DNA from: an uncultured Bdellovibrionales bacterium
GTDB lineage: Bacteria > Bdellovibrionota_G > JALEGL01 > JAGRMV01
Assembly (NCBI GenBank): GCA_964497185.1
Contig: CAZCBX010000002.1
Coordinates: 2,533 to 66,532 of the forward strand
DNA length: 64,000 bases
Direction: 5' to 3'
In this document: positions 1 through 64,000 of the stretch, one piece after another
How positions within the stretch are numbered: the first letter of the stretch is position 1
Layout: each line of letters begins with the position of its first letter
Translations under genes and position numbers: made by a program
Notes under the pieces: model-generated
Databases searched by the model: none
What the model was told of the DNA's origin: nothing
What the model saw: the letters and a program-made list of their open reading frames with translations, nothing else

Positions 1-1
1 T

Positions 2-3000
2 GCACCTGCCACCATCGATGAAGGCAGTGACCTTACCTACACGATTACGCTCACCAATAACGGCGCCGCCCAAGCCACCAATGTTGCACTCGATGACAGT
101 TGTCCTGCTGGTACCACGCTTAATACCAGTAGCCAGACTTTGGGCAGTTACGCAGCCCCGACCTGGACCGTGGGCACGTTGACCAATGGTCAAAGCGAAA
201 CGCTCACCTTAAATTGTACGGTCAACGCTGGTCAAGGTGGCAACACGATCAGCAACAGCATTCTGGCCACCGATATCAGTTTGGATCAAGACGACGCCAA
301 TCAGGCCAACAATGCGGCGGGGCCTGTGGATACGGTCGTCAACAACGACGCAGACTTAAGCATTGATAAAACCGCGCCAGCCACCGCCAGCGAAGGCAAT
401 GACATTGTGTACACCATCACGGTGACCAACAATGGTCCTGCCCAGGCCACCAGCGTCACCGTGGATGACAGCTGTCCGGCTGGTACCACCTTGAACACCA
501 ACACCCCATCTTTGGGCAGCTACACACCGCCGACCTGGAGCGTTGGCACACTGGCCAGCGGCCAAAGCGAAACGCTGACTCTAAACTGTACCGTCAATGC
601 CGGTCAGGGCGGCAATACCATCAGCAATAGCATTCTGGCGACCGACATCAGTTTGGATCAAGCTGACGCCAACCAAGCCAACAACGCGGTGGGTCCGGTT
701 GACACCGTCATCGACAACAATGCCGATCTAGCCATCAACAAAACCGCGCCAGCCACCGTGGATGAAGGCAGTGACCTTGTCTATACCATTACCATCAGCA
801 ACGCAGGTCCTGCACAAGCAAGCAGCGTCACGGTTAATGACAGTTGTCCTGCCGGCACCACGCTCAATACCAGCAGTGAAACTTTTGGTAGCTATACGGC
901 GCCAACTTGGACCGTCGGCACCCTCAATGATGGTCAAAGCGAAACGCTTACGTTAAATTGTACCGTCAACGCCGGTCAAGGTGGCAACACGATTAGCAAT
1001 AGCATCTTGGCGACCGACATCAGCCTCGACCAAACCGATCCCAACGCGGCCAACAACGCGATTGGTCCAGTGGACACCGTTGTTAATAACAACGCAGATC
1101 TTGTCATCAACAAAACAGCTGCGGCCACCGTGGATGAAGGCAGTGACATTACTTACACCATCACCTTGACCAACAATGGTCCTGCTCAGGCGACCGGCGT
1201 CGAAGTCGATGATGCTTGTCCCGCTGGCACCACGCTTAACACCAGCAGTGAAACCTTCGGTAGTTATGCGGCACCAACCTGGACTGTCGGCACCCTCAAT
1301 GATGGCCAAAGTGAAACGCTTACTCTGAATTGTACGGTCAGCGCAGGACAGGGTGGCAATACGATCAGCAACAGCATTTTGGCGACCGACATCACGTTGG
1401 ATCAGACCGATTCTAACTTAGCCAACAACGCCGTGGGTCCGATCGATACGGTAGTCAACAACGACGCCGATTTGGCGATCACCAAAACTGCGCCTGCCAC
1501 CATTGATGAAGGCAGTGACATTACCTACACCATCACGTTAACCAACAATGGCGCGGCCCAAGCCACCAGCGTCGAAGTCGATGACAGTTGTCCCGCGGGT
1601 ACAACCCTGAATACCAGTAGTGTCACCTTTGGTAGCTACGCTGCCCCAACCTGGACCGTTGGCACGTTGACCAATGGCCAAACCGAAACCTTAACCTTGA
1701 ATTGTACGGTCAACGCTGGTCAAGGTGGCAACACGATCAGCAACAGTATTTTGGCAACCGACATCACGTTGGATCAAGACGATGGCAATCAAGCCAACAA
1801 TGCTGTGGGTTCGATTGACACGGTGGTCAACAATGACGCCGACTTGGCGATCACAAAAACTGCGCCTGCCACCGTCAATGAAGGCAGTGACATTGTTTAC
1901 ACCATCACGTTAACCAACAACGGTGCCGCGCAAGCCAGCAACGTGGAAGTCGACGATGCATGCCCAGCGGGTACCACGCTTAACACAAGCAGCACAAGCG
2001 TTGGCAGCTACACGGCGCCGACCTGGGCAGTGGGTATTCTCAATGATGGCCAAAGCGCCACATTAACGTTGAACTGTACGGTCAATGCCGGCCAGGGTGG
2101 CAACACCCTTAGCAACAGCATCTTGGCCACCGACATCAGCTTTGATCAAACCGATCCCAATTTGGGGAACAACGCTGTAGGGCCTGTGGATACGATCGTG
2201 AACAACGACGCAGATTTAAGCATCGACAAAACCGCGCCTGCCACCATTGATGAAGGCAGTGACATCACCTACACCATCACGTTAACCAACAATGGCGCGG
2301 CCCAAGCCACCAGCGTCGAAGTCGATGATAGTTGTCCAGCGGGTACTACACTGAATACCAGCAGTGCCACTTTGGGTAGCTACGCTGCGCCGACCTGGAC
2401 GGTGGGTACGTTGACCAATGGCCAAAGCGAAACACTCACTTTGAATTGTACAGTCAGCGTCGGTCAAGGTGGCAACACCCTTAGCAACAGCATTCTGGCC
2501 ACCGACATCACGTTGGATCAAGACGACGCCAACCAAGCCAACAATGCGGTAGGACCGATTGATACGATTGTGAACAACGACGCCGATTTGGCCATTACGA
2601 AAACAGCCCCGGCAACGATCAACGAAGGCAGTGACTTAACCTACACCATTACGGTGACCAACAACGGTGCCGCGCAAGCCACCAACGTTGAAGTCGATGA
2701 CAGTTGCCCCGTGGGTACAACCCTGAATACCAGTAGTGTAACCTTTGGTAGCTACGCTGCCCCAACCTGGACGGTTGGCACGTTGACCAATGGCCAAACC
2801 GAAACCTTAACCTTGAATTGTACTGTCAATGCTGGTCAAGGTGGTAACACGATTAGCAACAGCATCTTAGCGACCGACATCACTTTGGATCAAGACGACG
2901 CCAACCAAGCCAACAATGCGGTGGGTCCTGTCGATACGATTGTGAACAACGACGCCGACTTGGCGATCACGAAAACCGCGCCTGCCACCATCGATGAAGG

Positions 3001-6000
3001 CAGTGACATTGTTTACACCATCACGTTGACCAACAATGGCGCCGCGCAAGCCACCAACGTTGAAGTCGATGACAGTTGTCCCGCGGGCACCACGCTCAAT
3101 ACCAATAGTGTAACCTTCGGTAGTTATGCTGCACCGACCTGGACCGTCGGTACACTGACCAATGGCCAAAGCGAAACGTTAACTTTAAACTGTACCGTCA
3201 ACGCAGGCCAGGGTGGCAACACCATTAGCAACAGCATCTTGGCGACCGACATCACGTTGGATCAAGACGACGCTAACCAAGCCAACAATGCGGTGGGTCC
3301 TGTCGATACGATTGTGAACAACGACGCTGATTTGGCCATTACCAAAACCGCGCCAGCCACCATCGATGAAGGCAGCGACATTGTTTACACCATCACGTTA
3401 ACCAACAACGGTGCTGCACAAGCTAGCAGCGTCGAAGTGGATGACAGTTGTCCCGCGGGCACCACCTTGAATACCAGCAGCGTCACTTTTGGTAGCTACG
3501 CAGCGCCGACCTGGACGGTGGGTACGTTGACCAATGGTCAAACCGAAACCTTAACCTTGAATTGTACCGTCAACGCTGGACAAGGCGGCAACACGATTAG
3601 CAATAGCATTGCGGCGGTTGACATTAATTTGGATCAAACCGATCCGAACTTGGCCAACAATGCGGTCGGTCCTGTGGATACGGTGGTGAACAATGATGCC
3701 GATATGGCGATCACCAAAACCGCGCCAGCCACCATCGACGAAGGCAGCGACATTGTTTACACCATCACGTTAACCAACAACGGTGCCGCGCAAGCTAGCA
3801 GCGTCGAAGTGGATGACAGTTGTCCCGCGGGTACCACCTTGAATACCAGCAGCGTCACTTTTGGTAGCTACGCAGCGCCGACCTGGACGGTGGGTACGTT
3901 AACCAATGGTCAAAGCGAAACGTTAACCTTGAATTGTACCGTCAACGCGGGTCAAGGCGGCAACACCATTAGTAACAGCATCTTCGCGACTGACATTACC
4001 CTGGATCAAACCGATCCGAATTTGGCCAACAACGCCGTCGGTCCCGTTGATACCGTGGTGAACAATGACGCCGATTTAAGCATCGATAAAACCGCCCCCG
4101 CGACAATCAACGAAGGCAGCGACCTGACCTACACCATTACACTGACCAACAACGGTGCCGCGCAGGCCACCAATGTTGAAGTCGATGACAGCTGTCCTGC
4201 AGGCACCACGCTCAATACCAGCAGTGCCACCTTCGGTAGCTATGCTGCGCCAACCTGGACGGTGGGCACGTTGACCAATGGCCAAACCGAAACCTTAACC
4301 TTAAACTGTACGGTCAGTGCCGGTCAAGGTGGCAACACCATTAGCAACAGCATTGCGGCTGTGGACATTGTATTGGATCAAACCGATCCGAACTTGGCCA
4401 ACAACAGCACAGGGCCCATTGATACATTGGTCAACAATGTCGCCGATCTTACAACAAACAAAACCGCGTCCGCCACCGCCAATGAAGGCAGTGACATCGT
4501 GTACACCATCGTGTTAACCAACAATGGCCCCGCCCAAGCCAACAACGTAACGCTCACCGACAGCTGCCCAGCCGGCACCACTTTTAATGGTAGCACGCCC
4601 ACCCAAGGCAGCTATATCGCACCAACCTGGACCGTGGGCGATTTGAACAGCGGTGCAACCGCCACGCTAACCCTCAATTGCAACGTGAACGCAGGTCAAG
4701 GCGGCAACACCATCACCAATACCATTGTGTCTGGCGATCTAAGCATGGATCAAACCGAAGGCAACGCCGCCAACGATGGATCCAGCGCCAGCACCACCAT
4801 CAACAACATCACCGACGTAGCCTTTACCAAAACCGGTCCGCTGGGCTCGCAGGTGGCGCTCGACATTGTTTATACCATCACCGCCACCAACAACGGCCCC
4901 AACACCGCCACTTCTGTGATGATCACCGATAACTGCCCTGCCGGCACCACCTACAATGCCGCCGGCACCTCTGCCACCGAGGGAGCCTATGCCGCTGGCG
5001 TGTGGAACTTGGGCACCCTCGAAAACGGCGATACTGAAACGTTAACTTTGGCGTGTACCGTCGACGCTGGCGAAGAAGCCAACACCATCACCAACAGCCT
5101 AAGCATTGCCAGCTTATCCATGGATCAAGCCGACACCAACACCGGCAACAACGTAGCATCTGTCAGCACGCTGATTGCAGACGTAGGTTTGGGCGGTGTA
5201 TACGCTGGCGATGAATTCTGGACCGTTATTCCGCGTAACCTTGACCAAGGTGGATCGGGCCCATGTTTCAACGGTGATTGTATTGTCACTGTACAAGGTG
5301 AAGTGGGGACAACGGTTGTGGTTAATGGTGTCACAACCGTCATTCCAGCCGCTGGTCAGTTTACGCAAGTGATGTCAGAAGCCAACGATGTTGCGCCTGT
5401 GACAGGCATATCCTCCACTGCGCCATTTGAAATCACAGCCGACGATCTGATTACCGTATTTGTAGGTAATGCACTGAGCCAACCGACTTCCTCTGGCACA
5501 TTGATTTTACCCGTCTTTGCATTGGGCCAAACCTATTACTCTATCGGCGAACCGGAGATTCAAAATAACGTTCCTGCGCTGACGTTCCATCAGATTATCG
5601 TGGTTGCCACCGAAGATACCACCACGATTAACGTCGATGGAGATGTTCAAGTGTTGGATGAAGGAGAGTCTTACTCCTACAGAGAAAATTCATTTAATAA
5701 CGACATTACCGGTCGTTTGATCACGGCCGATAAACCGATCGCCGTATTTACCTCAAACCCGTGCTTGGATACCATCGTCGGATCTGGCGCATGTGACGCA
5801 ACCATGGTCCAACTTGAGCCATTTGACCTTGCCTCCGACACAGAATTTTTATTTGGTGGTTTCAGCATTCAAGATGAAAGAGTCAAATGTGTGGCGATTG
5901 AAGATACCACTTCCATTACGCTCAACGGAGTAGCGGTTCCAGGAACGTTCGATGCGGGGGATGTCTATCAAGTTGCCAATAACACTGTGGCCCACATTCA

Positions 6001-6367
6001 AGCCGATAAACCGCTCACCTGCGGCGTCATGTTGATTGGGGGCGCCGGGCAAACTGATCCAGCGTATTCCGCATTGCCTGGTATCAATCATGGCGTGAAA
6101 GAAGCTTCCTACCCTGTACCCACACCATTCTTAAATGGTAATATGACGGTCATGGTGCGCACAGCCGATACAGGTTCCTTCCTTTATGATGGTGGAACGC
6201 TAGCGGGTTGGACTGCGTTCCCATCAAAGCCCAGCTGGTCTTACAATATCATTAACATCACAGCAGGTGCGCATACCCTAGAAGCCGATACAGCATTTAT
6301 ACCTTTAATGGCTGTTCGGCCTGTAGCCAATGCTGCGTATGCAACTGTTTTAGGAGCATTATGGTAA
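2..6367 (+). CDS. Giant surface/adhesin-like protein with DUF11-type tandem repeats (5'-partial; continues upstream of the window). A non-repeat C-terminal domain of about 400 aa follows.
   Basis: The reading frame is open from nt 2; the track ORF 140..6367 is only its first Met. A ~125-aa unit (KTAPATIDEGSDITYTITLTNNGAAQA..CPAGTTLNTSS..GSYAAPTWTVGTL.NGQSETLTLNCTVNAGQGGNTISNSILATDI.LDQ.D.N.ANNAVGPVDTVVNNDADLAI.K) repeats at an exact 375-nt period (about 367, 742, 1113, 1488, 1863 ... 4460). Nucleotide identity between units is very high. This is the conserved-repeat-domain (DUF11) architecture. Confidence 0.8.
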   Translation, partial: APATIDEGSDLTYTITLTNNGAAQATNVALDDSCPAGTTLNTSSQTLGSYAAPTWTVGTLTNGQSETLTLNCTVNAGQGGNTISNSILATDISLDQDDANQANNAAGPVDTVVNNDADLSIDKTAPATASEGNDIVYTITVTNNGPAQATSVTVDDSCPAGTTLNTNTPSLGSYTPPTWSVGTLASGQSETLTLNCTVNAGQGGNTISNSILATDISLDQADANQANNAVGPVDTVIDNNADLAINKTAPATVDEGSDLVYTITISNAGPAQASSVTVNDSCPAGTTLNTSSETFGSYTAPTWTVGTLNDGQSETLTLNCTVNAGQGGNTISNSILATDISLDQTDPNAANNAIGPVDTVVNNNADLVINKTAAATVDEGSDITYTITLTNNGPAQATGVEVDDACPAGTTLNTSSETFGSYAAPTWTVGTLNDGQSETLTLNCTVSAGQGGNTISNSILATDITLDQTDSNLANNAVGPIDTVVNNDADLAITKTAPATIDEGSDITYTITLTNNGAAQATSVEVDDSCPAGTTLNTSSVTFGSYAAPTWTVGTLTNGQTETLTLNCTVNAGQGGNTISNSILATDITLDQDDGNQANNAVGSIDTVVNNDADLAITKTAPATVNEGSDIVYTITLTNNGAAQASNVEVDDACPAGTTLNTSSTSVGSYTAPTWAVGILNDGQSATLTLNCTVNAGQGGNTLSNSILATDISFDQTDPNLGNNAVGPVDTIVNNDADLSIDKTAPATIDEGSDITYTITLTNNGAAQATSVEVDDSCPAGTTLNTSSATLGSYAAPTWTVGTLTNGQSETLTLNCTVSVGQGGNTLSNSILATDITLDQDDANQANNAVGPIDTIVNNDADLAITKTAPATINEGSDLTYTITVTNNGAAQATNVEVDDSCPVGTTLNTSSVTFGSYAAPTWTVGTLTNGQTETLTLNCTVNAGQGGNTISNSILATDITLDQDDANQANNAVGPVDTIVNNDADLAITKTAPATIDEGSDIVYTITLTNNGAAQATNVEVDDSCPAGTTLNTNSVTFGSYAAPTWTVGTLTNGQSETLTLNCTVNAGQGGNTISNSILATDITLDQDDANQANNAVGPVDTIVNNDADLAITKTAPATIDEGSDIVYTITLTNNGAAQASSVEVDDSCPAGTTLNTSSVTFGSYAAPTWTVGTLTNGQTETLTLNCTVNAGQGGNTISNSIAAVDINLDQTDPNLANNAVGPVDTVVNNDADMAITKTAPATIDEGSDIVYTITLTNNGAAQASSVEVDDSCPAGTTLNTSSVTFGSYAAPTWTVGTLTNGQSETLTLNCTVNAGQGGNTISNSIFATDITLDQTDPNLANNAVGPVDTVVNNDADLSIDKTAPATINEGSDLTYTITLTNNGAAQATNVEVDDSCPAGTTLNTSSATFGSYAAPTWTVGTLTNGQTETLTLNCTVSAGQGGNTISNSIAAVDIVLDQTDPNLANNSTGPIDTLVNNVADLTTNKTASATANEGSDIVYTIVLTNNGPAQANNVTLTDSCPAGTTFNGSTPTQGSYIAPTWTVGDLNSGATATLTLNCNVNAGQGGNTITNTIVSGDLSMDQTEGNAANDGSSASTTINNITDVAFTKTGPLGSQVALDIVYTITATNNGPNTATSVMITDNCPAGTTYNAAGTSATEGAYAAGVWNLGTLENGDTETLTLACTVDAGEEANTITNSLSIASLSMDQADTNTGNNVASVSTLIADVGLGGVYAGDEFWTVIPRNLDQGGSGPCFNGDCIVTVQGEVGTTVVVNGVTTVIPAAGQFTQVMSEANDVAPVTGISSTAPFEITADDLITVFVGNALSQPTSSGTLILPVFALGQTYYSIGEPEIQNNVPALTFHQIIVVATEDTTTINVDGDVQVLDEGESYSYRENSFNNDITGRLITADKPIAVFTSNPCLDTIVGSGACDATMVQLEPFDLASDTEFLFGGFSIQDERVKCVAIEDTTSITLNGVAVPGTFDAGDVYQVANNTVAHIQADKPLTCGVMLIGGAGQTDPAYSALPGINHGVKEASYPVPTPFLNGNMTVMVRTADTGSFLYDGGTLAGWTAFPSKPSWSYNIINITAGAHTLEADTAFIPLMAVRPVANAAYATVLGALW
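367..4835 (+). repeat. In-frame tandem array of 375-bp coding repeats, 12 or more units in this span; more lie upstream.
   Basis: Exact 375-nt periodicity of the motif aaaac(c/a/t)gcgcc(a/t)gcc and of long identical stretches such as accatcacgttaaccaacaa. Confidence 0.85.
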
Positions 6368-6906
6368 AATATAAAAATAGTATTAAAACAATGGCATGGT
6401 TGTTGTCCTTTGCATACTTCAGCGCGGCGCACGCGCAAATTGCAACAAAATCGATGGACGCAGAGCCACAAATGCAAAGCATTTTTATTCTCAATGAAAA
6501 AATGAAAATCACCGACGATTGCATATTGGCTGTATTAATAAACGGCACACAAACAAAATTTTGGTTTCTGGATATGCCTACTGCAAAAGCCCGCAAAAAA
6601 AAGCATGCCGGTTTGAATTATGTGACCAACCACGTGGATAGTTTTATCGATCACCACGGTGTTGTGGTGGATATCGCCGACCTAATCGAAGATTATGCGG
6701 TCTTTGGTTATATTGAGAAAAAAACCAACAAGAAGGGCTTTGAAAACTTTATTGTTCATTATGACAATTTGCTTGGTCAAACTGTCAAAAAGAGGCTCCC
6801 ACTCAACGAAATATACAAACGATACCTGCCAGACAACAATATTTTTAATCAGCGTGATCCCCAACGCCATTGCATTGAAAAAAACCTACCAAAAGTGGAT
6901 CAATAA
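6361..6906 (+). CDS. Hypothetical Lys-rich secreted protein in an AT-rich islet.
   Basis: N-terminal signal-like MAWLLSFAYFSAAHAQ. Local AT content is much higher than the flanks. No recognisable family. Confidence 0.3.
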   Translation: MVKYKNSIKTMAWLLSFAYFSAAHAQIATKSMDAEPQMQSIFILNEKMKITDDCILAVLINGTQTKFWFLDMPTAKARKKKHAGLNYVTNHVDSFIDHHGVVVDIADLIEDYAVFGYIEKKTNKKGFENFIVHYDNLLGQTVKKRLPLNEIYKRYLPDNNIFNQRDPQRHCIEKNLPKVDQ

Positions 6907-6996
6907 AAGATTGAAAGACTGGTTGATTTAGGCGAGCTGGCGTGTAGACGATTTATAAAAAACTTCGCATATGCAAAGTTCCAAAGGACAAAAAAA

Positions 6997-7521
6997 CTAA
7001 GAATCCATTTCTGAAAATTTAAGGGTGGTTTTAATCCTTAAAGCATCTTGTGCATCTTCCACTGAAAGCGGTGTGCAGTGTGGCTGCGTGACCAAGCGCG
7101 TATAGGACTGAATTAAATCTTTAAAATGACAGTAGTTGTCACCCCATCTATTTTTGGCAAGATAACCCGCCACATGGTAATCATACGCCCTGGCGACCAA
7201 CTTGGGATTTTCAGAAGAGCTGGTCATAAATACCACCGTATTTTTCAACCATGGTTTGGTGCGAATGAATTCCAAAACATCAAAACCGTTCATGCGTGGC
7301 ATGTGAATGTCTAAAAAAACCAAGAAAGGGTGAGGCTGGCCTGAATCGTCTTGCTCTTTGCTCAAGCGCAACAATTCATTGATAAAAATCTCACCACTCT
7401 CACAAAAAACAAATTCCATTTTGGGGTGGCATAGCAAGGGGCGAAGGCATTTTTTCATCGCGTAGATGTCAATTTCATCATCATCCACAATGTAAATTTT
7501 TGTTTTTGCTGAGTACGCCAA
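6997..7521 (-). CDS. Single-domain response regulator (CheY-like receiver).
   Basis: IYIVDDDEID...FLDIHMPRMNGFDVLEFIR...MTSS motifs of REC domains. No output domain. No cognate kinase is adjacent. Confidence 0.7.
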   Translation of the reverse strand: MAYSAKTKIYIVDDDEIDIYAMKKCLRPLLCHPKMEFVFCESGEIFINELLRLSKEQDDSGQPHPFLVFLDIHMPRMNGFDVLEFIRTKPWLKNTVVFMTSSSENPKLVARAYDYHVAGYLAKNRWGDNYCHFKDLIQSYTRLVTQPHCTPLSVEDAQDALRIKTTLKFSEMDS

Positions 7522-7696
7522 AGCATTAACATTGTTAATTTTATGATTAAAAAAATCAACAAAAATGTGTCAGGTTTCCACTGACTAACCATGGATAGGT
7601 GTCAAAAGGTCATCCACCGTAAGTGCAGATGTGGCGCAAACAAAAATGCCCCACCATACGGTGGGGCATTGAAATGATCACCCAATGGTTAAAGGT

Positions 7697-8290
7697 TTAA
7701 CCAAGGTTCTCATTCGCAAATTCCCAATTAACGAGTTTATCGAGGTATGCCTCGATGTAATCAGGGCGTTTGTTTTGATAATCCAAGTAATAGGCATGTT
7801 CCCAGACATCCAACGTCAAAAGTGGGGTGGCTGAAGAAGTTAGCGGCGTTTCGGCATCATCGGTTTGCACGATGTCCAGTTTGTCACCACTTTTGACCAG
7901 CCAAGTCCAGCCTGAACCGAACAAACCAGACGCTTTGTCCGAGAACTCTTTACGAAACGTATCGTAGTCGCCCCAGGTGTCTTGAATCAAGTCAGCCACT
8001 TTGCCACTGGGTTTGCCGCCACCTTTGGGTGCCATGCTATGCCAATAGAACGTGTGATTGTAAATCTGAGCGCCGTTGTTAAAAATGTTTTGTTTGTCCT
8101 TGTGACCATGCACCTCTTTGATCACTTCTTCCAAAGCTTTATCTTGGTAAGGGGTGCCCTCAATGGCATTGTTGTATTTTTTAACATAGCCCTGGTGGTG
8201 TTTGCCATAGTGAAAACTCAATGTTTTGGCAGAAATGGCTGGATCCAGCGCATCTTCACTGTAAGGTAATTCGGGAAGCGTATAAGACAT
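7697..8290 (-). CDS. Superoxide dismutase, Fe/Mn family.
   Basis: HHQGYVKKYN, FNNGAQIYNHTFYW and DVWEHAYYLDYQNKRPDY motifs. Start placed at MSYTLPELPY, which is preceded by aaggag; the track ORF extends to 8311. Confidence 0.9.
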   Translation of the reverse strand: MSYTLPELPYSEDALDPAISAKTLSFHYGKHHQGYVKKYNNAIEGTPYQDKALEEVIKEVHGHKDKQNIFNNGAQIYNHTFYWHSMAPKGGGKPSGKVADLIQDTWGDYDTFRKEFSDKASGLFGSGWTWLVKSGDKLDIVQTDDAETPLTSSATPLLTLDVWEHAYYLDYQNKRPDYIEAYLDKLVNWEFANENLG

Positions 8291-8492
8291 GGTTGACTCC
8301 TTTGTCATCAATGATTAACAATGAGCACACCATATGTGCTGACCCCCCAAATGTCCAGTGTGAAGGTCCCTACCAAAGTAAGGCTTTGGCCCTATCAGCC
8401 AAACAAGATATCAATCAAAGCATGTAAGGGCTTGAAATCACTAAATTACTAAAATCATGCTTTGGGTATACCCCTGGTCATGAACGACCAAT

Positions 8493-8954
8493 GTGGTATG
8501 CTATGGCCATATGATTCAAAAAATAGATCCGCCTTCTGCGCTCACTGATACCCAACAAGCTGATATTGTTTCGTTTTTAGCCACACATCTAGAACAATTT
8601 GGCGATCACCCCAAAGACATTCAAAAGTGTTTGGACTACGCCATGGACCCCAACCGAGGTGGCCATGTGTATTTGGCGCGTGCTGAAGATCAAACGCTTC
8701 AAGGTGTGTGCGTGGTGCTTAACACCCACATGATGGGATTTATTCCGCCGCATATTTTGGTTTACATTGCCGTCGATGGGTCTTTGCGAGGCCAGGGCAT
8801 CGGCAAAAAGTTGATCACTTATGTGCAAAATGACTTAAAAGAGGGCATTGCGCTGCACGTAGAGCCCGACAATCCTGCACGGCGTCTCTATGATCGGCTG
8901 GGTTTTACCCATCGATACCTTGAAATGAGGTGGACTCCCGATGGCCTATCTTGA
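8493..8954 (+). CDS. GNAT family N-acetyltransferase.
   Basis: RGQGIGKKLI acetyl-CoA binding motif; about 150 aa. Confidence 0.6.
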   Translation: MVCYGHMIQKIDPPSALTDTQQADIVSFLATHLEQFGDHPKDIQKCLDYAMDPNRGGHVYLARAEDQTLQGVCVVLNTHMMGFIPPHILVYIAVDGSLRGQGIGKKLITYVQNDLKEGIALHVEPDNPARRLYDRLGFTHRYLEMRWTPDGLS

Positions 8955-10029
8955 GATGTATCGCGATCGGTTGAAGCACAACCATAAGCAATTAAAGAAT
9001 TTATTTAAAAAACACGACATCCACTACGGCATCACCACCAAGCTTTTGTGCGGCAATCGCACCTTTTTGGAAGAAGTGCTTGCGCTCAAACCACCCCAAG
9101 TGTGTGATTCGCGCATGACCAATCTGAAAATGATCAAAAAGATCGATCCCAACATCGAAACCATGTACATCAAGCCGCCCCCAAAAAACGCCATCAAATC
9201 CTTGGTCGAATACGCCGATATCAGCCTAAATACAGATTTTGACAACATCAAACGCATTGCCAAAGAAGCCCAGCGTCAAAATAAGGTGCATAAAATCATC
9301 ATCATGATTGAAATGGGCGATTTGCGTGAAGGGGTGCTGGGCCATCAAGTGGTGCCTTTTTATGAAAAGGTGTTTCGGCTCAAAGGCATTAACGTGATTG
9401 GCATTGGCACCAACCTGAACTGCCTCCATGGAGTGATGCCCTCGCACGATAAATTGATCCAGCTTTGTCTGTATCGACAAATCATTGAACTGACGTTTAA
9501 GCGAAAACTGCCCTTTATCTCAGGTGGCAGTACAGTAACCATCCCTTTAATTTACAATAAGCAACTACCTAAAAAGATTAACCATTTTCGAGTTGGTGAA
9601 GCGCTTTTTTTTGGCGCCAATCTATTTACCAAAAAAACCCTGCCAGGTTTTTATGATTCTGTTTTTCAGCTGTTTACAGAAATCATTGAGCTTTATGAAA
9701 AGCCCAAAGTTCCGATGGGACAAATGGAAGAAACCCCACTGGGCGATTCGGTTCAAGTCAATCCGGACGATTATGGCAAAAAATCCTTTCGCGCCATTCT
9801 GGATGTGGGCATTTTGGACATCCACCCCGACTTTTTAAGACCCGTCGATAAAGATGTTAAAATTATCCGCGCCAGTTCCGATATGTTGGTGGTCGAACTG
9901 GAGCAAGGGCAAAAAGATTACAAAGTGGGCAGCGTGCTCAAATTCAACCTTACCTACATGGGCGTGTTGGGCTTGATGAATTCTCGCTACATTGAAAAGA
10001 AAATCATCGACGAAAAAGCCGCCCACTAA
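8941..10029 (+). CDS. PLP-dependent enzyme with alanine-racemase-type fold (YhfX/Orr-like putative amino-acid racemase).
   Basis: Length and motif pattern of the alanine racemase N-domain family. Overlaps the upstream GNAT gene by 14 nt. Confidence 0.45.
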   Translation: MAYLEMYRDRLKHNHKQLKNLFKKHDIHYGITTKLLCGNRTFLEEVLALKPPQVCDSRMTNLKMIKKIDPNIETMYIKPPPKNAIKSLVEYADISLNTDFDNIKRIAKEAQRQNKVHKIIIMIEMGDLREGVLGHQVVPFYEKVFRLKGINVIGIGTNLNCLHGVMPSHDKLIQLCLYRQIIELTFKRKLPFISGGSTVTIPLIYNKQLPKKINHFRVGEALFFGANLFTKKTLPGFYDSVFQLFTEIIELYEKPKVPMGQMEETPLGDSVQVNPDDYGKKSFRAILDVGILDIHPDFLRPVDKDVKIIRASSDMLVVELEQGQKDYKVGSVLKFNLTYMGVLGLMNSRYIEKKIIDEKAAH

Positions 10030-10031
10030 TT

Positions 10032-10090
10032 CCAAACCCTCCGTCCAAACCCTCCGTCCCCAAAGGGACAGTCCCTTTGGGGACGGAAGG
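10032..10090. repeat. REP-like palindromic element (family 1: CCTCCGTCCCCAAAGGGACAGTCCCTTTGGGGACGGAGG).
   Basis: Perfect about 40-bp palindrome plus a half-site direct repeat. Related copies at 10188, 31161 and 31229. Confidence 0.8.
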
Positions 10091-10187
10091 GATGCTTTAA
10101 AATGGCGCAGCTCGCAAGCAATTATCTGGCAGGTATTTCAGCGTTGTTGATGTTTTTGACGGGTGGTTTTTAACTGGATGGCGCTTG

Positions 10188-10219
10188 ACCCTCCGTCCCC
10201 CTGGGGACGCAGGGTTTTT
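10188..10219 (+). terminator. Family-1 hairpin (ccctccgtcccc..ggggacgcaggg) followed by TTTTT; rho-independent terminator for the + strand gene ending at 10029.
   Basis: GC-rich stem plus T-run in the convergent intergenic region. Confidence 0.5.
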
Positions 10220-12764
10220 ACGATTGATCTTCTTTGGCTTTGATGATTTTTACAGCCTGTGCAAGGTCCAATTTTTTGATATCCACATCTTTTTCCAAGC
10301 CAAAGTTTTTGGTGCCCATTTTTAAAAACGGACCATACTTGCCTTCCATCAGCTCAATTTTCTTTTTCTTTGAGGGGTGTTCTCCCAGCTCCTTGAGCTT
10401 TTTGGAGCCACGTCGGGATACTTTGGGCTCGGCCAACATGGCCAGGGCACGTTTTAAGTCGATGGTGTAGACGTCATCGGGTTCTTTGATGGAGCGAAAA
10501 TCGTCGCCTTTTTGCACATAAGGTCCAAAACGACCGCGATTGGCCCGTATTTCTTCCCCTGTTTCCGGATCGGCACCCAACGTGCGGGGTAAAATTAGCA
10601 AATGCACAGCTTCATCCAGCGTGATGCTGGTGACATTGAGCTCTTTGGGGATGCTTGCTCGTTTGGGTTTGGGGTTGTCATCAGTGACTTCGCCCAGCTG
10701 CACATAAGGGCCGTAACGACCCAACAAGGCATAAATGTTTTCGCCCGTATCGGGATGTTTACCAATCGGCTGGGGGCCTTTTTCTGAAATTTCGATGATC
10801 TCATCAATTTTTTCTTTGGTTAGCTCGGATGGCGCAATGTCATTGGGAATGCTGGCACGAATGTCTTCTTCGCCCTTGGGCGTTTTTTTAATCAAAAATG
10901 GCCCAAAGCGGCCCACGCGCAATTCTACATCCTCATCGAGTTTCTTGAGCAATTTGACTTCACGAGAATCATCCGGGTCAATGTTGGGTTCTTTCTTTTC
11001 AATTTGCGAGCGCAGTCCATTTTTGCCCAGAAAAAACTCCTTTAAATAGGGTTTGGCCTCTCGCGTACCTTCGGCAATTTCGTCCAATGCTTCTTCCATG
11101 GTCGAGGTAAAATTGTAGTCGATAAAATATTCAAAATGCTTTTCCAGCAGCTGAATCACCACAAAACCCGTATAAGAGGGCACCAAAGCCGTCCCTTGTT
11201 TGTGGGCATAATCTCGGTCCATGATGGTGCTGATGATCGACGCGTACGTAGATGGACGACCAATCCCCGATTTTTCCAGGGCCTGAATGAGCGAAGCCTC
11301 CGTGTATCGAGCAATCGGCTTGGTTTCGTGGGGCACTTTTTCCAGCTGGTTGCAGTCCACCGTATCTTTCACCTTTAGATCCGGCAGCAGCACTTCGCGA
11401 TCTTCCAACGCTTCATCGGGGGAGTCCTTGCCTTCCACATACACGCGCAGAAAACCTGGAAACACAATTTTCATGCCCGAGGCGGCAAAAAGCGCATCCT
11501 TGGAAGCAATGCGCACCTGCATGGACTTCTTTTTGGCTTCGGCCATTTGCGAAGCCATGGTGCGTTTCCAAATCAAGTCATAAAGCTTAAATTCGCGGTC
11601 GGATAAGCCTGTTTTGCCGGGTTCGGTAAACTCAGCTCCTGCGGGTCGAATGGCTTCGTGCGCCTCTTGGGCGGCCTTGGACTTGGCGCTAAACTGACGG
11701 GGCTGAGGGCTTAAGTACTCTTTGCCATAGAGTTTTTCAACTTGTTTGCGTGTGGCGGCCAGCGCTTGAGACGATAGGGTGGGTGAATCGGTTCGCATGT
11801 AGGTGATCAACCCTTGCTCGTACAAAGCTTGTGCGGTGCGCATGGTGGTCCGTGAAGTAAAGCCCAATTTTCGACTGGCTTCCTGTTGAAGCGTCGATGT
11901 AATAAAAGGAGGGTAAGGCTTTGATTTAACATCTTTTTCTTCAACCTTGGTGATGTTCCAAGGTCCTTGTTTGAGTTCTTTGAGCAGGGCGCCGGCTTGC
12001 TTTTCATCCACCTGAATCACATCATCGGGTTTCTTCAGTTTGCCTGTGTAGGGCTCAAAATCCTTGCCCGATGCCACGCGTTTGTCGCCCACCTGCACCA
12101 ATTTGGCTTCAAATTCTTTGCCATCTTTGGCCAGCTGCGCTTTTAAATCCCAATACTCTGCTTTGACAAACTTGATGCGTTCTCTTTCGCGTTCCACCAA
12201 CATCCGAACGCCGGCAGACTGAACGCGGCCCGCTGAAAGCCCATAGGCGATTTTTTTCCAAATCAATGGCGAAAGCGAGTAGCCCACCAGACGATCCAAA
12301 ATGCGTCGGGTTTCTTGAGACGCCACCAGCTGATAATCAATGTCACGGGTGTTCTCCAGCGCTTTCTCAATGGCTGATTTGGTGATCTCATGAAACACCA
12401 TGCGTTTGACAGGCACTTTGGGCTTGAGTAGCTCCAACAAATGCCAAGAAATGCTCTCTCCCTCGCGGTCCTCATCTGTGGCCAGATACAATTGAGAACA
12501 ATTTTTTAAATCTTTGCGCAGTTCGGTGATGATCTTCGACTTGCCCTTGGGCACCACATAAATGGGTTCAAAATCTTGGTCGACGTTCACGCCCAGCTTG
12601 GCCCATTCTTCGCCTTTGTATTTGGCAGGAATGGCCGAGGCCGACTGAGGAAGATCTCGTACATGGCCAATGGATGCCTTCACAATAAAATTGGAAGGAA
12701 GAAATTTCTTGATGGTTTTGGCTTTGGTGGGTGACTCAACAATCACTAAGATTTTATCTGACAA
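10218..12764 (-). CDS. topA: DNA topoisomerase I.
   Basis: TOPRIM N-terminus IVESPTKAKTI. 848 aa. The C-terminal GRFGPY(V/L) repeats are typical of TopA C-terminal repeat domains. Confidence 0.9.
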   Translation of the reverse strand: MSDKILVIVESPTKAKTIKKFLPSNFIVKASIGHVRDLPQSASAIPAKYKGEEWAKLGVNVDQDFEPIYVVPKGKSKIITELRKDLKNCSQLYLATDEDREGESISWHLLELLKPKVPVKRMVFHEITKSAIEKALENTRDIDYQLVASQETRRILDRLVGYSLSPLIWKKIAYGLSAGRVQSAGVRMLVERERERIKFVKAEYWDLKAQLAKDGKEFEAKLVQVGDKRVASGKDFEPYTGKLKKPDDVIQVDEKQAGALLKELKQGPWNITKVEEKDVKSKPYPPFITSTLQQEASRKLGFTSRTTMRTAQALYEQGLITYMRTDSPTLSSQALAATRKQVEKLYGKEYLSPQPRQFSAKSKAAQEAHEAIRPAGAEFTEPGKTGLSDREFKLYDLIWKRTMASQMAEAKKKSMQVRIASKDALFAASGMKIVFPGFLRVYVEGKDSPDEALEDREVLLPDLKVKDTVDCNQLEKVPHETKPIARYTEASLIQALEKSGIGRPSTYASIISTIMDRDYAHKQGTALVPSYTGFVVIQLLEKHFEYFIDYNFTSTMEEALDEIAEGTREAKPYLKEFFLGKNGLRSQIEKKEPNIDPDDSREVKLLKKLDEDVELRVGRFGPFLIKKTPKGEEDIRASIPNDIAPSELTKEKIDEIIEISEKGPQPIGKHPDTGENIYALLGRYGPYVQLGEVTDDNPKPKRASIPKELNVTSITLDEAVHLLILPRTLGADPETGEEIRANRGRFGPYVQKGDDFRSIKEPDDVYTIDLKRALAMLAEPKVSRRGSKKLKELGEHPSKKKKIELMEGKYGPFLKMGTKNFGLEKDVDIKKLDLAQAVKIIKAKEDQS

Positions 12765-12886
12765 GATGATAGGTCCTTTAAAAGGGGGTTACGATAACCT
12801 GGCCCATGGCCAGGCGCTATATCTATATTAAGTATTTCTGGTCGTATCCGAGATTTTGCAAAATGTAAAACATCAAACCATTGGCG

Positions 12887-13213
12887 TTAATCGGGCTGTG
12901 GACGCCCCAGCACGTGAAAGTGCAAATGAAACACCTCCTGTCCACCGCCCTCATGGACATTCATTTGAACTTTGTAGCCTTTTTCCAAGCCCGCCTGCTT
13001 GGCAATTTTGGGAATGGTAAGCAGCAAATGCCCCAAAAGACGTTGATCTTCGGCACTGGCATCGTCCAACGTGGCGATTTCTTTTTTGGGAATCACCAAC
13101 AAATGCACGGGCGCGGAAGGTTGAATGTCTTTAAAAGACAAGCAATGTTCATCCTCATACACGATGTCTGCGGGCACCGCTCGATCGATAATTTTTTTAA
13201 AAATGGTCGACAT
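12887..13213 (-). CDS. HIT-family (histidine triad) nucleotide-binding protein.
   Basis: HxHxHxx motif HLHFHVLG near the C-terminus; 108 aa. Confidence 0.8.
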   Translation of the reverse strand: MSTIFKKIIDRAVPADIVYEDEHCLSFKDIQPSAPVHLLVIPKKEIATLDDASAEDQRLLGHLLLTIPKIAKQAGLEKGYKVQMNVHEGGGQEVFHLHFHVLGRPQPD

Positions 13214-13222
13214 GTTGGCCTC

Positions 13223-14809
13223 CTAACGAAATACCACCCAAAGAAAAATAACCGTAAGCACCAGGGTGGTGGACAACAGAACATTGACCGTGCTGACAGA
13301 TGAGGTGGCTGCTTGGTTCTTCTTGGCATATGCAAAGGTGTAACCTTGAAGTGACGCTTCTTTGGGCTGGGCCGTCAACAAGCTGACCCCCACCAAAACT
13401 GCCGAGCAAACCACAAACATAAAAATGGCAAAATGAAGGAAATTCATCTCAATAAAGTACTTTACCAGACCATCGCTAAGGCCCTGTTTTTTATTGATAA
13501 TTTCAAGAGCAAAACGAGCACCACCCAGCACAAAGCCTGTCCACAGTGCGCTGAGGGCGCCGGGTCCGTTGCCACGCACCCAGAAAATCCCAAAGATAAA
13601 CACCACCGCGATGGGCGCCGAAATGTAAGCCTGCACGCTTTGCAAATAAATGTACAGTTCGGTGCTGATGTATTTCATAAATGGAATCCACAAAATACCC
13701 AAAAGCACCATGATCAATGTGGCCCCTTGGCCCACCCATACCAGCTCTTTGTCGGTGGCCTGGGGCCGCCAAGGCTTGTAAAAATCCATGGTGATCAAGG
13801 TGGAGGAAGAGTTAAACACCGAACTCAAAGAAGACATCAGCGCCGCAAGCAAGGCAGCAATCATCAACCCCTTGACACCGGTGGGCAAAAGCTTTTCAAC
13901 CAACATGGGAAAAGCCGTGTCGCCGGTCACCTCTGGAAAAATGGCTTTTGCAGCCAAACCGGGCAAAACCAAGATAAAAACGGGCAAAATCTTTAAAAAA
14001 CCGGCAAAAATCGTGGCTTTTTGGGCAGTTTCTACATTTTTTGCAGCCAATGTTCGCTGCACAATCACCTGGTCGGTACACCAGTACCAAATGCCCAAAA
14101 TGGGCGCGCCAAAAAAGATCCCCGTCCAAGGAAAGTCTGGATCACTGGCGGGCTTAAACATGTGAAAATAATCCTCTGGCAATGCCGCGGTCAAGCCACT
14201 CCAGCCCCCAGCTTTGATCATGCTCAGCACCGTTAGCGCAATGGCACCGGTGATCAATATCACCGTTTGAATCGAATCGGTGATAATCACCGCCCGCAAG
14301 CCGCCAGTGACGGTGTAAATGCCGGTGGCAATTACCAACACCAAGCAGGAAGTCCATAAATTCCAGCCCGCAACCTGCTGCAAAATGATGCTACCGGCAA
14401 AAAGCGACACCGAAATTTTGGTAAAAATGTATGCGCCGATGGACACAGCCGACAGGTAGTTGCGGCAACCTTTATTGTATCGGCGTTCTAGAAATTCGGG
14501 CATCGTAAACACACCCGATCGAATGTAAAATGGCACAAACACCCAGCCCAAAATCAACACGATGATGCACGCCAGCCACTCAAAATGCCCCACGGCCAGG
14601 CCGCTAGACGCCCCCGTACCGGCCAAGCCCACAAAATGCTCGCTGGAAATATTGGACGCAAAAAGCGATGCTCCAATCACAAACCAGCCCATCCCACGGC
14701 CCGCCAAAAAGTAATTCTTGGGCGTATCTTTCTTTCGCCCCGCAAACATCCCAATACCAATCGTCGCCAAAATATACCCAACAATAATCACAAGATCGAG
14801 CGTTTGCAT
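13223..14809 (-). CDS. Sodium:solute symporter family (SSS) transporter.
   Basis: 528 aa, multi-TM. SSF signature regions GGLRAVIITD and FAGF..ILP. Confidence 0.8.
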   Translation of the reverse strand: MQTLDLVIIVGYILATIGIGMFAGRKKDTPKNYFLAGRGMGWFVIGASLFASNISSEHFVGLAGTGASSGLAVGHFEWLACIIVLILGWVFVPFYIRSGVFTMPEFLERRYNKGCRNYLSAVSIGAYIFTKISVSLFAGSIILQQVAGWNLWTSCLVLVIATGIYTVTGGLRAVIITDSIQTVILITGAIALTVLSMIKAGGWSGLTAALPEDYFHMFKPASDPDFPWTGIFFGAPILGIWYWCTDQVIVQRTLAAKNVETAQKATIFAGFLKILPVFILVLPGLAAKAIFPEVTGDTAFPMLVEKLLPTGVKGLMIAALLAALMSSLSSVFNSSSTLITMDFYKPWRPQATDKELVWVGQGATLIMVLLGILWIPFMKYISTELYIYLQSVQAYISAPIAVVFIFGIFWVRGNGPGALSALWTGFVLGGARFALEIINKKQGLSDGLVKYFIEMNFLHFAIFMFVVCSAVLVGVSLLTAQPKEASLQGYTFAYAKKNQAATSSVSTVNVLLSTTLVLTVIFLWVVFR

Positions 14810-14857
14810 AAAAGCTTCTGTAAATTTTCACTCCTCACAAAGCAAGAAAAAAATTGG

Positions 14858-14892
14858 GGACAGACACCATAGGTGTCTGTCCCCAATTTTTC
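14858..14892. terminator. Perfect hairpin ttggggacagacacc-atag-gtgtctgtccccaa flanked by an A-run and a T-run (bidirectional terminator-like), between the NTase gene and the SSS gene.
   Basis: 15-bp perfect stem; T-run on both strands. Confidence 0.5.
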
Positions 14893-15084
14893 ATTGAGGG
14901 CTTTGTGGTTACGACGAGCAGGGCGCGGTTGTCCTAGCAGGTGGATTGAATAATGATTTACTACATATTTCGGAATTCCTGGGACGCGGAATTTCGACTC
15001 CACCATGATCTATCGAATATTATTTGGTATTTTGAATTTAATTTGGATTTCTAGATAACGTAGATCGTTATCCATAAATTCAAT

Positions 15085-15534
15085 TCAATCTTGTTTTTCT
15101 GAAAGTTTTTTTAGAATCTTTAAATCTTCTAAGTCTTTGGGTCGACCAGCAGCTTCTTTCATTTTGATGAGATCATCCAATGAAGCAAAGTTCACTTTTA
15201 TGTCCCCAAGCTCTGATACCATTTTATTTTTCCAAATCTCATCAAAAGATTTCACCCCTTTGACAAAGGGATGAATGTCCAGAGGGAGATCATATTGTCG
15301 AAGCAATATCTTGAAATTGAGAAAATCCTCTTCAGAAGCATCTTCAATATCATAACCAAACGCACGCAAGGCGTCGCGCACTTTTTGAATGTTTCCTTGT
15401 GTAGGGCGAACGAAAAGATCCAGATCAATGGTTGCACGAACCCAGCCATAGGGTGCGAAAGCATTTGCACCAATAACTACATAGTCAACGCTATTTTCGT
15501 TTAACAATTGCAGCAGTTTGGTGATTTTTGTCAT
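15085..15534 (-). CDS. Nucleotidyltransferase-fold protein (possible toxin/antitoxin-type NTase).
   Basis: G-x-N...D-L-D motif (VIGANAFAPYGWVRATIDLDLFV) typical of the pol-beta-type NTase fold. AT-rich. Flanked by about 125-bp direct repeats. Confidence 0.4.
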   Translation of the reverse strand: MTKITKLLQLLNENSVDYVVIGANAFAPYGWVRATIDLDLFVRPTQGNIQKVRDALRAFGYDIEDASEEDFLNFKILLRQYDLPLDIHPFVKGVKSFDEIWKNKMVSELGDIKVNFASLDDLIKMKEAAGRPKDLEDLKILKKLSEKQD

Positions 15535-15679
15535 ACTTTTTTTTAATTTGATATTGGAATATAGAATGCTCTAAATGCATCTCCCACCGTTTTTTAGTGC
15601 TCAATGAAAGATAATACTTCAAATCATCGTCAGCATTGATGCTATCACCTTTTGCAACTTTGAAAATTTTCTTAACCAT
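15491..15679 (-). CDS. Small hypothetical protein (62 aa) upstream of and overlapping the NTase gene; possible partner of a two-gene cassette.
   Basis: ORF only; no recognisable motif. Confidence 0.2.
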   Translation of the reverse strand: MVKKIFKVAKGDSINADDDLKYYLSLSTKKRWEMHLEHSIFQYQIKKKYDKNHQTAAIVKRK

Positions 15680-15785
15680 GGTTTATTATACCAGATCCAG
15701 TCTCTACTGACGAATCAGCAGTGGAGGCATGTGATGCAATCGAAACCAAAATCTAATTCGATTACGGCATACCACCCGTGAATGA

Positions 15786-15925
15786 AATATCAATCGTCGC
15801 CAAAATATACCCAACAATAATCACAAAATCGAGCGTTTGCATCCAAGCTATGTAAGTTCCCCCCCCCACAAAGTAAGAAAAAAAATTGGGGACAGACACT
15901 TCAGGTGTCTGTCCCCAACCATAGG
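15786..15925 (-). pseudogene. Duplicated remnant of the SSS-transporter 5' end plus its upstream hairpin; second copy of the about 125-bp direct repeat at 14757-14905.
   Basis: About 85% identity to 14757-14905. Encodes MQTLDFVIIVGYILATID, which then diverges; compare MQTLDLVIIVGYILATIG of the intact gene. Contains a C9 homopolymer. Confidence 0.6.
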
Positions 15926-16170
15926 GCTCAATCATTACCCTCCAACAAAAATTTAGCAGGAATTTGCGTGCCATTGCTTCGTTGAACGGACTGCGAAATC
16001 AAAGCTGAACATTGCACACCTGCAAGCGGCTTAGGTCGTTGAAACCGTGGATCGACATCTGATGTCGCAAAAGAATACCAAAAATGGCCCAATGGCTTTT
16101 GTAAGTTTTTGAATTTATAGATAAAAATTTTTTATATCATGGTACGGAAATTGCTTATTGTGGATGGAAT

Positions 16171-17598
16171 ATGAAAAATGTATACATGATTGCAGCTTTG
16201 TTCTTTTTGGGGGCCAGTCATGCGCAAGCAAACGTCTGTTCCAATTTATCCACTCTAACCCAGACCCAAGGTGTATACAATGATGGAACCGGAACGGCGC
16301 GTTCTTTTGAGCAGCCAGAACTACTGCGGAATGAGATGCTCGATTTGTACGAGACTCATGTGCAAGATTATTTTGAAAAGGTGTTAACCGAACCAGCTTA
16401 TAGAGAATACCAACGCATGGCTGTGGCGGCATTTATAGAGGACTGCGGTTCTCGCTGCCAAAAAATGCTCAATACCGGCGTACTGCACGGAAAAGTACTT
16501 GAAGAAGCGCGACATGGATTGGTAAAATTGTTTTTTAAGGAATTGGTTTTTATTTCCGACCCAGGCACGAAAGCTTCAAGAAGGTCAGTTATTCCAACCG
16601 AAAAAGAAAAAAACATTAAGAATTTAGCCAGTCACGGCTTGTTTAAGAATTTTATTATTTCCATCAAACGTAAGGCCTATAAACATTACGACATAGCAGC
16701 TTATGCATCACGTCCACAAGAAGTGTTTCAGCAGGTAAAGCCCATCGTGATGGATATCGTGCAAAAATATATTCCATCAGCCATCCATCGTGAACAAATG
16801 TTAAAAAGAATTTCGGAAATTACACTTATGCCAAGTCAATGTGAAAGTCCTGCATGCACGATGGAAATGAAAAAATTTGTGTATGATCACCCGATCAATG
16901 AAGACATGAGCAGATCATTTGCATATTTGTATGACCACCAGAAAATTTTGTATTGTGATTGGTCTTTGGCGAGCAATAACAGCATGTTTCACCTTGTTCA
17001 TGTGATAGCGCATGAAATGGCTCATGCCATCGGGCCATGCACCATCATGTACAAGCGGTCTCAGGATAGTGACTTCTTTTTCGAAGAGCGAACCAACCCA
17101 ACCAAAGCAGCCAAAGAGTTTCCAATACCCGATATCATCCAGTGCCTGCGTGCTGAACAATCTGTTGGCGCACGCCGTTCTGAGTATGAAGTTTCATTTC
17201 TTGAGCCAGGACCATCGCCATTTTGTTCGCAGGAGGGGAACGTAGATGCGGATCATATTGAAGAAGCGTTTGCTGACTGGGTAGCCATTGAGGCTCTGGC
17301 AGCATATGGTGAGAAATACTGGAGGCATTTAACAACTGAACAATTTATCAACGGGTATGCAAATATTTTTCGAGGACAAAATTTTGAAGAGGATAAAGCT
17401 GCCAATCACCCGGATGAGGCGCCATACCCTCATCCTAGCGTAGTTGGAAGAATCGACCGACTCCTACTTGCACACCCGACCATTCGTAAAAATATGGGGT
17501 GTCCAGTTCAAAAAGAAGGACTTTGGCATTGCACTCAAGACTTCCACCCCAGTCAAGCCAACTATCCCGAAACTTTTATTGTATCAGAGCCGGAATAA
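16171..17598 (+). CDS. Putative secreted zinc metallopeptidase (HExxH).
   Basis: Signal peptide MKNVYMIAALFFLGASHAQA. HEMAH zinc-binding motif (VHVIAHEMAHAIG) and a downstream EEAFADWVA that resembles the M13-type ExxxD third-ligand motif. Only 475 aa, so not a canonical M13 peptidase. Confidence 0.4.
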   Translation: MKNVYMIAALFFLGASHAQANVCSNLSTLTQTQGVYNDGTGTARSFEQPELLRNEMLDLYETHVQDYFEKVLTEPAYREYQRMAVAAFIEDCGSRCQKMLNTGVLHGKVLEEARHGLVKLFFKELVFISDPGTKASRRSVIPTEKEKNIKNLASHGLFKNFIISIKRKAYKHYDIAAYASRPQEVFQQVKPIVMDIVQKYIPSAIHREQMLKRISEITLMPSQCESPACTMEMKKFVYDHPINEDMSRSFAYLYDHQKILYCDWSLASNNSMFHLVHVIAHEMAHAIGPCTIMYKRSQDSDFFFEERTNPTKAAKEFPIPDIIQCLRAEQSVGARRSEYEVSFLEPGPSPFCSQEGNVDADHIEEAFADWVAIEALAAYGEKYWRHLTTEQFINGYANIFRGQNFEEDKAANHPDEAPYPHPSVVGRIDRLLLAHPTIRKNMGCPVQKEGLWHCTQDFHPSQANYPETFIVSEPE

Positions 17599-17656
17599 TC
17601 ATTGCAGATAGGACGGGTTTTAAATTCGTCCTTTTAGCTCTACCCATAAAGCAAAT

Positions 17657-18580
17657 TTAAACCAAACGTTGGTTGGTGCTGAATTGGTCGAAGGCGAGTT
17701 TGGCCACGCCCAAAAGGCCGCCGTCGTTCCAGCAGGTGGATTGGACGATGGACGTTTTTAGGGCGGGGTGGTGTTTCATATTGTGGGCAAAGACTTCATC
17801 AATGCCGGGATAAAAAAAGTTGAACGCTTGGCTGACCCGGCCGCCGATGGCCACCACGTCGGGGTCAAATACAAAACATATATTGGATAAAGCTGTGCCC
17901 AACCGGCGGCCCATTTCGTGAAAAATGGCGATGGCTTTGGGGTTGCCCATGGTGGCTTCCTGAAACAAAATTTTTGCCTTCTGTCCGTGCTCTTTTTCAA
18001 GGGCTGTACCCGACACCCATGTTTCCAAGCATCCCACGCCACCACAGCCACAGAGCGGACCGTCTTCGCGAATTTTGATGTGACCCAACTCGGCACCCGC
18101 ACCCCGCGATCCTTTAAACACTTTGCCATCCAGGATGATGCCCGATCCGACCCCGGTGCCCAAGGTGAGCATGATAAATACGTTTGCGCCTTGGCCTTTG
18201 CCGCACCAGTGTTCACCCAAAGCCGCGGCATTGGCATCGTTGGCCACCACCACGGGAAAAGGCAAACGCTCTTCCAACTCTTTTTTGATGGCCACATTTT
18301 TCCACGTTGGGAAATTGGGGGAGGCATAAATCACGCCAGCTTCCGTAGAGGCAAAACCAGGCACTGCAATGCCCAAGCCGCCAATGGCATGGTTGGGGTG
18401 GTTTTGAATGACCTTTTGAACCTCATCGACGATTTGATCCATCACTTTTTGAGGCGTACGGCAGTTTTCTGTTCGAACGCGGGTGGGTGTGGTGAGATGA
18501 CCATGGGCATCCACCAAAGCGGTGCGCAAATTGTGGCCCCCCAAATCAATGGCCAACATGGTTGATGCATTTGTGTCCAT
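17657..18580 (-). CDS. ROK-family glucokinase/sugar kinase.
   Basis: ROK signature CGCGGVGCLE, Gly-rich ATP loop IDLGGHNLR. Confidence 0.75.
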   Translation of the reverse strand: MDTNASTMLAIDLGGHNLRTALVDAHGHLTTPTRVRTENCRTPQKVMDQIVDEVQKVIQNHPNHAIGGLGIAVPGFASTEAGVIYASPNFPTWKNVAIKKELEERLPFPVVVANDANAAALGEHWCGKGQGANVFIMLTLGTGVGSGIILDGKVFKGSRGAGAELGHIKIREDGPLCGCGGVGCLETWVSGTALEKEHGQKAKILFQEATMGNPKAIAIFHEMGRRLGTALSNICFVFDPDVVAIGGRVSQAFNFFYPGIDEVFAHNMKHHPALKTSIVQSTCWNDGGLLGVAKLAFDQFSTNQRLV

Positions 18581-18697
18581 GCATGGGAGCTACCAGATTT
18601 TTAATCAAGAGTAAAAAGTCCTGTTTGCTTTAAGTGCTGTAAGCTGGGTGCTTTGTCATTGGCTCGATGAGATTGTCGTGGTATACCCTTTTGCACT

Positions 18698-19234
18698 ATG
18701 ATTCTATCGGACAAACAAATTAAAAGTGAAATGGCAGATGGCAGCATCAAAATTGAACCCTACCGCGCAGAATGTCTAGGCACCAATTCCTACGATGTCC
18801 ATCTGGGCGCCACCTTGGGCGTATACACCGATGCCATTTTGGATGCCAAAAAAGACAACCCTGTTGAATATTTTGAGATTCCCAAAGAAGGTTTTGTGCT
18901 CAAACCCGGCGTGCTTTACTTGGGCATCACCGAAGAATACACCGAAACCCATCGCCATGTACCATTTTTAGAAGGCAAATCCAGCGCGGGGCGCCTGGGC
19001 ATTGACATTCATGCCACAGCGGGCAAGGGCGACGTAGGTTTTTGCAATTATTGGACCCTAGAAATTTCAGCGCAAATGCCGGTAAAAGTTTATGCCGGTA
19101 TGCCCATCGGTCAGCTGATTTATTTTGGCGTGGATGGCGAGATTGAGGTCAGCTACAAAGATAAGAAAAGCGCCAAATACAACACCAAAGATCCCCGGCC
19201 CATGGGCTCCCAAATGTGGAAAAACTCTTTTTAG
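18698..19234 (+). CDS. dcd: dCTP deaminase.
   Basis: MILSDKQIK N-terminus; 178 aa; conserved dCTP deaminase core. Confidence 0.8.
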   Translation: MILSDKQIKSEMADGSIKIEPYRAECLGTNSYDVHLGATLGVYTDAILDAKKDNPVEYFEIPKEGFVLKPGVLYLGITEEYTETHRHVPFLEGKSSAGRLGIDIHATAGKGDVGFCNYWTLEISAQMPVKVYAGMPIGQLIYFGVDGEIEVSYKDKKSAKYNTKDPRPMGSQMWKNSF

Positions 19235-19254
19235 GTGATGAGCTTCGTAACGGG

Positions 19255-19384
19255 GGGACCGAAGCTTTTTGAGGCTGGCTTCGTTCTCCTTCGTTCATCA
19301 TGCTCACGTACTGAAGTACGCTGCGCTGATTCCACTCTGTGCGGTCTCACCAGCCTCAAAAAGCTTCTAGTCCTCATACGCGCG
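19255..19384. repeat. Family-2-related intergenic repeat: 18-bp perfect inverted repeat gaagctttttgaggctgg / ccagcctcaaaaagcttc enclosing a 71-bp interior. A ctagtcctc motif follows the right arm.
   Basis: Seen directly. Overlaps a spurious 73-aa ORF. Confidence 0.6.
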
Positions 19385-19489
19385 ATTTTTTTTCTGGTTT
19401 GTACAGTGTGGCCTTGCCATCTACGTCAAGCGCTTTGTCCGTTTGGTCTATATTAAACTATGATGAAATGAACACCCTTAGCTAAGGTA

Positions 19490-19557
19490 GCTTTTTGGGC
19501 TTATGCGAGCGTCTCCGTTAGCTGCGCGAGGACTAGCGAGCATCAGCCCAAAAAGCT
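19490..19557. repeat. Family-2 repeat: stems gctttttgggct / agcccaaaaagc around core GCGAGCGTCTCCGTTAGCTGCGCGAGGACTAGCGAG.
   Basis: Conserved core shared with 35461, 35643 and 54188. Confidence 0.75.
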
Positions 19558-19597
19558 GAAAACTGCGCGCGTTTGAAATAAGAACAAAAAACTCGCT

Positions 19598-20056
19598 TTA
19601 AGCCAAGGACAATTTGGCTTTAATGGCATCGACCGATAGGTCTTCTTTGACCAAGTAACCACCAACAAACTCATAGTGTTGGGCACGCTGAACGTCTTCT
19701 TCTCTTTTTGAACTGGTAAACATCACCACCACGGAAATATCCAAATGGTCCATTTGTCGAACTTCTTTGTATTTTTCTAAAAACTCAAAGCCGTTGACCA
19801 TGGGCATGTTCACGTCGAGAAAAATAAACAGGGGCGGAAAGCCGTCGGGATATTTTGCTTTGTTTTCCTTATGGTTCTTTAAAAAAGAGAGCGCTTCCGC
19901 GCCGTCGCTGACTTCAAAGATTTCAAATTCGCGGTCGATTTTGCCCAACGTTCGTTTTAAAATGTATCGATCCTCTTCAGAGTCATCGACAATCATCACT
20001 GAAATTTTTTTATGTTTTGTCATGGTCTTATAAACGATGGTACAGCAATGGTCCAA
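19598..20056 (-). CDS. Single-domain response regulator (CheY-like), paralog of 6997..7521.
   Basis: VMIVDDSEED...FLDVNMPMVNGFEFLE...FTSS; no output domain. Confidence 0.7.
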   Translation of the reverse strand: MDHCCTIVYKTMTKHKKISVMIVDDSEEDRYILKRTLGKIDREFEIFEVSDGAEALSFLKNHKENKAKYPDGFPPLFIFLDVNMPMVNGFEFLEKYKEVRQMDHLDISVVVMFTSSKREEDVQRAQHYEFVGGYLVKEDLSVDAIKAKLSLA

Positions 20057-20114
20057 GCTTGGATAGTTGTTTCAGGATTAAATATTTTTGATACTCGGCG
20101 CGTGAGACGGGAAT

Positions 20115-20894
20115 ATGTTTGACGCGTTGCTAACAGCCATGGTAGGCATATGCAACATGAAAACACGTAAAAATATTTGGATGTTGTTATGGATGGTTTT
20201 GCTGATTGCCGGTCAAGCGCCTGCTCAAAATGCTATGAAAGACCCTTTTATTCAAATGACCGCACATGAGCACAATAAGACAGGCAAGTGCAATGCCGAT
20301 TTTTTAAACCGGCATCTAGGGGTGGTGCAGAAATTCGAATTTACATCCCAAGATCGGTGTTATTATGGTACATCGGGCGCGGATCAAATTACCTTACATG
20401 CATTTGCCCAACCCCATGAACAATGTCAGCGTCAAGCAAACCGGTCAGCTGATTTTTGTCATTTTCTCACCATCAATGGCAATCATTACCTTGTATCGCA
20501 CCGAACGCGTCTTGTCGCCCACGTTAATTATACTCGGAATACGGTTTCCAATGTCGCGCCAAAAATTTATATTTTCGGCTTGCAGGGGGATGATCATATC
20601 GACTTAAGAGGCCGCCTCTATAATGGGGTGCCACCCACAGGACATGTCAGTTTTCAGGATAATTTTGAGGCTGGTTTGCAAGAACATCTTTATATCTATG
20701 CGGGACCCGGCAACGACTTTCTTGTGGGTAGTTCGGGAGTCAATTATCTCTTTGATGAAGGTGGATGCGATACAGTGATGGGCGTCGATCAAGCAAACGA
20801 TCATTTCTACAAAGACGGCACATCTGATGAGGACTGCAACGAATGGCTTAACATGGACTGGCATCTGTTTAGAGGCGATTCCAGCGGCAATTGA
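20115..20894 (+). CDS. Hypothetical secreted protein with RTX-like Gly/Asp repeats (possible Ca-binding).
   Basis: Signal-like N-terminus. GPGNDFLVG and GGCDTVMG resemble GGxGxD nonapeptides. Weak. Confidence 0.3.
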   Translation: MFDALLTAMVGICNMKTRKNIWMLLWMVLLIAGQAPAQNAMKDPFIQMTAHEHNKTGKCNADFLNRHLGVVQKFEFTSQDRCYYGTSGADQITLHAFAQPHEQCQRQANRSADFCHFLTINGNHYLVSHRTRLVAHVNYTRNTVSNVAPKIYIFGLQGDDHIDLRGRLYNGVPPTGHVSFQDNFEAGLQEHLYIYAGPGNDFLVGSSGVNYLFDEGGCDTVMGVDQANDHFYKDGTSDEDCNEWLNMDWHLFRGDSSGN

Positions 20895-21043
20895 TGGTGT
20901 CAGGTAGCCCAAAAGTGTTAAGCGCTGCATCTAAATTTGCTATGTATGAATATACATTTATAATTTATAAATCATAAGATGCTTAAATTATTGTATTTTT
21001 TTGTGTTGAAATATACATAAAATATATTATACTATCAAGTAAG

Positions 21044-21448
21044 ATGTTGGCGAAAAAAACAGAACGTGCACAATTGCCCGAAAAAAAGCTTAAAGTATTA
21101 ACCAAAGCTTTTTTTGGCATCCTTGAAAACTGGCAGCTCAGCAATAATGACAAAGCCAAACTTTTGGGCTGGGAGTACGAGCACAAACGGTATGTCATCG
21201 ATGAAATGCGCAAAGGACAACGCGCCATTGACCAAGACGATGACAAAATTACGCGCATCATTGAGATCATCAACATTCATAAAAGTTTGCGCCTGTTGTT
21301 TCCCTACGACCTGGATTTGGCGTACCAGTGGATCACTGAAAAAAGAGAAGTGTTCAATCGTCACTCGGCTTTGGACATCATGAAAGCCGAGGGGATCATG
21401 GGTATCACAGCCATACGAAAATATTTGGACCATGCCCGAACTTCTTAA
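21044..21448 (+). CDS. Xre/MbcA/ParS-type antitoxin (DUF2384-like) of a RES-Xre toxin-antitoxin pair.
   Basis: 134 aa immediately upstream of, and overlapping by 17 nt, a RES-domain gene. The C-terminal region resembles the DUF2384 toxin-binding domain. AT-rich promoter region upstream. Confidence 0.55.
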   Translation: MLAKKTERAQLPEKKLKVLTKAFFGILENWQLSNNDKAKLLGWEYEHKRYVIDEMRKGQRAIDQDDDKITRIIEIINIHKSLRLLFPYDLDLAYQWITEKREVFNRHSALDIMKAEGIMGITAIRKYLDHARTS

Positions 21449-22115
21449 AACCGCGTACAAAAAACAGGTTTTTCGTGCATTTAATACCAAAAAAGTTTCT
21501 GAAGAACTGTTGGATGACATTGGGTTAACCCAAGCCGAACAAGACGTTGCCAAAGATTTTTTTTACGATCAAAAAACACAGCAGCAAAATCCAATTGAAC
21601 GGATTTTTGATCGATCCATGGGGCGGGCACAAATTGCCAGAGATATCCACGCCAAGTTCACGCCCGAAAATTGGAGCCATACGCGTTTTTCTGATGGAAG
21701 CCGGGGTGTGTTGTATACCGGGGAGGCTGTACAAACGGTGCTGGAAGAAAAAAAGTTTTACATGCAACGTTTTTACTTCGAAGAGTCCATGAAAAAAACG
21801 TTCAACGTCGATTTTGCCATCAGCAAGTTGCGCATTCAAACCCAAGCCTTGATTGATCTCACCAATGGAAAGTATTTTGATGTCCAGCAACTACAGTGTC
21901 CCGATCAAAAAAGTTATGCGTACTGCCAAGATGTAGCACGCCAGTGCATTGACCAAGGGGCGCAGGCCATTCGCTCGCCATCTGCCCGGCACGACCAAGG
22001 CGTATGCGTACCTATTTTTCGCATTGAGGTTGTGCAAAAAGACTACAACATTCAAACCTATGTGAAGGCCGAAATTGCCCATGGCAAAATGGAGCTTTTC
22101 TATCCCAAAAAATAA
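21432..22115 (+). CDS. RES-domain toxin (MbcT/ParT-like NAD-targeting toxin family).
   Basis: R..E..S pattern: the R of RFSDGSRGVLYTG, downstream E/S residues, and C-terminal RSPSARHDQGVCVPIF. Size 227 aa; paired with an upstream small antitoxin. Confidence 0.6.
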   Translation: MPELLKTAYKKQVFRAFNTKKVSEELLDDIGLTQAEQDVAKDFFYDQKTQQQNPIERIFDRSMGRAQIARDIHAKFTPENWSHTRFSDGSRGVLYTGEAVQTVLEEKKFYMQRFYFEESMKKTFNVDFAISKLRIQTQALIDLTNGKYFDVQQLQCPDQKSYAYCQDVARQCIDQGAQAIRSPSARHDQGVCVPIFRIEVVQKDYNIQTYVKAEIAHGKMELFYPKK

Positions 22116-22146
22116 ACTAAGATTTTGTTGAGAGGATGTGTGGAGG

Positions 22147-22545
22147 TTAAGAGCAGTGGCTCAAACTTTGAATTTTTTGCACCATGGCAAAAAAGCCGTT
22201 GCGGCGGGTGGGGCTTAAATGTTCACCCAAATCCAATTTGGCAAAAATGTCCTCAATGGGCATTTGTTTGATTTCGTATTCGGATTTTCCGCTATAAATG
22301 GTGATTAAGATGGAGGCCAAGCCTTTGACAATGAAGGCATCGCTGTCGGCTTTGAAAAAATACTTGCCGCCTTTTTCCTCACAGGTGAGCCACACTTGGC
22401 TTACGCAGCCTTCAACGCGATTTTGATCGTTGCGATCGGCTTGGGGGAGGTTGGGTAGTTTTTTGCCTAGGTCAATGATGTACCGGTAACGATCTTCCCA
22501 GTCTTCGAACAATGCAAAATTTTCAACCAATTCTTCGGTTGTCAT
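22147..22545 (-). CDS. sufE: SufE-like sulfur acceptor protein.
   Basis: MTTEELVENFALFEDWEDRYRYIIDLGKKLP ... NRVEGCVSQVWL: conserved SufE Cys-containing motif. Start chosen at MTTEEL; the track ORF extends to 22602. Confidence 0.65.
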   Translation of the reverse strand: MTTEELVENFALFEDWEDRYRYIIDLGKKLPNLPQADRNDQNRVEGCVSQVWLTCEEKGGKYFFKADSDAFIVKGLASILITIYSGKSEYEIKQMPIEDIFAKLDLGEHLSPTRRNGFFAMVQKIQSLSHCS

Positions 22546-22611
22546 AGGTCCCTCTACCATTGATCTTTGCGACGCTTCTGAGCATGAGGCGTGCTCATGC
22601 ATCGGCGCAAC

Positions 22612-22917
22612 TTACCAGCTGGATTTGGTCACGCCGGAAATTTCACCGCTGTGCGCCAGCTCGCGAAATTTAATCCGAGATAAACCAAATTTACGGAAGT
22701 TGCCGCGTGGACGACCCGTCAAAGCACAGCGCAAACGAACGCGGGTTTCTGCTGTGTTACGAGGCATTTGTGCCAATTTGGCACGGGCTTCCATTCGCTC
22801 AGTAAGGGGTAGGCTGACGTCTTTGGACCGCTGACGCAATTCTTTGCGTTTGTCCGCTGCTTTGGCAGACCATAAAATACGATGATTGTTTTGTGCAATT
22901 TTTCCTTTTTTAGCCAT
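22612..22917 (-). CDS. rpsN: Ribosomal protein S14 (C-minus long form), outside any ribosomal-protein operon.
   Basis: [39 protein letters not shown] aligns with S14; 101 aa. A single Cys, so no zinc ribbon. Confidence 0.85.
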
Positions 22918-23003
22918 AGACGCCGCTTTTAGCCTACTTTTACCGCAATGGCAAGCAGTAAAATATTGAAAATCACCGATTTCATACGAAAAAAGTCGTA
23001 GGT

Positions 23004-23462
23004 TTATTGGTATTTTTCAATGCGATGGGCTTGAACGCGAAAGGCGGCTTTGAACTGGGGGTGATCGGTCGGCTGTATTTGGAAGGTGCCATAAATCCAA
23101 AAAGGCGCCCAGAGGTCTTCTGGATCGATGCGGTCTTGGGTTAATTCAACCATCACGATCTGATTGGCCGGTGGTGGAGGGCTATGAATGCAGGACACTG
23201 GATAGGGCACGAGGGTAAACTCAAAAATCTCGGCGGCATCGTCGGTCAGTGGGGTAACAAAACCCGCCATTTTAACCTTTTGGTTTTGCAGTGATTGAAG
23301 CAAGTCGGGTGCGTTGCCCGTGGTGGGGTCAAAAGCTTGAAGGTCGTTCCAGGTCAGTTTGGCGTACTCCGGGGCGGGGTCGGTTTTGGGTTTGGTGGTG
23401 CACGCACTCAGACTCAACAGCAAGCCAAAAATACAACCTATTGCGAGACGCCAGTGGTTCAT
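23004..23462 (-). CDS. DUF3299-like lipoprotein (ZrgD-like) of the zinc ABC importer operon.
   Basis: Start chosen at [21 protein letters not shown] (lipobox). Positioned directly after the permease, as in zrgABCD-type operons. Confidence 0.4.
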
Positions 23463-23464
23463 GG

Positions 23465-24673
23465 TTAGCTTTGTAACCCATTTTGCAGCGATTGGCGATA
23501 GGCGATCACGCTCGGCAGCAGAGAAAACACCAGGCTGGCGCCCCATAGCAACCCCAGCCATGTCCATTCGGTGGGATGGATCCAGTGGTGGGTCATGAAC
23601 AAACCATAGTTTTGTTGCAGCCAGGGCGCAGCCAGTCGAAGGCTCACGTGAAGCATCAAAAGCCCTACCACAATGGCCACAGCGCTGATCAGCGCCGTTT
23701 CAATGATAAAAAGACCTGCGATGGATCGCGGCCGCGCGCCCTGCGATCGCAACACGGCCATTTCGTATCGCCGTTCTCTCATGGAGCTAAGCAGCGCGAT
23801 TAAAAGCCCAAACATGGCCGTTACAAACACCAAAAAAGAAATCACCATCAATGTTTTTTCAGCCATGGATACCAAGTTCCACATTTCATACAGGGTGAGG
23901 CTGGGCAAGATGGCCAGCAAGGCCTCCTGTGGGTAGGTATTGAGCCAACGCTGCCATTCAAAAATGGACAATTTGCTTTTGAGCCCAATGAACATGGCGG
24001 TGATGGCTTCGGGGCGCGAAGGAGCGAAACCATCGATTTGATCTTGGTGAAGCCATTCGATGGCCGACAAGTCAACGTAAAGGGCACGGTCCACGGGGGT
24101 GCCGGTGGGTTTTAAAATGCCACTGACGGTAAAACCGTGCTGGTCGTGGGGGGCAAAAGAAGTTTCTCCCAAGCCGTGCGACACGGTGATCGGCTTGCCC
24201 ACCTTGTAGCCGAGCTGTTTGGCCACCCACGCGCCCAGCACAACTTGATGATGGTGTGCAAAAGATTTTCCATCAGCGAAAGTCAGCGGCCGTTTGGGGC
24301 CGTACTGAAAATGAGTAAAAAAATCGGGTGTGGTGCCAATCACGCGGAAACCACGGTGTGAATCGCCAAGCGATATCGGAAGAACAAAGGCTGCTTCGGG
24401 TTCTTGGGTGAGTTGGTCATAAAGATCATATGAAATGTTGTTGCTGGGAAAACCATGGTGAAACACCGTGCTCAATAACAATTGAGTGCTGCCGGTCTTG
24501 GCTCCGACAATTAAGTCAATGTTGGAAACCGTATGTTGAAAACTTTCTTTGGCATCGCGCTGCACGCGTCCCACACCCAAGAGCAACACCACACTCAGCG
24601 CAATGGAAGCGATGGTCAGGCCGACGCTTTGTCTTCGAAACAACAAACTTTGATAAGCCAAACGAAAAAACAT
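23465..24673 (-). CDS. ABC transporter permease (FtsX/MacB-like fold).
   Basis: 402 aa; N-terminal TM, a large periplasmic domain, then 3 C-terminal TM helices. Confidence 0.7.
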   Translation of the reverse strand: MFFRLAYQSLLFRRQSVGLTIASIALSVVLLLGVGRVQRDAKESFQHTVSNIDLIVGAKTGSTQLLLSTVFHHGFPSNNISYDLYDQLTQEPEAAFVLPISLGDSHRGFRVIGTTPDFFTHFQYGPKRPLTFADGKSFAHHHQVVLGAWVAKQLGYKVGKPITVSHGLGETSFAPHDQHGFTVSGILKPTGTPVDRALYVDLSAIEWLHQDQIDGFAPSRPEAITAMFIGLKSKLSIFEWQRWLNTYPQEALLAILPSLTLYEMWNLVSMAEKTLMVISFLVFVTAMFGLLIALLSSMRERRYEMAVLRSQGARPRSIAGLFIIETALISAVAIVVGLLMLHVSLRLAAPWLQQNYGLFMTHHWIHPTEWTWLGLLWGASLVFSLLPSVIAYRQSLQNGLQS

Positions 24674-25356
24674 TAGGTGTCCTCGCGTTTGCGCAACGTG
24701 GCCATGTCCAAGGTTTGATCAAAATAACGGGAGAGGGTTGGATCATGGCTCACCATCATCACCGTCATGCCGTGGGTTTTGCATTCTTCCAACAAAAGCT
24801 TCATCAAGCGCGATGCATTGGCAGGATCCAAGCTGGAGGTTGGTTCATCGGCCAAGATAAAAGACGGGTGGCCCATCATGCTGCGGGCAAATGCCACACG
24901 CTGTTGTTGTCCATGGCTTAGCTGATTGGCTTTTTGCTCCAACATGTTGCGGCTTAAGCCCAATGCTTGTGCATAAGTTGCAGCCAGTTCAGGCAAAGGC
25001 ATTGAGTGTGCGTGGGCGTTTTGACGGCGCACCCGCGAGTACGAAAGCGGCAAAAGTATGTTGTCCAATACACTTAAGTAACCAATTAAATTAAACTGCT
25101 GAAAAACGTACCCCAAGTGATCGGCGCGAAATTGATCGCGTTGCCCCCGCGACATCGCGTGCAAGGGGTGCCCCAAAATCGTGAGCTGCCCATGGGTTAC
25201 AGGGTTGATGCCCGATAGCATGTTGAGCAGAGTTGTTTTGCCACTACCACTGGCGCCTTGAATCAGCGTGTGCTGGCCAGGGGCGATGGTAAAATTTTCA
25301 AAATGCATGGGGCGCTGCCCCGGGTAAGCGTAGGCCAGGTGTTTGGCTTCAAGCAT
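24673..25356 (-). CDS. ABC transporter ATP-binding protein.
   Basis: Walker A GASGSGKTT, signature LSHGQQQRVAFAR, Walker B ILADEPTSSLD. Confidence 0.9.
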   Translation of the reverse strand: MLEAKHLAYAYPGQRPMHFENFTIAPGQHTLIQGASGSGKTTLLNMLSGINPVTHGQLTILGHPLHAMSRGQRDQFRADHLGYVFQQFNLIGYLSVLDNILLPLSYSRVRRQNAHAHSMPLPELAATYAQALGLSRNMLEQKANQLSHGQQQRVAFARSMMGHPSFILADEPTSSLDPANASRLMKLLLEECKTHGMTVMMVSHDPTLSRYFDQTLDMATLRKREDT

Positions 25357-25362
25357 GATCGA

Positions 25363-25944
25363 TTATTTCTTTTTGATCTTGATCAAGGTGCTGTTTTTTT
25401 TCAGCGTGGCTTTGGGAAAAATCTGTCCACCCGCGATGATGGTGGCTTCAATGTGATCGATTTTGGAAGCGAGCTGGAAAAAGGGCTGAAAGTCAATGGA
25501 CTCAATGGCTACGTCTTGTTTGCATGCCCAATGAAAAGAAACCACAAAATCGGCATGCCCTCCGGGCAATTCGGCGCGTTTAAAAGAAGACTCTTGCAAG
25601 TGGCATTGGTTTTGCGCAGGTTGCAAATCAAAAAGGCGCGTGTGTTGGCGCAAAAGAGGCACCGCTTCTTCGGAAGACAAAAGATCCCCCGAAGGCAAAT
25701 CAAATTCAATGGAAATTTCACGATGGGCAAAAACAATTTTGGCATTGGCCTGCCCATGTACATGACCACGGTGCGTGGTTATCGATTTTGAATCTTCGTG
25801 ATGGTCATGACCGTCGTGATCGTCTAAATTTTTTTCCTCGATTTCATCGCTGGAGTGGGGCGTCACCGAAGGAGCTGCAAAACCATGAGGGGATATCAAA
25901 AATGCAGGAGCCAGTAGAAAGAAAGCGATGGTTAAAAATTTCAT
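25363..25944 (-). CDS. His-rich periplasmic metal-binding protein (ZrgA/DUF2796-like).
   Basis: Signal peptide MKFLTIAFFLLAPAFLISPHGFA. His-rich tracts DDHDGHDHHEDSK..HRGHVHG. First gene of the ABC operon. Confidence 0.4.
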   Translation of the reverse strand: MKFLTIAFFLLAPAFLISPHGFAAPSVTPHSSDEIEEKNLDDHDGHDHHEDSKSITTHRGHVHGQANAKIVFAHREISIEFDLPSGDLLSSEEAVPLLRQHTRLFDLQPAQNQCHLQESSFKRAELPGGHADFVVSFHWACKQDVAIESIDFQPFFQLASKIDHIEATIIAGGQIFPKATLKKNSTLIKIKKK

Positions 25945-26047
25945 AGCTTTCGATTTACCACATTCATTTCTGGAAGAAAAGACGGGATGATGCTCGCCCT
26001 ATTTTTTCCATGACGAATGCGGGATATTGGCGTACATAGGGCCCCAT

Positions 26048-28864
26048 ATGAGTACCTACGATTTCGCCTCCATCGAACGCAAATGGCAAGATATTTGGGA
26101 AACCCAACGCACGTTTTCATCGGCGCAACCCTCCGATCCCGATTTCGACCCCAACCAACCCAAATATTATGTGTTGGATATGTTTCCTTATCCTTCCGGC
26201 AAGGGCCTTCATGTGGGCCACCCCTTGGGCTACATTGCCACCGATATTGTGGCGCGCTACAAGCGTATGACCGGCCATCAGGTTTTGCACCCCATGGGCT
26301 TTGATGCATTTGGTTTGCCCGCCGAGCAGTACGCCATCGAAACCGGCACGCATCCCGAAGTGACCACATTGAAAAACATCGAAAACATGCGCAAACAGCT
26401 TAAAGCGTGTGGCCTGAGCTATGATTGGTCGCGTGAAATTTCCACAACGGATCCGTCCTATTATAAATGGACGCAGTGGATCTTCTTGCAATTGTTTCAT
26501 GCTTGGTACAATGAACAAACCGACAAAGCCGAGCCGATCGACACACTGAAAAAAGCCTACCAAGCCGATCAATTTCGTTTTGATGGTCAAACACGGCTGG
26601 CCCAATCAGAGGCCGGCTATGCGCAAGCCTCCCCCTGGTTATCCATGACCGATGCACAAAAAGAGCAGGCATTGGCCGCCGATCGTTTGGCTTATATGGA
26701 TGACGTGGTGGTGAACTGGTGTCCAGGCTTGGGCACGGTGCTTGCCAATGAAGAAGTCACCATTGATGGCCGTTCAGAGCGAGGCAATCATCCTGTATTC
26801 AAGCGCCCGCTCAAACAGTGGATGCTGCGCATTACCAAATATGCGGATCGGCTTGAAAAAGATTTAGACCATGTTCACTGGCCTATGGCTGTCAAACAGA
26901 TGCAAACCCACTGGATTGGCAAAAGCCAAGGGGCCAGCGTGTGTTTCAACCAGCACCAACATCCAGAGGCTCCCGCCATTGAAGTTTTTACTACCCGACC
27001 CGACACGCTCTTTGGGGTTACCTTTTTGGTTCTGGCGCCTGAACATCCCATGGTCGATGAGCTTACCACCTCCGAGCAAAAGCAAGCCGTGGCGCAGTAC
27101 AAAAAACAAGCCTTGGCAAAATCGGAAGTGGACCGACAAGCAGAAACACGCGACAAAAAAGGGGTATTTACTGGTAGCTATGCCATCAACCCTGCAAGCG
27201 ATGAAAAAATTCCGGTTTGGATTGCAGACTATGTGCTGATGGGTTACGGCACTGGGGCCATTATGGCCGTTCCGGCGCATGATCAGCGTGATTTTGAATT
27301 TGCCCAAGCCTACAACATCGACATCCGCGCTGTGGTGGAACCCACCCCCAAATTTTTAAAACAGCACACGATCACCTTGCTCGAGTATTTGGAAGACCCG
27401 GGTTATCTATCGGAAGCCTTCACTGAAAAAACCCAATGCACGCAATCGGAAAGCCCAGCGATTAACTTAAACAACTTGCCTTGCGATCGCGCCAGCAAAA
27501 AGATGATTGATTTTTTAGAGCGTCATCAAATGGGGCAGGGCAAAACCCAATTTAAATTAAGGGACTGGCTTTTTTCAAGGCAGCGATATTGGGGCGAACC
27601 GTTTCCAATTTTGCATGGGCCCAACGGTGAAATTCGCGCGGTGGATGCCGACGATTTGCCCGTGGTGCTTCCAGAGCTATCCGATTTTAAACCCACTGCT
27701 TCCGATGACATGGACCAAGCACCCGCGCCTTCCTTGGATCGCGCGCCAGAAGAATGGAAAAAAGTGGTCATCGACGGTGTAGAATACACCCGCGAGCTCA
27801 ACACCATGCCGCAATGGGCAGGGTCCTGTTGGTATTATTTGCGGTTTACCGACCCCAATAACCAAGATGTGTTTGCCAGCCCTGAGGCGCAGGCTTATTG
27901 GATGGGCCAAAAAGGCGTCGATTTGTATGTGGGTGGGGTGGAACATGCGGTCTTGCATCTTTTGTACGCACGATTTTGGCATAAAGTCTTGTACGACTTG
28001 GGGCATGTGGCCTGCATTGAACCGTTTGGCACGTTGTTTAACCAAGGGTACATACAGGCTTATTCTTACCAGGACGCGCGCGGCATGTATGTGGATGCCA
28101 CCGCTGTGGAAGAGGATGATCAGGGCAATTTCACCCATCAAGGCAAACCAGTTACGCGCAATTTAGGTAAAATGGGCAAATCGCTTAAAAATGCCATTGG
28201 TCCGGAAGAAGTCATTGAAACCTTTGGCTGTGATACATTTCGTCTTTACGAAATGTATTTGGGCCCCATTGAGCAGTCTAAAACATGGGATACAGATGCC
28301 ATCATCGGCATTCATCGCTTTTTGCAACGGGTGTGGCGCAATTTTGTGACCGATCAAGCAGAAAAAACAAACCAAAAAGACTGCCCGCTCGAACCCAAAA
28401 TTGCGGGCATCCTGGCACGGACCATCGCGCATGTAACAGAGTCGATGAATGGCATGAAATTTAACACGGCCATTGCGCAATTGATTCAGCTTAACAATTT
28501 ATTTGTGTCCATGGATTGCATTCCCGAGCAGGCGGCCCAAGCCTTTATCAAAATGCTTAGCCCCTTGGCACCGCACATGGCCGAAGAAATTTGGCAAATG
28601 TGGGGCCACACCACGTCCATTGCGCATGCACCATGGCCCACCTACGATCCCAAAGCCCTCGAAAAGGATGAAATCGAGCTGGTGGTGCAGGTCAATGGAA
28701 AACGCCGTGCTAGTTTGCAAGTCAGCCCCAATATTGCCAAAGATGATGCTCAGGCACTGGCTTTGGAGCAAGAAAATGTACAAAAGCACTTGGAAGGCAT
28801 GAGCATCGTAAAATGCATATTTGTGCCCAAGCGCCTGGTCAATTTTGTGGTCAAGCCGCAATAA
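26048..28864 (+). CDS. leuS: Leucyl-tRNA synthetase.
   Basis: MSTYDFASIERKWQDIW N-terminus, HVGHPLGY (HIGH) and KMGKS (KMSKS) motifs; about 938 aa. The track ORF starts 21 nt earlier. Confidence 0.9.
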   Translation: MSTYDFASIERKWQDIWETQRTFSSAQPSDPDFDPNQPKYYVLDMFPYPSGKGLHVGHPLGYIATDIVARYKRMTGHQVLHPMGFDAFGLPAEQYAIETGTHPEVTTLKNIENMRKQLKACGLSYDWSREISTTDPSYYKWTQWIFLQLFHAWYNEQTDKAEPIDTLKKAYQADQFRFDGQTRLAQSEAGYAQASPWLSMTDAQKEQALAADRLAYMDDVVVNWCPGLGTVLANEEVTIDGRSERGNHPVFKRPLKQWMLRITKYADRLEKDLDHVHWPMAVKQMQTHWIGKSQGASVCFNQHQHPEAPAIEVFTTRPDTLFGVTFLVLAPEHPMVDELTTSEQKQAVAQYKKQALAKSEVDRQAETRDKKGVFTGSYAINPASDEKIPVWIADYVLMGYGTGAIMAVPAHDQRDFEFAQAYNIDIRAVVEPTPKFLKQHTITLLEYLEDPGYLSEAFTEKTQCTQSESPAINLNNLPCDRASKKMIDFLERHQMGQGKTQFKLRDWLFSRQRYWGEPFPILHGPNGEIRAVDADDLPVVLPELSDFKPTASDDMDQAPAPSLDRAPEEWKKVVIDGVEYTRELNTMPQWAGSCWYYLRFTDPNNQDVFASPEAQAYWMGQKGVDLYVGGVEHAVLHLLYARFWHKVLYDLGHVACIEPFGTLFNQGYIQAYSYQDARGMYVDATAVEEDDQGNFTHQGKPVTRNLGKMGKSLKNAIGPEEVIETFGCDTFRLYEMYLGPIEQSKTWDTDAIIGIHRFLQRVWRNFVTDQAEKTNQKDCPLEPKIAGILARTIAHVTESMNGMKFNTAIAQLIQLNNLFVSMDCIPEQAAQAFIKMLSPLAPHMAEEIWQMWGHTTSIAHAPWPTYDPKALEKDEIELVVQVNGKRRASLQVSPNIAKDDAQALALEQENVQKHLEGMSIVKCIFVPKRLVNFVVKPQ

Positions 28865-29012
28865 ATAGGCCGACCGAGCGCAGGGCTCGAAAAGGGCAAA
28901 AAGACCCTATTTTTTTTATAGGCATGGCTTGATTTGCAGGTCAAAGCCTGGTATCTACGCAAAGCTTCACAGAATTTGTGTGCGTAGAGGCAACAATATA
29001 AGGATAACCGTT

Positions 29013-29252
29013 ATGAAAAAAGAAATTCATCCAGAGTACAAAGAAGTTCTCTTTTTGGACGTGAGCACCAGCGAAAAATTTTTGGGTCGCTCCACCAAAC
29101 TGCCCAACGAAACCATGGAACACGAAGGCAAAGAATACCCCGTGATTCGATTGGATATTTCCAGCAGTTCTCACCCTTTTTACACAGGTCAAAGCCGCAT
29201 TTTGGATACAGAAGGCCGCGTAGAACGTTTTAAGAAAAAATACGGAAAATAA
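29013..29252 (+). CDS. rpmE: Ribosomal protein L31, type B (no CxxC zinc motifs).
   Basis: [12 protein letters not shown]...[25 protein letters not shown]; no cysteines; RBS aaggat. Confidence 0.85.
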
Positions 29253-29263
29253 GGAAAACCGAC

Positions 29264-29449
29264 ATGAGCGACATTATCTACATGATTTCTTCAGAGGGTA
29301 CGGGACATTTCTACACCACCTTGAAGAACAAAAAAAACAACCAAGAAAAATTAAAGCTGAAAAAATACGACCCAGTGGCCCGCAAGCATGTTTATTATGT
29401 GGAAAGTGCCAAATTGAGTAAATCCAAAGGCAAAAAAGTTTCGGTCTAA
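29264..29449 (+). CDS. rpmG: Ribosomal protein L33 (C-minus form).
   Basis: [37 protein letters not shown]; RBS aaggaaa. Confidence 0.85.
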
Positions 29450-29483
29450 CCAACATTTCAATCGATCAAAACGGAGAATCATC

Positions 29484-29753
29484 ATGGCTCAAATTTGTGA
29501 ATTAACCGGTAAAAAACCACTGACCGGCAACAACGTCAGTAACTCAAACATCAAAATCAAACGTCGACAAAATCCCAATCTTCATTCCAAAAAAATGATG
29601 ATTCCGGAGCTAAAAAAATCAGTGACGCTTAAGCTTTCAACCAACGCCATTCGCACCATTGACAAACTCGGCATCAGCGGTGCAATCCTGAAAGCAAACG
29701 AGGAAGTGCTTTCCAAGCAGCTTCGTCGCATTGCCCGAGAGTTGCGTAAATAA
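29484..29753 (+). CDS. rpmB: Ribosomal protein L28.
   Basis: MAQICELTGKKPLTGNNVSNSNIKIKRRQNPNLHSKK matches the L28 N-terminus. Confidence 0.85.
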   Translation: MAQICELTGKKPLTGNNVSNSNIKIKRRQNPNLHSKKMMIPELKKSVTLKLSTNAIRTIDKLGISGAILKANEEVLSKQLRRIARELRK

Positions 29754-29791
29754 GAATGGCCCAAATGGGCTCTTTCTAGTATGATAGGCGC

Positions 29792-30766
29792 ATGTCTTTA
29801 GGCTCAAAGTTACGTTTTCTTAAAAGCGGTAGAAAAGATTTTCAATGGGTAAACATCATTCCTCATTTGGGAATGCATCTGGCTGCCATTATTTTGGTGG
29901 CGCTTTCAGGGTTTAGCTGGATCGCACTGGCCGTATGCCTATTTTTATATGGCGTGCGCATGTTTGGTATCACCGCTGGATTTCACCGCTACTTTGCCCA
30001 CCGCAGTTATAAAACATCCCGCTGGTTTCAGTTTGTTTTGGCTTGGCTAGGGTGCAGCGCTGCACAGTTGGGTCCCATTTGGTGGGCCGGCCATCACCGC
30101 GACCATCACAAATATTCAGACACCGAAAAAGATGTGCATTCTCCCGTCGTGCGAAACTTTTGGTGGTCTCACATGGGCTGGCTTTTTTCAGACCGTTTTA
30201 ACCACACCCCTTCGGAAAATATGAAAGACTTTCACAAGTATCCAGAAATCATGTGGCTGGATAAATTTTCACTTTTGCCACCTGTGCTTTTGGCCGTGGC
30301 GACATTTTTTCTTGGACGATGGTTGGCTGTAGCCAAACCCGAGTGGGGCACCAGTGGCATGCAAATGCTGGCATGGGGCTTTTTTGCCAGTACAGTGTTG
30401 CTGTATCACGGCACTTTCACCGTTAATTCGGTGGCCCATCTATGGGGCAAAAAAGTTTATCCAAGCAAGGATGAAAGCCGCAACAATCCATTGATTGCGT
30501 TGATTACACTGGGTGAAGGATGGCACAACAATCATCACTTTTTCCCCAGCTCTGAAGCCCAAGGCCTGGAATGGTGGCAGTTTGATGTTTCTCATTATAC
30601 GCTTAAAGCGCTTTCATGGGTTGGTATCACATGGGATCTTAAAAAAGCCCCCCGCGATCATCATAAGTTTCGCATCGATGCTCAGGAAAAAAAAATCAAA
30701 CAAGAGCAGAAAAAGCGCAAGCGTGAACAAAAAAAACTAAAGAAAAAACAAAAACTGGCTGCATAG
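29792..30766 (+). CDS. Membrane fatty-acid desaturase (acyl-lipid/acyl-CoA delta-9 type) with a Lys-rich C-terminal tail.
   Basis: Three His boxes HRYFAHRSY, HHRDHHKY and HNNHHFF; 4 TM helices. Confidence 0.8.
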   Translation: MSLGSKLRFLKSGRKDFQWVNIIPHLGMHLAAIILVALSGFSWIALAVCLFLYGVRMFGITAGFHRYFAHRSYKTSRWFQFVLAWLGCSAAQLGPIWWAGHHRDHHKYSDTEKDVHSPVVRNFWWSHMGWLFSDRFNHTPSENMKDFHKYPEIMWLDKFSLLPPVLLAVATFFLGRWLAVAKPEWGTSGMQMLAWGFFASTVLLYHGTFTVNSVAHLWGKKVYPSKDESRNNPLIALITLGEGWHNNHHFFPSSEAQGLEWWQFDVSHYTLKALSWVGITWDLKKAPRDHHKFRIDAQEKKIKQEQKKRKREQKKLKKKQKLAA

Positions 30767-30804
30767 TAAAGTCTGGTTGTGGCTGTGTTGCGGCCTCCAT
30801 TTTT

Positions 30805-31125
30805 ATGAAAGACGATGCCTCCAATAAACCCGATTTGATCGGCGACGCATGGAAACAATCTGAATCTGCCCCCGATGTGTCCGGCTGGACAGTGTTGCTT
30901 CTGAAAAGTCACGACTACGACCACATGTATGACCATGGGTTGGACATCTTAAAAAATAAACGGTGGTCATTGATCCAAATACAACAAACACTTAAAGAGC
31001 AGGGCATTGCTACGATCATTGCGCCCATTCAAGGTCCGCTCAGTTTGGCTGAGGCCATCTATGTTAAGCCAGAAGATCTCAACAAAGCAAAATTGATGCT
31101 TCAAGCCATCCAAGACCAACTGTAA
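30805..31125 (+). CDS. Hypothetical small protein (DUF2007-like?).
   Basis: ORF followed by the hairpin and T-run terminator at 31161-31196. Confidence 0.3.
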   Translation: MKDDASNKPDLIGDAWKQSESAPDVSGWTVLLLKSHDYDHMYDHGLDILKNKRWSLIQIQQTLKEQGIATIIAPIQGPLSLAEAIYVKPEDLNKAKLMLQAIQDQL

Positions 31126-31160
31126 GTTTTTAAAAAAGCAACACGCCATGATTCAAACCC

Positions 31161-31196
31161 TGCGTCCCCAAAGGGACGCAAGCCTCCTCATTTTTT
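31161..31196 (+). terminator. Family-1-type hairpin tgcgtccccaaagggacgca followed by TTTTTT.
   Basis: Stem-loop plus T-run right after the stop of 30805..31125. Confidence 0.6.
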
Positions 31197-31228
31197 ATAC
31201 ACCATGCACGCCCAGCCTACACCTCCAG

Positions 31229-31268
31229 CCTCCGTCCCCAAAGGGACTGTCCCTTTAGGGACGGAGGG
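31229..31268. repeat. REP-like family-1 palindrome CCTCCGTCCCCAAAGGGACTGTCCCTTTAGGGACGGAGG.
   Basis: Near-perfect 39-bp palindrome; same family as 10050-10090. Confidence 0.8.
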
Positions 31269-31301
31269 TTGGTGTAAGTGCGGGGCTTGACTTTATCTTA
31301 A

Positions 31302-31318
31302 TTTAGACTTATTCTAAA
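31302..31318. promoter_or_regulatory. Candidate operator TTTAGA-cttat-TCTAAA next to the Fur-family gene start, overlapping a TTGACT -35-like element (31286).
   Basis: Perfect 6-5-6 inverted repeat, 3 nt before the ATG. The same half-sites recur upstream of ahpC. Confidence 0.45.
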
Positions 31319-31321
31319 AAT

Positions 31322-31729
31322 ATGAATAAATGTTTAACATCTGAACAAATTAAAACCCAGCTTTTGGAGGCAGGGGTGCAGCCAACAGCACAGCGTATGG
31401 CCATTTGTCAGTTTGTGCTTTGTGAAGCCGATCATCCAACGGCCGAAGAAATAAAACAGTGGGCCGATGATACATTTTCCATGATGAGCCGTGCCACCGT
31501 GTACAACACGCTCAACACATTGGTGGAAGCAGGCATGCTTAAAGAAGTACGCATTTCGGATTCGACCAAAGTACGGTATGACACCAATACAGGGCATCAC
31601 TATCATTTCTACGATGAAGCCACGGGTAAACTGGTTGATATTGACCCTGAACACATTGATATTAAAGCCAAGCTGCCATCTTCCATGAAAATGAAAGAAA
31701 TTGAAATTGTGATTAAAGGAACGATGTAA
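31322..31729 (+). CDS. Fur-family transcriptional regulator (likely PerR-type by context).
   Basis: Fur N-terminal DNA-binding region (TAQRMAICQFVL...ATVYNTLN) and HHYHF metal site. Lacks the CxxC structural-Zn motifs. Adjacent to ahpC-ahpD-dps. Confidence 0.7.
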   Translation: MNKCLTSEQIKTQLLEAGVQPTAQRMAICQFVLCEADHPTAEEIKQWADDTFSMMSRATVYNTLNTLVEAGMLKEVRISDSTKVRYDTNTGHHYHFYDEATGKLVDIDPEHIDIKAKLPSSMKMKEIEIVIKGTM

Positions 31730-31739
31730 AACCTTTTTT

Positions 31740-31768
31740 TTGACATTTATTTAGAATTAGTCTAAAAC
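31740..31768 (+). promoter_or_regulatory. ahpC promoter region: TTGACA -35 (31740) plus operator TTTAGA-attag-TCTAAA (31750-31766) between the -35 and -10 elements.
   Basis: Consensus -35 hexamer. Palindrome identical in half-sites to the one at 31302-31318. Confidence 0.5.
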
Positions 31769-31832
31769 AAGAATGATTTTAAAAACAAGCAACGTTCATC
31801 GTGAACTTTGCACAAAAAAAGGAGAAATACCC

Positions 31833-32396
31833 ATGAATGATCGAGTAATTGGCGTTGGCCAACCTTTCCCAGGATTTGACTTAACAGCCACGGTTTCAAC
31901 GGATGTAAGCGAATCCATTGAAAACGCGTTTAAAGACCTTTCTTATGAGAAAGATTACAAAGGCAAGTGGCTTGTGCTTTTCTTTTACCCCAAAGACTTT
32001 ACATTTGTATGTCCAACGGAAATTAAAGCATTTGGTGACTTGTACAGTGACTTCAAAGACCGCGACTGCGAAGTGCTTACCGCCAGCGTTGATTCTGAGT
32101 TTGTGCATTTGGCTTGGCGCAAAGACAACGAAAACCTTCATGACTTGCCATTTCCAATGTTAGCAGACATCAAACGCGAACTTTCAGGGGAGCTTGGCAT
32201 CATCGATCAAAATGCAGGCGTTTCTCAACGTGCCACTTTCATCATTGACCCTGATGGCATTGTCCGCCACATATCTGTCAATGACCTGAATGTTGGAAGA
32301 AATCCCAAAGAGATCATGCGTGTCTTGGATGCATTGCAAACAGATGAGCTTTGTCCTTGCAACTGGAAAAAAGGCGACGATACACTGAAAGTATAG
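31833..32396 (+). CDS. ahpC: Peroxiredoxin, typical 2-Cys (AhpC).
   Basis: FTFVCPTEI peroxidatic Cys motif and C-terminal resolving CPCNW. RBS aggag 8 nt upstream of the chosen ATG. Confidence 0.85.
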   Translation: MNDRVIGVGQPFPGFDLTATVSTDVSESIENAFKDLSYEKDYKGKWLVLFFYPKDFTFVCPTEIKAFGDLYSDFKDRDCEVLTASVDSEFVHLAWRKDNENLHDLPFPMLADIKRELSGELGIIDQNAGVSQRATFIIDPDGIVRHISVNDLNVGRNPKEIMRVLDALQTDELCPCNWKKGDDTLKV

Positions 32397-32462
32397 TGAT
32401 TGAACGATGCCTGCGTCTTTATGATTGTTTTATAAAGACGCAGACCATCTTCATTTGAAAGG

Positions 32463-33014
32463 ATGCTGAGCATGCAGGCGATTAAAGATCAGTTTGAAGA
32501 TTATGCAAAAGACGCAAAATTAAACTTGTCCTCCATTTTATCAGAAGAGGGCGCGCCGGGATTAACGCAAAAACAAATTGCGGGCACGGCTTTAACTTGT
32601 GCGCTTACGCTTCGAGATGAAGAACTGGCGCAAGCCATCACTCAAGAGTTTGAATCACTGCTCGACGAAAAAGACCACTACGGTATCCGAGCAGCGATCA
32701 GTTTGATGGCCATGAACAACGTATACTATCGTTACATGCATCTTTCCGAAGACGCTGAGTTATCCAAAATGCCTGCCAAACTTCGGATGAACGTCATGCG
32801 TGAACCGGGCATCGAAAAAAAAGATTTTGAAATATACAGCTTGGCCGCTTCCACGTTATCGGGATGTGGCATGTGCATTCAGGCCCACAACCGGGGTTTA
32901 AAGAAACTAAATGTCAGTGCAGAGGGCATTCAGTCTGTAGCCCGCATTGCTGCCATTATCAACAGTGCAAGCCAGTCATTGTGGCTTGCCAACACGTCAA
33001 ACAAAGGAGTTTAA
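32463..33014 (+). CDS. AhpD-like alkylhydroperoxidase / carboxymuconolactone decarboxylase family protein.
   Basis: CGMCIQAH (CxxC..H) motif. Sits between ahpC and dps. Confidence 0.65.
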   Translation: MLSMQAIKDQFEDYAKDAKLNLSSILSEEGAPGLTQKQIAGTALTCALTLRDEELAQAITQEFESLLDEKDHYGIRAAISLMAMNNVYYRYMHLSEDAELSKMPAKLRMNVMREPGIEKKDFEIYSLAASTLSGCGMCIQAHNRGLKKLNVSAEGIQSVARIAAIINSASQSLWLANTSNKGV

Positions 33015-33015
33015 A

Positions 33016-33486
33016 ATGAAAATAGACATTGGTATCAAAGAAGAACATCGCAAATCAGTAGCGGATCAAATGTCTCGCTTGCTGGCAGATACTTACATTC
33101 TATATTTAAAAACCCATAACTTTCATTGGAACGTAAAAGGTCCCATGTTTCAGACATTGCATTTGATGTTCGAAGAGCAATACACCGAACTGGCTTTGGC
33201 CGTGGATGAGATTGCTGAACGAATTCGAGCTTTGGGTGAAAGAGCGCCAGGCACTTACGCAGAGTACATGGAAATGGGCACCATCAAAGAGACCTCAGGT
33301 GTGCCCTCCGCGGAAGAAATGATTGAATTGTTGGTGCAAGGTCAAGAATCTGTCATTAAAACCGCACGCAAACTCTTTCCCCTAGCCGAAGAGGCGGGCG
33401 ATGAAGTATCCGCAGATTTGGCCACAGCCCGCATGACCATCCATGAAAAACGTGCATGGATGCTGCGCAGCTTGCTAGAATCGTAA
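33016..33486 (+). CDS. dps: Dps (DNA-binding ferritin-like protein).
   Basis: HNFHWNVKGPMFQTLHLMFEEQYTEL ferroxidase-centre motifs. RBS aggag. Start at the internal ATG of the track ORF. Confidence 0.8.
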   Translation: MKIDIGIKEEHRKSVADQMSRLLADTYILYLKTHNFHWNVKGPMFQTLHLMFEEQYTELALAVDEIAERIRALGERAPGTYAEYMEMGTIKETSGVPSAEEMIELLVQGQESVIKTARKLFPLAEEAGDEVSADLATARMTIHEKRAWMLRSLLES

Positions 33487-33564
33487 GCCCATTTGCGACT
33501 GGTCATCCCCCTGATTTTATGATTTATAGGTTTCCATCATGAACAAAATCAGGGGGATTTTTTA

Positions 33565-34224
33565 ATGGTTCGGTCAGCCGCCGCTTTATTGAGTGTTCTG
33601 ATGAGCTGGACGGCCTTTGCTTATTCAGGGCCTGAGCACATTTACCAAAGCTTTGAAGACGTCTTTACTTTTATGTCGTTGAGTGAGCTGACTACAAAAG
33701 ACCATGAGATCTTTCAAGCAGGATACGAAGCATGTTTTCAAGAAAAATATAGCGAAGCCAATTACCAATGCATCGTAGACATCTCAGAGCTTCAATGGTT
33801 AATCATGAAGTCAGGTCACCAAATTGAGTCTCTTGGTGCCAATGCAATCTTTATGGATAAAAATATGGAGCCTAGTGAAATTCATGCTCATTTTGCTGAT
33901 TTGGGTATCACGATGAGTAAGAAAGACGTTCAGTCGGTTAGGGCATACATTGAAAGACTGAGGCCATGTGGGCATCGCATAAGCATGAAAAAACTGACGA
34001 TGGAGTGTGTAGATCAAGCGCTGGGCACTTTTGCTAAACCAGCTATAAAACTTTATTATGCTTTTAAAAAGAAAGCATCACCCGATTTTGATTCATTGAA
34101 GGAATTTCGCGAGCAGTTGGTCGATTTTCCGGACGTCATGATCGGGGAGTACGCAGATTTTCTTGTTCCAGGCACTGTCATTGAAGTTCCAGGTCTAACT
34201 CCTGCTGAGTCGTTCCGACATTAG
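33565..34224 (+). CDS. Hypothetical secreted protein.
   Basis: Signal-like N-terminus MVRSAAALLSVLMSWTAFAYS; no family recognised. Confidence 0.3.
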   Translation: MVRSAAALLSVLMSWTAFAYSGPEHIYQSFEDVFTFMSLSELTTKDHEIFQAGYEACFQEKYSEANYQCIVDISELQWLIMKSGHQIESLGANAIFMDKNMEPSEIHAHFADLGITMSKKDVQSVRAYIERLRPCGHRISMKKLTMECVDQALGTFAKPAIKLYYAFKKKASPDFDSLKEFREQLVDFPDVMIGEYADFLVPGTVIEVPGLTPAESFRH

Positions 34225-34403
34225 GGCATGTTGATCGATTTTTTGGTTTTGCAGACGTAAAATTTTTCTGAGCCAAAATCACACTGGACAAGCTCAACCA
34301 CCAAGGTACAAAGTAAAGCGTATTGCTTGAGCAAAACACCATTTTCAAATAACTAAAAAAATTACTTAGCCTTGAACACATATTGGTGGGAGTATATTAT
34401 AAA

Positions 34404-35432
34404 ATGAATTCAAATACTTATGATGCTTTTTTGTTGGTTTCATTTGGGGGCCCTGAGGCGCCGGAAGAAGTGATGCCTTTTTTGGATAACGTCCTTCGTG
34501 GCAAACCAGTGTCAGAAGAGCGAAAAAAAGAAGTGGCCGAGCATTATTATCAGTTTGGCGGCGTTAGTCCCATCAATGCGCAAAATCGGGCGCTGATGGA
34601 CAAATTGCAAACGGCATTCCAAGAAAATCAAATTGATCTGCCCATCTACTGGGGCAACCGAAACTGGAAGCCCTACATTCTGGATGCGCTTACGCAAATG
34701 AAACAAGATGGAAAACGTCACGCGTTGGCTTATTTTACCTCAGCGTATAGTTCCTACTCAGGCTGTCGACAGTATCGAGAAAACATCCAAGCAGCCCAAG
34801 CCCAGATAGGAGAACAAGCACCCAACGTGTCCAAACTTCGTATGTTTTTCAATCACCCTCATTTTATTCAAGTCAATGCCAACCATATCGAAGATGCATA
34901 TGCAAAAATGAATAAAACCGATAAAAACAAAACCTTTTTGGTGTTTACCGCCCACAGCATCCCCATCGCGATGAGCGAAAACTGTGATTATGAAATGCAG
35001 CTGCATGAAACAGCCAGACTGGTGGCGCAAAAAGCCGGGTTTGACCATTACCGCCTGGTGTATCAGAGCCGAAGCGGACCACCCCAAATGCCCTGGCTTG
35101 AACCCGACGTATGTGACTTTATTTCTTCTTTGGATGAAAAAAAACATGATGCCGTGTTGGTGGCGCCCATCGGTTTTGTATCCGATCACATGGAAGTCCA
35201 ATTTGATTTGGATGTAGAGGCCAAAGAGGCCGCTCAAAAAAAGGGTTTGAATTTTTTTCGTGCGCGCAGTGCAGGCAATGATGATTTATTCGTGGAAATG
35301 ATTGTGGATTTGGTTTTGGAGCGGATGCACGATCGTGAAGATAAAAAATCGATTGGCCGGCTGGGGCCTTGGCATGATGTTTGTCCGCCGGATTGTTGTA
35401 CTTATACGCCGCGTAGGCCTGTGCAATCTTAG
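34404..35432 (+). CDS. hemH: Ferrochelatase.
   Basis: LLVSFGGPE N-terminal motif and conserved HSIP...MSE core; about 342 aa. Confidence 0.85.
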   Translation: MNSNTYDAFLLVSFGGPEAPEEVMPFLDNVLRGKPVSEERKKEVAEHYYQFGGVSPINAQNRALMDKLQTAFQENQIDLPIYWGNRNWKPYILDALTQMKQDGKRHALAYFTSAYSSYSGCRQYRENIQAAQAQIGEQAPNVSKLRMFFNHPHFIQVNANHIEDAYAKMNKTDKNKTFLVFTAHSIPIAMSENCDYEMQLHETARLVAQKAGFDHYRLVYQSRSGPPQMPWLEPDVCDFISSLDEKKHDAVLVAPIGFVSDHMEVQFDLDVEAKEAAQKKGLNFFRARSAGNDDLFVEMIVDLVLERMHDREDKKSIGRLGPWHDVCPPDCCTYTPRRPVQS

Positions 35433-35460
35433 ATTTTTTATGTTCATTGTGGAATTCTGG

Positions 35461-35533
35461 GGGCCCGAGGGGGTCCGCCTTCGCTAGTCCTCGCGCAGCT
35501 ACCGGAGACGCTCAGGTCGGACCCCCTCGGGCT
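35461..35533. repeat. Family-2 repeat, reverse core orientation: stems gcccgagggggtccg / cggaccccctcgggc.
   Basis: The core cgctagtcctcgcgcagctaccggagacgctc is the reverse complement of the core in 19490-19557. Confidence 0.75.
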
Positions 35534-35642
35534 GGCATTCAGTGGGCGTAATTGGGGGGATGGGTAAAAAATAATGACAAACGCCTGCGGCGTTTGTTTT
35601 TTACATTTATACCAACCACGGTATAGACGCCAATTGCCGTTA

Positions 35643-35713
35643 CAGCTTTTTGGGCTTGAGGCGAGCGTCTCCGCAGCGCAGCGAGGACTAGCGAGTTTCA
35701 AGCCCAAAAAGCT
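35643..35713. repeat. Family-2 repeat: stems cagctttttgggcttga / tcaagcccaaaaagctg around core GCGAGCGTCTCCGCAGCGCAGCGAGGACTAGCGAG.
   Basis: 17-bp perfect inverted repeat; conserved core. Confidence 0.75.
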
Positions 35714-35757
35714 GCTACCGTAAGCGCCTTTAAAACTAAGAAACCAATAAGCGGATG

Positions 35758-36123
35758 TTAAGGTTGCAGTAAAGCCCGTATTTTTTCAACCCGCCGCTGG
35801 TTGGCGCCGAGGTCAGAATGTCCTACGCGTGAGGCCGATCGGACGTGGATTTGTTCTTGCGTTTCGTTCAGTACAAATTCGACATCATCTCGAAAGCGAA
35901 AAATCAAACTGACAAAAACCAGATGCAGGTAGGTGGCTTCTTGCTGTATTACCTCTACGCGAAAATGCTTTTCGCATCGCTGTTTTAGTTCCGTTAGCTG
36001 TTGATCCACAGGCACCCCTGGAATAAAAGGCAGCGGCTGAATAAAATGAGATGCATCATCCGGGTAAACGGAACAAACACAATTGGGCGTAGCAGGGCAG
36101 GGACGCAAAGAATCGGTCTTCAT
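35758..36123 (-). CDS. DUF1499-like small protein.
   Basis: PATPNCVCS motif typical of DUF1499; 121 aa. Confidence 0.45.
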   Translation of the reverse strand: MKTDSLRPCPATPNCVCSVYPDDASHFIQPLPFIPGVPVDQQLTELKQRCEKHFRVEVIQQEATYLHLVFVSLIFRFRDDVEFVLNETQEQIHVRSASRVGHSDLGANQRRVEKIRALLQP

Positions 36124-36135
36124 GGTTTTACGCTA

Positions 36136-36918
36136 TCACTTGCTCTTTGAACTGCAACTTTTTGGCCAAGGAAAAAAAACGGGCGTTTGTTTTTGGTAGT
36201 CTTTGTAAGCTTGTCCCCTGGTCTCTCGCATGTGTTTGGCCTTCAGAGGAATGCCAGAGAAATAGCGTAAGAAAATATACTCCAAGCCCACAGTCAGCCA
36301 GGCCCAATACCCGTGTTCAAAACCACTGGCGTAGGTGGCCATGCCGATCCAGGCCACCCATTCAAAGAAATAATTGGGATTCTGAGACCAGGCCCATAAA
36401 CCTTCTTTGCAAAATGCCTGAGGATCGTTATTTTGTTTTTTAAATTTTTCCACTTGATGATCGGCCAAGCTTTCCATGCTTAAGCCAAGCACATACAAAG
36501 CCCCGCCGATGATGCACAACACCTTCAACGCGACCGTTGCTTCAAAGATCGGTGCAAAAGGGGCCACAAACATGATGGCCAGCAAACCTTGGCCCATAAA
36601 AAATCCGAAAAATTTAAGCTTTGTATGGCGCTGCCAATGATTCACCAAACGCTCATAACGACGGTCTTCGTGCCCACTGGCGTACCTCTTCCATAACGTC
36701 CAGGCCAAACGAAATGACCAGAGGGTGGGCATGGCCAGCCAAGCCCACAACCAAATTGAATGAGGCGCATGGACAAAAGCAAGTATGGCAAATGCCATGG
36801 CAATAGACAGACACCAACCAAAATCGGCCAACATGTATCTTTTTTTGTAGGCGCTCCAAGCCCATAGTAAGCTCATCCAACCCATAATTACAGAAGAAAT
36901 GACAATCCAGGTGTGCAT
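36136..36918 (-). CDS. DUF1295 / steroid-5-alpha-reductase-like membrane protein.
   Basis: Multi-TM, 260 aa. C-terminal LRYFSGIPLKAKHMRETRGQAYKDYQKQTPVFFPWP resembles the DUF1295/ICMT-like C-terminus. The family commonly neighbours CFA-synthase-like genes. Confidence 0.45.
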   Translation of the reverse strand: MHTWIVISSVIMGWMSLLWAWSAYKKRYMLADFGWCLSIAMAFAILAFVHAPHSIWLWAWLAMPTLWSFRLAWTLWKRYASGHEDRRYERLVNHWQRHTKLKFFGFFMGQGLLAIMFVAPFAPIFEATVALKVLCIIGGALYVLGLSMESLADHQVEKFKKQNNDPQAFCKEGLWAWSQNPNYFFEWVAWIGMATYASGFEHGYWAWLTVGLEYIFLRYFSGIPLKAKHMRETRGQAYKDYQKQTPVFFPWPKSCSSKSK

Positions 36919-37021
36919 ACAGATTTCGTATCAAACCCATGGAACACGGCTACTTTTTTTCTTTTTGTTTTGAAAGTCATCGCATAGGGTGAGGGCCAAA
37001 TTGAATGTATATAAATGAAGG

Positions 37022-38068
37022 ATGCACATCATGTTGCAAAAAATAATTCAATGGGCTGAACAAGGCTGGCTGCCAGATCAGATCATTCGCATGGGCATGC
37101 GCCAACTGGTGCAGCAGCGCTACGCCCAACAAGAAAAACTCTATCAAAATCAGAACCGCGAACAAACGATGCTGGATGTGCTTTCGCAGGGCCCGATTGC
37201 TGAAAACACACAAGAAGCCAACGAGCAACACTATGAAGTGCCGGCCCAATTTTATGCTTGGGTGCTGGGTCCAGCCTTGAAATACAGCAGCGCCTATTTT
37301 TCACAACCCGATGACTCTTTGTACCTGGCCGAACAGGCGATGCTGCAAAAATATGGTGAATTTGCGCAGCTAGAGGATGGCATGGATATTTTAGAATTGG
37401 GCTGCGGGTGGGGCAGCTTGACGCTGTGGATGGCTCAGCAGTATCCCAATAGCACCATCGAAGCCATTTCCAATTCTCGGTCTCAGCATGACCACATCAT
37501 GCAACAATGCGTAAAGCGTGATTTGCACAATGTAAAAGTACGAACGGTCGACATCAACGAGTTTACGCCCCATCAGACATACGATCGGGTGGTTTCGGTG
37601 GAAATGTTTGAGCACCTTCGCAACTATCATCAACTCTTTGAGCAAATTTCAAGTTGGCTTAACAAAGATGGTAAATTGTTTGTTCACATTTTTTGTCATC
37701 GCCGCTGGGCTTACCTATTTGAAACCGAAGGGGCCGACAACTGGATGGGAAAGTATTTTTTTACAGGCGGTGTGATGCCCAACCAAACCACATTTGAAAA
37801 CATTCAAAGCGCACTGACGTTGGAAGAAAAAGAGTGGGTATCGGGACAGCATTATCAACAAACAGCCGCAGCTTGGCGCCAAAACTTAAAAAACCATGCC
37901 GATGACATTGAAGCGCTTTTTGGCACCAACTATGGTCCAAAGGAAGCCCGTCGCTGGTTGGGTCGTTGGAATATGTTTTTTATGGCGTGTGAAGAGTTGT
38001 TTGGCTATCGCAAAGGGCAAGAGTGGGGTGTTTCTTTGTACAGATTTTCAAAGGCATCAAAGACATGA
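37022..38068 (+). CDS. SAM-dependent methyltransferase of the cyclopropane-fatty-acyl-phospholipid synthase (CFAS/mycolic acid cyclopropane synthase) family.
   Basis: ILELGCGWG SAM motif and RVVSVEMFEH; 348 aa, shorter than Cfa. Confidence 0.7.
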   Translation: MHIMLQKIIQWAEQGWLPDQIIRMGMRQLVQQRYAQQEKLYQNQNREQTMLDVLSQGPIAENTQEANEQHYEVPAQFYAWVLGPALKYSSAYFSQPDDSLYLAEQAMLQKYGEFAQLEDGMDILELGCGWGSLTLWMAQQYPNSTIEAISNSRSQHDHIMQQCVKRDLHNVKVRTVDINEFTPHQTYDRVVSVEMFEHLRNYHQLFEQISSWLNKDGKLFVHIFCHRRWAYLFETEGADNWMGKYFFTGGVMPNQTTFENIQSALTLEEKEWVSGQHYQQTAAAWRQNLKNHADDIEALFGTNYGPKEARRWLGRWNMFFMACEELFGYRKGQEWGVSLYRFSKASKT

Positions 38069-39330
38069 GCGAGCCACAGCGCATCGCTGTTGTTGGTTCA
38101 GGTATATCGGGTTTGCTTTCCGCCTACCTATGGAGTCAAAAAGCAGAAGTCACGCTCTATGAAGCTAGAAAAAGAATAGGGGGACACACCCATACCCACC
38201 CCATATCCATGGGCGGTCGAACCCATCCGGTGGATTCAGGTTTTATCGTGCTCAATGACCGTACGTATCCCACCCTTCACCGTTTTTTCAAAGTTCTGAA
38301 TGTATCCGTACAAGATGCCGAAATGTCTTTTTCTTTCTACCGGCAAGACCGCAACGCTTATTATGCGGGCAACAATCTAAATGGCTTGTTTGCCCAGCGC
38401 AGCAATCTCTTTTCGCCTCGGTTTTACTGTTTTCTATGGCATGTTTACCGGTTTGGCCATCAGGCTTTGGCAGATCTTGAAAAAGGGTTAGCTTTGGATG
38501 TCACACTCGGTGATTATTTAACGCGAATCAATGCCCATCCTCGTTTGGTGCAAGAATACATTTTGCCCATGGTGGCATCCATCTGGTCAGCGCCCGATCA
38601 GGTGTTGATGGCACATCCTGCCCATGCCATTTTATCGTTTATGAAACATCATGGTTTGCTCGACCTCACGGATCGTCCACAATGGCAAACCGTCGTGGGT
38701 GGCAGCGACCAATACATCAAAGCTTGTTTGGCCAATCGTCCGATCACCATTGTTTCAGATCAGCCCATTGAGCGTATTGCGCGCGCAGCGCATGGCGCCA
38801 TTGTCACTGGGCAAGATGGGGTTCAAGAAAGGTTTGACCGTGTCATTGTGGCTGTTCATGCCGATCAAGTGCTACCACTGCTTGACCAACCCCAACCTTG
38901 GGAAGAGGCTTTTTTTTCGACTTGGCGTTATGAAAAAAATGAAGTGCTAATTCATACTGATTCACGCTGGATGCCGCCGCATCGAAGAGCATGGGCTTCA
39001 TGGAATTATTTTCAAAGCCAAACACACCGTAAAAATAAATTGGTCATGACTTATTATATGAATTTGCTGCAGGGGCTGGATGCCCCCAAAGATATTTTTG
39101 TCACGTTGAATGCGCAAGATTTGATCGACCCGGAAAAAGTTCTTGAAGGTGTTTCGTACAAGCATCCAATTTTTTCAAGCACCTCACTCAAGGCAAGAGA
39201 ACTTTTTTTAACACGTCATCCTAAGCACGACTGCGTTCAATATGTTGGCGCTTACTTCGGATATGGCTTTCATGAAGATGGCGCACGTTCCGCACTGCGC
39301 ATAGGGGAAGAGCATGGACTTACCCTCTAG
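38065..39330 (+). CDS. NAD/FAD-binding amine-oxidase-like oxidoreductase.
   Basis: IAVVGSGISGLLSAY Rossmann dinucleotide motif. ATGA start/stop overlap with the upstream methyltransferase. Confidence 0.7.
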   Translation: MSEPQRIAVVGSGISGLLSAYLWSQKAEVTLYEARKRIGGHTHTHPISMGGRTHPVDSGFIVLNDRTYPTLHRFFKVLNVSVQDAEMSFSFYRQDRNAYYAGNNLNGLFAQRSNLFSPRFYCFLWHVYRFGHQALADLEKGLALDVTLGDYLTRINAHPRLVQEYILPMVASIWSAPDQVLMAHPAHAILSFMKHHGLLDLTDRPQWQTVVGGSDQYIKACLANRPITIVSDQPIERIARAAHGAIVTGQDGVQERFDRVIVAVHADQVLPLLDQPQPWEEAFFSTWRYEKNEVLIHTDSRWMPPHRRAWASWNYFQSQTHRKNKLVMTYYMNLLQGLDAPKDIFVTLNAQDLIDPEKVLEGVSYKHPIFSSTSLKARELFLTRHPKHDCVQYVGAYFGYGFHEDGARSALRIGEEHGLTL

Positions 39331-41242
39331 CCAATACCTCAGTGCCGACATCGTTCATCACCGTTTTTCCCCAACCAAACGTACATTTCGCTACAGGGGT
39401 CATTATCTGTGGTGTCACATCCATGAACTTGCGACATTGCCTAAAAAAGACCAGTGGTTTGGGTACAATCAGTCAAAGCTTTTTTCAGTCTGGGATAAAG
39501 ACTATCTTGACCCCGAGGCCAAAGGGTCCATCCAAGAAAAAATTTTTTCCTGGTACGAGCAAGAAGCTGTTGTGATTCCCGAAGATGTCTATTTATTCAC
39601 GTGTCCCAAGGTATTGGGGCACGTTTTTAATCCCGTTCATTTTTATTTTGGTGTGCGACAAGGCCACTTAGAAAACGTGGTGGTGGAAATCAACAACACG
39701 TTTGGTGAACGTCATATTTATACGGTGCCCGTGGATCAACCCCTCCACCAAAAAAGCTTTCATGTCTCGCCATTTTTACCGGTTGAGGGAACATACCGGT
39801 ATGACTTTACACTCAGCCCTGAAAAAATAGGGGTGGGCATTCATGTTGAGCAAAAAAAGCAAAAAATTTTCTTTGCATCGGTTCAAGGCAATTTTTCCAA
39901 TCATAGTCTGGCCGAATACCCTTTTTGGAAGCGGTTTTTGCCACTTTTAAATTATCCCAGAATTCTCTGGCAAGCTGCGCTCATTTTTTATAAACACAAA
40001 CTTCCTGTGTATACCAAACCACGACCGCAAAACAGACATACCGTCAAAAAAGCCACGCCCAATGCGTTTGAAAAACTGTGCATGGCCATGGTCGACCGCT
40101 TTTTTAAAAAGGCGCAGAAAGGCCGGCTTGAAGTATGGATGCCCGATGATTCTTTGCGGCATTACGGAGACGAACAGGCCAACGTCACCGCACGCATGGA
40201 AATTCATGCATATTCATTTTTTACAGCGGTCTTTTGGGGTGGGGACATTGCTTTTGGAGAACAGTACGAACAAAAATCATGGGATAGCCCTGACTTAATC
40301 AGCTTGTTGTCATGGTTTGCCATGAATCAAGATGTCATGGACGATCAAAAACTTTTTACTTCTTGGTTTGTACGAAAAATGACGTCCCTTCGCCATGCGC
40401 GTCGAAACAATACCTTGAGGGGGAGTCGAAAAAATATTTCTGCACATTACGACCTAAGCAATGACTTTTTTGAAAAAATACTGGATCCCCACATGCAATA
40501 CTCGAGTGCGCTGTATGAAAAGCCCAACATGACGTTGGCCCAAGCCCAGCAGTGCAAAATTGATCGAATTGTACAGCAACTGGCCGTGGACAAAGGCATG
40601 CATGTTTTGGAAGTGGGATCGGGCTGGGGTGGTTTGGCCATGGAAATTGCCCGACAAACAGGCTGCAACGTGACCACCATTACTCTTTCCAAAGAGCAAA
40701 AGAAATATGTGGAGGCACGCATTGCGCAGCAAGGCATGCAAAAACAATTGAATGTTGTCCTTCAAGACTATCGAAACATTCAAGAGGTGTATGATCGTGT
40801 GGTGTCGGTAGAAATGATTGAGGCAGTGGGCCGAGAGTTTTTGCCTTCTTATTTTCAAAAAATTTATGCATGTGTGAAGCCCGGTGGTCTGTTTGTTTTA
40901 CAAGGCATTACCATGGCTGAAGAAAAATACGATGTATACGCTTCCAAAGCAGACTGGATTCAAAAATACATTTTTCCTGGCTCTCACATTCCCACTCAGT
41001 CTATGGTGATGAACTTAGCTCAAGGCGCTGGGTGGCAACGATTGGCGCAAGCTGAGTTGGGACCATCATATGCAAAAACGCTTCATCAGTGGCATCAAAC
41101 CATGATGGCTAAGAAACAAGCGTTAACCGACATGGGCTTTGGCGAAAAAATATTGAGACGCTGGGCCTATTACTTTTCTTACTGTGAAGCCGGCTTTCGA
41201 CAAGAACATTTGCACGATTACCAATGGACGTTTCAAAAATGA
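39314..41242 (+). CDS. Fusion protein: N-terminal DUF1365 domain (about 250 aa) joined to a C-terminal cyclopropane-fatty-acyl-phospholipid-synthase-like methyltransferase (about 390 aa).
   Basis: Single uninterrupted 642-aa ORF. The C-terminal half carries the Cfa motifs ISAHYDLSNDFF, VLEVGSGWGG and RVVSVEMIEAVG. The N-terminal half has no methyltransferase motifs and matches the size of a DUF1365 domain. Confidence 0.65.
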   Translation: MDLPSSQYLSADIVHHRFSPTKRTFRYRGHYLWCHIHELATLPKKDQWFGYNQSKLFSVWDKDYLDPEAKGSIQEKIFSWYEQEAVVIPEDVYLFTCPKVLGHVFNPVHFYFGVRQGHLENVVVEINNTFGERHIYTVPVDQPLHQKSFHVSPFLPVEGTYRYDFTLSPEKIGVGIHVEQKKQKIFFASVQGNFSNHSLAEYPFWKRFLPLLNYPRILWQAALIFYKHKLPVYTKPRPQNRHTVKKATPNAFEKLCMAMVDRFFKKAQKGRLEVWMPDDSLRHYGDEQANVTARMEIHAYSFFTAVFWGGDIAFGEQYEQKSWDSPDLISLLSWFAMNQDVMDDQKLFTSWFVRKMTSLRHARRNNTLRGSRKNISAHYDLSNDFFEKILDPHMQYSSALYEKPNMTLAQAQQCKIDRIVQQLAVDKGMHVLEVGSGWGGLAMEIARQTGCNVTTITLSKEQKKYVEARIAQQGMQKQLNVVLQDYRNIQEVYDRVVSVEMIEAVGREFLPSYFQKIYACVKPGGLFVLQGITMAEEKYDVYASKADWIQKYIFPGSHIPTQSMVMNLAQGAGWQRLAQAELGPSYAKTLHQWHQTMMAKKQALTDMGFGEKILRRWAYYFSYCEAGFRQEHLHDYQWTFQK

Positions 41243-41706
41243 AAAAACTGCGTTTTTCATATCAAAGTTTGCTGTATGCGCCGGTGGAAGAAGTCTACGC
41301 ATGGCATATGGACCCGATGGCTTTTCAGATGTTGACGCCACCTTGGGAGAAAGTGGTGGTTAAAGAGCCATTGCAAACCATGCAGCCGGGTGAGACCATG
41401 ACGTTGGTGATGTACCCGCCTCCAGGAATTTTACCTATAAAATGGGTTGCGAAAATCGCGGAGGTTCAACACCAATCGTTATTTGTGGACGAGCAAATCA
41501 AGGGGCCATTTGCCTATTGGCGCCATTGCCATCGTTTTCACGAAGTGGAAAAAAATCGTTGCCGTGTAGAAGACGACATCGAATTTGAGCTGCCGCTGTC
41601 GTTTTTGTCCCATCGTACTATGGGCAGTTGGGTCACAAAAAAACTGATGAAAACATTTGAATATCGCCACCGCGTGTATGCTCAGGTTTTTCGGGAGTAC
41701 ATGTGA
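41224..41706 (+). CDS. SRPBCC (polyketide cyclase/START-like) lipid-binding protein.
   Basis: 160 aa with 19-nt coupling overlap. Size and pattern of SRPBCC proteins found in such lipid operons. Confidence 0.45.
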   Translation: MDVSKMKKLRFSYQSLLYAPVEEVYAWHMDPMAFQMLTPPWEKVVVKEPLQTMQPGETMTLVMYPPPGILPIKWVAKIAEVQHQSLFVDEQIKGPFAYWRHCHRFHEVEKNRCRVEDDIEFELPLSFLSHRTMGSWVTKKLMKTFEYRHRVYAQVFREYM

Positions 41707-42935
41707 ATCCCAAAGTGATCATTGTTGGAGCGGGGTTGGCTGGACTTTGCTGTGCACGGCATTTGCATCGTCGGGGTGTGGACGTTGTGCTGCTAGAGCA
41801 AAAGCAGGAGGTGGGCGGTCGATTGCAAACCACACAGCTTGATGGTTTTGTATTGGACCATGGCTTTCAAGTTTACAACACCGCGTATCCTGAAGGCCAG
41901 CAAGAACTCAATTACCAAGCTCTGGATTTCGGCTATTTTGACCCTGGCGCGTATATATTTATGGAAGGCCAGCGATACAATGTAGGAGACCCACTGCGGC
42001 AACCATCTACGCTGATTTCAACACTTCAAGCCCCCATCGGCAGCGTCAAAGATAAAATGCTGATGGCCAAGCTGAGCCTGTGGAGCCGTCAACTGTCTCA
42101 TGCGCAGCTGATGGCCATGCCCGTACAGACGACCTTATCCTTTCTTCGCGGTTATGGGTTTAGTTCCAAGATCATTGCCAATTTTTTTCAACCATTTTTT
42201 GGTGGGGTGTTTTTAGAAAAGTCACTTCATACGTCTCATCATCTTTTTTTGTATGTTTTTTCCATGCTGGCCAAAGGCAAAGCGGCCCTGCCCAAAAACG
42301 GCATGCAAGCCATTGCTCAACAACTTAGCCAGCATCTGCCAAACGATCAGCTATTGCTGGGACATACGGTAGAAAGCATCCAAGACGGTCGCGTGACATG
42401 TCAAAATGGCAAAACGATCAAAGCGCAACACATTGTCTTGGCCGTGGAGCAACACACCGCTCAAAAGCTTTTGGGTCAACCCCAAACACAAGCGTGGGTT
42501 GGAACCTACAACGCGTACTTTGAAGTGGACGCACTGCCCATCGAACACAAAAAAATCTGTTTGATGACGGATCGCCATCCATGGATCCAAAACATATGTT
42601 TTCCGTCGATGATTCAGCCATCTTACGCCCCCAAGGGGAGAAATTTAATGAGTGTCAGCGTCAATATCACACCAGAAGAAGACCGGTCTGGGTTGGCGCA
42701 GCGAATTGAACATGCCGTCATAGATCTTTTCGATCACGAGTGTGGCGCGATTCAAGCACTCGCCCAGTTTGAAGTACCTTACGCATTGCCATACCAAGAA
42801 CCTCAAACCCTGCTGCCATGGCAGCGTCCGCAGAACATTGATCAAGGGCTTTGGGTTTGTGGTGACTGGCTGGATCAAGGTTCGATTCAGGGTGCCATGG
42901 TGTCTGGGCGAAGAGTCGCGGAGCAACTTTGCTAG
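41703..42935 (+). CDS. FAD-dependent oxidoreductase (amine oxidase / phytoene-desaturase-like).
   Basis: VIIVGAGLAGLCCARHL...LLEQKQEVGGRL dinucleotide-binding motif; 410 aa. Confidence 0.7.
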   Translation: MNPKVIIVGAGLAGLCCARHLHRRGVDVVLLEQKQEVGGRLQTTQLDGFVLDHGFQVYNTAYPEGQQELNYQALDFGYFDPGAYIFMEGQRYNVGDPLRQPSTLISTLQAPIGSVKDKMLMAKLSLWSRQLSHAQLMAMPVQTTLSFLRGYGFSSKIIANFFQPFFGGVFLEKSLHTSHHLFLYVFSMLAKGKAALPKNGMQAIAQQLSQHLPNDQLLLGHTVESIQDGRVTCQNGKTIKAQHIVLAVEQHTAQKLLGQPQTQAWVGTYNAYFEVDALPIEHKKICLMTDRHPWIQNICFPSMIQPSYAPKGRNLMSVSVNITPEEDRSGLAQRIEHAVIDLFDHECGAIQALAQFEVPYALPYQEPQTLLPWQRPQNIDQGLWVCGDWLDQGSIQGAMVSGRRVAEQLC

Positions 42936-43351
42936 ACCTGCATCATCTATGCTTATGGGCTGCGCTGCTAAGCACATGCTGGATGACTGGCTTAATTTGG
43001 TACGTGCAAGTGGTGCATTACCCCATGTTTGCGCAAATGGACCACGCAACGTTTAAAGCTGCCATGCGAATACACCAACAAAGAACTTCATGGGTGGTGG
43101 TGCCTTGGATGCTGCTGGAGCTGGGTACAAGCCTATGGCTTTGGCTTACAACCTGGACCTGGCCCCACCATGCATCGGTTTTGTTGCTCGCGCTGATATG
43201 GCTCTCTACCTTTCTTTGGCAAGTTCCTTGTCATCGTCAACTCAGTACAATGTGGAATGAAAAAACCCATCAACGGCTGGTGAAAACCAACTGGATGCGA
43301 ACATGCATGTGGACGTTGCGCAGTTTTTTGTTTGCATGGCTGTTGATGTAG
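42929..43351 (+). CDS. Small integral membrane protein (DUF1772-like?).
   Basis: 140 aa, 4 predicted TM helices, Trp-rich. Confidence 0.3.
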   Translation: MLDLHHLCLWAALLSTCWMTGLIWYVQVVHYPMFAQMDHATFKAAMRIHQQRTSWVVVPWMLLELGTSLWLWLTTWTWPHHASVLLLALIWLSTFLWQVPCHRQLSTMWNEKTHQRLVKTNWMRTCMWTLRSFLFAWLLM

Positions 43352-43440
43352 TCGCAGTGGGTAAAAATCTTTACAAGTGAACTTGATGTTCTTGAAAAAG
43401 CCCGATACAAACAAGTTCACGAAGTAAAAAAGGAGTTGTT

Positions 43441-43965
43441 ATGAAAAATATCATTTGGATTTTGTGTGCGGTCGTTACCGCAGTTCCCGCTTTTGCAACC
43501 ACCACCACACCATTGCTGAGCAGTCGTGAATACACGGTGGGCGCGGGCGACATTGAAACCTCCTTTTTCTTTGAACCTTCCATTGTCAGCGTAAACGGAA
43601 ACTCCAACAATTCGCTGACCTTTCAAGCAGGTGCCAACTTGTTCATGGATGACGTATTTGCACCCGGTGTAGAATTTGAATGGACTGCTTTCGAGAACGC
43701 CGATAATCGTTTTCGACTCTTGCCCAACGTCAAAGCCTACTTGCCCAACCGATCCCGTTTTTTACCCTACATGCAAGCAGGATTGGGTTTTACAAGAGCC
43801 TTCGACGAAAACTTTTTGACCCTCACCCTCGGACCAGGCATCAACTATATGCTCTCCAACACCGTCGCCATCGGCGGCCAGCTTCGTTATGACTTAAACG
43901 TAGGCACAGAAAACTTGCACGAAGTAAGCATCCCCGTCCAATTCGCCATCTACTTTAGATATTAA
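43441..43965 (+). CDS. Small outer-membrane beta-barrel protein (OmpW/OmpA-like family).
   Basis: Signal peptide MKNIIWILCAVVTAVPAFA, alternating amphipathic strands, C-terminal aromatic AIYFRY. Confidence 0.5.
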   Translation: MKNIIWILCAVVTAVPAFATTTTPLLSSREYTVGAGDIETSFFFEPSIVSVNGNSNNSLTFQAGANLFMDDVFAPGVEFEWTAFENADNRFRLLPNVKAYLPNRSRFLPYMQAGLGFTRAFDENFLTLTLGPGINYMLSNTVAIGGQLRYDLNVGTENLHEVSIPVQFAIYFRY

Positions 43966-43976
43966 GTAAGATCAAT

Positions 43977-43996
43977 TTCCATGGTTTTCCATGGAA
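43977..43996. promoter_or_regulatory. Perfect palindrome TTCCATGG-tttt-CCATGGAA immediately upstream of the RHH antitoxin start; candidate autoregulatory operator.
   Basis: 8-4-8 perfect inverted repeat. Confidence 0.4.
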
Positions 43997-44016
43997 ATTT
44001 ATGGTATGCTAAAACC

Positions 44017-44223
44017 ATGAAAGAAGGAAACTTGGCAGTTGTACTGCCCATGGATTTAAAAAAAGCGGTTAGCAATCACTGCAAAGAACATGGGTTAAAG
44101 ATGAAAAAATTTGTTGAAGAAGCATTGATCGAAAAACTCGAAAACACAATGGATATTGCCTCTATTGCGGCACGTGAAAATGAAGAAACCATTCCTCTCA
44201 GTGAAGTACTCAAAAAACTATAA
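44017..44223 (+). CDS. Ribbon-helix-helix (CopG/ParD-like) antitoxin.
   Basis: MKEGNLAVVLPMDLKKAV beta-strand plus helix pattern. Overlaps the downstream toxin gene. Confidence 0.5.
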   Translation: MKEGNLAVVLPMDLKKAVSNHCKEHGLKMKKFVEEALIEKLENTMDIASIAARENEETIPLSEVLKKL

Positions 44224-44485
44224 AATCGAACTGAAAAAATCAGCCGCAAAAGAGCTGATCAAAATCCCCAAAACCTACCAACAACAAATTATTGATGGCT
44301 TAAAAGTACTGGAATCCAATCCAAACACACAAATCCTAGACATTAAAAAACTTCAGACCAAAGGAGACTTTTTCCGCCTCCGCATTGGATTATACCGAGT
44401 CATCTACGAAGTGCGTAAAAGCCAAGTTTTGATTTATGTGATCAAAATCGCTCACCGAAAAGAAGTCTACAAAAAACTCAAGTGA
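44180..44485 (+). CDS. RelE/ParE-family toxin.
   Basis: About 100 aa, Lys-rich, with a C-terminal RIGLYRVIYEV..VLIYVIKIAHRKEVY typical of the ParE/RelE fold. Paired with the upstream RHH gene. Confidence 0.55.
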   Translation: MKKPFLSVKYSKNYKIELKKSAAKELIKIPKTYQQQIIDGLKVLESNPNTQILDIKKLQTKGDFFRLRIGLYRVIYEVRKSQVLIYVIKIAHRKEVYKKLK

Positions 44486-44746
44486 GCTACAATAAACCGG
44501 CTACGTTAGATCAAGGATTGAACCAAGGTATATTCATGATTGCTTCAAAATTTCCTCTAGCTTTTGTTTTACGTCAGGACATCAAGGTGCAAAGAGGGCG
44601 TACACAATGTCATCATTGCTTAGCTGAAGTCCACCCCATTCGATCATCGACGACATCGTAGGTTTTTTGGGCCGCCCCATGGGGCTGTTATGCAGCAAAG
44701 CGGAATCCTGCCCCAAGGGGCGGCTCAAAAAACCAGAAGTCTCGGA

Positions 44747-45655
44747 TTAATCCAAATCCATTTTATCCACATTAAACCCCTTCAACGTCTCCGCAATCCC
44801 CTCAAAATCCTTATGAAAATCATTTTCACGCAGCTGCAACTGCGCATTAAAATTACCCGCTTTCAATTGTCGAATGTACCGACGAAGCGCCACCATGGGC
44901 CCTACAGAACGATGCGATAAAATAAGCGTAAAGAGAAAAAAGATAAAGCAGTACACGCTGACAATTAAAAATATGCCTAAAAAGAAATATTGATAAATAT
45001 GTTCTTGCACCTGAAGCTGAGGATCGACATAACTTTTTAAAAAACTATACGAAAACAGGGATAGGGTGGTGCATACCAACAGCACGGCAGACACATTCCA
45101 AAAAGCGAGTGTGAGTTGATAAGGCTTGTCAATCAAGTAGGTTTTACGATTGTTGTTTTCGTTCCATAGCTCGTCACCGTAGCTGTATATGCAAATGATG
45201 GTGATGATGGTGCCCGCCATAAGCTGCATGTCAGCAAGATTGAATGCATAGGATTTAAATGGACCCCAGGGTAGGTTGATAAAATCGCGGACAAAGCCCA
45301 ACAGAGTTTTGTCAATGACGTTGCCCATGATGCCCGCAACAAACACGGTTAGCCCCAGTTTCAACCAGTACACCCGTTTGTTTTGAAAAAAATACAAAAG
45401 CACAAAATACAGTGCCAGCGCATAGCCGCCCAGGGTGCTAAAAAAAACCACGCGGACCAATTCCCGAAACTGAGCGAACGATCCAAAGATTAAGCCAAAG
45501 TTTTTAACGGGTATAATTTGCAGCAAGCGACCACGAATGGGCTCTTCCAGATTGTAACCCCACTGCTTGGTGATTAAATCGAGACCGACCAAAAACGTTA
45601 ATAGGCCAACGGCCAAACCGAAGTGAAACCGTTTTTCTCGGCGTTCATGAGACAT
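44747..45655 (-). CDS. lspA: Lipoprotein signal peptidase II (LspA) fused to a C-terminal 2TM plus HAMP-like module.
   Basis: Residues 1-165 align with LspA (GNVIDK and FNLADM catalytic Asp motifs). Residues about 166-302 add two TM helices plus SHRSVGPMVALRRYIRQLKAGNF...NDFHKDFEGIAETLKGF, which matches a HAMP AS1-connector-AS2 pattern. Confidence 0.7.
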   Translation of the reverse strand: MSHERREKRFHFGLAVGLLTFLVGLDLITKQWGYNLEEPIRGRLLQIIPVKNFGLIFGSFAQFRELVRVVFFSTLGGYALALYFVLLYFFQNKRVYWLKLGLTVFVAGIMGNVIDKTLLGFVRDFINLPWGPFKSYAFNLADMQLMAGTIITIICIYSYGDELWNENNNRKTYLIDKPYQLTLAFWNVSAVLLVCTTLSLFSYSFLKSYVDPQLQVQEHIYQYFFLGIFLIVSVYCFIFFLFTLILSHRSVGPMVALRRYIRQLKAGNFNAQLQLRENDFHKDFEGIAETLKGFNVDKMDLD

Positions 45656-45666
45656 GCTCTATTGTA

Positions 45667-46932
45667 CTAGGCAATGAAGATGCTGGCAATGCACGCGGTC
45701 ATAAAACAAGCCAACGTTCCTCCGACCATCGAGATTAAGCCGAGTTTGGCCAGTTCTCTGCGGCGTTCTGGAACCAAAGCGCCAATGCCACCGACTTGAA
45801 TGGCAATGGAGCCAATGTTGGCAAAGCCACAAAGCGCATATGTAGAAATAATGGCAGATCGGCTGGATAACGTGGGCAATGCTTCTTTGAGATCGATGTA
45901 GGCCACAAATTCATTAAGCACCATTTTTTTGCCCAAAAAATTTCCTACTTGAATGCATTCATCCAAAGGCACGCCCATTAAAAAAGCAAAAGGAGAGAAT
46001 AAATAACCCATAATCAGCTCAAAGGTGAGATTGGGAAAACCCAGCCATGCACCCGCCCAACCGATAAAGCCATTGATGAACGCCACCAGCCCAATAAACG
46101 CGATCAGCATGGCGCATACGTTTAGCGCCAGTTTTAACCCATCTCCAGCACCCACCACAGCCGCATCAATCATGTTTTCAGCCGTTTTGGGAAAGCTGGT
46201 TTTGAGCGTACCTGCGGTCAGCGCTTCTTCTGTCTCAGGAATCAATATTTTTGCAATGGCCAAGGCGGCAGGGGCAGACATCACCGATGCGGCCAGCAAA
46301 TGACCTGCATCAATACCAAAGCCAGCATACGCTGCCAATACGCCTCCAGCCACAGTGGCCATGCCACCGGTCATAAGGGCCATCAGTTCGGAACGCGTCA
46401 TTGACGACAAGTAAGGAAACACCACCAGAGGGGCTTCGGTTTGGCCGGCAAAAATATTGGCTGCGGCAGCCAGCGATTCTGCACCCGATGTGCGCATGGT
46501 TTTCATCATGATGATGGCAAAAAATTTCACAATTTTTTCCATCAGGCCCACATGGTAAAGCACAGCCATCAGGGCACTGGTAAAAATAATGGTGGAGGGA
46601 ACAATCACGGCAAAAATAAAACCAAATTTGCCCATATCAGCCAAAGGCCCAAACAAGAACTGCGCACCATCGAGCGAAAAGTCCAAAATGGCTTGAACCC
46701 CTGATTTCAAACCCGAAAAAAGAGCTCGGCCCACGGTGGTTTTTAAAATTAAAAAACCAAAGACGAGTTGTGCCATAAGGCCGCCTAGAACAGTTCGCCA
46801 CGCAATGGCTTTTCGGTCACTGCTAAGCCCGTAAGCAATGCCAACCATAACAGCCAGGCCAAACATGGGAATGAGGATGCGCATGATGATCTCCTGAGAT
46901 AAGATTGCCATGGCATACCCAATACCGCGCAT
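45667..46932 (-). CDS. nupC: Concentrative nucleoside transporter (NupC/CNT family).
   Basis: 421 aa with the characteristic CNT N-terminal and C-terminal membrane domains. Confidence 0.75.
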   Translation of the reverse strand: MRGIGYAMAILSQEIIMRILIPMFGLAVMVGIAYGLSSDRKAIAWRTVLGGLMAQLVFGFLILKTTVGRALFSGLKSGVQAILDFSLDGAQFLFGPLADMGKFGFIFAVIVPSTIIFTSALMAVLYHVGLMEKIVKFFAIIMMKTMRTSGAESLAAAANIFAGQTEAPLVVFPYLSSMTRSELMALMTGGMATVAGGVLAAYAGFGIDAGHLLAASVMSAPAALAIAKILIPETEEALTAGTLKTSFPKTAENMIDAAVVGAGDGLKLALNVCAMLIAFIGLVAFINGFIGWAGAWLGFPNLTFELIMGYLFSPFAFLMGVPLDECIQVGNFLGKKMVLNEFVAYIDLKEALPTLSSRSAIISTYALCGFANIGSIAIQVGGIGALVPERRRELAKLGLISMVGGTLACFMTACIASIFIA

Positions 46933-46964
46933 AAGCGCAAGAGAAACTCAAAAAACTTGATTGG

Positions 46965-48017
46965 TTACGGCTGCGTGGGCGGCTCATTGATGTGAACCAA
47001 CTGATTTGGGATGACGAGTAAGTCCTTTTCCATGGCTGTGATGGCCTCATCTAAACGCTGACTGATTTTTTTTGAGCCCCAGGCATTTTTTACAGAGGGA
47101 AACTGGATGTGCCACGCTTGCTTAACATTGCCCACTCGAATGACGGACGTTTCTGGGCTTTCTTTTTGAAGAAAAGAAATGATTTTTTGACTGGCTTCGA
47201 GCCAGTTTCGTTGCATGGGTGAAAAAGCTTGATCCTTGTCATAAGAAGCATGGTTGGACCAATAAAGCAGTGCAAGTTCGTGCTTATCATGGAAGCAAGC
47301 ATGCACCAAGCCGCAGAGGGTGACATCCGCACCATCTTTGAGTTGAACATCCATGACTTGTTGAACCGTGGTTTTCTCTTGGAGGGGATCGTAGAGCACC
47401 TCAGCGGTTGGATCAAAAAATTCAACCCCCGCGCGAAACGCCAGCTCCATTTTTTGCGCGCCCACACCATCTTCTGGGGTGATGATGCCTATGGTATGCG
47501 TTCGGCTTTTGCCCGCTGCGATGATTCCACTGATAAAAAGGGCCTGTGGAAGATTGAAATCGATGGAGACCACGTGGTTGGCTTGATCGAATGCATCTGC
47601 GACCAGCCATGTGGTGGAATGATTGAACGCATTGAGTTGTTTGAGCACGTTGGCATGTTCCAAACCGTCTATGATTACATAGGTAGGCCAGGTGGGTTCC
47701 TTTTGCAAGCGATCGAACAAACCCTGGCTATTGTCTAGGGACCAGACCGAAAACGAAAGCTGATGGTTTTGGGCCCATTTTTCAAGGGCTGTTTGGGCTT
47801 CTTTGGGCAGATTTTTTTGTAGTTGGGGATGCATCACCCAGACCATCGTTGCCGACATTTCTTTGGTGGGCATAGGGGTAGGTTGTTTTGCCGGTTGCGA
47901 CTCTGGTGCGGCGATGGTCTTGGGTGCGGTGGCGGCGCTTTGCTCTGAGGTTTCACATCCTGTCAAAGTCATCATGCCAAAAGCAGCGATCATCATGGCG
48001 TAGGTAAGGTGTTTCAT
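46965..48017 (-). CDS. Lipoprotein, possibly BMP-family (PnrA-like) nucleoside-binding protein.
   Basis: Lipobox MMTLTGC. The C-terminal half resembles BMP substrate-binding proteins. Lies upstream of nupC in the same orientation. Confidence 0.35.
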   Translation of the reverse strand: MKHLTYAMMIAAFGMMTLTGCETSEQSAATAPKTIAAPESQPAKQPTPMPTKEMSATMVWVMHPQLQKNLPKEAQTALEKWAQNHQLSFSVWSLDNSQGLFDRLQKEPTWPTYVIIDGLEHANVLKQLNAFNHSTTWLVADAFDQANHVVSIDFNLPQALFISGIIAAGKSRTHTIGIITPEDGVGAQKMELAFRAGVEFFDPTAEVLYDPLQEKTTVQQVMDVQLKDGADVTLCGLVHACFHDKHELALLYWSNHASYDKDQAFSPMQRNWLEASQKIISFLQKESPETSVIRVGNVKQAWHIQFPSVKNAWGSKKISQRLDEAITAMEKDLLVIPNQLVHINEPPTQP

Positions 48018-48156
48018 CCCATGAAGTATAAAAAATATGCACTGGATATCAATATTTTTCACGAAAAGGTGATTTGTTAAAATTGCATAAAGATGGCGTC
48101 AAAGCAGGTGAAAGAGTCTGTTTTTTTGTGATGAAATTCGGTACAAGAACAAGCAT

Positions 48157-48849
48157 ATGACAAAGCAAAAATATTGGGTGCTGGTGGTTGAAGATGACCC
48201 AGATCTGCTAGAAATTGTTAAAACCAATTTGGAAGAACTTGGCTACCAAGTTCTAGAGGCGATGGACGGTAGAAAAGCCTGTGAGTTGGCAGTTTCACAT
48301 CAACCCCATTTGATTTTGCTGGATATGATGTTGCCCAAAATGCAGGGCATGGAAGTTTTGCAATTTTTAAAACGCAATAACCAAACCGAGCACATTCCCA
48401 CCATCATTATTTCTGCCAAAGATGATGAAAACACGGTGGTTAAGGCGCTGGAAGAGGGTGCGGATGATTACATCACCAAACCCTGTGGGCCTCGTGAAAT
48501 GGTAGCGCGCATCAAAGCGGTGCTACGACGTCAAGCATCGGAAGAGGGCAGCAGCGAACAAATTAGGGTTTCAGGTGATTTGCGGGTGGATTTTCAAAAG
48601 CACGAAGTGCGCATGCAAGATGAAATTGTGGCCTTGACCAAAACCGAGTTTGATATTTTATGGTCATTTATGCGCGATCACAATCAAGTGTTTACACGCA
48701 AACAGCTTTTGCAAATTATTCATGGCCCTGGCGTCCATACTCTCGATCGAAACATTGATGTGCACGTTGTATCCTTGCGAAAGAAATTAAAGGACCATGG
48801 TCAGAAGATAGAAACCGTTCGCGGTGTTGGCTATCGCATGAATTTTTAA
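48157..48849 (+). CDS. phoB: OmpR/PhoB-family response regulator.
   Basis: REC domain plus a winged-helix C-terminus (VRGVGYRM). Followed by a histidine kinase and pstCAB-phoU. Confidence 0.75.
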   Translation: MTKQKYWVLVVEDDPDLLEIVKTNLEELGYQVLEAMDGRKACELAVSHQPHLILLDMMLPKMQGMEVLQFLKRNNQTEHIPTIIISAKDDENTVVKALEEGADDYITKPCGPREMVARIKAVLRRQASEEGSSEQIRVSGDLRVDFQKHEVRMQDEIVALTKTEFDILWSFMRDHNQVFTRKQLLQIIHGPGVHTLDRNIDVHVVSLRKKLKDHGQKIETVRGVGYRMNF

Positions 48850-50600
48850 TGACGCGCGTTCTTTTTCGTTCTCGGCTTTTTCGCAACTTGTTTGCCATGA
48901 TTGCGGTGCTTTTATTTTTGTCCAGCATGATGGTGGCAGGACTTTACTTTTTTACCTATCGACAGCAAATGTATGCTCAGGTCGAGCAGGACCTTAAACG
49001 TCAAATTCAAATATGGCATGTGATGCATGCGGGCGGACTCGCCGCGCGTGCAAAAACAAACCAGAGCCAACAAGCCATGGTGTTTGATCGCATGACCATC
49101 ATTGATAACCAAGGCAAAGTCTTGCTGGATACCAAAAAAGATCCAAATCAAATGGACAACCACGCGCTGCGGCCTGAAGTTTTGCAGGCAGGTCAAAAAA
49201 CCTGGGCCACTGCCAAACGATACAGCGATACAATGCAGGCACCCTCGCTCTATGTGGCACAGCAGATCCAAGAAAACGGTCAAACCTACACCATCCGAGC
49301 GGCGCGATCGATCAAAGCCATCAATGAAAAAGTGTATGCCCTGCTGGGCAGATTGGTGTTGGTGCAAATCGGGGTGCTCATTTTATCCATGATGTTTTTG
49401 TATTTCGTATTGCGTAGACCCCTGCATGACGTGGCCCACATTCAACACGTGGTGCAACGTTATCAACAGGGCGACTTGACTCCGAGGACCAACATTAAAT
49501 CTACGGGTGAAATCAAAGAACTGGCTTCCGGCATTGACTACATGGCAGATGCGGTACAACAGCGCATGGAGCATTTATCCAATTCGCAGCAGAAACTGCA
49601 TCAAATATTGGATTCGTTGCAAGATGGTCTGGTGATCATGAAAAACAATGCTGAAATTGAATGGTTTAATCGGGCTTTCCAAAACATCATGCAATTACCC
49701 AACTTGGCCAACCACCAAGTGCTGACCGAACAAGTGCGACATGCAGAGATTGTATCATTGATCAACGAGGTGGCCCATCATGGCAAGCCAGCCAAAACGG
49801 TATGCATGGTGGAGGAAGAAAAAACGCAATACTTGCTTTTTCACGCCTTTCCCATTGATTTGCAAACCACCCGCATGCTTGCTTTAAGCGTAACCGATAC
49901 CACCACAGCACACGCAACCAATCGAGCCAAGCATGAATTTATCGCCAATGCATCCCATCAATTAAAAACGCCTCTGGCTGCCATTCAAGGCTTTGCAGAA
50001 ACCATGATGGATTTGCCGCACCTCACCGAGTCAAAGCGGGCCAGCTATCTGCAAAAAATCATAGAGCGCAGCAAAGCTGCAACGGCCATGATTATTCGCT
50101 TGTTAACATTAACCAAAATCGAAGGCGGCGCTTCAGAATTGGACATCCGACCCGTTGATCTTCACACCTTTATCAACGAGGTGGTGGCCAGTCAGGAAGG
50201 GTTGGCTACGTCGTCACAAGTGCAGATCAACACAATGGTTAAGGGCGATGTGCTCGCGGTAGAGACCGATGATCGAATTTTGGACATTGCGGTGAGCAGT
50301 TTATTGGAAAATGCCATTGTTTATAGCCCTAGGGGAGGCGTCATTGAGCTCAAGGTTAAGCGTGAACATGATAAAATCTGCATCCAAATTGCGGATCAAG
50401 GCATTGGCTTTGATGCAGAACAAAAAAAACGTATTTTTGAACGTTTTTATCGCACACCTGAGGCGCAGAATGCACATCAGCAGGGTACTGGCATTGGACT
50501 TGCCCTGGTCCAGCAAGCAGTAGAGCGATTGGAAGGACAATTAAGCATTGAGAGTGAGAAAGGACAGGGCTCTGTTTTTGAAATACGATTTCCAGCATAA
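48849..50600 (+). CDS. phoR: Sensor histidine kinase (PhoR-like), with an unusually large periplasmic loop.
   Basis: 2 TM, HAMP, PAS, HisKA H-box ANASHQLKTPLAAIQGF, HATPase_c with N, G1 and G2 boxes. Confidence 0.7.
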   Translation: MTRVLFRSRLFRNLFAMIAVLLFLSSMMVAGLYFFTYRQQMYAQVEQDLKRQIQIWHVMHAGGLAARAKTNQSQQAMVFDRMTIIDNQGKVLLDTKKDPNQMDNHALRPEVLQAGQKTWATAKRYSDTMQAPSLYVAQQIQENGQTYTIRAARSIKAINEKVYALLGRLVLVQIGVLILSMMFLYFVLRRPLHDVAHIQHVVQRYQQGDLTPRTNIKSTGEIKELASGIDYMADAVQQRMEHLSNSQQKLHQILDSLQDGLVIMKNNAEIEWFNRAFQNIMQLPNLANHQVLTEQVRHAEIVSLINEVAHHGKPAKTVCMVEEEKTQYLLFHAFPIDLQTTRMLALSVTDTTTAHATNRAKHEFIANASHQLKTPLAAIQGFAETMMDLPHLTESKRASYLQKIIERSKAATAMIIRLLTLTKIEGGASELDIRPVDLHTFINEVVASQEGLATSSQVQINTMVKGDVLAVETDDRILDIAVSSLLENAIVYSPRGGVIELKVKREHDKICIQIADQGIGFDAEQKKRIFERFYRTPEAQNAHQQGTGIGLALVQQAVERLEGQLSIESEKGQGSVFEIRFPA

Positions 50601-50666
50601 TCATCGATTGATGAGACGACAAAATGTTTTACAAACCCGTCTTCAAAAGGTAGCTAGAGACTTCTC

Positions 50667-51551
50667 ATGAGATTTATTCGGCTCAAAGAGATACCCGTCC
50701 ATGCGTTTTTGTTTTTGTCGGCTTTTGTATCTATACTGACCACGCTTGGCATCGTCTTGGTGTTGCTCAAAGAAAGTCTCGCCTTTTTTGAAACGGTGCC
50801 GCTCACCGAATATTTGTTTGGAACCCAGTGGACGCCTTTGTTCAAACCTCAGCATTTCGGGTTTCTCCCGCTTTTGTGTGGCACATTGCTCATTGCAGTG
50901 GGGTCTGCCTTTGTGTCGATTCCTTTGGGGGTGCTTACCGCCACGTTTATGAGTGAATATGCCAGTGATCGCGTGCGCGGATGGATTAAACCACTGCTAG
51001 AAATTTTATCCGGTGTACCCACGGTCGTGTATGGCTACTTTGCGCTTACATTCATTACGCCCCTTTTGCGCACGGTTTTCCCTGAAACTGAAATCTTCAA
51101 CGCCGCCAGTGCAGCCATTGTGGTGGGCATCATGATCTTGCCCATGGTGGCTTCCATTAGCGATGATGCGATGCGATCTGTGCCCAATGCCCTTCGTTAT
51201 GCCGCTTATGCCTTGGGAGCAACCAAGTCGGAAGTTTCTACCAAGGTGGTATTCCCAGCCGCGCTATCCGGCGTGATTGCTTCCTTTGTGCTGGCGATTT
51301 CTCGGGCCATCGGCGAGACCATGGCGGTAACTTTGGCCGCAGGGGCAACACCCAACCTTACGCTCAATCCCTTGGAGAGCATTCAAACCATGACGTCTTA
51401 CATTGTGCAAATCAGTTTGGGGGACACCCCGCAAGGCACCATTGAATACCAAACGCTGTTTGTGATTGGGCTAACGTTGTTTGTGATCACCCTGGGTATG
51501 AACTTATGTTCAGACTATATTTTACGAAAGTATCGGCAAAAATATGATTAA
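50667..51551 (+). CDS. pstC: Phosphate ABC transporter permease PstC.
   Basis: 6 TM; EAA-like motif region ALGATKSEV. Confidence 0.85.
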
Positions 51552-52428
51552 AGGATTGGATCAGCAATACATCACGCGGTTAAAAAAGCGCAAACGAAGA
51601 GCAAAAATCTTTCACGGTTTGTGTTTTATGGCTTCCATGGTGGGCTTAATATTTTTGGGCGCTTTGTTTGTCTCCATCATTGGGGACGGATGGGCCTATT
51701 TGTCCTGGGACTTTTTAACCAACTTTCCTTCGCGGTTTGCCCATAAGGCGGGTATTCAGTCTGCACTGATGGGGTCCCTTTGGATGATTGGCTTAACGTG
51801 TTTGTTTGCCATTCCTTTGGGCATTGGAGCCAGTGTATTTTTGGAAGAGTTTGCGCCCAAAAACAAATGGATCAAAACGATTGAAATCAACATCTCCAAT
51901 TTGGCTGGCGTGCCTTCCATCGTCTATGGGCTGCTGGGACTGGCCATTTTTGTTCGCTGGTTTCAATTGGATCGCTCATTGCTGGCGGGGGCATTGACCA
52001 TGAGTTTGCTGATTTTACCCGTTATTATTATCGCTTCGCGTGAGGCCATTCGCACCGTACCCAATTCATTGCGTTACGCGGCTTTGGCTTTGGGTGCAAC
52101 CAAATGGCAAGTGGTCCAGGGCCATGTACTACCTGCGGCCATGCCTGGCATCATGACCGGTATTATTTTATCGGTCTCTCGTGCCATTGGTGAAACCGCG
52201 CCATTATTAATGGTGGGCGCATTGGGATATGTTGCCTACAACCCTCAAGGGCCCATGGATTCTTTTACCGTACTACCCATTCAAATTTTTAACTGGGCTT
52301 CACGTCCGCAACCCGAGTTTCATGCGCTGGCCGCATCCGGCATCATCGTGCTTTTGGTGGTGTTGCTCACCATGAACTCCATTGCTATTTTTCTTAGACA
52401 TCGATTTCAAAAAGGAAAAGTCAAATGA
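51544..52428 (+). CDS. pstA: Phosphate ABC transporter permease PstA.
   Basis: [10 protein letters not shown] motif; 294 aa. Confidence 0.85.
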
Positions 52429-53192
52429 CCGAAAAAGCACAACCCAAACCCATCATGCACTCCAAAGATTTGTCGGTGTTTTACGGCGATTTTCAAGCGG
52501 TGAAACAAGCCAGCATTCCCATTTATGAAAAAACAGTTACTTCCATCATTGGCCCCAGCGGATGTGGAAAAAGCAGCTATTTGCGCTGTTTGAACCGCAT
52601 GAACGACTTTATCCCCGGCATTCGCATTGATGGACAAACCACCTATCAAGGCAAAAACATTTACGATGCCGACATTGATCCCGTTACACTTCGCAGAAGC
52701 ATTGGCATGGTTTTTCAAAAACCCAACCCCTTCCCAAAAACCATTTATCAAAATGTGGCCTGGGGTCCCAAAATCAATGGCATTCGAGACAACATGGACG
52801 AAAGAGTGAACAAAGCGCTCAAGCGTGCCGCCATCTGGGATGAAGTGAAAGATAAACTGGATCAAAGCGGACTTTCATTGTCGGGTGGTCAGCAGCAACG
52901 CTTGTGCATTGCGCGCGCCATTGCGATGGAGCCTGAAATTATTTTAATGGATGAACCATGCAGTGCGCTGGATCCCATTTCCACCAGCAAAATCGAAGAT
53001 TTAATTTTTGAGTTAAAAAAGAAATACACCATTGTGATTGTTACGCATAATATGCAACAAGCCGCGCGGGTTTCAGATTACACGGTGTTTATGTACCAGG
53101 GTGAAGTGATTGAGTACGGACCTACAGATCGTATATTTACCCGCCCTCAAAAACAGCAAACTGAGGATTATGTCACGGGCAAGTTTGGCTAA
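52425..53192 (+). CDS. pstB: Phosphate ABC transporter ATP-binding protein PstB.
   Basis: GPSGCGKSS Walker [15 protein letters not shown] signature, [11 protein letters not shown]. Confidence 0.9.
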
Positions 53193-53355
53193 AGGAGTAC
53201 GGGCTTCGAACGGAGGAAACCGCATAAATGGCACAGCTTTCCGCTTGCGCCTCAATCTGTGCTCATTTCTGCGATTTCGGTTATATGGAAATTTATAGGG
53301 ACTTAAGGATATCGACATTTTGACGTAAGGTAAAAAATAAGAGAGGAAAAAACGT

Positions 53356-54018
53356 ATGTCCAAACATTTAGAGAATGATTTAGAAAAATTAAAAAAAGAT
53401 ATTTTGCAAATTGGTACCATGGTGGAGGAAACCGTTGAAAAAGCCATGCGGGCTTTTCGTAAGGGAGATGTCGAAACTTCTAAAAAAATCATTGAAACCG
53501 ATGAGATCATCAATGCCAAAGAAGTGGAAGTAGAAGAAGAGTGTTTAAAACTTTTGGCCCTCTATCAACCAGTGGCGCAAGATTTGCGTTTTATCACCAC
53601 CGTCATCAAGATCAACAACGACCTAGAGCGCATGGGCGACATATCGGTGAAAATTGCCAAGCGCACCATTTCCTTATCCAAGGAACTGCCCATTGATATT
53701 CCGGAACAGCTAACCCAAATGACAAGAATCACCAAATCAATGGTGAAAGATTCACTCAACGCGTTTTTTAACAAAGACGCATCGCACTCGCGTGAAATAT
53801 GTCAGCGCGACGATCAAGTGGACAAACTGCACAAAGAAACCATCCGCTTGCTTCGAGAAAAAATGCAAGAAGACGGCAAAAACATTGATCAGTACCTCGA
53901 TATGGTCACCGCGACCAAGGGCATTGAACGGATCGCAGATTTGGCCACCAACATCGCACAGGATGTAGTGTACATGGTTGAAGGTGAAATCATTCGCCAT
54001 CAAAACAACTGGGTATAG
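53356..54018 (+). CDS. phoU: Phosphate signalling regulator PhoU.
   Basis: Two PhoU repeats (E..DxxxD patterns); 220 aa. Confidence 0.85.
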   Translation: MSKHLENDLEKLKKDILQIGTMVEETVEKAMRAFRKGDVETSKKIIETDEIINAKEVEVEEECLKLLALYQPVAQDLRFITTVIKINNDLERMGDISVKIAKRTISLSKELPIDIPEQLTQMTRITKSMVKDSLNAFFNKDASHSREICQRDDQVDKLHKETIRLLREKMQEDGKNIDQYLDMVTATKGIERIADLATNIAQDVVYMVEGEIIRHQNNWV

Positions 54019-54047
54019 TGATTAAAAACTTTCGTTTCAAAGCCGCT

Positions 54048-54080
54048 CCCGAGCAGAGCTTTTTGGGCTTAAAGCTCCGG
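54048..54080 (+). terminator. Hairpin gagcttt-ttgggctt-aaagctc after phoU; a partial family-2 arm.
   Basis: 7-bp stem; shares gctttttgggctt with family-2 stems. Confidence 0.4.
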
Positions 54081-54187
54081 CGTAAAATCGAAATTTGTTT
54101 CGGGGTAAAGTAAATATATAGAAATAAACGCCAACGGCGTTTATCTTTATTACCTCTATCCAACCCACAATGAAGCAGAAATATCAG

Positions 54188-54254
54188 CCCGAGGGGGTCC
54201 GTATGGGCGTCTCCGGTAGCTGCGCGAGGACTAGCCCATACGGACCCCCTCGGG
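54188..54254. repeat. Family-2 repeat: 20-bp stems cccgagggggtccgtatggg / cccatacggaccccctcggg around core GCGTCTCCGGTAGCTGCGCGAGGACTAG.
   Basis: Perfect 20-bp inverted repeat; conserved core. Confidence 0.8.
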
Positions 54255-54264
54255 CCTTACGTTT

Positions 54265-55581
54265 CTACATCTTTTTGCAAAAAACCACCATGCTCTCTAA
54301 GTGGTAGGTGTTGGGAAACATTTCAAAAGGCGCAATGCTTTGAATGCGATAGCCATACGCCGAAAGTCGTTTTGCATCTCGGGCCAGGGTGGTTGGGTCA
54401 CAAGATACATATACGAGGGTCTGAATGCCCATTTTGGGAAGCCAGGGAAGCACTTTTTCGTGTAGTCCAGAGCGTGGGGGGTCCACGATGGCATGGCGAA
54501 ATTGTGCATCTTCTTCGTCATACAGTCTTTCTAGTTCCAGTTCCACTTTGCCTGCACTGAAATTGGTTTTGTCTTCCGTGCCATTGCGTAAGCTGCTTTG
54601 CTCTGCGCAGTGAATGGCTTCCTTTTGCACCTCAATGCCCGTTACGTGCAATCCTTGTTTGGCCAAAGCCACGCTAAATAGTCCCGAGCCGCAGTATAGA
54701 TCCAATATTGGATCCGTCGCATCACTCAAAACCGCGCATACCTTTTCAACCAGTTTGGAAGTGATTTTCACATTGGTTTGAAAGAATAAATCGGGACGAA
54801 GAATGTAAAATACATCGCCTATTTTTTCTTCTAAATAGGTTGGGTTGTAAAACAAGGGCTTGCAGTCTTTGCCAAACGCGGCTTTGCTGCCACGCATGAC
54901 AGTTGTGGTGTAAAAGTTCCATTTTTTTTCATACGCATCAAACCGTCGCATCAGTTCGGTGCGAGCGAAGTCTGGCGTAACAGAAAAAATAATGGCGATG
55001 GCATCGTCGATCAAGCGGAGGGTCACAAAAGGCATGACATGGGCGTTGATGTTTTCAATGGCTGGTTTTATTACAGCCCAAGCTTCGTTTAACAATGGAT
55101 CGGCCAACAAGCACCGATCGATGTCCAAGGTTTCATAGGTGTCCCAGGCGGTATACCCTTGCTTGCCATTGGGCTCTCGGCGATACACCACACGATTTCG
55201 ATAATGGTATTTTTTTTCGCCCACCAGCACATCGCTGATCGGCCCGTGCTGATCGGTGTGTCCAATGCGTGAAAGGATGTCGGCCAGTTGTTTCTTTTTG
55301 ATGCCTGGAATGATGTCTGGTTGAATATGCTGGTAGTTGCAGCCGCCGCAGCGGTCAAAATAGGGGCAAGGGGCCTCGATGCGATGCTCAGAGGGCTTTT
55401 CAATCGACACCAGTTGACCAAACGCAAATTTCTTTTTGGCTTGCGTGATTTCAATGGTGGCTTGGTCGCCGGGCGCGGTTCGGGGGACAAAAACGGTGAA
55501 TCCGTCGGGCTTGGCAATGCCGTTTCCTTGGAAGGCTAGGTTTTCGATGGTGGTTTGGGTTTGGTGGCCTTTTTTAAACAT
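54265..55581 (-). CDS. rlmD: 23S rRNA (uracil-C5)-methyltransferase RlmD/RumA family (TRAM plus Fe-S plus MTase).
   Basis: N-terminal TRAM, 4-Cys cluster CPYFDRCGGCNYQH, SAM motif DLYCGSGLFS, catalytic C-terminus. Confidence 0.8.
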   Translation of the reverse strand: MFKKGHQTQTTIENLAFQGNGIAKPDGFTVFVPRTAPGDQATIEITQAKKKFAFGQLVSIEKPSEHRIEAPCPYFDRCGGCNYQHIQPDIIPGIKKKQLADILSRIGHTDQHGPISDVLVGEKKYHYRNRVVYRREPNGKQGYTAWDTYETLDIDRCLLADPLLNEAWAVIKPAIENINAHVMPFVTLRLIDDAIAIIFSVTPDFARTELMRRFDAYEKKWNFYTTTVMRGSKAAFGKDCKPLFYNPTYLEEKIGDVFYILRPDLFFQTNVKITSKLVEKVCAVLSDATDPILDLYCGSGLFSVALAKQGLHVTGIEVQKEAIHCAEQSSLRNGTEDKTNFSAGKVELELERLYDEEDAQFRHAIVDPPRSGLHEKVLPWLPKMGIQTLVYVSCDPTTLARDAKRLSAYGYRIQSIAPFEMFPNTYHLESMVVFCKKM

Positions 55582-55659
55582 GGGGTTATGTATCTGTTCT
55601 GGGAAGTAGGTTCAAGGACAATTGCGTTTTGTTCTTGGTTTAAATAGAGATCGGTGGGA

Positions 55660-55802
55660 CTTTGGGCTTGCCCCAAAAAAGCTCCACGAACTCCACCGCA
55701 CGCCCACCTGCCGAAGACAATGGGTGTCATCTGAGAGAATCCTCTTCGGCCATGATATCTCACCTGTCAAACACATTCCGCTTTTTTGGGGCAAGCCCAA
55801 AG
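55660..55802. repeat. 143-bp element with perfect 23-bp terminal inverted repeats (ctttgggcttgccccaaaaaagc / gcttttttggggcaagcccaaag) and an internal 8-bp hairpin; candidate MITE or structured small RNA.
   Basis: Seen directly in the divergent rlmD/fbaB intergenic region. Confidence 0.6.
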
Positions 55803-55943
55803 CTGCCCTGTAAACTCGGTCAATGGTGGTAGGAAAAATAAAGTCAAACGTCTACGGGCATTTGCATAGGGATGAAATTCGGCTTGCATATTTTGTGGGC
55901 AAGGGTAGAACTCTTTTTACATGGCTTGAAGGAGAAATGATTT

Positions 55944-56996
55944 ATGAATGTACAAGAAATTACGTCGATTTTAAAAGAGCATGAGAGTTTGCTTTCTCAT
56001 GAGTGCCAAACGATTGCCAAAGATCGGTTGCATTTGCCGGGTCCGGATTTTGTGGATCGGATTTTTGGTCCGTCCGATCGCAATATCAATGTGTTAAAGA
56101 ATTTAGAATGGCTTCACCAAACGGGACGTTTGGCGGGTACGGGGTATCTTTCAATTTTGCCCGTAGACCAAGGCATCGAGCATACGGCAGGGGCTTCCTT
56201 TGCGCCCAATCCAGATTATTTTGATCCTGAAAACATTGTCAAGCTGGCCCTTGAGGGTGGTTGCAATGCGGTGGCGTCTACGTTTGGAGTGTTGGGCCGT
56301 GTGGCGCGAAAATATGCCCATAAGATTCCTTTTATTGTAAAACTCAATCACAATGAGCTGCTGACGTATCCCAATAAATTTGATCAGGTGGCATTTACTT
56401 CACCCCAAGAGGCTTATGAGATGGGCGCTGCGGGCGTAGGGGCCACGATCTATTTTGGCTCGGAGCAGTCCAATCGACAGCTGGTGGAAATCGCGGATAT
56501 GTTTGCACAGGCTCACGCGCTTGGCATGTTTACGGTGCTTTGGTGTTATGCCCGCAACAGTGCGTTTAAAAAAGGTGGCAAAGATTATCACGTCGCCACT
56601 GATATTACATCCCAAGCCAATCACCTGGGTGTCACCATTGGTGCAGATATTATCAAACAAAAGCTACCCGAGAACAATGGCGGTTTTACCGATGTGGGTT
56701 TCGCCAAAACACATCCTTTGATGTACGACAAGCTTAGCTCGGATCATCCCATTGATCTTACGCGCTATCAAGTGGCCAATTGTTATATGGGTCGAGCGGG
56801 CTTGATCAATTCGGGTGGGGCATCGGGCGACAATGATTTGCAGGATGCGGTAAAAACGGCGGTTATCAACAAACGTGCAGGTGGCATGGGGTTGATTTCG
56901 GGCCGCAAAGCATTTCAAAAGCCGCTCAATGAAGGCATTGAGATTCTTCATGCCATTCAGGATGTGTACCTCTGTAAAGAAATTACGGTGGCTTAA
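55944..56996 (+). CDS. fbaB: Class I fructose-bisphosphate aldolase (FbaB/DhnA type).
   Basis: 350 aa; conserved DhnA-type TIM-barrel with the Schiff-base Lys region. Confidence 0.75.
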
Positions 56997-58003
56997 TGGC
57001 CACCATGCCAACCGCTGGAACCTTTCCCCATACGCGTTTGCGGCGCACGCGACAGTCTGCCTGGGTGCGCAATTTGGTTCGACAAACCCGCTTAAGCGTT
57101 CATGACCTTATCTGGCCCTTGTTTGTTGTGGACGGTCAGAATCAACAAGTGGAAGTGCCCGCCATGCCCGGTGTATTTCGGTACAGCGTGGACCAAATCG
57201 TGGAGATGGCATTGCGCGCGCAAGATGTAGGTATTCCGGCAGTGGCCTTGTTTCCATATACACAGCCACAGCTGAAAAACGCGCAGGCAACCGAAGCCGT
57301 TAATCCAGATAACCTTGTTTGTCGGGCCGTGCGCGCGGTTAAAAAAGCCGCTCCCAACCTGGGCGTACTTTGTGATGTGGCACTGGATCCATACACCAAT
57401 CACGGCCATGATGGGTTGTTGAAAGATGGCAAAATTGTCAATGATGCCACATTGGCGGTGTTGACCAAGCAAGCATTGGTGCAAGTGGAAGCCGGTTGCG
57501 ATATTTTGGGACCTTCTGACATGATGGATGGACGTGTGGGCGCCATTCGAAAAGCATTGGAAGAACAAGGCATGACCGATGCGTTGATCATGTCGTATGC
57601 GGCCAAATATGCATCGGGCTTTTATGGTCCGTTTCGTGATGCCGTGGGTTCTCGCGCTGCACTGGAGGGTGATAAAAAAACCTATCAACAAGATCCGGCC
57701 AACAGCGATGAAGCGTTGCGCGAGGTCGCGCTGGATATCGAAGAAGGCGCGGACATGGTGATGGTCAAACCAGGTATGCCATATTTGGACATCATCGGGC
57801 GCATTAAGGAAAGTTTTGCTGTCCCGACCTTTGCCTATCAAGTCAGTGGCGAATACAGCATGATCAAAGCAGCCAGCGCCCAGGGTTGGTTGGACCAAGA
57901 CATCATCATGATGGAAAGTCTGTTGTGTTTAAAGCGTGCGGGTGCCAGCGGGATTCTGACATACTTTGCCTATGATGCCGCACAAAAGTTAGCCAAGCGA
58001 TAA
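56996..58003 (+). CDS. hemB: Porphobilinogen synthase (delta-aminolevulinic acid dehydratase).
   Basis: HTRLRR...DLIWPLFV N-terminus, ALDPYTNHGHDG active-site region, VMVKPG Lys. TAATG overlap with fbaB. Confidence 0.9.
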   Translation: MATMPTAGTFPHTRLRRTRQSAWVRNLVRQTRLSVHDLIWPLFVVDGQNQQVEVPAMPGVFRYSVDQIVEMALRAQDVGIPAVALFPYTQPQLKNAQATEAVNPDNLVCRAVRAVKKAAPNLGVLCDVALDPYTNHGHDGLLKDGKIVNDATLAVLTKQALVQVEAGCDILGPSDMMDGRVGAIRKALEEQGMTDALIMSYAAKYASGFYGPFRDAVGSRAALEGDKKTYQQDPANSDEALREVALDIEEGADMVMVKPGMPYLDIIGRIKESFAVPTFAYQVSGEYSMIKAASAQGWLDQDIIMMESLLCLKRAGASGILTYFAYDAAQKLAKR

Positions 58004-59383
58004 ACCCGCCACCGCTTGAGCACTTTGCTCCATCAGGTCGGGTATGCCCACTTTCGAATAGCCATTGCCCAAAAGTACAATGCCATCAAAAGGTTCAACG
58101 CCTTTAAAAATTTGCTCAACGCGCTGGGCATGGCCCAAAGTGTATTGAGGCATGCTGTTGGGCCAACGCTGTAGGTAGGTGTGCTGCGGCTGTCCAGTGA
58201 TGTCGAGCAGCGCTTGCAAATCGGCCCAAGCCCAATCGGTCAATTCTTGGTCGGATGCGGTCAACAGATCTTCCTGCATGGCGCCACCCAGAAAAGCACG
58301 AATTAACACTTTGCCCTGCGGCGCGCGGTGGGCAAATTTTTCACTGCAAAAAGTGCTGGCCAAAATGTGGCGTTGTTCCTTGGCGGGTACAATCATGCCC
58401 ATGGCATGAATGCGATCGTCCACTTGGTTTTGATTAAAAATAAAATGTGCAATGGCGCTGGATGCAAAAGAAATGTCACGAAGCTCATTTTTGATAGGGG
58501 CCGGTAAGAAATTGGCCAAATGCGCCACATTTCGGGGTGGGGTGGCAAATATCACGTGATCAAACAATTCCAACTGGCCTTGTACACGCACTTGCCATTG
58601 GCCTTGCGCGGTGGCATCCACCGATTGCACCAGCGTGTTTGTACGAATCCATGCAGGGGGAAGTTGATTGGCCAAGGCATCGATGAGGGTTTGCATGCCG
58701 TTGTTAAAAGAGCGAAAGCTCCCATATCGAGGTCCACTGGCATGCGCGCCCATGCCCTCCTTTTTCATGCCTTTTAAAATGCTTCCGTACTTTTTTTCAA
58801 GAGCCACAAATTGAGGCAGTGTGCTTTGCATGCTTAAGCGATGCGGATCGGCAGTATAAATGCCCCCAATCATGGACTGGGTAATTTCTTCCAAGTTGCC
58901 TCTGCCAAAACGACGCGTGATAAACGAGGCCAGCGATTCATCGGAGGTCTCAGTTCGACGGGGCATCCATGGTTCCATCAACGTTCGGAGTTTGGTGGAC
59001 CAGCTTAAAGCGGGGCTTTTTAAAAAGGCCAGGCGTTGGGTGGGGCCCATCAAGTAAAACCCTTTGGGCGTGGTCAACATTTTACCAGCACGAACGATGT
59101 AGCTTTTTCGATTGTGGGCATTGGGTTCCATGAGCTCAGGGGTCAGTCCCAATGCGTCAATGACCTTTGCGATATGGGGTTTGTACAAAAAAGCGTCGGG
59201 CCCTTTTTCGATCAGGCAGTCCTGGTCCCGAAAGGTTTGAATGATGCCGCCCAGATGATTTTTCTGTTCAAAAAGGCTGCATGAAACATCTGGACGTTTT
59301 TGAAACAGCGCATGCGCGGCAGACAACCCGGCGATACCCCCGCCAATAATGGCAATGTTAGGCTTGGGTTTGCTCGTGGACAT
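57989..59383 (-). CDS. hemY: Protoporphyrinogen oxidase (FAD, HemY type).
   Basis: IAIIGGGIAGLSAAHAL dinucleotide motif; 464 aa. Tail-to-tail with hemB; overlaps hemE by 26 nt. Confidence 0.8.
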   Translation of the reverse strand: MSTSKPKPNIAIIGGGIAGLSAAHALFQKRPDVSCSLFEQKNHLGGIIQTFRDQDCLIEKGPDAFLYKPHIAKVIDALGLTPELMEPNAHNRKSYIVRAGKMLTTPKGFYLMGPTQRLAFLKSPALSWSTKLRTLMEPWMPRRTETSDESLASFITRRFGRGNLEEITQSMIGGIYTADPHRLSMQSTLPQFVALEKKYGSILKGMKKEGMGAHASGPRYGSFRSFNNGMQTLIDALANQLPPAWIRTNTLVQSVDATAQGQWQVRVQGQLELFDHVIFATPPRNVAHLANFLPAPIKNELRDISFASSAIAHFIFNQNQVDDRIHAMGMIVPAKEQRHILASTFCSEKFAHRAPQGKVLIRAFLGGAMQEDLLTASDQELTDWAWADLQALLDITGQPQHTYLQRWPNSMPQYTLGHAQRVEQIFKGVEPFDGIVLLGNGYSKVGIPDLMEQSAQAVAGLSLG

Positions 59384-60368
59384 ATTCGATCAGTCGAATG
59401 ACATTTTCAACAGGGGTTCGGGGTTTGATGCCATGGCCCAAATTAAAAATATAGCCAGGTCGGCCATCAACTTCAGCCAATATGCGGTCGGTTTCTTTTT
59501 GAATCACCGAAAAATCTTCCAGCAGCACGTCTTGGTTTAAATTGCCTTGAATGGGCATAAAGTCCAGCGTGGGCCAAATTTGATCAATGTTTACATCGCT
59601 GTCCAGTCCCATGACCGTTGAGCCAGCTTGTTTCATCGTTGGCAAAAGTTCGCGAGTGCGCGTACCAAAATAGATGGTGGGCACTTGAGACATCGCCGCA
59701 AAAATTCGTTTCATATGGGGCAGTACATGCGCTGTGTACTCTTCAGGCGTCAGCAAACTGATCCAGCTGTCGAAAAGCTGAATAACGTCCGCTCCGTGTT
59801 GTACTTGCATGTTTAAATAAGCAATGGTGCCGTCGGTAAGATGGGTCATCAGGGTTTGAAAAGCTTCTGGATCTTCTTGCATGAGCGTGCGCACGTGCCG
59901 AAAATCTTTGGATTTCCCCCCTTCAATGCAGTAGGTGGCCACGGTGAAGGGCGCCCCTGCAAAACCAATCAGTGCTTTGTGGGCGGGTAATGCGCGACGC
60001 GTTTGGCGCAAGGCATGACCCACGTAGGTGAGTTCTTCGATATCAATTTTTTCAGGGTAGGGCGCGCGGGTTCCAGCGCGCAAGGGATTATGAATGATGG
60101 GGCCATGGTTTTTGGCAAACTCCAGCTTAAAGCCCAAGCATTCGGTGATCAGCAAAATATCTGCAAAAATAATGGCCGCGTCTGCACCGATGGTTTCGCA
60201 TGCAAATACCGTGGTTTCACAGACCAGTTCCGGTGCTTTGCACAGTTCTAAAAAAGATACTTTGGCACGAAGATCGCGGTATTCTTTCATGTAACGTCCG
60301 GCCTGGCGCATGAGCCAGACTGGGGTATGAGACACTGGTTTTTGGGCGATGGCATCAAGTAGCAACAT
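59358..60368 (-). CDS. hemE: Uroporphyrinogen decarboxylase.
   Basis: PVWLMRQAGRYM N-terminal signature; 336 aa. Confidence 0.9.
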   Translation of the reverse strand: MLLLDAIAQKPVSHTPVWLMRQAGRYMKEYRDLRAKVSFLELCKAPELVCETTVFACETIGADAAIIFADILLITECLGFKLEFAKNHGPIIHNPLRAGTRAPYPEKIDIEELTYVGHALRQTRRALPAHKALIGFAGAPFTVATYCIEGGKSKDFRHVRTLMQEDPEAFQTLMTHLTDGTIAYLNMQVQHGADVIQLFDSWISLLTPEEYTAHVLPHMKRIFAAMSQVPTIYFGTRTRELLPTMKQAGSTVMGLDSDVNIDQIWPTLDFMPIQGNLNQDVLLEDFSVIQKETDRILAEVDGRPGYIFNLGHGIKPRTPVENVIRLIEYVHEQTQA

Positions 60369-60475
60369 GAGGGGGTTGTATCATAAACTGGGTAGAACAG
60401 CATGAAAGTTTCACTGTTCGCGTTAAAAGTTTTACCCTTTCCACCATGCACTCTTTTTTTTACAGTGCTGTGGAG

Positions 60476-61123
60476 CTAAAGTGCGCTGGCGCGACAGTTG
60501 CCTACACCGGCTTGAATGGTTCGGTCGCTGGGGATGGTGTCGATAACGGTGCCAGCAGAATTTCGCTCGACCAGCTCGACCACCCCTGCGCGACTGGACT
60601 CAATTTCGCGCGCGCTTTTGGAGTCTTCATCGATGCCTTCTCCAATAATGCATATCTGTTGGCCATGGCGCACCACTGTATTGGGGGTGGTCGACTTATC
60701 TACGCGAACGGTAAAGCCTTGAGGATCGTACATCACAATGCCTCGGTGTTGGATGAGGGGTGTACAGTTTTTACAAAACACCACGTCACTGTCAAAAGTG
60801 TAAAGACGTAGAATGTCTTCATTGCCAAAACATCGGTCTTGCAACGGGACCCCGTTGGTATCCAGGGCAGGGTTGTATGCAAAGACGCGTTCTCCGCCAC
60901 TATTGGAAAAAAAACACACCCCGACATATTTGTTTTGAAGGGCGGCAGTGGATTGTGCAAAGAGCAAAATATTCAACATTTCATTGGCGGTGGTGTTCAA
61001 ACGGGTGAGTTTTCGATCGGGTGAAAAAGTGGCGATGGATAAAGTAATCAAAATGGTGGCAATGAGTAAGGTGACGGCCATCTCAATCAAATTAAAGCCT
61101 TGATTGGAAAAAGTGCGTTGCAT
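60476..61123 (-). CDS. Type IV minor pilin (FimT/GspH-like) with a prepilin N-methylation motif.
   Basis: GFNLIEMAVTLLIATILI class III signal motif after a short leader. Confidence 0.6.
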   Translation of the reverse strand: MQRTFSNQGFNLIEMAVTLLIATILITLSIATFSPDRKLTRLNTTANEMLNILLFAQSTAALQNKYVGVCFFSNSGGERVFAYNPALDTNGVPLQDRCFGNEDILRLYTFDSDVVFCKNCTPLIQHRGIVMYDPQGFTVRVDKSTTPNTVVRHGQQICIIGEGIDEDSKSAREIESSRAGVVELVERNSAGTVIDTIPSDRTIQAGVGNCRASAL

Positions 61124-61244
61124 GGAACCATTATACCGCCTTTTATTTCAATCCATAAAGAGGTTTTTTCTCAAAGGTTTCATATAAGTGCTCGAAAACA
61201 AAAATAACTTGTCCAAAGGGCGGATGAAAAGGTAAAATATAACC

Positions 61245-61709
61245 ATGTTCAAATACTTGTTTAAAAACCGTCGCTGGATCAAATTCATCGATCCAAAGCA
61301 GCAAACGCGTCTGGCTTTGGAAATCGTATTGCTGGTTTTGCTTTTTCCGGTCTTGTTTTACATTTTGACCGTCAGCGAGCTGTGGTCCACCATATTCTTT
61401 GGTGACCAGGCAGAAGTGATGCGCAACTTGTTTTACAGCCAGCTGATGCTAATGACCAAGGCTTGGCACGTCATTTTGCTCATTGTGTTATTCATCGCAT
61501 TTTTAAGCGTCTTTTTTACCCATAAATTGTTTGGCCCGATTTATCGCTTCACCCAAGCGCTCGAAGAAAAGATGGAAGGCCAAAAAGACATTTATGCAGA
61601 CATTCGCAAAGGCGACTATTTTGAAGAATTTGCACAACTGGTCAAACGCATCACCCGAGACGATGTAGAGTTGAAAGTGCCCCATGAACCCACGGACACA
61701 CAAAGGTAA
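61245..61709 (+). CDS. Small 2TM membrane protein with a C-terminal HAMP-like module (stand-alone).
   Basis: TM1, loop, TM2, then HKLFGPIYRFTQALEE...GDYFEEFAQLVKRI (HAMP-like). Paralog of 61719..62249 and of the LspA C-terminal extension. Confidence 0.4.
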   Translation: MFKYLFKNRRWIKFIDPKQQTRLALEIVLLVLLFPVLFYILTVSELWSTIFFGDQAEVMRNLFYSQLMLMTKAWHVILLIVLFIAFLSVFFTHKLFGPIYRFTQALEEKMEGQKDIYADIRKGDYFEEFAQLVKRITRDDVELKVPHEPTDTQR

Positions 61710-61718
61710 TTCAAACAA

Positions 61719-62249
61719 ATGTGGAAAAAACTAAACGAAAAACTTTTTAAAACCAAGCGCACCACCATTTGGATTGTGCCCGATAGCCAAACGCAATTTA
61801 TTTGGGATTTGGTGAAACACTATGTGCTAATATTGTTTGTTTTTATTTTTTTTGCGTACATGCCACCGTTTGCGGGCATGTTTTCCATCCACTCTGTGGA
61901 AGCCCATCAATCCGCCTTTCGTGACTTTGTAGCAATCAATCAAGCCAAATGGCCTTTGTGGTTGGTCTTAGCGCTTGTTTTTGTTTTTTACGCAGTCATG
62001 ATCTCTCACCGCATTTTTGGACCTTTGTTCAAACTTAGAAGCTACCTAGAACAAGACCAAAATGAGTCTCTTTCTTATCCGCTGTCTTTTCGCGAGGGGG
62101 ATTATCATGGTTCTTTGCCAGAAGTCATCAACGGCTATCGGCAAAGTCAACTCGCCCAAAAGGAGCAAATTTTACTTGAGCTGCAACAATTGGCTGAAAA
62201 ATACCCCCAAGACTCGCAGCTTCAAGCGCTTATTCAAAAACTATCGTAA
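61719..62249 (+). CDS. Small 2TM membrane protein with a HAMP-like module, paralog of 61245..61709.
   Basis: Shared motifs I(V/D)P(D/K)(S/Q)QT and SHRIFGPLFKLRSYLEQ...GDYHGSLPEVINGY. Confidence 0.4.
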   Translation: MWKKLNEKLFKTKRTTIWIVPDSQTQFIWDLVKHYVLILFVFIFFAYMPPFAGMFSIHSVEAHQSAFRDFVAINQAKWPLWLVLALVFVFYAVMISHRIFGPLFKLRSYLEQDQNESLSYPLSFREGDYHGSLPEVINGYRQSQLAQKEQILLELQQLAEKYPQDSQLQALIQKLS

Positions 62250-62281
62250 CGTTCAATGAATGATTAATGAAGGAGTCGTAA

Positions 62282-63187
62282 ATGATGATCCACGCCCTAC
62301 AGCCCCGCCGTCGAGCCCATCGTGGCATGACTTTTATCGAACTAATGGTTGGCATGGTCTTAACTGGCGTCATCATTACCTCTACGTATCGAATCTTTAA
62401 GTCGACCAGCAAAAGCACCATTCAAAATGTTGAAAGCAGCAAAGCGGAGCTGGATGTAAAACGTTTTGTTTCGATGGTCAGCAATGACATTGAGCGTGCA
62501 GGCAGTGATCCTACAGGCCGAGCGCTGTATGGCTACATTAAATTTGATGAATGTGGTCCCGCCTCAGCCGACCCTGAATATCAAGCGCCGGTGCAAATCG
62601 TCTATGGCATCAATCCGGCACCCGCCAATGAAGATTGTTCTGTGCAAATTGGTGAATTCGGTTTGATGTCCTATTTGCCATTTGATGAAAACAATGATGG
62701 CGAGATTGGCCCAGAAGAGGGATTGTCTTTTGATGCCGATGACAACGGTACCGTGGACCCCTACGAGGGATTGGGTGTGGGGGTGTTGGCTAGTCCCTTA
62801 CTGCGCAAAGAGACGGACGATTACATTGTGTATGACTTATACGACAGTGATGGAGATGGTTTGGACGATACCATTCGCAGAATCAATGTTGGCAATGCGT
62901 TTGATGACACCGATGATGTGGCCGAAGACGTACTGCGCAATGTGGCAGACATTGAGGTTCAATACTTTGGCATTGTTGCCGGCACTGATGGAGAATATGG
63001 CGAGATTGACAACTTGACGTTTTTTAACAACATGCGCGAAATTCAAATTACCGTGTATTCACTCTACGGTGATTTTGACCCAGGATACACCAATCCTTTT
63101 TTCGACAGTGATCACCCTTATTACAATCATCGCACCAACCGAACCGTATTTCGGGTCGGAGTGAATGTGATTAAGCCCGAAGCTTAA
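62282..63187 (+). CDS. Type IV minor pilin (PilW-like) with Asp-rich Ca-binding-type loops.
   Basis: Leader MMIHALQPRRRAHRG then MTFIELMVGMVL (prepilin cleavage/methylation motif). DENNDGEIGPEE, DADDNGTVDPYE and DSDGDGLDD loops of DxDxDG type. Confidence 0.55.
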   Translation: MMIHALQPRRRAHRGMTFIELMVGMVLTGVIITSTYRIFKSTSKSTIQNVESSKAELDVKRFVSMVSNDIERAGSDPTGRALYGYIKFDECGPASADPEYQAPVQIVYGINPAPANEDCSVQIGEFGLMSYLPFDENNDGEIGPEEGLSFDADDNGTVDPYEGLGVGVLASPLLRKETDDYIVYDLYDSDGDGLDDTIRRINVGNAFDDTDDVAEDVLRNVADIEVQYFGIVAGTDGEYGEIDNLTFFNNMREIQITVYSLYGDFDPGYTNPFFDSDHPYYNHRTNRTVFRVGVNVIKPEA

Positions 63188-63221
63188 TTTCGAATGGATT
63201 TGAAGTTTCTGTGAGATTCAT

Positions 63222-63297
63222 GGGGCCCGAGGCCGTTCGCATTCACGGGGTCTCCACAGCAAAGCGAGCACTTAGCGAGCTTCAAGCCCAAAAAACC
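63222..63297. repeat. Degenerate family-2-like repeat (hybrid arms gggcccgagg ... caagcccaaaaaac).
   Basis: Shares both arm types and a degraded core (ggggtctcc...gcgagc..ttagcgagc). Confidence 0.4.
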
Positions 63298-63412
63298 GTG
63301 ACCTCAAGCAACTTTGAAACCCATGAGTTGGCCACTGCATCCAGGGCCAAAAGATCGTGGCTAGATATATTGCGTGACTGCTTGAAATGCGCAACAGCAC
63401 TTCGATATTTGG

Positions 63413-63997
63413 CTACAATAAATTGATGACAAACTTTTCAAAAACGGCTTCTTTGCAATTGCCGTTTTTGTCGCGATAGGCGGCAGATACTTTGATAAGG
63501 ACTCTGTTGTCGTCTGGCTCGTCACAGTACAGACTATTGGGGCGGTCGTTGGAGTCTACAAGGTCACAGGGCGTGGCATCTTTGGGGTCTTGATCGTACA
63601 GCGTTACTTTGTCGGGGTGGGTGTTGTCTTGGCAGACCATGTGATGCAGAAAATAAATAAAAGGTCCTTCGTTGGAGCCGTCGTCGGGTTCACCATAGAT
63701 GTTTAAATTTTCTTGTGAGATCACTTCTGCACCTGGACCTCCCAAACGCAATTTTTCATCCGCGGTAACACCTGTACCAAGGGCAGCATATTGTATTTTA
63801 GACAATTCATTGATTTTGGCTTTGGCCAAAGTAATGGCGTTTTCGTAATTGTTTCGATTGGTCTTGGTAATCATCACTTGCGAAAGCATACCCGCCATGC
63901 CCAAAAAGCCGATGGATAACACAACCATGGTGACCATGGCCTCGATAATGGAGATTCCTTTGCAGCTTGACGTGGGGAACGGATGTTTCCACCTCAA
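63413..63997 (-). CDS. Type IV pilus minor pilin PilV-like.
   Basis: GISIIEAMVTMVVLSIGFLGMAGM matches the PilV N-terminal consensus; 194 aa. Confidence 0.65.
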   Translation of the reverse strand: MRWKHPFPTSSCKGISIIEAMVTMVVLSIGFLGMAGMLSQVMITKTNRNNYENAITLAKAKINELSKIQYAALGTGVTADEKLRLGGPGAEVISQENLNIYGEPDDGSNEGPFIYFLHHMVCQDNTHPDKVTLYDQDPKDATPCDLVDSNDRPNSLYCDEPDDNRVLIKVSAAYRDKNGNCKEAVFEKFVINLL

Positions 63998-64000
63998 GGG

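Follow-up and report, generated by a model that had tools for sequence, protein, structure and literature searches.

Short palindromic repeats with an unpaired 5' CGTC tag (CGTC REPs, including dRS3 of Neisseria and RPE-4/-6 of Rickettsia) have been described by Di Nocera, De Gregorio and Rocco (2013, BMC Genomics 14:522, PMC3733652). They are short imperfect palindromes with a short unpaired tail, lie extragenically, about 20 nt or less from the 3' end of a gene and between neighbours that converge or run in the same direction, form conserved-spacer inverted dimers, are highly similar in sequence across phyla and have no associated tyrosine transposase. The family reported here has all these properties as well as the same tag, and its nesting inside longer palindromes, a documented arrangement for REPs, is also seen in Halothiobacillus CGTC-1 (PMC3733652). 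A further class are the Neisseria NTS/SRM (Ssn-related motif) repeats, which are bound and cut as single-stranded DNA by Ssn GIY-YIG nucleases (Nat Commun 2025, 16:2388, PMC11893778). SsnA cleaves single-stranded DNA only and only one strand, requires GTC upstream of the palindrome and a C after it, and tolerates replacement or extension of the loop; the role of NTS and Ssn in Neisseria is the limitation of transformation (PMC11893778). Published ssn genes are usually flanked by their repeats.

We lean towards the view that the repeats in the window (the whole stretch of 64,000 nt analysed) are a family of CGTC-tagged REP-type palindromes related to NTS/SRM, which are nested in longer palindromic arms and assembled into BIME-like mosaic units. 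The repeat class is a known one, and the family itself is new.

Copies and mosaic units in the window

The search pattern CGTCTCCG-N7-12-CGAGGACTAG matched the window at the four cores listed below, with no match expected from 100 shuffles, confirming the four intact copies claimed in the initial annotation. They have the asymmetric core CGTCTCCG-N8/9-CGAGGACTAG in common and are accompanied by several remnants. Long complementary arms of two types enclose the core, type 1 around copies A and C and type 2 around copies B and D as initially proposed, and each intact copy forms a long single hairpin (z = -3 to -8 against shuffles).

19255 to 19384, no strand assigned: ~130-nt palindrome with type-1-like arms AAGCTTTTTGAGGCTGG, then solo core fragment CTAGTCCTC
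19489 to 19557, + strand: copy A, type-1 arms AGCTTTTTGGGCT, core 19510-19536, 48 bits
35433 to 35757, + strand: complete mosaic (BIME-like) unit filling the convergent hemH/DUF1499 spacer (alignments A2 and A3)
35463 to 35532, - strand: copy B, type-2 arms CCCGAGGGGGTCCG, core 35484-35510 on the - strand, 42.6 bits
35577 to 35603, no strand assigned: bidirectional canonical intrinsic terminator, the central module, ACAAACGCC-TGC-GGCGTTTGT followed by a T-run
35643 to 35714, + strand: copy C, type-1 arms, core 35666-35691, 65.9 bits
54019 to 54264, - strand: reverse-orientation copy of the mosaic unit between phoU and rlmD-like genes
54124 to 54151, no strand assigned: terminator module of the phoU/rlmD unit, ATAAACGCC-AAC-GGCGTTTAT followed by CTTTATT
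54187 to 54255, + strand: copy D, type-2 arms, core 54208-54234, 55.9 bits
63222 to 63297, + strand: decayed deletion derivative of the mosaic unit with type-2 left arm, mutated core GGGTCTCCACAGCAAAGCGAGCACTTAG and type-1 right arm, 10.8 bits

The copies are not independent hairpins: the alignments show that they belong, as modules, to a larger intergenic repeat unit, a BIME-like mosaic of ~250-330 nt composed of hairpin, intrinsic terminator and inverted hairpin, which fills convergent intergenic regions and whose inverted dimers have conserved spacers. The complete unit reads type-2 hairpin, spacer, terminator, spacer, type-1 hairpin and GCTGnnnCGnAAGCGnCTTTRAAAC; in the phoU/rlmD unit only one arm copy (54057-54069) is left of the type-1 hairpin, the core and the other arm being lost. 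The argument that swapped stems indicate a selected hairpin is only partly right: the two arm types of the window are modules of one mosaic unit, and REPs are known to be nested in longer palindromes. JGI gene calls and Pfam bore out the gene context, with all three pairs (DCD/Response_reg, Ferrochelatase/DUF1499 and PhoU/TRAM-tRNA_U5-meth_tr) being convergent.

The three presumed diverged relatives turned out to be of mixed kind. While 63222-63297 is indeed a decayed, chimeric copy on the + strand, folding no better than shuffles (z about 0), 54048-54080 is a lone type-1 arm without a core, and 19255-19384 is a different palindrome, abutted by the solo core fragment (9 nt, 19370-19378), which we interpret as the left module, now disrupted, of the dcd/RR unit. 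A fifth intact copy (L106 15654-15710) lies on the same contig, 10 kb past the window, giving five in 73 kb of source contig, all intergenic and at gene 3' ends. With the core present there and in other phyla, the copies belong to a true repeat family, as first suggested, and are not fragments of one recent local duplication.

Inverted core copies near both ends of a ~300-nt unit that is scattered between unrelated gene pairs would fit a conventional IS-derived MITE, moved by a DDE transposase recognising terminal inverted repeats. We regard this as highly improbable: target-site duplications are absent around units and hairpins, no transposase was found in any flank, and single hairpins are the common form outside the window. 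Moreover, the outermost parts, the arms, differ between ends and genomes whereas the internal core is conserved, the opposite of terminal-repeat logic.

Core anatomy, covariation and distribution

The core within unrelated yet complementary arms was found at about 60 loci in Gemmatimonadota, a Binatia MAG, Krumholzibacteriia, Spirochaetota and three CPR lineages. Together with the Bdellovibrionota-like lineage studied here, these hosts are absent from the published list of CGTC REPs (PMC3733652). The distribution is patchy and lineage-specific, several arm subfamilies coexist in single genomes, and partial (truncated) and clustered copies occur.

Over 26-30 nt the core is near-identical among several unrelated bacterial phyla. 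Its conserved part consists of two strands, CGTC-TCC-GCA and GA-GGA-CTAG, which flank a variable mini-hairpin. The functional core is a directional imperfect hairpin, tagged with CGTC at its 5' end and ending in a 3' CTAG (CYRG) tail; between them lie a TCC/GGA stem, GCA and GA that stay unpaired, and a GC-clamped mini-hairpin that is dispensable. The tag variants TGTC (L001) and CCTC (L068, L037, L086) are the same as those of the CGTC REPs (PMC3733652), and the tail is CTAG or CCAG. The mini-hairpin varies in length and sequence, always with G:C closure (GC-GNA-GC, GACC-GAA-GGTC, GGATAC-GAA-GTATCC, GGAGC-CCT-GCTCC and GCGC-TT-GCGC). Around this invariant core the arm pairs covary, with 85.7% paired cells against 68% in shuffles and 209 cells changed on both sides against 62, and the pair adjoining the core can be GC, AU, CG, UA or GU. 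In copy D the GA/GA internal loop is replaced by GGG/CCC pairs, and the hairpin of copy C is lengthened by an imperfect stem to 35634-35723.

Position and polarity at gene 3' ends

Copy A lies 41 nt from the response-regulator stop (19598, - strand), copy B starts 31 nt after the hemH stop, copy C adjoins the DUF1499 stop (35758, - strand), and for copy D the distance to the rlmD-like stop (54265, - strand) is 10 nt. Each window copy has a stop codon on one side and a canonical terminator on the other and is therefore transcribed into a 3' UTR. In 20 of 21 independent contexts it is the CTAG end that points towards the neighbouring gene's stop codon. The hemH/DUF1499 site is empty in a relative, where the spacer is 3 nt compared to 326 nt here, and two relatives carry no copies in 44 kb.

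Such a location raises the possibility of a selected RNA element, a hairpin transcribed after the stop codon whose conserved internal-loop nucleotides are recognised by a conserved RNase or RNA-binding protein and which controls stability, processing or termination at the mRNA 3' end, its multicopy spread being secondary. The transcription of the window copies and the 20:1 polarity relative to the upstream gene agree with it, as do helices covarying on either side of conserved unpaired nucleotides, hairpin starts about 0-20 nt from stop codons and, in Berkelbacteria, 7-13 nt downstream of four tRNA genes, and the retention of a GC-rich core in CPR genomes of 35-41% GC. We nevertheless consider it unlikely, and a structured RNA as primary function, one of the initial suggestions, is weaker than a REP-like identity. 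Rfam gave no match to any family even at permissive thresholds, the upstream genes are functionally incoherent, and in 46 of 57 copies the CGTC strand, the antisense one with respect to the adjacent gene, gives the better RNA fold, leaving the worse-folding strand on the mRNA, where the tandem G.A pairs also turn into U.C. Arm mismatches are of all kinds with no bias to mRNA-sense wobble (in CGTC sense 42 G.T, 24 A.C and 60 other). The empty orthologous site, relatives without copies, frequent truncated copies and the opposite orientation of some CPR copies (L025 2372-2431, L017 3789-3848 and L027) also speak against it. Any effect in 3' UTRs is probably secondary and no more than that of a passive, stable hairpin, such as the 3'-exonuclease barrier and the effect on terminating ribosomes described for other REPs.

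An intrinsic (hairpin-type) terminator family spread as portable cassettes, likewise suggested initially, found no support and is very improbable in our judgement. It would account for the location at gene and tRNA 3' ends, for CPR arms that are A-rich 5' and T-rich 3' like bidirectional terminators, and for the real terminator present in the mosaic unit. The hairpins of the window and of Gemmatimonadota, however, lack a 3' T-run, and those of the window lie upstream of the actual termination point because the separate canonical terminators (35577-35603, 54124-51) sit between them; also, termination does not need a conserved asymmetric 26-nt core.

Relationship to tagged REPs and Ssn-linked repeats

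It is the REP-like identity among the initial suggestions that is supported: the element is extragenic, multicopy and located at gene 3' ends, its distribution is patchy, a relative has an empty site, copies may be partial, clustered or joined into inverted dimers whose spacers are conserved, and tag and architecture are those of tagged REPs. Like E. coli BIMEs/REPINs, the unit is a mosaic that occupies convergent 3' intergenic regions and has two inverted REP-type hairpins on either side of a conserved motif, and unpaired trinucleotides and GC-clamped apical mini-hairpins are common to its core and GTAG-3 REPs. It differs from the E. coli elements in its central module (an intrinsic terminator instead of an IHF site), its tag (CTAG/CGTC instead of GTAG), the nesting of each REP in its own long palindrome and the lack of a detected RAYT.

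We also considered mobilisation by a RAYT (Y1 HUH transposase), which would make the repeats a REPIN/REP family with CTAG and the imperfect hairpin on the mRNA-sense strand. Seen from this end, CTAG plus hairpin resembles GTAG-tagged REPs, whose tag likewise faces the upstream ORF with identical polarity and often supplies its TAG stop; the order of tag, stem, unpaired trinucleotide and GC-clamped mini-hairpin resembles Enterobacteria GTAG-3 REPs; and CTAG lies outside in the inverted dimers, the dimer type preferred by GTAG REPs. Against this, the first tag base is C instead of the conserved G, REP/RAYT sequences are usually lineage-specific and not identical across phyla, and genes between hairpin pairs are ordinary (PRA-PH, TonB_C, TolB-like, peptidase M16, metallophosphoesterase). 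Neither E. coli RayT nor any of 16 diverse RAYT/TIRYT queries detected a homologue among 6,522 ORF stretches from all flanks (~750 kb). We consider RAYT mobilisation quite unlikely. No Y1 transposase was found nearby, as reported for CGTC REPs.

CGTC-tagged REPs remain the preferred assignment, with differences from the four described families: their stem of 8-9 bp starts with AT, whereas here it is TCC/GGA broken by unpaired GCA and GA; they have a 4-5-nt loop instead of a variable-length GC-clamped mini-hairpin, a CCA instead of a CTAG tail, and CGTC outside instead of inside the inverted dimers.

NTS/SRM and the present core are both directional hairpins in which the palindrome is preceded by CGTC and followed by C-Y-R-G (PMC11893778). 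The tails CTAG and CCAG agree with the NTS tail CYRG (PMC11893778), the core ends CGTCTC and GACTAG with the SRM ends HGTCWY and RNCYNB. Both have TCC/GGA at the stem start, a CAG/GAA-type apex, a dispensable loop, two distinguished strands and hundreds of copies clustered around genes. Repeats flanking Ssn genes in Neisseria (CGTC-AT-TCC-CGCGCAGGCG-GGA-AT-CTAG) and Planktothrix (TGTC-A-TCC-...-GCGAAGC-...-GGA-T-CTCTAG) have the tag, the TCC/GGA triplet, the apical GCGAAGC and the tail in common with it. Compared by hand, however, the core centre fails the published SRM search pattern, the AT dinucleotides of NTS/SRM are missing, and a covariance model of the present family did not detect NTS/SRM copies. 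Unlike NTS/SRM, the copies lie within outer arms of 12-25 bp, which would place the cut site expected upstream of CGTC in paired DNA or in a small G.A internal loop.

From these likenesses a mechanism can be proposed in which DNA that becomes transiently single-stranded, by replication, transformation or cruciform extrusion, would allow the long arms to snap back, and the resulting hairpin would offer the CGTC-strand core to a sequence- and strand-specific trans-acting enzyme, most likely one of the small GIY-YIG single-strand nucleases that make up the Ssn family. Recognition by this enzyme would keep the core constant across phyla and let arms and apical loop vary freely if paired, and the same enzyme-repeat relationship would also explain how the copies spread and are maintained. 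Against this, neither the window, nor 73 kb of source contig, nor the ~750 kb flanking about 75 copies yielded an Ssn/GIY-YIG gene, and the two strands are equally stable when folded as single-stranded DNA. The 20:1 polarity to the stop codon, which is unexpected under a pure single-stranded-DNA mechanism, suggests that selection or targeting may be tied to transcription or translation.

Hairpin repeats of the window

Four intact copies of the CGTC-tagged hairpin repeat (copies A to D of the main family) were found at the positions named in the initial annotation, and their cores follow the pattern CGTCTCCG-N7-12-CGAGGACTAG, for which 0 matches are expected by chance in shuffled sequence. The two arm types described there were borne out as well, with AGCTTTTTGGGCT closing copies A and C (type 1) and CCCGAGGGGGTCCG closing copies B and D (type 2), and on folding each copy forms a single long hairpin with a stability far above that of shuffled sequences. 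From the regions listed as diverged relatives, those at 63222-63297 and 54048-54080 are indeed related modules, but the set is of mixed kinds and the one at 19255-19384 is a different palindrome.

Cores (pattern CGTCTCCG-N7-12-CGAGGACTAG), other modules and separate terminators in the window
19510-19536, plus strand: core of copy A
35484-35510, minus strand: core of copy B
35666-35691, plus strand: core of copy C
54208-54234, plus strand: core of copy D
63222-63297: decayed chimera of type-2 left arm, mutated core and type-1 right arm
54048-54080: solo type-1 arm
19255-19384: different palindrome of ~130 nt, adjoining a 9-nt core fragment CTAGTCCTC
35577-35603: separate terminator with T-run
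54124-54151: separate terminator with T-run

JGI gene calls together with Pfam confirmed that the genes around the copies are arranged in convergent pairs, namely dcd/response regulator, ferrochelatase/DUF1499 and PhoU/TRAM-methyltransferase. Our analysis covered 73 kb of a 437-kb JGI metagenome contig (Ga0450804_2074418), of which the window represents bases 9463-73462, and these 73 kb hold five intact copies plus remnants, every one intergenic according to the gene calls. Pattern scans found the core well outside the source genome, in other phyla; the repeat family is a real finding. Among the readings first offered for it, the REP-like one stood, and with 26-30 nt the core has the size of a REP. 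An intrinsic terminator was not supported, since no T-run follows copies A to D, and neither was a MITE, since the termini (the arms) are variable and the centre is conserved, with no direct repeats around the copies.

Aligning 51 distinct copies shows a conserved part that consists of two strands, CGTC-TCC-GCA and GA-GGA-CTAG, with a variable apical mini-hairpin between them that shows a G:C closure in every copy. It is GC-TGC-GC in the window copies, and other examples are GC-GNA-GC, GACC-GAA-GGTC, GGATAC-GAA-GTATCC, GGAGC-CCT-GCTCC and GCGC-TT-GCGC. Optional purine-purine internal loops lie beside the core, GA/GA in window and CPR copies and GGA/GAA in Gemmatimonadota. Base pairs that flank the core directly show free covariation (CG, AU, GC, UA and GU), and arm pairing reaches 85.7%, the value for shuffles being 68% and that for slid controls no more than 45%. 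With the covariance model built from this alignment the four window copies score 43-66 bits, and diverged copies with the tags TGTC and CCTC and the tails CCAG and CTCG are picked up as well. That all pattern-found copies carry CGTC is in part due to the search pattern, which demanded it, and the TGTC and CCTC copies were found by the covariance model only.

Several other identities of the core were considered. A coding sequence was rejected because the frame RVSAAQRGLA is interrupted by a stop in the frequent GCGTAGC variant, and an integron attC site because attC is conserved at the hairpin base and in its AAC/GTT triplets, neither of which is true of the core. We also compared the core by hand with known RNA motifs: it fails as a K-turn, having C and not G at position 1b, and its likeness to IRE, bacterial SECIS, hammerhead, hairpin ribozyme loop A, group II intron domain V, Y RNA/Ro helix, SRP and sarcin-ricin loop is partial and unconvincing. 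A search of the window against Rfam gave no match at the gathering score, and only noise appeared with the window copies at E<=10 and with copies from three other phyla at E<=1. A literature search with sequence strings gave no match either.

Mosaic unit, distribution and gene polarity

Three intergenic regions, hemH/DUF1499, rlmD/phoU (reversed) and purM-like/infA, the last being located 10 kb past the window, align end to end. Their common order is a type-2 hairpin with the core in minus sense, a spacer of ~45 nt, an intrinsic terminator (GAYAAACGCC-N3-GGCGTTTRTTT), again a spacer of ~45 nt, and a type-1 hairpin with the core in plus sense followed by GCTGnnnCGnAAGCGnCTTTRAAAC. This hairpin-terminator-hairpin unit is a BIME-like mosaic, and the dcd/response regulator spacer and the spacer at 63.2 kb are partial or deleted derivatives of it. 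Inverted dimers of the main family have CGTC on the inner side, and the relative orientation is identical in all 11 inverted pairs from loci outside the window, the window mosaic (unit alignments A2 and A3) being likewise inverted. In a relative whose hemH is 62% identical the gap between hemH and DUF1499 measures 3 nt, and in two relatives the covariance model was negative over 44 kb; the unit is thus an insertion and specific to the lineage. In other loci some copies are truncated or partial and in tandem, and one genome may hold several arm subfamilies. Taken together with the mosaic and the empty relative site, this is how a dispersed repeat behaves and not a vertically conserved RNA gene.

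An exact-pattern scan with one genome per species yielded 67 loci, ~40 of them with complementary flanks and the remainder being chance-level matches, and the 24 loci from a metagenome scan are almost all genuine copies. True copies are present in many Gemmatimonadota MAGs (several per genome), in one Binatia MAG (7 loci), in Krumholzibacteriia, in two Spirochaetota and in Saccharibacteria, Doudnabacteria and Berkelbacteria. The MAGs rich in copies include JBDHBK01 and CAZRRU01 (Gemmatimonadota), JBHEPB01 (Binatia) and CALBLZ01 (Berkelbacteria). Copies were also found on two contigs of the same MAG labelled Akkermansiaceae (L032 and L064, 64% GC). As L032 is gene-for-gene syntenic with Gemmatimonadota loci, a synteny established for L032 only, this contig is probably mis-binned, and on this evidence Verrucomicrobiota are not to be counted as a host. 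In one Berkelbacteria MAG (L017, 3880-3990) a complete copy is closely preceded by three direct half-sites TTTTCCGTCTCCG(C/T)A with 38-nt spacing, an iteron-like arrangement suggesting that the 5' strand is recognised alone.

A phage origin was rejected, the scan of viral contigs giving four chance matches without complementary flanks. A link to plasmids was considered for an 18-24-nt stretch, CCGCAGCGCAGCGAGGAC, in non-coding hairpin regions of three plasmid loci (L092 3001-3033, L093 2565-2589 and L094 2001-2019), which adjoins oriT/oriV of IncX4 and small MOBQ plasmids and recurs in unrelated plasmid families. It was rejected as well, with E ~1, a different fold and no covariance-model match there, and the occurrence on plasmids is probably due to chance.

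The spacers assigned among 73 copies are convergent in 18 cases, co-directional in 11 and divergent in 1, and with orthologous copies removed the near neighbours are gene 3' ends in 20/21. When the core is read as CGTC...CTAG, its CTAG side borders on the 3' end of an opposite-strand gene in 52/57 copies, or 20/21 once orthologous sites are collapsed, so that the adjacent mRNA contains the reverse complement of the CGTC strand. Four Berkelbacteria copies located 7-13 nt after tRNA genes have the same polarity; a few reliable CPR copies are exceptions. Paired copies within one spacer are oppositely oriented, each facing its own gene, and polarity thus follows genes and not replication. The CGTC strand gives the better RNA fold in 46/57 copies and also carries the tandem G.A pairs; as single-stranded DNA both strands are equally stable. 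Arm mismatches are of every kind (G.T 42, A.C 24, other 60), and an assignment of the strand from wobble pairs was dropped because the signal of 42 G.T against 24 A.C is weak. We consider the gene-linked polarity real and only partly explained.

Relation to known repeats and a candidate partner enzyme

Di Nocera et al. 2013 (PMC3733652) distinguish two superfamilies of REPs by their tag, GTAG or CGTC. According to the same work CGTC REPs have the tag variants TGTC and CCTC and short unpaired tails, show an unusual likeness across five phyla and have no associated transposase. REPs are described there as lying <=20 nt from gene 3' ends, the spacers being convergent or co-directional, as forming inverted dimers with conserved spacers and as being nested within longer palindromes, e.g. 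CGTC-1 of Halothiobacillus, and GTAG-3 REPs as having unpaired tri-nucleotides and GC-clamped apical mini-hairpins (PMC3733652). The main family agrees with the CGTC superfamily in its tag, including both variants, and in having no tyrosine transposase among the flanking ORFs searched. However, the described CGTC families have an 8-9-bp stem starting with AT, a 4-5-nt loop and a CCA tail, whereas the main family has a TCC/GGA stem with unpaired GCA and GA, a mini-hairpin apex and a CTAG tail. Since stem, loop and tail all differ, it stands outside the four described CGTC families. It is also distinct from the GTAG REP/REPIN-RAYT system with its 5' GTAG tag and its RAYT gene between repeats, having CTAG (variants CCAG and CTCG) and no RAYT in the searched flanks.

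Small GIY-YIG nucleases (Ssn) bind CGTC-tagged repeats and cut them, on one strand and as single-stranded DNA only, the Neisseria repeat NTS being CGTCATTCCCGCGMAVGCGGGAATCYRG (PMC11893778). Cutting needs GTC upstream of the palindrome and binding needs C after it, and replacement or extension of the loop is tolerated (PMC11893778). The ends of the published SRM pattern, HGTCWYN(0-2)YYVSBRHN(0-5)WNVSBRGN(0-2)RNCYNB, are present in the main family (CGTCTC as HGTCWY, GACTAG as RNCYNB), but its central blocks YYVSBRH...WNVSBRG could not be placed on CGCAGCGNAGCGAG by hand and the core does not match the pattern as a whole. The covariance model of the family (R1) detected none of the NTS/SRM copies. 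We took real Ssn genes and their flanking repeats from Neisseria, Photobacterium, Planktothrix and Spirosoma records. Among these repeats are CGTC-AT-TCC-CGCGCAGGCG-GGA-AT-CTAG in Neisseria and TGTC-A-TCC-TGAATGTA-GCGAAGC-GAAATGAA-GGA-T-CTCTAG in Planktothrix, and the main family reads CGTC-TCC-GCA-GCGAAGC-GA-GGA-CTAG. There is correspondence in tag, first stem triplet, apical mini-hairpin and tail.

Genes for Ssn (cd10448 GIY-YIG) usually have their repeats on either side. A phmmer search with RayT and 16 RAYT/TIRYT queries against 6,522 ORF stretches (~750 kb of flanks) gave no match, and an Ssn HMM of 4 real homologues found nothing in the ~750 kb of flanks, of which 73 kb belong to the source contig. 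The genes between hairpin pairs are ordinary, and an all-against-all comparison of flanking ORFs gave no family common to different phyla. A small ORF is conserved between the hairpin pairs of four Gemmatimonadota loci (L088, L024, L055 and L078) and encodes a hydrophobic peptide (M/V)FDPKNRIHWLAVIVIAIILILILGV behind a GGAGG site that is strong; a TonB_C protein of 177 aa begins with this peptide in L078.

The main family is best classed as new among the REPs with a CGTC tag and NTS-like, nested in longer palindromes and organised in a BIME-like unit. Most likely a trans-acting enzyme would recognise the snapped-back core in a strand-specific way, as single-stranded DNA, and this enzyme would most plausibly be of the Ssn type. 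Strand-specific recognition would explain why the core is constant across phyla and the parts needed only for pairing are free to vary. Judged from position alone, it is near certain that the window copies are transcribed into 3' UTRs and would hence act as passive RNA hairpins, an effect that is probably secondary. The gene-linked polarity and the lack of a partner gene in the ~750 kb of flanks searched leave room for something less ordinary. It is possible, if rather unlikely, that neither RAYT nor Ssn is involved and that an undescribed system couples a single-strand hairpin to gene ends, in which CGTC...CTAG could be read by an RNA-binding factor or by a nuclease or recombinase of a new kind; the near-absolute polarity to stop codon or tRNA from CPR to Gemmatimonadota would then reflect transcription- or translation-coupled targeting or function.

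The main family extends the CGTC-tagged, NTS-like class of hairpin repeats to phyla not listed before, including tiny CPR genomes and a deep, probably Bdellovibrionota-like lineage; Ssn, the partner enzyme of the CGTC-tagged class, was identified only in 2025. With its near base-for-base identity across phyla the core amounts to a recognition unit open to testing, and its elements are the tag, the TCC/GGA stem, the unpaired GCA and GA and the CYRG tail. A new specificity pair of hairpin and enzyme would be of practical value, site-specific single-strand DNA nucleases being wanted as tools. The 20:1 polarity and the hairpin-terminator-hairpin mosaic also aid the annotation of 3' intergenic regions and guard against miscalls as small RNAs or terminators.

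Source lineage and further repeats

The LeuRS of the source contig (window ~26000-28900; L101 1645-4461) has its best identity, 65%, to Bdellovibrionales/Bdellovibrionota MAG proteins, and the nearest named homologues of the ferrochelatase (window 34404-35432) are from Pirellulales at ~60%. From these protein identities the source, with 47% GC, is a deep, uncultured and probably Bdellovibrionota-like lineage. The different nearest relatives of hemH and LeuRS suggest either horizontal transfer of hemH or a lineage without close sequenced relatives.

A hairpin at 44668-44730 has the arms TTTTTTGGGCCGCCCCATGGGGC and GCCCCAAGGGGCGGCTCAAAAAA and a loop containing GCAGCAAAGCG, the apical part of the core; the strands CGTCTCC and GGACTAG are missing from this hairpin, which may be either a terminator or distantly related to the main family. 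A second palindromic family, CGTCCCCAAAGGGAC, is also CGTC-tagged and occurs at 10046-10087, 10190-10215, 31155-31180 and 31229-31268, where it forms small single hairpins as well as inverted dimers joined back to back, whose tags point outwards (CCGTCCCCAAAGGGAC-AG-TCCCTTTGGGGACGG). In outline (CGTC-CCC...GGG-AC) the second family looks like the main core reduced to a minimum. Palindromes of a third family, TTGGGGACAGACACC...GGTGTCTGTCCCCAA, are found at 14854-14891 and 15881-15918, each copy ~40 nt past a 64-nt direct repeat (14753-14816 and 15786-15849, 94% identical), with the two sets 1 kb apart. At 55660-55682 and 55780-55802, an inverted repeat of 23 nt without mismatch, CTTTGGGCTTGCCCCAAAAAAGC, encloses 97 nt upstream of a DeoC-like gene, and its arm sequence resembles inverted type-1 arms. 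Finally, 13-14 tandem coding repeats of 372 nt, 69-85% identical, occupy positions 1-5100 inside the ORF at 140-6367 (2075 aa), a large, repetitive, surface-protein-like gene that extends past the left end of the window.

What the first reader, a model, noticed from the sequence alone, without database searches (positions are those of the whole stretch)
39314..41242. DUF1365 fused in frame to a CFA-synthase-like methyltransferase inside a furan-fatty-acid-like lipid-modification operon
Genes 37022-43351 form a tightly coupled operon, with ATGA overlaps and 4-19-nt overlaps. They encode a CFAS-like methylase, an amine-oxidase-like FAD enzyme, a DUF1365-CFAS fusion, an SRPBCC protein, a second FAD oxidoreductase and a small membrane protein. 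DUF1295 and DUF1499 genes lie divergently upstream. As far as I recall, bacterial furan fatty acid synthesis in Rhodobacter/Rhodopseudomonas uses exactly these three enzyme classes, encoded as separate genes: a CFAS-like methylase UfaM, an FAD-dependent desaturase UfaD and a DUF1365-type O2-dependent UfaO. That recollection needs checking. Here the putative oxygenase domain and a second methylase are one 642-aa polypeptide, and two methylases are present, which could fit a dimethyl-furan product. I do not recognise this fused architecture from other organisms. The operon sits next to an oxidative-stress island (fur, ahpC, ahpD, dps, desaturase, SOD), consistent with a membrane-lipid antioxidant role. 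No ECF sigma/ChrR pair is present in the window.
Basis: partly seen in the sequence, partly recalled or inferred. Interest (0 to 1): 0.72.

Follow-up and report, generated by a model that had tools for sequence, protein, structure and literature searches.

The report
Fused furan-fatty-acid enzyme gene, common elsewhere
The 642-residue protein really is a DUF1365 (UfaO-type) domain joined to a methyltransferase related to cyclopropane-fatty-acid synthase, inside an operon that looks like a furan-fatty-acid pathway, but this fusion and gene cluster are already common in public genomes, so this is a sound annotation and not a new architecture.

Summary
ORF 39314-41242 encodes one 642-aa protein with DUF1365 (residues 10-238) followed by a full-length CFA-synthase-like protein (about 250-642). 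Three separate metagenome assemblies give the same sequence, so a frameshift artefact is very unlikely.

The novelty claim fails. The best 120 database homologues are all fused. The fusion is present in 47 of 80 species-representative genome loci across more than 10 phyla, including cultured Desulfuromonas versatilis, Geoalkalibacter, Desulfacinum and Salisediminibacterium. It also accounts for 59 of the 150 nearest DUF1365 cluster representatives. Five of those loci share the window's gene order (methylase, UfaD-like, fusion).

The fused methylase has an invariant S-x-E-M-x-E-A motif where cyclopropane synthases have S-x-G-x-F-E-H. This argues against ordinary cyclopropanation. The upstream 348-aa methylase resembles coclaurine N-methyltransferase, the subfamily that I believe also contains FufM.

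The most likely product is a methylated, possibly dimethylated, furan fatty acid made on phospholipids. No lipid data exist. I could not compare the proteins directly with UfaM, RSP1089 or FufM. The SOD gene is 29 kb away, not adjacent. Verdict: new member of a known kind, modest interest.

The parts
39314..41242 (+). Fused gene, 642 aa: DUF1365 (UfaO-type) joined to a CFA-synthase-like methyltransferase
   Evidence: Single ORF. Pfam DUF1365 and CMAS. Identical in 3 assemblies. AlphaFold model pLDDT 94, pTM 0.87.
39341..40027 (+). DUF1365 domain (residues 10-238), a beta-barrel followed by a long helix (204-227)
40028..40423 (+). Junction plus Cfa-like N-terminal domain (residues about 239-370)
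40424..41224 (+). CMAS catalytic domain (residues 371-637) with the motif S498-V-E500-M-I-E503-A504
   Evidence: Pfam PF02353 E 8.4e-85. Motif comparison with solved cyclopropane synthases and MmaA4.
37022..38068 (+). MT1: 348-aa SAM methyltransferase of the coclaurine-N-methyltransferase-like branch of the CMAS family; FufM-like candidate
   Evidence: Pfam CMAS 4e-45. Best solved relative is CNMT 6gkv, E 7e-65 over the full length, against CFA synthases at 1e-27. Homologues 51-62% identical are widespread and lie in DUF1365 clusters.
38065..39330 (+). UfaD-like FAD-dependent oxidoreductase, 421 aa from ATG 38065 (the longest ORF starts at GTG 38023)
   Evidence: Pfam Amino_oxidase and NAD_binding_8. 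Best PDB hit is the amine oxidase LkcE, 2.6e-23. ATGA overlap with MT1. A homologue directly precedes DUF1365 in all but 3 of 80 loci.
41224..41706 (+). SRPBCC (Polyketide_cyc) small lipid-binding-type protein, 160 aa
   Evidence: Pfam PF03364 2.5e-5. Homologues lie next to the cluster in L031 and L039.
41703..42935 (+). Second FAD amine-oxidase-family oxidoreductase (AO2), 410 aa
   Evidence: Pfam Amino_oxidase 5.2e-46 over the full length. Only distant PDB relatives, renalase and polyamine oxidases. Homologues lie next to the cluster in L037, L039 and L074.
42983..43351 (+). Small hydrophobic protein, 122 aa from ATG 42983 (ORF from TTG 42929)
   Evidence: Called in the JGI annotation. No Pfam family above threshold; DUF4149 at 0.058. 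Homologues near the cluster in L011, L022 and L031.
36136..36918 (-). DUF1295 membrane protein (steroid-reductase-like superfamily), divergent from the operon
   Evidence: Pfam PF06966 1.3e-44. Recurrent member of the cluster in other genomes.
35758..36123 (-). DUF1499 protein
   Evidence: Pfam PF07386 4.8e-34. Found in clusters L036, L075 and L080, and fused to DUF1365 in L085.
29792..30766 (+). Membrane fatty-acid desaturase, cluster-associated in other genomes and detached here
   Evidence: Pfam FA_desaturase. 46% identical to the in-cluster desaturase of Methylophaga frappieri. Orthologues lie inside or beside the cluster in at least 10 loci.

Best explanation
Genes 37022-43351 form an operon that modifies unsaturated acyl chains of membrane phospholipids along the route described for methylated furan fatty acids. 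All steps below are inferred. (1) The Cfa-like C-terminal half of the fusion uses SAM to add a methyl group to a cis-monoenoic chain. It releases a methyl-branched trans-olefin and not a cyclopropane (UfaM-type step). (2) The UfaD-like flavoprotein desaturates this to a conjugated diene. (3) The N-terminal DUF1365 barrel of the fusion (UfaO-type) inserts an oxygen atom from O2 and closes the furan ring. (4) The CNMT-like methylase MT1 may add a second methyl group to the ring (FufM-type step), giving a dimethyl furan fatty acid. The fusion arose by end-to-end joining of the adjacent ufaO-like and CFAS-like genes. It places the first and last enzymes of the pathway on one membrane-associated polypeptide. 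The SRPBCC protein, the second flavin oxidoreductase, the small membrane protein and the divergent DUF1295 and DUF1499 genes are recurrent accessory genes whose roles are unknown. What is shown here: the domain identities, the reality of the fusion, its wide distribution, and the conserved gene neighbourhood. What is inferred: every chemical step and the product.
For: The pathway and enzyme classes are taken from PMC7380195. The order UfaD-like, DUF1365, CFAS-like matches RPA2571-2570-2569, where the in-cluster CFAS-like gene is UfaM. In Halomonas sp. YLGW01 the in-cluster gene expressed in E. coli gave 11-methyloctadec-12-enoate (PMC12089945). The UfaD-DUF1365 pair is conserved in all but 3 of 80 loci. 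Many fused loci carry no other methylase within the 8-kb flanks, so there the fused one would have to perform the first step. The motif S-[IV]-E-M-x-E-A occurs in 50 of 50 fused and 24 of 28 separately encoded cluster CFAS-like proteins. All seven solved cyclopropane synthases examined have Gly at the first Glu position and E-H at the second. MmaA4, which makes a methyl branch and no ring, has Glu there. All NCBIfam CFA-synthase equivalog scores are far below their cut-offs, for example 233 against 400 and 258 against 600. The DUF1365 domain keeps all family-wide conserved residues. MT1 is CNMT-like, and FufM is reported as 37.9% identical to Arabidopsis LIME1 (PMC10940516). MT1 homologues co-occur with the cluster in 23 of 80 loci, five of them in the window's order. 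The pTM of 0.87 for the whole fusion suggests a defined arrangement of the domains.
Against: No lipid or expression data exist for this organism or for any fused protein. I could not obtain the sequences of UfaM (RSP2144), RSP1089, RPA2569, UfaO or FufM, so orthology rests on family, synteny and a motif. In R. sphaeroides the in-cluster CFAS-like gene RSP1089 is dispensable for furan fatty acids and cannot replace UfaM, so position alone does not identify UfaM. The link from MT1 to FufM is indirect; the step from LIME1 to the CNMT family rests on my own knowledge and was not found in the searched papers. The closest relative (L009) keeps MT1, UfaD and CFAS but lacks DUF1365, so that trio may have a product of its own. 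The fused cluster is common in strict anaerobes, although UfaO needs O2.
Confidence: 0.6

Rival explanations
1. The cluster makes a different modified lipid and no furan fatty acid. In this reading the fused Cfa-like domain is an RSP1089-type paralogue with another substrate or product. The end product would be a methyl-branched, conjugated or otherwise oxygenated acyl chain, possibly processed further by the second oxidase, the SRPBCC protein and DUF1295.
For: RSP1089 sits in exactly this position and is dispensable for furan fatty acid synthesis. L009 keeps MT1, UfaD and CFAS without DUF1365. The accessory genes AO2, SRPBCC, DUF1295, DUF1499 and the desaturase recur without any assigned role. 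The cluster is present in strict anaerobes.
Against: In two of the three experimentally tested organisms the in-cluster CFAS-like gene is UfaM. DUF1365 has one demonstrated activity, furan formation. The domain here keeps all conserved residues.
Confidence: 0.25
2. MT1 is unrelated to furan methylation. It would methylate another acceptor (an amine, a lipid head group or a small molecule), as its closest solved relatives are N-methyltransferases, and the operon would yield at most a monomethyl furan fatty acid.
For: The best solved relatives are plant N-methyltransferases: CNMT, pavine NMT and TNMT. No direct comparison with FufM was possible. FufM in R. palustris is not encoded in the ufa cluster (RPA0924 against RPA2569-2571).
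Against: MT1 overlaps the UfaD-like gene translationally. Its homologues are embedded in DUF1365 clusters in 23 of 80 loci from many phyla. FufM is reported as similar to LIME1.
Confidence: 0.35
3. The operon is an ordinary cyclopropane fatty acid synthase operon, and the DUF1365 domain plays only an auxiliary or structural role.
Against: Scores are below every NCBIfam Cfa equivalog cut-off. The invariant Glu500 and Ala504 replace the Gly and His that are conserved in all solved cyclopropane synthases examined. The gene is tightly linked to UfaD-like and DUF1365.
Confidence: 0.04
4. The fusion is an assembly or sequencing artefact: a lost stop codon or a frameshift at the A/T runs near 40040-40110.
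For: Homopolymer runs (AAAAAA, TTTTTTAAAAA) lie in the junction region. The three assemblies may sample one clonal population.
Against: Three assemblies are identical. The junction aligns without gaps to 120 fused homologues, with conserved residues on both sides in one frame. The same fusion is present in 47 of 80 unrelated genomes, complete genomes included.
Confidence: 0.01

Closest known systems
Furan fatty acid pathway of Cereibacter (Rhodobacter) sphaeroides and Rhodopseudomonas palustris: UfaM, UfaD (RSP1091/RPA2571), UfaO (RSP1090/RPA2570, DUF1365), FufM (RPA0924) (Lemke et al. 2020, PMC7380195)
   Same: The three enzyme classes are the same and the core gene order is the same (UfaD-like, DUF1365, CFAS-like). 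A second methylase of a different subfamily is present, as needed for a dimethyl furan.
   Different: DUF1365 and the CFAS-like protein are one polypeptide here. MT1 lies inside the operon, whereas fufM is unlinked in R. palustris. DUF2878 and Chalcone_3-type genes are replaced by SRPBCC, a second flavin oxidase and a small membrane protein. No sigmaE/ChrR pair or sigmaE-type promoter was found at the operon. No direct sequence comparison was possible.
Uncharacterised fused DUF1365-CMAS proteins in public genomes, for example Desulfuromonas versatilis DESUT3_20150 (P0036), Geoalkalibacter ferrihydriticus (P0007), Desulfacinum infernum (L080) and Salisediminibacterium halotolerans (L067)
   Same: The end-to-end architecture, the junction and the S-x-E-M-x-E-A motif are the same. 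A UfaD-like gene precedes the fusion, and DUF1295 and MT1-type genes are often nearby.
   Different: Identity is only 35-46%. The window protein with P0002 and P0003 forms a divergent branch. The accessory genes differ.
Halomonas sp. YLGW01 consecutive ufaM, ufaD and ufaO genes (PMC12089945)
   Same: The methylase sits in the cluster next to ufaD and ufaO. When expressed in E. coli it produced 11-methyloctadec-12-enoate, the UfaM product.
   Different: The genes are separate.
Arabidopsis AtUFAMD1 (AT3G23510, a UfaD-UfaM fusion), AtUFAO1 (AT1G30130, DUF1365) and LIME1/AtFUFM1 (PMC10940516)
   Same: The enzyme families are the same, and two pathway enzymes are again fused into one protein.
   Different: Plants fuse the oxidase with the methylase and keep DUF1365 separate. 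Here DUF1365 is fused with the methylase and the oxidase is separate.
E. coli cyclopropane fatty acid synthase Cfa (PDB 6bqc)
   Different: Identity is 29%. The score is below the equivalog cut-off. Glu replaces Gly and Ala replaces His in the catalytic S-V-G-M-F-E-H motif.

Membership tests
DUF1365 / UfaO family (PF07103) | Match to the family profile above the curated threshold | tested here: met
   186.9 bits against a cut-off of 25; residues 10-238 cover profile positions 3-235 of 235.
DUF1365 / UfaO family (PF07103) | Residues conserved across stand-alone and fused members are retained | tested here: met
   27 positions are at least 85% conserved in both 84 short and 55 long representatives, and all are present in the window protein.
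DUF1365 / UfaO family (PF07103) | Encoded directly downstream of a UfaD-type FAD oxidoreductase | tested here: met
   The genes overlap by 17 nt in the window. The same pairing holds in all but 3 of 80 loci.
DUF1365 / UfaO family (PF07103) | O2-dependent conversion of the methylated conjugated diene to a furan ring | not testable with these tools
   Needs lipid biochemistry. The activity is known only for RSP1090 and RPA2570.
UfaM (cis-vaccenate 11-methyltransferase) | CMAS-family SAM methyltransferase with a full Cfa-like two-domain fold | tested here: met
UfaM (cis-vaccenate 11-methyltransferase) | Closer to RSP2144 and RPA2569 than to RSP1089 or to Cfa | not tested
   The reference sequences could not be retrieved with the available tools. 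Only position in the cluster and the motif bear on this.
UfaM (cis-vaccenate 11-methyltransferase) | Produces 11-methyl-12-trans-18:1 from cis-vaccenate | not testable with these tools
   Needs an enzyme assay or expression followed by GC-MS.
Canonical cyclopropane fatty acid synthase (Cfa) | Score above the NCBIfam equivalog cut-off | tested here: not met
   PRK11705 233 against 400; CPFASynBruc 258 against 600; CfaB 209 against 650.
Canonical cyclopropane fatty acid synthase (Cfa) | Catalytic motif S-x-G-x-F-E-H | tested here: not met
   The window has S-V-E-M-I-E-A. Solved CFAS and mycolic cyclopropane synthases have Gly and His, while MmaA4 has Glu.
FufM (furan fatty acid methylase, RPA0924): candidate MT1 | CMAS-family methylase of the CNMT/LIME-like branch | tested here: met
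   CNMT 6gkv E 7e-65 over the full length, against CFAS at 1e-27. The FufM-LIME1 similarity comes from PMC10940516. That LIME1 is CNMT-like rests on my own knowledge.
FufM (furan fatty acid methylase, RPA0924): candidate MT1 | Direct sequence similarity to Q6NBA4 and methylation of 9M5-FuFA | not tested
   The sequence was not retrievable and the activity needs an assay.
UfaD (fatty acyl desaturase, RSP1091) | FAD amine-oxidase-family protein encoded directly upstream of ufaO | tested here: met
   Pfam Amino_oxidase and NAD_binding_8. Synteny.
SigmaE-ChrR singlet-oxygen regulon | ECF sigma/ChrR pair nearby, or a TGATC-N16-19-CGTA promoter upstream of the operon | tested here: not met
   No sigma or anti-sigma domains in the ORFs scanned. 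The promoter pattern has 2 matches in the window and none upstream of 37022; 0.87 are expected by chance.

The most novel reading that the evidence does not exclude
The widespread UfaO-methylase fusion marks an obligate two-enzyme complex that hands the acyl chain from the first step to the last step of furan formation. In this lineage the additional in-operon genes (CNMT-like methylase, second flavin oxidase, SRPBCC protein, small membrane protein) would extend the pathway to a furan or oxygenated lipid not yet described. The presence of the fused cluster in many strict anaerobes would then point to an O2-consuming, membrane-protecting lipid chemistry outside phototrophs.
Probability: 0.15. 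Interest if true: 0.55.

Novelty: new member of a known kind. Interest (0 to 1): 0.28.

Why it matters
Only a few furan fatty acid pathway enzymes have been tested by experiment, and how UfaO works is not understood. The fusion acts as a Rosetta-stone link. It shows that the in-cluster Cfa-like methylase and UfaO work together in a very wide range of bacteria, strict anaerobes included. It also offers a natural single-polypeptide construct for biochemistry. The E500/A504 motif gives a simple sequence test that separates these methylases from true cyclopropane synthases, which current annotation confuses. For this window, the practical result is a corrected annotation of the operon in an uncultured, probably Bdellovibrionota, genome.

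Tried and rejected
- **Frameshift or assembly artefact:** rejected.
- **Unique architecture:** rejected.
- **Single origin of the fusion:** not resolved. A neighbour-joining tree of 86 DUF1365 domains interleaves fused and separate forms, with about 11 parsimony changes. The domain is short, the tree is weak, and some 'separate' calls sit at contig ends.
- **Apparent four-domain fusion in L051 (Acidobacteriota):** rejected. It reflects a high-GC contig with pieces of the same genes in several frames.
- **SigmaE-type promoter:** none at the operon. The simple sigma-70 scan found nothing in the 103-bp divergent intergenic region.
- **Rfam:** no RNA families in the window.
- **AlphaFold database fold search:** library unavailable.
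- **Literature support for the G236E switch in E. coli Cfa and for LIME1 being CNMT-like:** not found in the searchable library. Both remain my own recollection.
- **Reference proteins (UfaM, RSP1089, RPA2569, UfaO, FufM):** none of the tools could supply the sequences, so no direct orthology test was made.
- **Window species in the genome collection:** not found.
Full report
**1. The observation**

Against the separately encoded genes of Methylophaga frappieri, residues 13-236 match DUF1365 positions 11-244 of 268. Residues 279-642 match the CFAS-like protein at positions 43-407 of 417. In that genome the two genes overlap by 29 nt.

**2. The fusion is not an artefact**

The same 642-aa protein and the same DNA occur in three separately assembled JGI metagenomes. 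The window comes from a 436,929-bp contig of sample 3300040801. There are no differences in the gene and one mismatch in 12 kb. The junction contains A and T runs. Even so, residues 236-285 align without gaps to 120 fused homologues, with conserved K235, P236, P238, T243, G270, P277 and G285 in one frame.

**3. The operon**

| Coordinates | Product |
|---|---|
| 37022-38068 | MT1, 348 aa, CMAS family |
| 38065-39330 | Amine-oxidase-family flavoprotein, UfaD-like |
| 39314-41242 | DUF1365-CFAS fusion |
| 41224-41706 | SRPBCC protein |
| 41703-42935 | Second amine-oxidase-family flavoprotein (AO2) |
| 42983-43351 | Small hydrophobic protein |

The UfaD-like start overlaps the MT1 stop as ATGA. 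The remaining junctions overlap by 17 nt, 19 nt and 4 nt. DUF1295 (36136-36918) and DUF1499 (35758-36123) lie divergently upstream.

**4. The literature recollection is correct**

Lemke et al. 2020 (PMC7380195) show three steps. UfaM methylates cis-vaccenate to 11Me-12t-18:1. UfaD (RSP1091) desaturates this to 11Me-10t,12t-18:2. UfaO (RSP1090, DUF1365) uses O2 to form the furan 9M5-FuFA. FufM (RPA0924) then makes the dimethyl 9D5-FuFA.

The order UfaD, UfaO, CFAS-like occurs in both model organisms. In R. palustris the in-cluster gene RPA2569 is UfaM. In R. sphaeroides the in-cluster RSP1089 is dispensable and UfaM is encoded elsewhere. In Halomonas sp. YLGW01 the three genes are consecutive, and the methylase expressed in E. 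coli gives 11-methyloctadec-12-enoate (PMC12089945). Plants fuse UfaD with UfaM (AT3G23510) and keep DUF1365 separate (PMC10940516).

**5. The fused architecture is common**

- The best 120 homologues of the 642-aa protein are all 642-693 aa and all carry both Pfam domains. They include proteins of Geoalkalibacter ferrihydriticus, Desulfuromonas versatilis and Verrucomicrobiae, several named 'DUF1365 family protein' by NCBI.
- I scanned one genome per species with a DUF1365 alignment and scored stop-to-stop frames with my own profiles. DUF1365 and CFAS lie in one frame in 47 of the best 80 loci.
- Those loci span Desulfuromonadales, Syntrophales, Desulfobacterales, Kiritimatiellia, Lentisphaerae, Verrucomicrobiota, Omnitrophota, Sumerlaeota, Acidobacteriota, Poribacteria, Leptospirales, Bdellovibrionota and Oligoflexia. 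Cultured examples are Desulfacinum infernum and Salisediminibacterium halotolerans.
- A full HMMER search of 1.84 billion cluster representatives with the DUF1365 domain alone found 3346 relatives. Of the best 150, 59 are at least 590 aa (52 of them carrying the S-x-E-x-x-E-A motif of section 7) and 84 are under 330 aa.
- The window protein is a divergent member: 46% identity to its nearest relative P0002 and 35-39% to the rest.

**6. The neighbourhood is also conserved**

A UfaD-like gene directly precedes DUF1365 in all but 3 of 80 loci. MT1-type genes occur in 23 of them, and five loci share the window's order MT1, UfaD, fusion (L014, L040, L067, L074, L078). DUF1295, DUF2878 and Chalcone_3 recur often.

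The window's less common genes also recur:
- AO2 in L037, L039 and L074.
- SRPBCC in L031 and L039.
- The small protein in L011, L022 and L031.
- DUF1499 in L036, L075 and L080, and fused to DUF1365 in L085.

The desaturase at 29792-30766 is 46% identical to the in-cluster desaturase of Methylophaga. Orthologues sit inside or beside the cluster in at least 10 loci.

**7. Which methylase does what**

MT1's best solved relatives are plant coclaurine, pavine and tetrahydroprotoberberine N-methyltransferases (E 7e-65 over the full length). CFA synthases score only 1e-27. FufM is reported as 37.9% identical to Arabidopsis LIME1. I recall LIME1 as a CNMT-family protein, so MT1 is a FufM-like candidate, but the link is indirect.

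The fused domain is Cfa-like yet falls far below every Cfa equivalog cut-off. In the catalytic motif, E. coli Cfa, two other bacterial CFA synthases, CmaA1, CmaA2, PcaA and MmaA2 read S-x-G-x-F-E-H. MmaA4, which makes a methyl branch without a ring, reads S-I-E-A-F-E-H.

The fused family has invariant S498, E500, M501, E503 and A504. The pattern S-[IV]-E-M-x-E-A is found in 50 of 50 fused and 24 of 28 separately encoded cluster proteins. From memory, a G236E mutant of E. coli Cfa makes non-cyclopropane products; I could not confirm this in the library. The motif argues against ordinary cyclopropanation and fits UfaM-type chemistry.

**8. Structure**

**9. Context**

The block from 29792 to 35432 holds a fatty-acid desaturase, Fur, AhpC, a CMD/AhpD-type protein, a Dps-type ferritin, an unassigned 219-aa protein and ferrochelatase. 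The Fe/Mn SOD is at 7697-8311, about 29 kb away. No ECF sigma/ChrR pair was found. The sigmaE-type promoter pattern is absent upstream of the operon.

The closest named relatives of the LeuRS at 26027-28864 are Bdellovibrionales (65%) and Bdellovibrionota (59%) MAGs. The organism is therefore tentatively an uncultured Bdellovibrionota.

The closest relative of the operon (L009) shares MT1 at 62%, UfaD at 55.5% and CFAS at 54.6% identity. It has no DUF1365, and its CFAS starts at the equivalent of residue 276.

**10. Verdict**

The furan-fatty-acid reading is the best available explanation (confidence about 0.6) but rests entirely on inference. The claimed architectural novelty is not supported. 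This is a new, divergent member of a known and widespread, though biochemically uncharacterised, fused form of a known lipid-modification cluster.

Noticed in passing
window 29792-30766: This membrane fatty-acid desaturase is 46% identical to the desaturase inside the Methylophaga DUF1365 cluster. Orthologues lie in or next to the cluster in at least 10 loci from several phyla. Here the fur-ahpC-ahpD-dps-hemH block separates it from the operon.
   Followed up: partly
L009 8263-11698 (JGI 3300027325): This is the closest relative of the operon (MT1 62%, UfaD 55.5%, CFAS 54.6% identity). It has MT1, UfaD and CFAS but no DUF1365, and its CFAS begins at the equivalent of window residue 276. The likely explanation is loss of the DUF1365 part in a related lineage.
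   Followed up: partly
L085 7923-9137 (Desulfobacterales MAG): DUF1365 and DUF1499 lie in one reading frame. This is a second kind of fusion, and it links the divergently encoded DUF1499 gene of the window (35758-36123) to the pathway.
   Followed up: no
L005, L006, L013-L036 and other loci: The fused cluster is common in strictly anaerobic lineages (Desulfuromonadales, Syntrophales, Desulfobacterales, Kiritimatiellia), although the only known DUF1365 activity needs O2 (PMC7380195).
   Followed up: no
L005 3006-3944 and L006 2066-2941: A MerR-family regulator with a B12-binding domain (CarH-like, a possible light sensor) lies next to the cluster in Desulfuromonas versatilis and Geoalkalibacter. 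This hints at light or photo-oxidative control in place of sigmaE-ChrR.
   Followed up: no
window 33565-34224: This 219-aa ORF between dps and ferrochelatase matches no Pfam family. The real Fe/Mn SOD is at 7697-8311 on the - strand.
   Followed up: yes
window 140-6367: A 2075-aa ORF encodes 14 DUF11 repeats and a C-terminal IgGFc_binding domain, probably a giant surface protein. It lies in a stretch with 53% GC against about 46% in the rest of the window.
   Followed up: partly
window 43981-44485 and 21432-22115: A DUF6290/ParE toxin-antitoxin pair sits just downstream of the operon, and a RES-domain protein lies further upstream.
   Followed up: no
L051 5886-9973 (Acidobacteriota MAG): DUF1295, UfaD, DUF1365 and CFAS pieces appear in one long stop-free frame, but fragments of the same genes occur in other frames. 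This looks like a frameshifted high-GC long-read assembly and not a four-domain protein.
   Followed up: partly

What the first reader, a model, noticed from the sequence alone, without database searches (positions are those of the whole stretch)
44747..45655. Signal peptidase II (LspA) carrying a C-terminal 2TM-HAMP extension
Canonical LspA is about 160-170 aa with 4 TM helices. This ORF has an intact LspA core with both catalytic Asp motifs, then runs on for about 135 more residues. Those residues form two extra TM helices and a cytoplasmic segment with the HAMP heptad pattern (P-h-x-x-h...G-[ND]...D-[EF]-x-x-h-A-x-x-h). No output domain follows. A sensory or regulatory module on the lipoprotein-processing protease is unusual; I do not recognise this fusion from characterised systems. 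The gene ends the operon BMP-lipoprotein, nupC, lspA-HAMP.
Basis: partly seen in the sequence, partly recalled or inferred. Interest (0 to 1): 0.7.

Follow-up and report, generated by a model that had tools for sequence, protein, structure and literature searches.

The report
LspA protease fused to 2TM-HAMP tail
The lipoprotein-processing protease LspA of a Bdellovibrio-type predatory bacterium carries a built-in membrane signal-relay (HAMP) tail with no domain behind it. The design is undescribed but found across the phylum, and transposon data already link the Bdellovibrio copy to predation fitness.

Summary
ORF 44747..45655 (minus strand, 302 aa) is one uninterrupted gene. Residues 1-160 form an LspA core (Pfam Peptidase_A8, 75.8 bits) whose predicted fold matches solved LspA structures. 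The catalytic Asp pair D124/D142 is conserved. A conserved cytoplasmic linker follows, then two extra TM helices joined by a ~17-residue loop, then a 49-residue HAMP-like domain. The protein ends 6 residues later.

Pfam HAMP itself is below threshold (14.1 bits). Homology is established indirectly. A profile of 95 such tails matches small proteins that are full-length Pfam HAMPs (40-43 bits), with hhalign probability 98% (E 2e-13).

The fusion is not an artefact. Core and tail share one ORF in all 88 fetched loci. At least 203 species genomes of Bdellovibrionota carry it, including B. bacteriovorus. The same 2TM-HAMP module also occurs unfused, twice in this window (61245..62249).

The B. bacteriovorus ortholog (Bd3246) has a strong predation-fitness defect in published Tn-seq. 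A second gene annotated "signal peptidase II" does not.

The mechanism is inferred: the HAMP probably dimerises or regulates an active, predation-relevant LspA paralog. This is a new variant of known kinds.

The parts
44747..45655 (-). Whole gene: LspA-2TM-HAMP fusion, 302 aa plus stop
   Evidence: ORF list and sequence. The identical protein P0001 lies on 3 metagenome contigs. It aligns end to end with 23 homologs.
45176..45655 (-). LspA (peptidase A8) core, residues 1-160: four TM helices plus a periplasmic beta-cradle
   Evidence: Pfam PF01252 scores 75.8 bits on residues 20-156. The AF2 model matches LspA structures 6RYO/6RYP/5DIR by Foldseek, E 6e-7 to 5e-5, TM-score (target) 0.68-0.78. 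phmmer hits PDB LspA chains.
45284..45286 (-). Codon of catalytic Asp124 (motif V-R-D-F)
   Evidence: Aligns to D124 of P. aeruginosa LspA (9emz_A/5dir_A). Invariant in A1 and at least 90% conserved in A5.
45230..45232 (-). Codon of catalytic Asp142 (motif F-N-L-A-D)
   Evidence: Aligns to D143 of P. aeruginosa LspA. Invariant in A1 and at least 90% conserved in A5.
45113..45181 (-). Cytoplasmic junction and N-terminal motif of the captured module, residues 159-181 (..W-x-E-N-x-x-R-K-x-x-L-I-[ND]-x-x-Y-Q..)
   Evidence: R170, I175 and Q180 are invariant in close homologs. Q180 is invariant and R170 at least 90% conserved in 113 members. The same motif opens free-standing module proteins (P0179 'RRKKYFVERGLQL'; window 61245 ORF 'NRRWIKFIDPKQQ') and is part of the hhalign matches.
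45044..45112 (-). Extra TM helix 5, residues 182-204, ending in the conserved F-S-Y-S-F motif at the periplasmic face
   Evidence: Hydropathy. AF2 helix 177-209. S204 and F205 are invariant in A1.
44993..45043 (-). Short periplasmic loop, residues 205-221 (about 17 aa); too short to hold a sensor domain
   Evidence: Hydropathy and AF2 secondary structure.
44915..44992 (-). Extra TM helix 6, residues 222-247, continuous with HAMP helix AS1
   Evidence: Hydropathy maximum 2.91. AF2 gives a single helix 217-265.
44768..44914 (-). HAMP-homologous domain, residues 248-296: S-H-R-x-x-G-P, AS1 253-266, connector 267-278, AS2 279-296
   Evidence: Direct Pfam HAMP score is only 14.1 bits (E 0.061). Indirect evidence: tail profile against P0176, 43 bits. 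P0176 is a Pfam HAMP at 43.4 bits covering 1-53/53. hhalign probability 98%, E 2.4e-13. BLASTP of the window tail against P0176 gives 36% identity, ungapped, sharing AGNFN. Heptad pattern. Foldseek's best hit for the tail model is the WalK TM-HAMP model 9a5d_A, probability 0.85.
44747..44767 (-). Six C-terminal residues (DKMDLD) and the stop codon; no output domain
   Evidence: Sequence. In 88 loci the median is 16 residues after the tail match and the maximum is 42.
45667..46932 (-). Upstream gene nupC (CNT-family nucleoside transporter), 11 bp from the fusion gene
   Evidence: Pfam Nucleos_tra2_N/Gate/Nucleos_tra2_C and TIGR00804 at 425 bits, just under its 442 cut-off. The linkage is kept in the P0005 loci but not in the P0012, P0024 or Bdellovibrio loci.
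46965..48062 (-). First gene of the putative operon: Bmp/PnrA-like substrate-binding lipoprotein (lipobox L-T-G-C); a probable LspA substrate by type
   Evidence: Pfam Bmp at 40.3 bits. The lipobox is read directly from the translation. JGI calls a 350-aa product.
61245..61709 (+). Free-standing paralog of the 2TM-HAMP module (154 aa), elsewhere in the same window
   Evidence: Tail HMM 34.4 bits, E 4e-10. hhalign against module alignment A3: probability 95.8%, E 6.8e-9 over 122 columns.
61719..62249 (+). Second, tandem free-standing paralog of the module (176 aa)
   Evidence: Tail HMM 37.3 bits, E 5e-11. hhalign probability 92.9%, E 3.6e-7 over the HAMP part.

Best explanation
The gene encodes a catalytically competent lipoprotein signal peptidase (aspartyl protease, dyad D124/D142). 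It belongs to a Bdellovibrionota-specific LspA subfamily. The C-terminus of this subfamily is a complete 2TM-HAMP module captured from a family of small free-standing inner-membrane proteins.

**Topology** (inferred from hydropathy, the positive-inside pattern and known LspA topology):
- The N-terminus and the LspA C-terminus are cytoplasmic.
- TM5 goes out, a 17-residue loop follows, and TM6 comes back in.
- The HAMP sits directly under the membrane.

**Mechanism** (inferred). HAMP domains fold as parallel homodimeric four-helix bundles, so the tail should hold two LspA protomers together. No domain follows the HAMP, so the only element it can act on in cis is the LspA/TM5-6 membrane part. 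The most likely role is to couple dimer state, or an intramembrane or envelope cue sensed by the near-loopless TM5-TM6 hairpin, to prolipoprotein cleavage. This would make a regulated LspA paralog that works beside a conventional one.

**Shown:** the architecture, the homologies, the conservation, the phylum-wide distribution, the unfused paralogs, and the predation-fitness defect of the B. bacteriovorus ortholog.

**Inferred:** dimerisation, direction of signalling, and the effect on catalysis.
For: **LspA core**
- Pfam 75.8 bits.
- The fold matches 6RYO/5DIR.
- The catalytic Asp pair aligns to PaLspA D124/D143.
- D26, K30, N52, G54, G108, N112, D115, D124, N139 and D142 are at least 90% conserved over 113 diverse members. 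This argues for a working enzyme rather than a relic.

**Tail is HAMP-homologous**
-.
- Free-standing family members hit the TM2-HAMP regions of the WalK, NarQ, MtrB, BaeS, EnvZ and Tar models.
- Heptad anatomy, with P at the AS1 start, G at the connector start and an acidic residue at the AS2 start.

**Real, selected fusion**
- The exhaustive search with the tail alone finds 266 clusters at E<=1e-10, nearly all about 270-320 aa with the module at about 150-295.
- 203 species genomes, all Bdellovibrionota apart from one contig labelled Bacillota.
- Core and tail are in one ORF in 88/88 loci.
- No conserved co-directional neighbour could serve as an output.

**Module exists on its own**
- P0179 is a complete gene. 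P0171 and P0172 lie on large contigs.
- Two copies occur in this window.

**Biology (PMC6561027, Data Sets S2 and S4)**
[quoted passage not shown] Its TetR-SLT-DacB-x-HflX synteny matches L070.
- Its fitness W is 0.013-0.20 in the full Tn-seq, against 0.9-2.8 for its neighbours.
- EP01_RS01995, annotated 'signal peptidase II', has W 1.2-2.6.
- A search for 'signal peptidase' finds no entry in the table of genes essential for axenic growth.

**HAMP is a dimeric four-helix bundle:** PMC3585426.
Against: - Direct Pfam HAMP is below threshold and covers only AS1.
- PDB sequence-profile searches find no HAMP.
- hhalign against a 14-sequence enterobacterial-type HAMP profile that I wrote from memory gives only P 0.035, though in the right register.
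- No dimer model could be made, and the AF2 monomer models have pLDDT of only about 67-81 in the tail.
- Nothing here shows any switching or any effect on catalysis.
- One mini-Tn-seq condition (V. cholerae planktonic, W 1.27) shows no defect.
- The length and domain content of the second Bdellovibrio 'signal peptidase II' were not seen.
- TIGR00077 (the lspA equivalog model) scores 42.6, under its 73.95 cut-off. The core is therefore a divergent LspA.
Confidence: 0.5

Rival explanations
1. Passive tail. The 2TM-HAMP extension is only a constitutive dimerisation, stability or localisation device for a housekeeping-type LspA. It has no switching or signal input.
For: There is no sensor domain (17-residue loop) and no output domain. 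No conserved partner gene is present. Af1503 is a precedent for a TM protein that ends in a HAMP and is called non-signalling (PMC3585426).
Against: The classic HAMP signalling positions (P253, G267, R276, D279, L284) and the pre-TM motif are conserved across members only 25-30% identical to the window protein. This exceeds what a simple dimeriser needs. In some lineages the same HAMP is followed by a Zn-ribbon plus SAM methyltransferase, the classic relay position. Members of the same module family live as independent proteins.
Confidence: 0.25
2. LspA as the input. The LspA/TM part senses prolipoprotein load, lipid state or an LspA-targeting antibiotic. The HAMP relays this inward to a partner encoded elsewhere, or to a fused methyltransferase in some lineages. 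The protein would be mainly a signalling receptor.
For: LspA-2TM-HAMP-Zn-ribbon-Methyltransf_23 proteins (P0118, P0140, P0150; each below 50% identity to the others) sit in the same dacB synteny as the short Bdellovibrio form. HAMP can relay in either direction: LapD signals inside-out to control a periplasmic protease (PMC4359373 abstract).
Against: Nearly all family members, including this one, end just after AS2 (lengths). No conserved neighbour was found. All catalytic and substrate-binding LspA residues are kept, as expected for an enzyme.
Confidence: 0.15
3. Not a HAMP. The tail is an unrelated amphipathic helical hairpin that only mimics the HAMP pattern.
Against: Members of the same module family pass Pfam HAMP at 40-43 bits with full coverage. 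They align to the tails at hhalign probability 96-98%. Register, motif spacing and heptads all fit. The window protein itself gives weak hits to the TM-HAMP stretch of the AdeS, PieS and ArsS models.
Confidence: 0.05
4. Artefact. A frameshift, assembly error or read-through joins lspA to a separate downstream gene.
For: None in this window. One long relative (P0077) does look like a read-through into the next gene.
Against: The identical protein lies on 3 independent contigs. There are 88/88 single-ORF fusions, including complete isolate genomes, and hundreds of clusters share the architecture.
Confidence: 0.01

Closest known systems
Canonical lipoprotein signal peptidase LspA (P. aeruginosa 5DIR/9EMZ, S. 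aureus 6RYO/6RYP)
   Same: Four-TM core and the same fold (Foldseek TM-score 0.68-0.78). It shares the catalytic Asp dyad and the DxxK, NxG, GNxxD[RK], VxDF and FNxAD motifs.
   Different: The canonical enzyme is about 155-190 aa and ends after TM4. This protein adds about 140 residues (linker, 2 TM, HAMP). Sequence identity is only about 24%, the score is below the TIGR00077 equivalog cut-off, and K116 replaces the usual Arg in GNxxDR in the window's clade.
B. bacteriovorus Bd3246 / EP01_RS01465 (Duncan et al. 2019, mBio, PMC6561027, supplementary tables only)
   Same: Ortholog of the same fusion family (L070/L075, about 33% identity to the query set; same TetR-SLT-DacB-x-HflX synteny). [quoted passage not shown]
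   Different: The gene neighbourhood differs (dacB rather than bmp-nupC). It is annotated 'hypothetical protein', is not found by searches of that paper's main text or in any searchable paper, and has not been characterised.
Af1503 of Archaeoglobus fulgidus (prototype HAMP structure)
   Same: A transmembrane protein whose cytoplasmic C-terminus is a HAMP with no output domain (PMC3585426). P-to-G spacing in AS1 is identical (14 residues; read from the alignment).
   Different: Af1503 has no enzymatic membrane domain. The connector here is 1-2 residues shorter. Homology to the enterobacterial/Af1503-type profile is only marginal (P 0.035).
Free-standing 2TM-HAMP small proteins (P0177, P0179, P0171, P0172; window 61245..61709 and 61719..62249); an unnamed family
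   Same: Same module from the N-terminal basic 'K-x-[FY]-[LFI]-[IV]-[ND]-P-x-x-Q' motif through two TM helices to the S-H-R-x-x-G-P HAMP.
   Different: These are not fused to LspA. Some pass the Pfam HAMP threshold (40-43 bits). Their function is unknown. In this window they lie among prepilin-type genes.
Sensor kinases with a TM-HAMP unit (WalK, NarQ, BaeS, MtrB) and the intramembrane-sensing kinases with near-loopless 2TM inputs (BceS/LiaS type; from general knowledge)
   Same: A 2TM hairpin is followed directly by a HAMP under the membrane. The best structural match of the tail model is the WalK TM-HAMP region. Family members hit these models' HAMP stretches.
   Different: There is no DHp/CA kinase, MCP, GGDEF or phosphatase output. 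The domain N-terminal to the hairpin is an enzyme, not a sensor domain.
LapD (HAMP-containing inside-out receptor controlling the periplasmic protease LapG; PMC4359373)
   Same: A precedent for a HAMP that governs proteolysis on the periplasmic side rather than a cytoplasmic output (abstract).
   Different: LapD has cytoplasmic GGDEF/EAL input domains and sequesters a separate protease. Here no cytoplasmic input exists and the protease is in the same polypeptide.

Membership tests
Peptidase A8 / signal peptidase II (LspA) | Match to Pfam PF01252 above the gathering score | tested here: met
   75.8 bits against a cut-off of 25, residues 20-156, profile 3-140/142.
Peptidase A8 / signal peptidase II (LspA) | Catalytic aspartate dyad (PaLspA D124 and D143) | tested here: met
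   D124 and D142 align to them. Both are invariant in 24 close homologs and at least 90% conserved in 113 diverse homologs.
Peptidase A8 / signal peptidase II (LspA) | Four-TM fold with a periplasmic beta-cradle | tested here: met
   AF2 model (pLDDT 79) against 6RYO/6RYP/5DIR: Foldseek E 6e-7 to 5e-5, probability 1.00, TM-score (target) 0.68-0.78.
Peptidase A8 / signal peptidase II (LspA) | Score above the curated equivalog model TIGR00077 (the housekeeping lspA) | tested here: not met
   42.6 bits against a cut-off of 73.95. The best NCBIfam LspA model, NF011360, gives 56.3 against 177. It is a divergent subfamily, filed as an LspA homolog and not as the equivalog.
Peptidase A8 / signal peptidase II (LspA) | Cleavage of diacylglyceryl-prolipoproteins; inhibition by globomycin or myxovirescin | not testable with these tools
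   This needs biochemistry or complementation.
HAMP domain (PF00672) | Match to Pfam PF00672 above the gathering score | tested here: not met
   14.1 bits, E 0.061, profile positions 2-33 of 53 only. 1 of 15 tails gives any hit. For comparison, the neighbouring kinase's true HAMP scores 23.9, also under 25.
HAMP domain (PF00672) | Homology to bona fide HAMP domains by profile methods | tested here: met
   Tail profile against P0176: 43 bits, E 1.1e-5 against 5.8e9 proteins. P0176, P0177 and P0179 score 43.4, 40.4 and 40.9 bits on Pfam HAMP with full coverage. hhalign probability is 98% (E 2.4e-13) and 96.4% (E 1.4e-9).
HAMP domain (PF00672) | Helix AS1 - connector - helix AS2 of about 50 residues with heptad a/d hydrophobics, Pro at the AS1 start, Gly at the connector start and an acidic residue at the AS2 start | tested here: met
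   P253 (93%), G267 (66%), D279 (100%). Hydrophobic columns at 254/257/261/264 and 281/284/288/291/295, and connector L273/L275. AF2 gives helix to 265, coil 266-282, helix 283-291.
HAMP domain (PF00672) | Position directly after a TM helix on the cytoplasmic side | tested here: met
   TM6 (222-247) runs straight into S-H-R-x-x-G-P. The cytoplasmic side is inferred from LspA topology and the positive-inside pattern.
HAMP domain (PF00672) | Parallel homodimeric four-helix bundle | not testable with these tools
   Only monomer prediction was available. Foldseek gave only weak hits: the WalK model at probability 0.85 and Aer2 poly-HAMP at E 9.7.
Two-component sensor kinase / chemoreceptor | An output module after the HAMP (HisKA+HATPase_c, MCPsignal, GGDEF and so on) | tested here: not met
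   No such Pfam hit. The protein ends 6 residues after AS2, and the median is 16 residues after the tail in 88 loci. It is not a member.
Free-standing 2TM-HAMP small-protein family (unnamed) | The whole module (N-terminal basic/Q motif, 2 TM, SHRxxGP HAMP) is alignable | tested here: met
   hhalign of A3 against P0179 covers 113 columns at probability 96.4%. Against window 61245..61706 it covers 122 columns at probability 95.8%.

The most novel reading that the evidence does not exclude
A HAMP-gated intramembrane protease. The HAMP four-helix bundle, driven by the near-loopless TM5-TM6 hairpin (membrane or envelope state) or by dimer rearrangement, would switch LspA on or off. Alternatively it would report LspA occupancy inward, as the methyltransferase-bearing variants suggest. 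Either way, predatory bacteria would have a regulated checkpoint in lipoprotein maturation during prey invasion. It would be the first HAMP known to have an enzyme's membrane domain on its input side and no conventional output.
Probability: 0.25. Interest if true: 0.8.

Novelty: new variant of a known kind. Interest (0 to 1): 0.6.

Why it matters
- **LspA is treated as unregulated.** It is an essential, minimal enzyme of the lipoprotein pathway and an antibiotic target. Globomycin acts on it (general knowledge), and so does the predator-made antibiotic myxovirescin (PMC6971385).
- **A fused relay module hints at control.** A whole phylum of predatory bacteria keeps an LspA paralog welded to a signal-relay module, which suggests that lipoprotein maturation can be controlled or organised at the protease step.
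- **It is experimentally tractable.** The published Tn-seq phenotype of Bd3246 gives an immediate handle: it is needed for predation fitness, while the conventionally annotated 'signal peptidase II' gene is not.
- **It is an odd case for HAMP biology.** The HAMP has no output domain and an enzyme upstream. Unfused paralogs in the same genome offer natural controls.
- **Annotation gap.** These proteins are currently named 'signal peptidase II' or 'hypothetical protein', with the tail unannotated.

Tried and rejected
1. **Direct Pfam HAMP on the tails.** Only the window's own tail gave a sub-threshold hit.
2. **HMM profiles of the tail against PDB sequences.** No HAMP was found, only coiled-coil noise.
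3. **A HAMP profile built from 14 sequences written from memory.** It passed a positive control (the window's PhoR-like kinase, E 6e-6). It gave only E 0.54 (HMMER) and P 0.035 (hhalign) for the tail, in the correct register. I treat this as a lead, not proof.
4. **Structure searches with the tail model.**
   - Foldseek/PDB: best hit the WalK TM-HAMP model, E 0.49.
   - afdb50: not available.
5. **Second lspA.** None in the window and none within about 6 kb of the fusion in 88 loci. The whole-genome question could not be computed. It was answered only through the B. bacteriovorus 109J Tn-seq table, which was truncated when stored.
6. **Conserved partner or output gene.** Neighbour clustering over 85 loci showed only lineage synteny (dacB/SLT in Bdellovibrionaceae). 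No co-directional partner was found.
7. **Genome scan with the broad alignment A5.** The scan was redone with the 22-sequence A6, so the count of 203 species applies to one motif variant only. The window's own HRSVGPMVAL would not match that pattern.
8. **Promoter and terminator scans around the operon.** Results were at chance level.
9. **Literature searches.** LspA+HAMP, Peptidase_A8+HAMP, Bdellovibrio+lspA and Bd3246 returned nothing describing the fusion.
10. **The word-indexed homology search with the tail profile.** It returned only 2 hits, but one of them (P0176) gave the decisive link to bona fide HAMP domains.
Full report
**1. The observation**

The ORF lies exactly at 44747..45655 on the minus strand (ATG start, 302 aa).
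- Pfam places Peptidase_A8 on residues 20-156 at 75.8 bits, against a cut-off of 25.
- NCBIfam gives only sub-threshold LspA matches (TIGR00077 42.6 against 73.95; best NF011360 56.3 against 177). The core is a real but divergent LspA.
- phmmer against PDB sequences aligns residues 91-154 to P. aeruginosa LspA. D124 (V-R-D-F) and D142 (F-N-L-A-D) fall on its D124 and D143. D115 in G-N-V-I-D-K is a conserved residue but not a catalytic one.
- An AlphaFold2 model built on 24 homologs (pLDDT 79) matches S. aureus and P. aeruginosa LspA structures by Foldseek (E 6e-7 to 5e-5, target TM-score 0.68-0.78).
- Hydropathy finds six TM segments: four in the LspA core plus 182-204 and 222-247. The model shows helices 177-209 and 217-265, a coil at 266-282 and a helix at 283-291.
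- The protein stops six residues after the last helix. The next genes are a convergent DUF6290/ParE pair.

**2. Not an artefact**

The identical protein occurs on three metagenome contigs. Twenty-three homologs at 30-65% identity align from end to end and stop at the same point.

An exhaustive HMMER search with the tail alone (residues 166-302, alignment A3) covered 1.84 billion cluster representatives.
- It found 3566 proteins at E<=1e-3 and 266 at E<=1e-10.
- Almost all of the best 150 are 270-320 aa with the module at about 150-295. That is the same architecture.

A genome scan used one tail motif, H[RK]xAGP[LI][YF]AF.
- It found relatives in 203 species genomes.
- The 80 listed loci include B. 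bacteriovorus strains kdesi and Bd5, Bdellovibrio sp. HCB-110, Peredibacter, Bacteriovorax and Halobacteriovorax. They also include Oligoflexia and Pseudobdellovibrionaceae MAGs.
- One short contig is labelled Bacillota.

In all 88 loci fetched, the LspA core and the tail are in one reading frame. A median of 16 residues follows the tail, with a maximum of 42.

**3. Is the tail a HAMP?**

Direct tests are weak.
- Pfam HAMP gives 14.1 bits (E 0.061) on the AS1 half only, and for only 1 of 15 tails.
- Two profile searches of PDB sequences found no HAMP.
- I wrote a 14-sequence HAMP profile from memory. It passed a positive control on the window's own kinase. For the tail it gave only P 0.035, although in the expected register.
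- The Pfam threshold is a poor judge here. The bona fide HAMP of the neighbouring kinase (48849..50600) also falls below it (23.9 bits).

The decisive evidence is indirect, through other members of the same module family.
- A profile of 95 diverse tails (A4) retrieved P0176 at 43 bits (E 1.1e-5 against 5.8 billion proteins).
- P0176 and its relatives P0177 and P0179 are full-length Pfam HAMPs: 43.4, 40.4 and 40.9 bits, profile positions 1-53 or 2-53 of 53.
- hhalign of A4 against P0176 gives probability 98% (E 2.4e-13) over 59 columns.
- The window's own tail aligns to P0176 without gaps at 36% identity. It shares S-H-R-x-x-G-P, A-G-N-F-N and L-R-x-x-D.
- P0172 is a free-standing protein among the best hits of the tail module (E 4e-14). 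It matches the HAMP stretches of the MtrB, WalK and BaeS models at E about 1e-6.

Column statistics over the 95 tails show the HAMP anatomy.
- P253 opens AS1, with hydrophobic positions at 254/257/261/264.
- G267 opens the connector, which carries L273 and L275.
- R276 and D279 are invariant.
- AS2 has hydrophobic positions at 281/284/288/291/295.

I conclude that the tail is a divergent but genuine HAMP homolog of an 'SHRxxGP' subtype.

**4. Where the module comes from**

The similarity to P0179 is not limited to the HAMP.
- hhalign of the whole module (A3) against P0179 covers 113 columns (probability 96.4%, E 1.4e-9). P0179 is a complete 137-aa gene lying between other genes.
- The match starts at the basic motif before TM5: window 'NRKTYLIDKPYQL', P0179 'RRKKYFVERGLQL'.
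- Other free-standing members (P0154, P0171, P0172) start with the same motif and sit on large contigs.

The window itself encodes two tandem free-standing copies, at 61245..61709 (154 aa) and 61719..62249 (176 aa).
- Tail HMM scores are 34.4 and 37.3 bits.
- hhalign probabilities are 95.8% over 122 columns and 92.9%.
- They lie among prepilin-type genes.

The fusion therefore joins LspA, just after TM4, to a pre-existing small 2TM-HAMP membrane protein. The F-S-Y-S-F motif at the outer end of TM5 also appears in free members (F-Y-T-T-F in P0179). It is therefore a property of the module and not an adaptation to LspA (read).

**5. Context**

In the window the gene is last in a tight co-directional row.
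- The row is Bmp-type lipoprotein (lipobox L-T-G-C), nupC, then the lspA fusion, with gaps of 32 and 11 bp.
- It is divergent from a PhoB/PhoR-like two-component pair followed by pstC-pstA-pstB-phoU-type genes.
- Co-transcription is inferred. Promoter and terminator scans are at chance level.

The nupC linkage persists in a 57%-identical relative. It is absent at 53% and 33% identity. In Bdellovibrionaceae the gene lies divergent to a PBP4/DacB gene and a lytic transglycosylase. Clustering the neighbours of 85 loci found no conserved co-directional partner that could act as an output.

**6. Link to experiments**

The supplementary tables of a Tn-seq study in a host-independent B. bacteriovorus 109J mutant (PMC6561027) list EP01_RS01465, which is Bd3246.
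- NCBI calls it 'hypothetical protein' and RAST calls it 'Lipoprotein signal peptidase'.
- Its neighbours are a TetR regulator, a murein transglycosylase, a D-Ala-D-Ala carboxypeptidase and, further on, HflX. This is the gene order found around the fusion in L070, so Bd3246 is the ortholog.

| Tn-seq fitness W | V. cholerae planktonic | V. cholerae biofilm | E. coli planktonic | E. coli biofilm |
|---|---|---|---|---|
| Bd3246, full screen | 0.187 | 0.191 | 0.013 | 0.202 |
| Bd3246, mini screen | 1.27 | 0.26 | 0.0095 | 0.018 |

- Neighbouring genes score 0.9-2.8 in the full screen.
- A second gene, EP01_RS01995, is annotated 'signal peptidase II' and shows no defect (W 1.2-2.6).
- A search for 'signal peptidase' finds no entry in the table of genes essential for axenic growth.
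- Searches of that paper's main text for the gene found nothing. No searchable paper describes an LspA-HAMP fusion.

**7. Variants**

- **Longer forms with a possible output.** Three clusters of about 630-aa proteins (P0118, P0140, P0150) continue after the HAMP into a four-Cys motif and a class I SAM methyltransferase (Methyltransf_23). P0140 sits in the same dacB synteny as the short Bdellovibrio form and occurs on four contigs.
- **Two long forms in one MAG.** The MAG with locus prefix RJB66 carries two different long forms.
- **A likely read-through.** P0077 continues into a sequence resembling the gene downstream of the L009 fusion, so it is probably a read-through artefact.

**8. Interpretation**

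*What is shown.*
- The protein is an LspA homolog with every catalytic and conserved substrate-site residue intact.
- It is fused to a complete 2TM-HAMP module and has no output domain.
- The design is conserved across Bdellovibrionota.
- Unfused paralogs of the module exist in the same genome.
- The Bdellovibrio ortholog has a predation-fitness phenotype.

*What is inferred.*
- HAMP domains function as parallel homodimeric four-helix bundles (PMC3585426). The tail should therefore dimerise the enzyme beneath the membrane.
- With a 17-residue outer loop and nothing downstream, the only cis target is the membrane part itself.
- I therefore favour a regulated or organised LspA paralog (confidence about 0.5). 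The alternatives are a purely passive dimeriser (0.25) and a receptor that uses LspA as its input (0.15).
- Af1503 is a precedent for an output-less HAMP on a TM protein. LapD is a precedent for a HAMP that controls periplasmic proteolysis (PMC4359373).

**9. Verdict**

It is not a one-off. It is an unannotated, uncharacterised and phylum-wide domain architecture, a new variant built from two well-known parts, with a ready experimental handle in Bdellovibrio. Interest 0.6.

Noticed in passing
window 61245..61709 (+) and 61719..62249 (+): Two tandem small ORFs (154 and 176 aa) carry the same 2TM plus SHRxxGP HAMP-like module as the LspA tail, unfused. They lie among prepilin-type (N_methyl/GspH-like) genes at 60476..61123, 62282..63187 and 63413..63997. 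Pfam and NCBIfam give them no name.
   Followed up: partly
L090 5001..6941 (P0140); also P0150 and P0118/P0181: Relatives of about 630 aa extend the LspA-2TM-HAMP protein with a four-Cys motif and a Methyltransf_23 SAM methyltransferase. They keep the same dacB/SLT synteny as the short Bdellovibrio form. This gives a classic input-HAMP-output layout with LspA on the input side.
   Followed up: partly
proteins P0181 (MEY4615641.1) and P0174 (MEY4616860.1): One MAG (locus prefix RJB66) encodes two different long LspA-2TM-HAMP paralogs. One ends in a methyltransferase. The other has a long low-complexity region and a Peptidase_S74 chaperone domain.
   Followed up: no
protein P0077/P0173 (658 aa); compare L009 6898..8052: After the HAMP this protein continues into a sequence resembling the gene found downstream of the fusion in L009. 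That sequence has a signal-peptide-like start and a C-x-x-C-H motif. This is probably a read-through or frameshift join and not a true domain fusion.
   Followed up: partly
window 43981..44485 (+): A DUF6290 antitoxin and a ParE-family toxin form a pair that converges on the 3' end of the lspA fusion gene.
   Followed up: no
window 48157..54018 (+): A winged-helix response regulator and an sCache-HAMP-PAS histidine kinase lie divergent from the bmp-nupC-lspA row. Two BPD_transp_1 permeases, an ABC ATPase and PhoU follow, so this looks like a pho regulon block. The same pst/phoU genes lie near nupC-lspA in the L005 relative.
   Followed up: partly
window 48849..50600 (+), residues 195-238: The kinase's bona fide HAMP scores only 23.9 bits on Pfam HAMP, under the 25-bit gathering score. 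The threshold misses real HAMPs in this genome.
   Followed up: yes
window 140..6367 (+): A 2075-aa protein made of 14 DUF11 repeats, with an IgGFc_binding-like C-terminal domain. It is probably a large surface or adhesin protein.
   Followed up: no
window 37022..42935 (+): A row of flavin amine-oxidase-like genes, a DUF1365-cyclopropane fatty-acyl synthase (CMAS) fusion of 642 aa and an SRPBCC/polyketide-cyclase-like protein. This is a lipid-modification cluster just upstream of the region studied.
   Followed up: no
window 45661..45689 (-): A promoter-like pair of hexamers (TTGCCA-17-TACAAT, 10/12) sits inside the end of nupC, just upstream of the lspA fusion start. The number of such sites in the region is at chance level.
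   Followed up: no
protein P0019 (211 aa, MEZ4820697.1) against cluster member P0183 (276 aa): A close relative (62% identity) on a 41-kb contig is truncated just after TM5. It may be a pseudogene, a frameshift or a naturally tail-less form.
   Followed up: no
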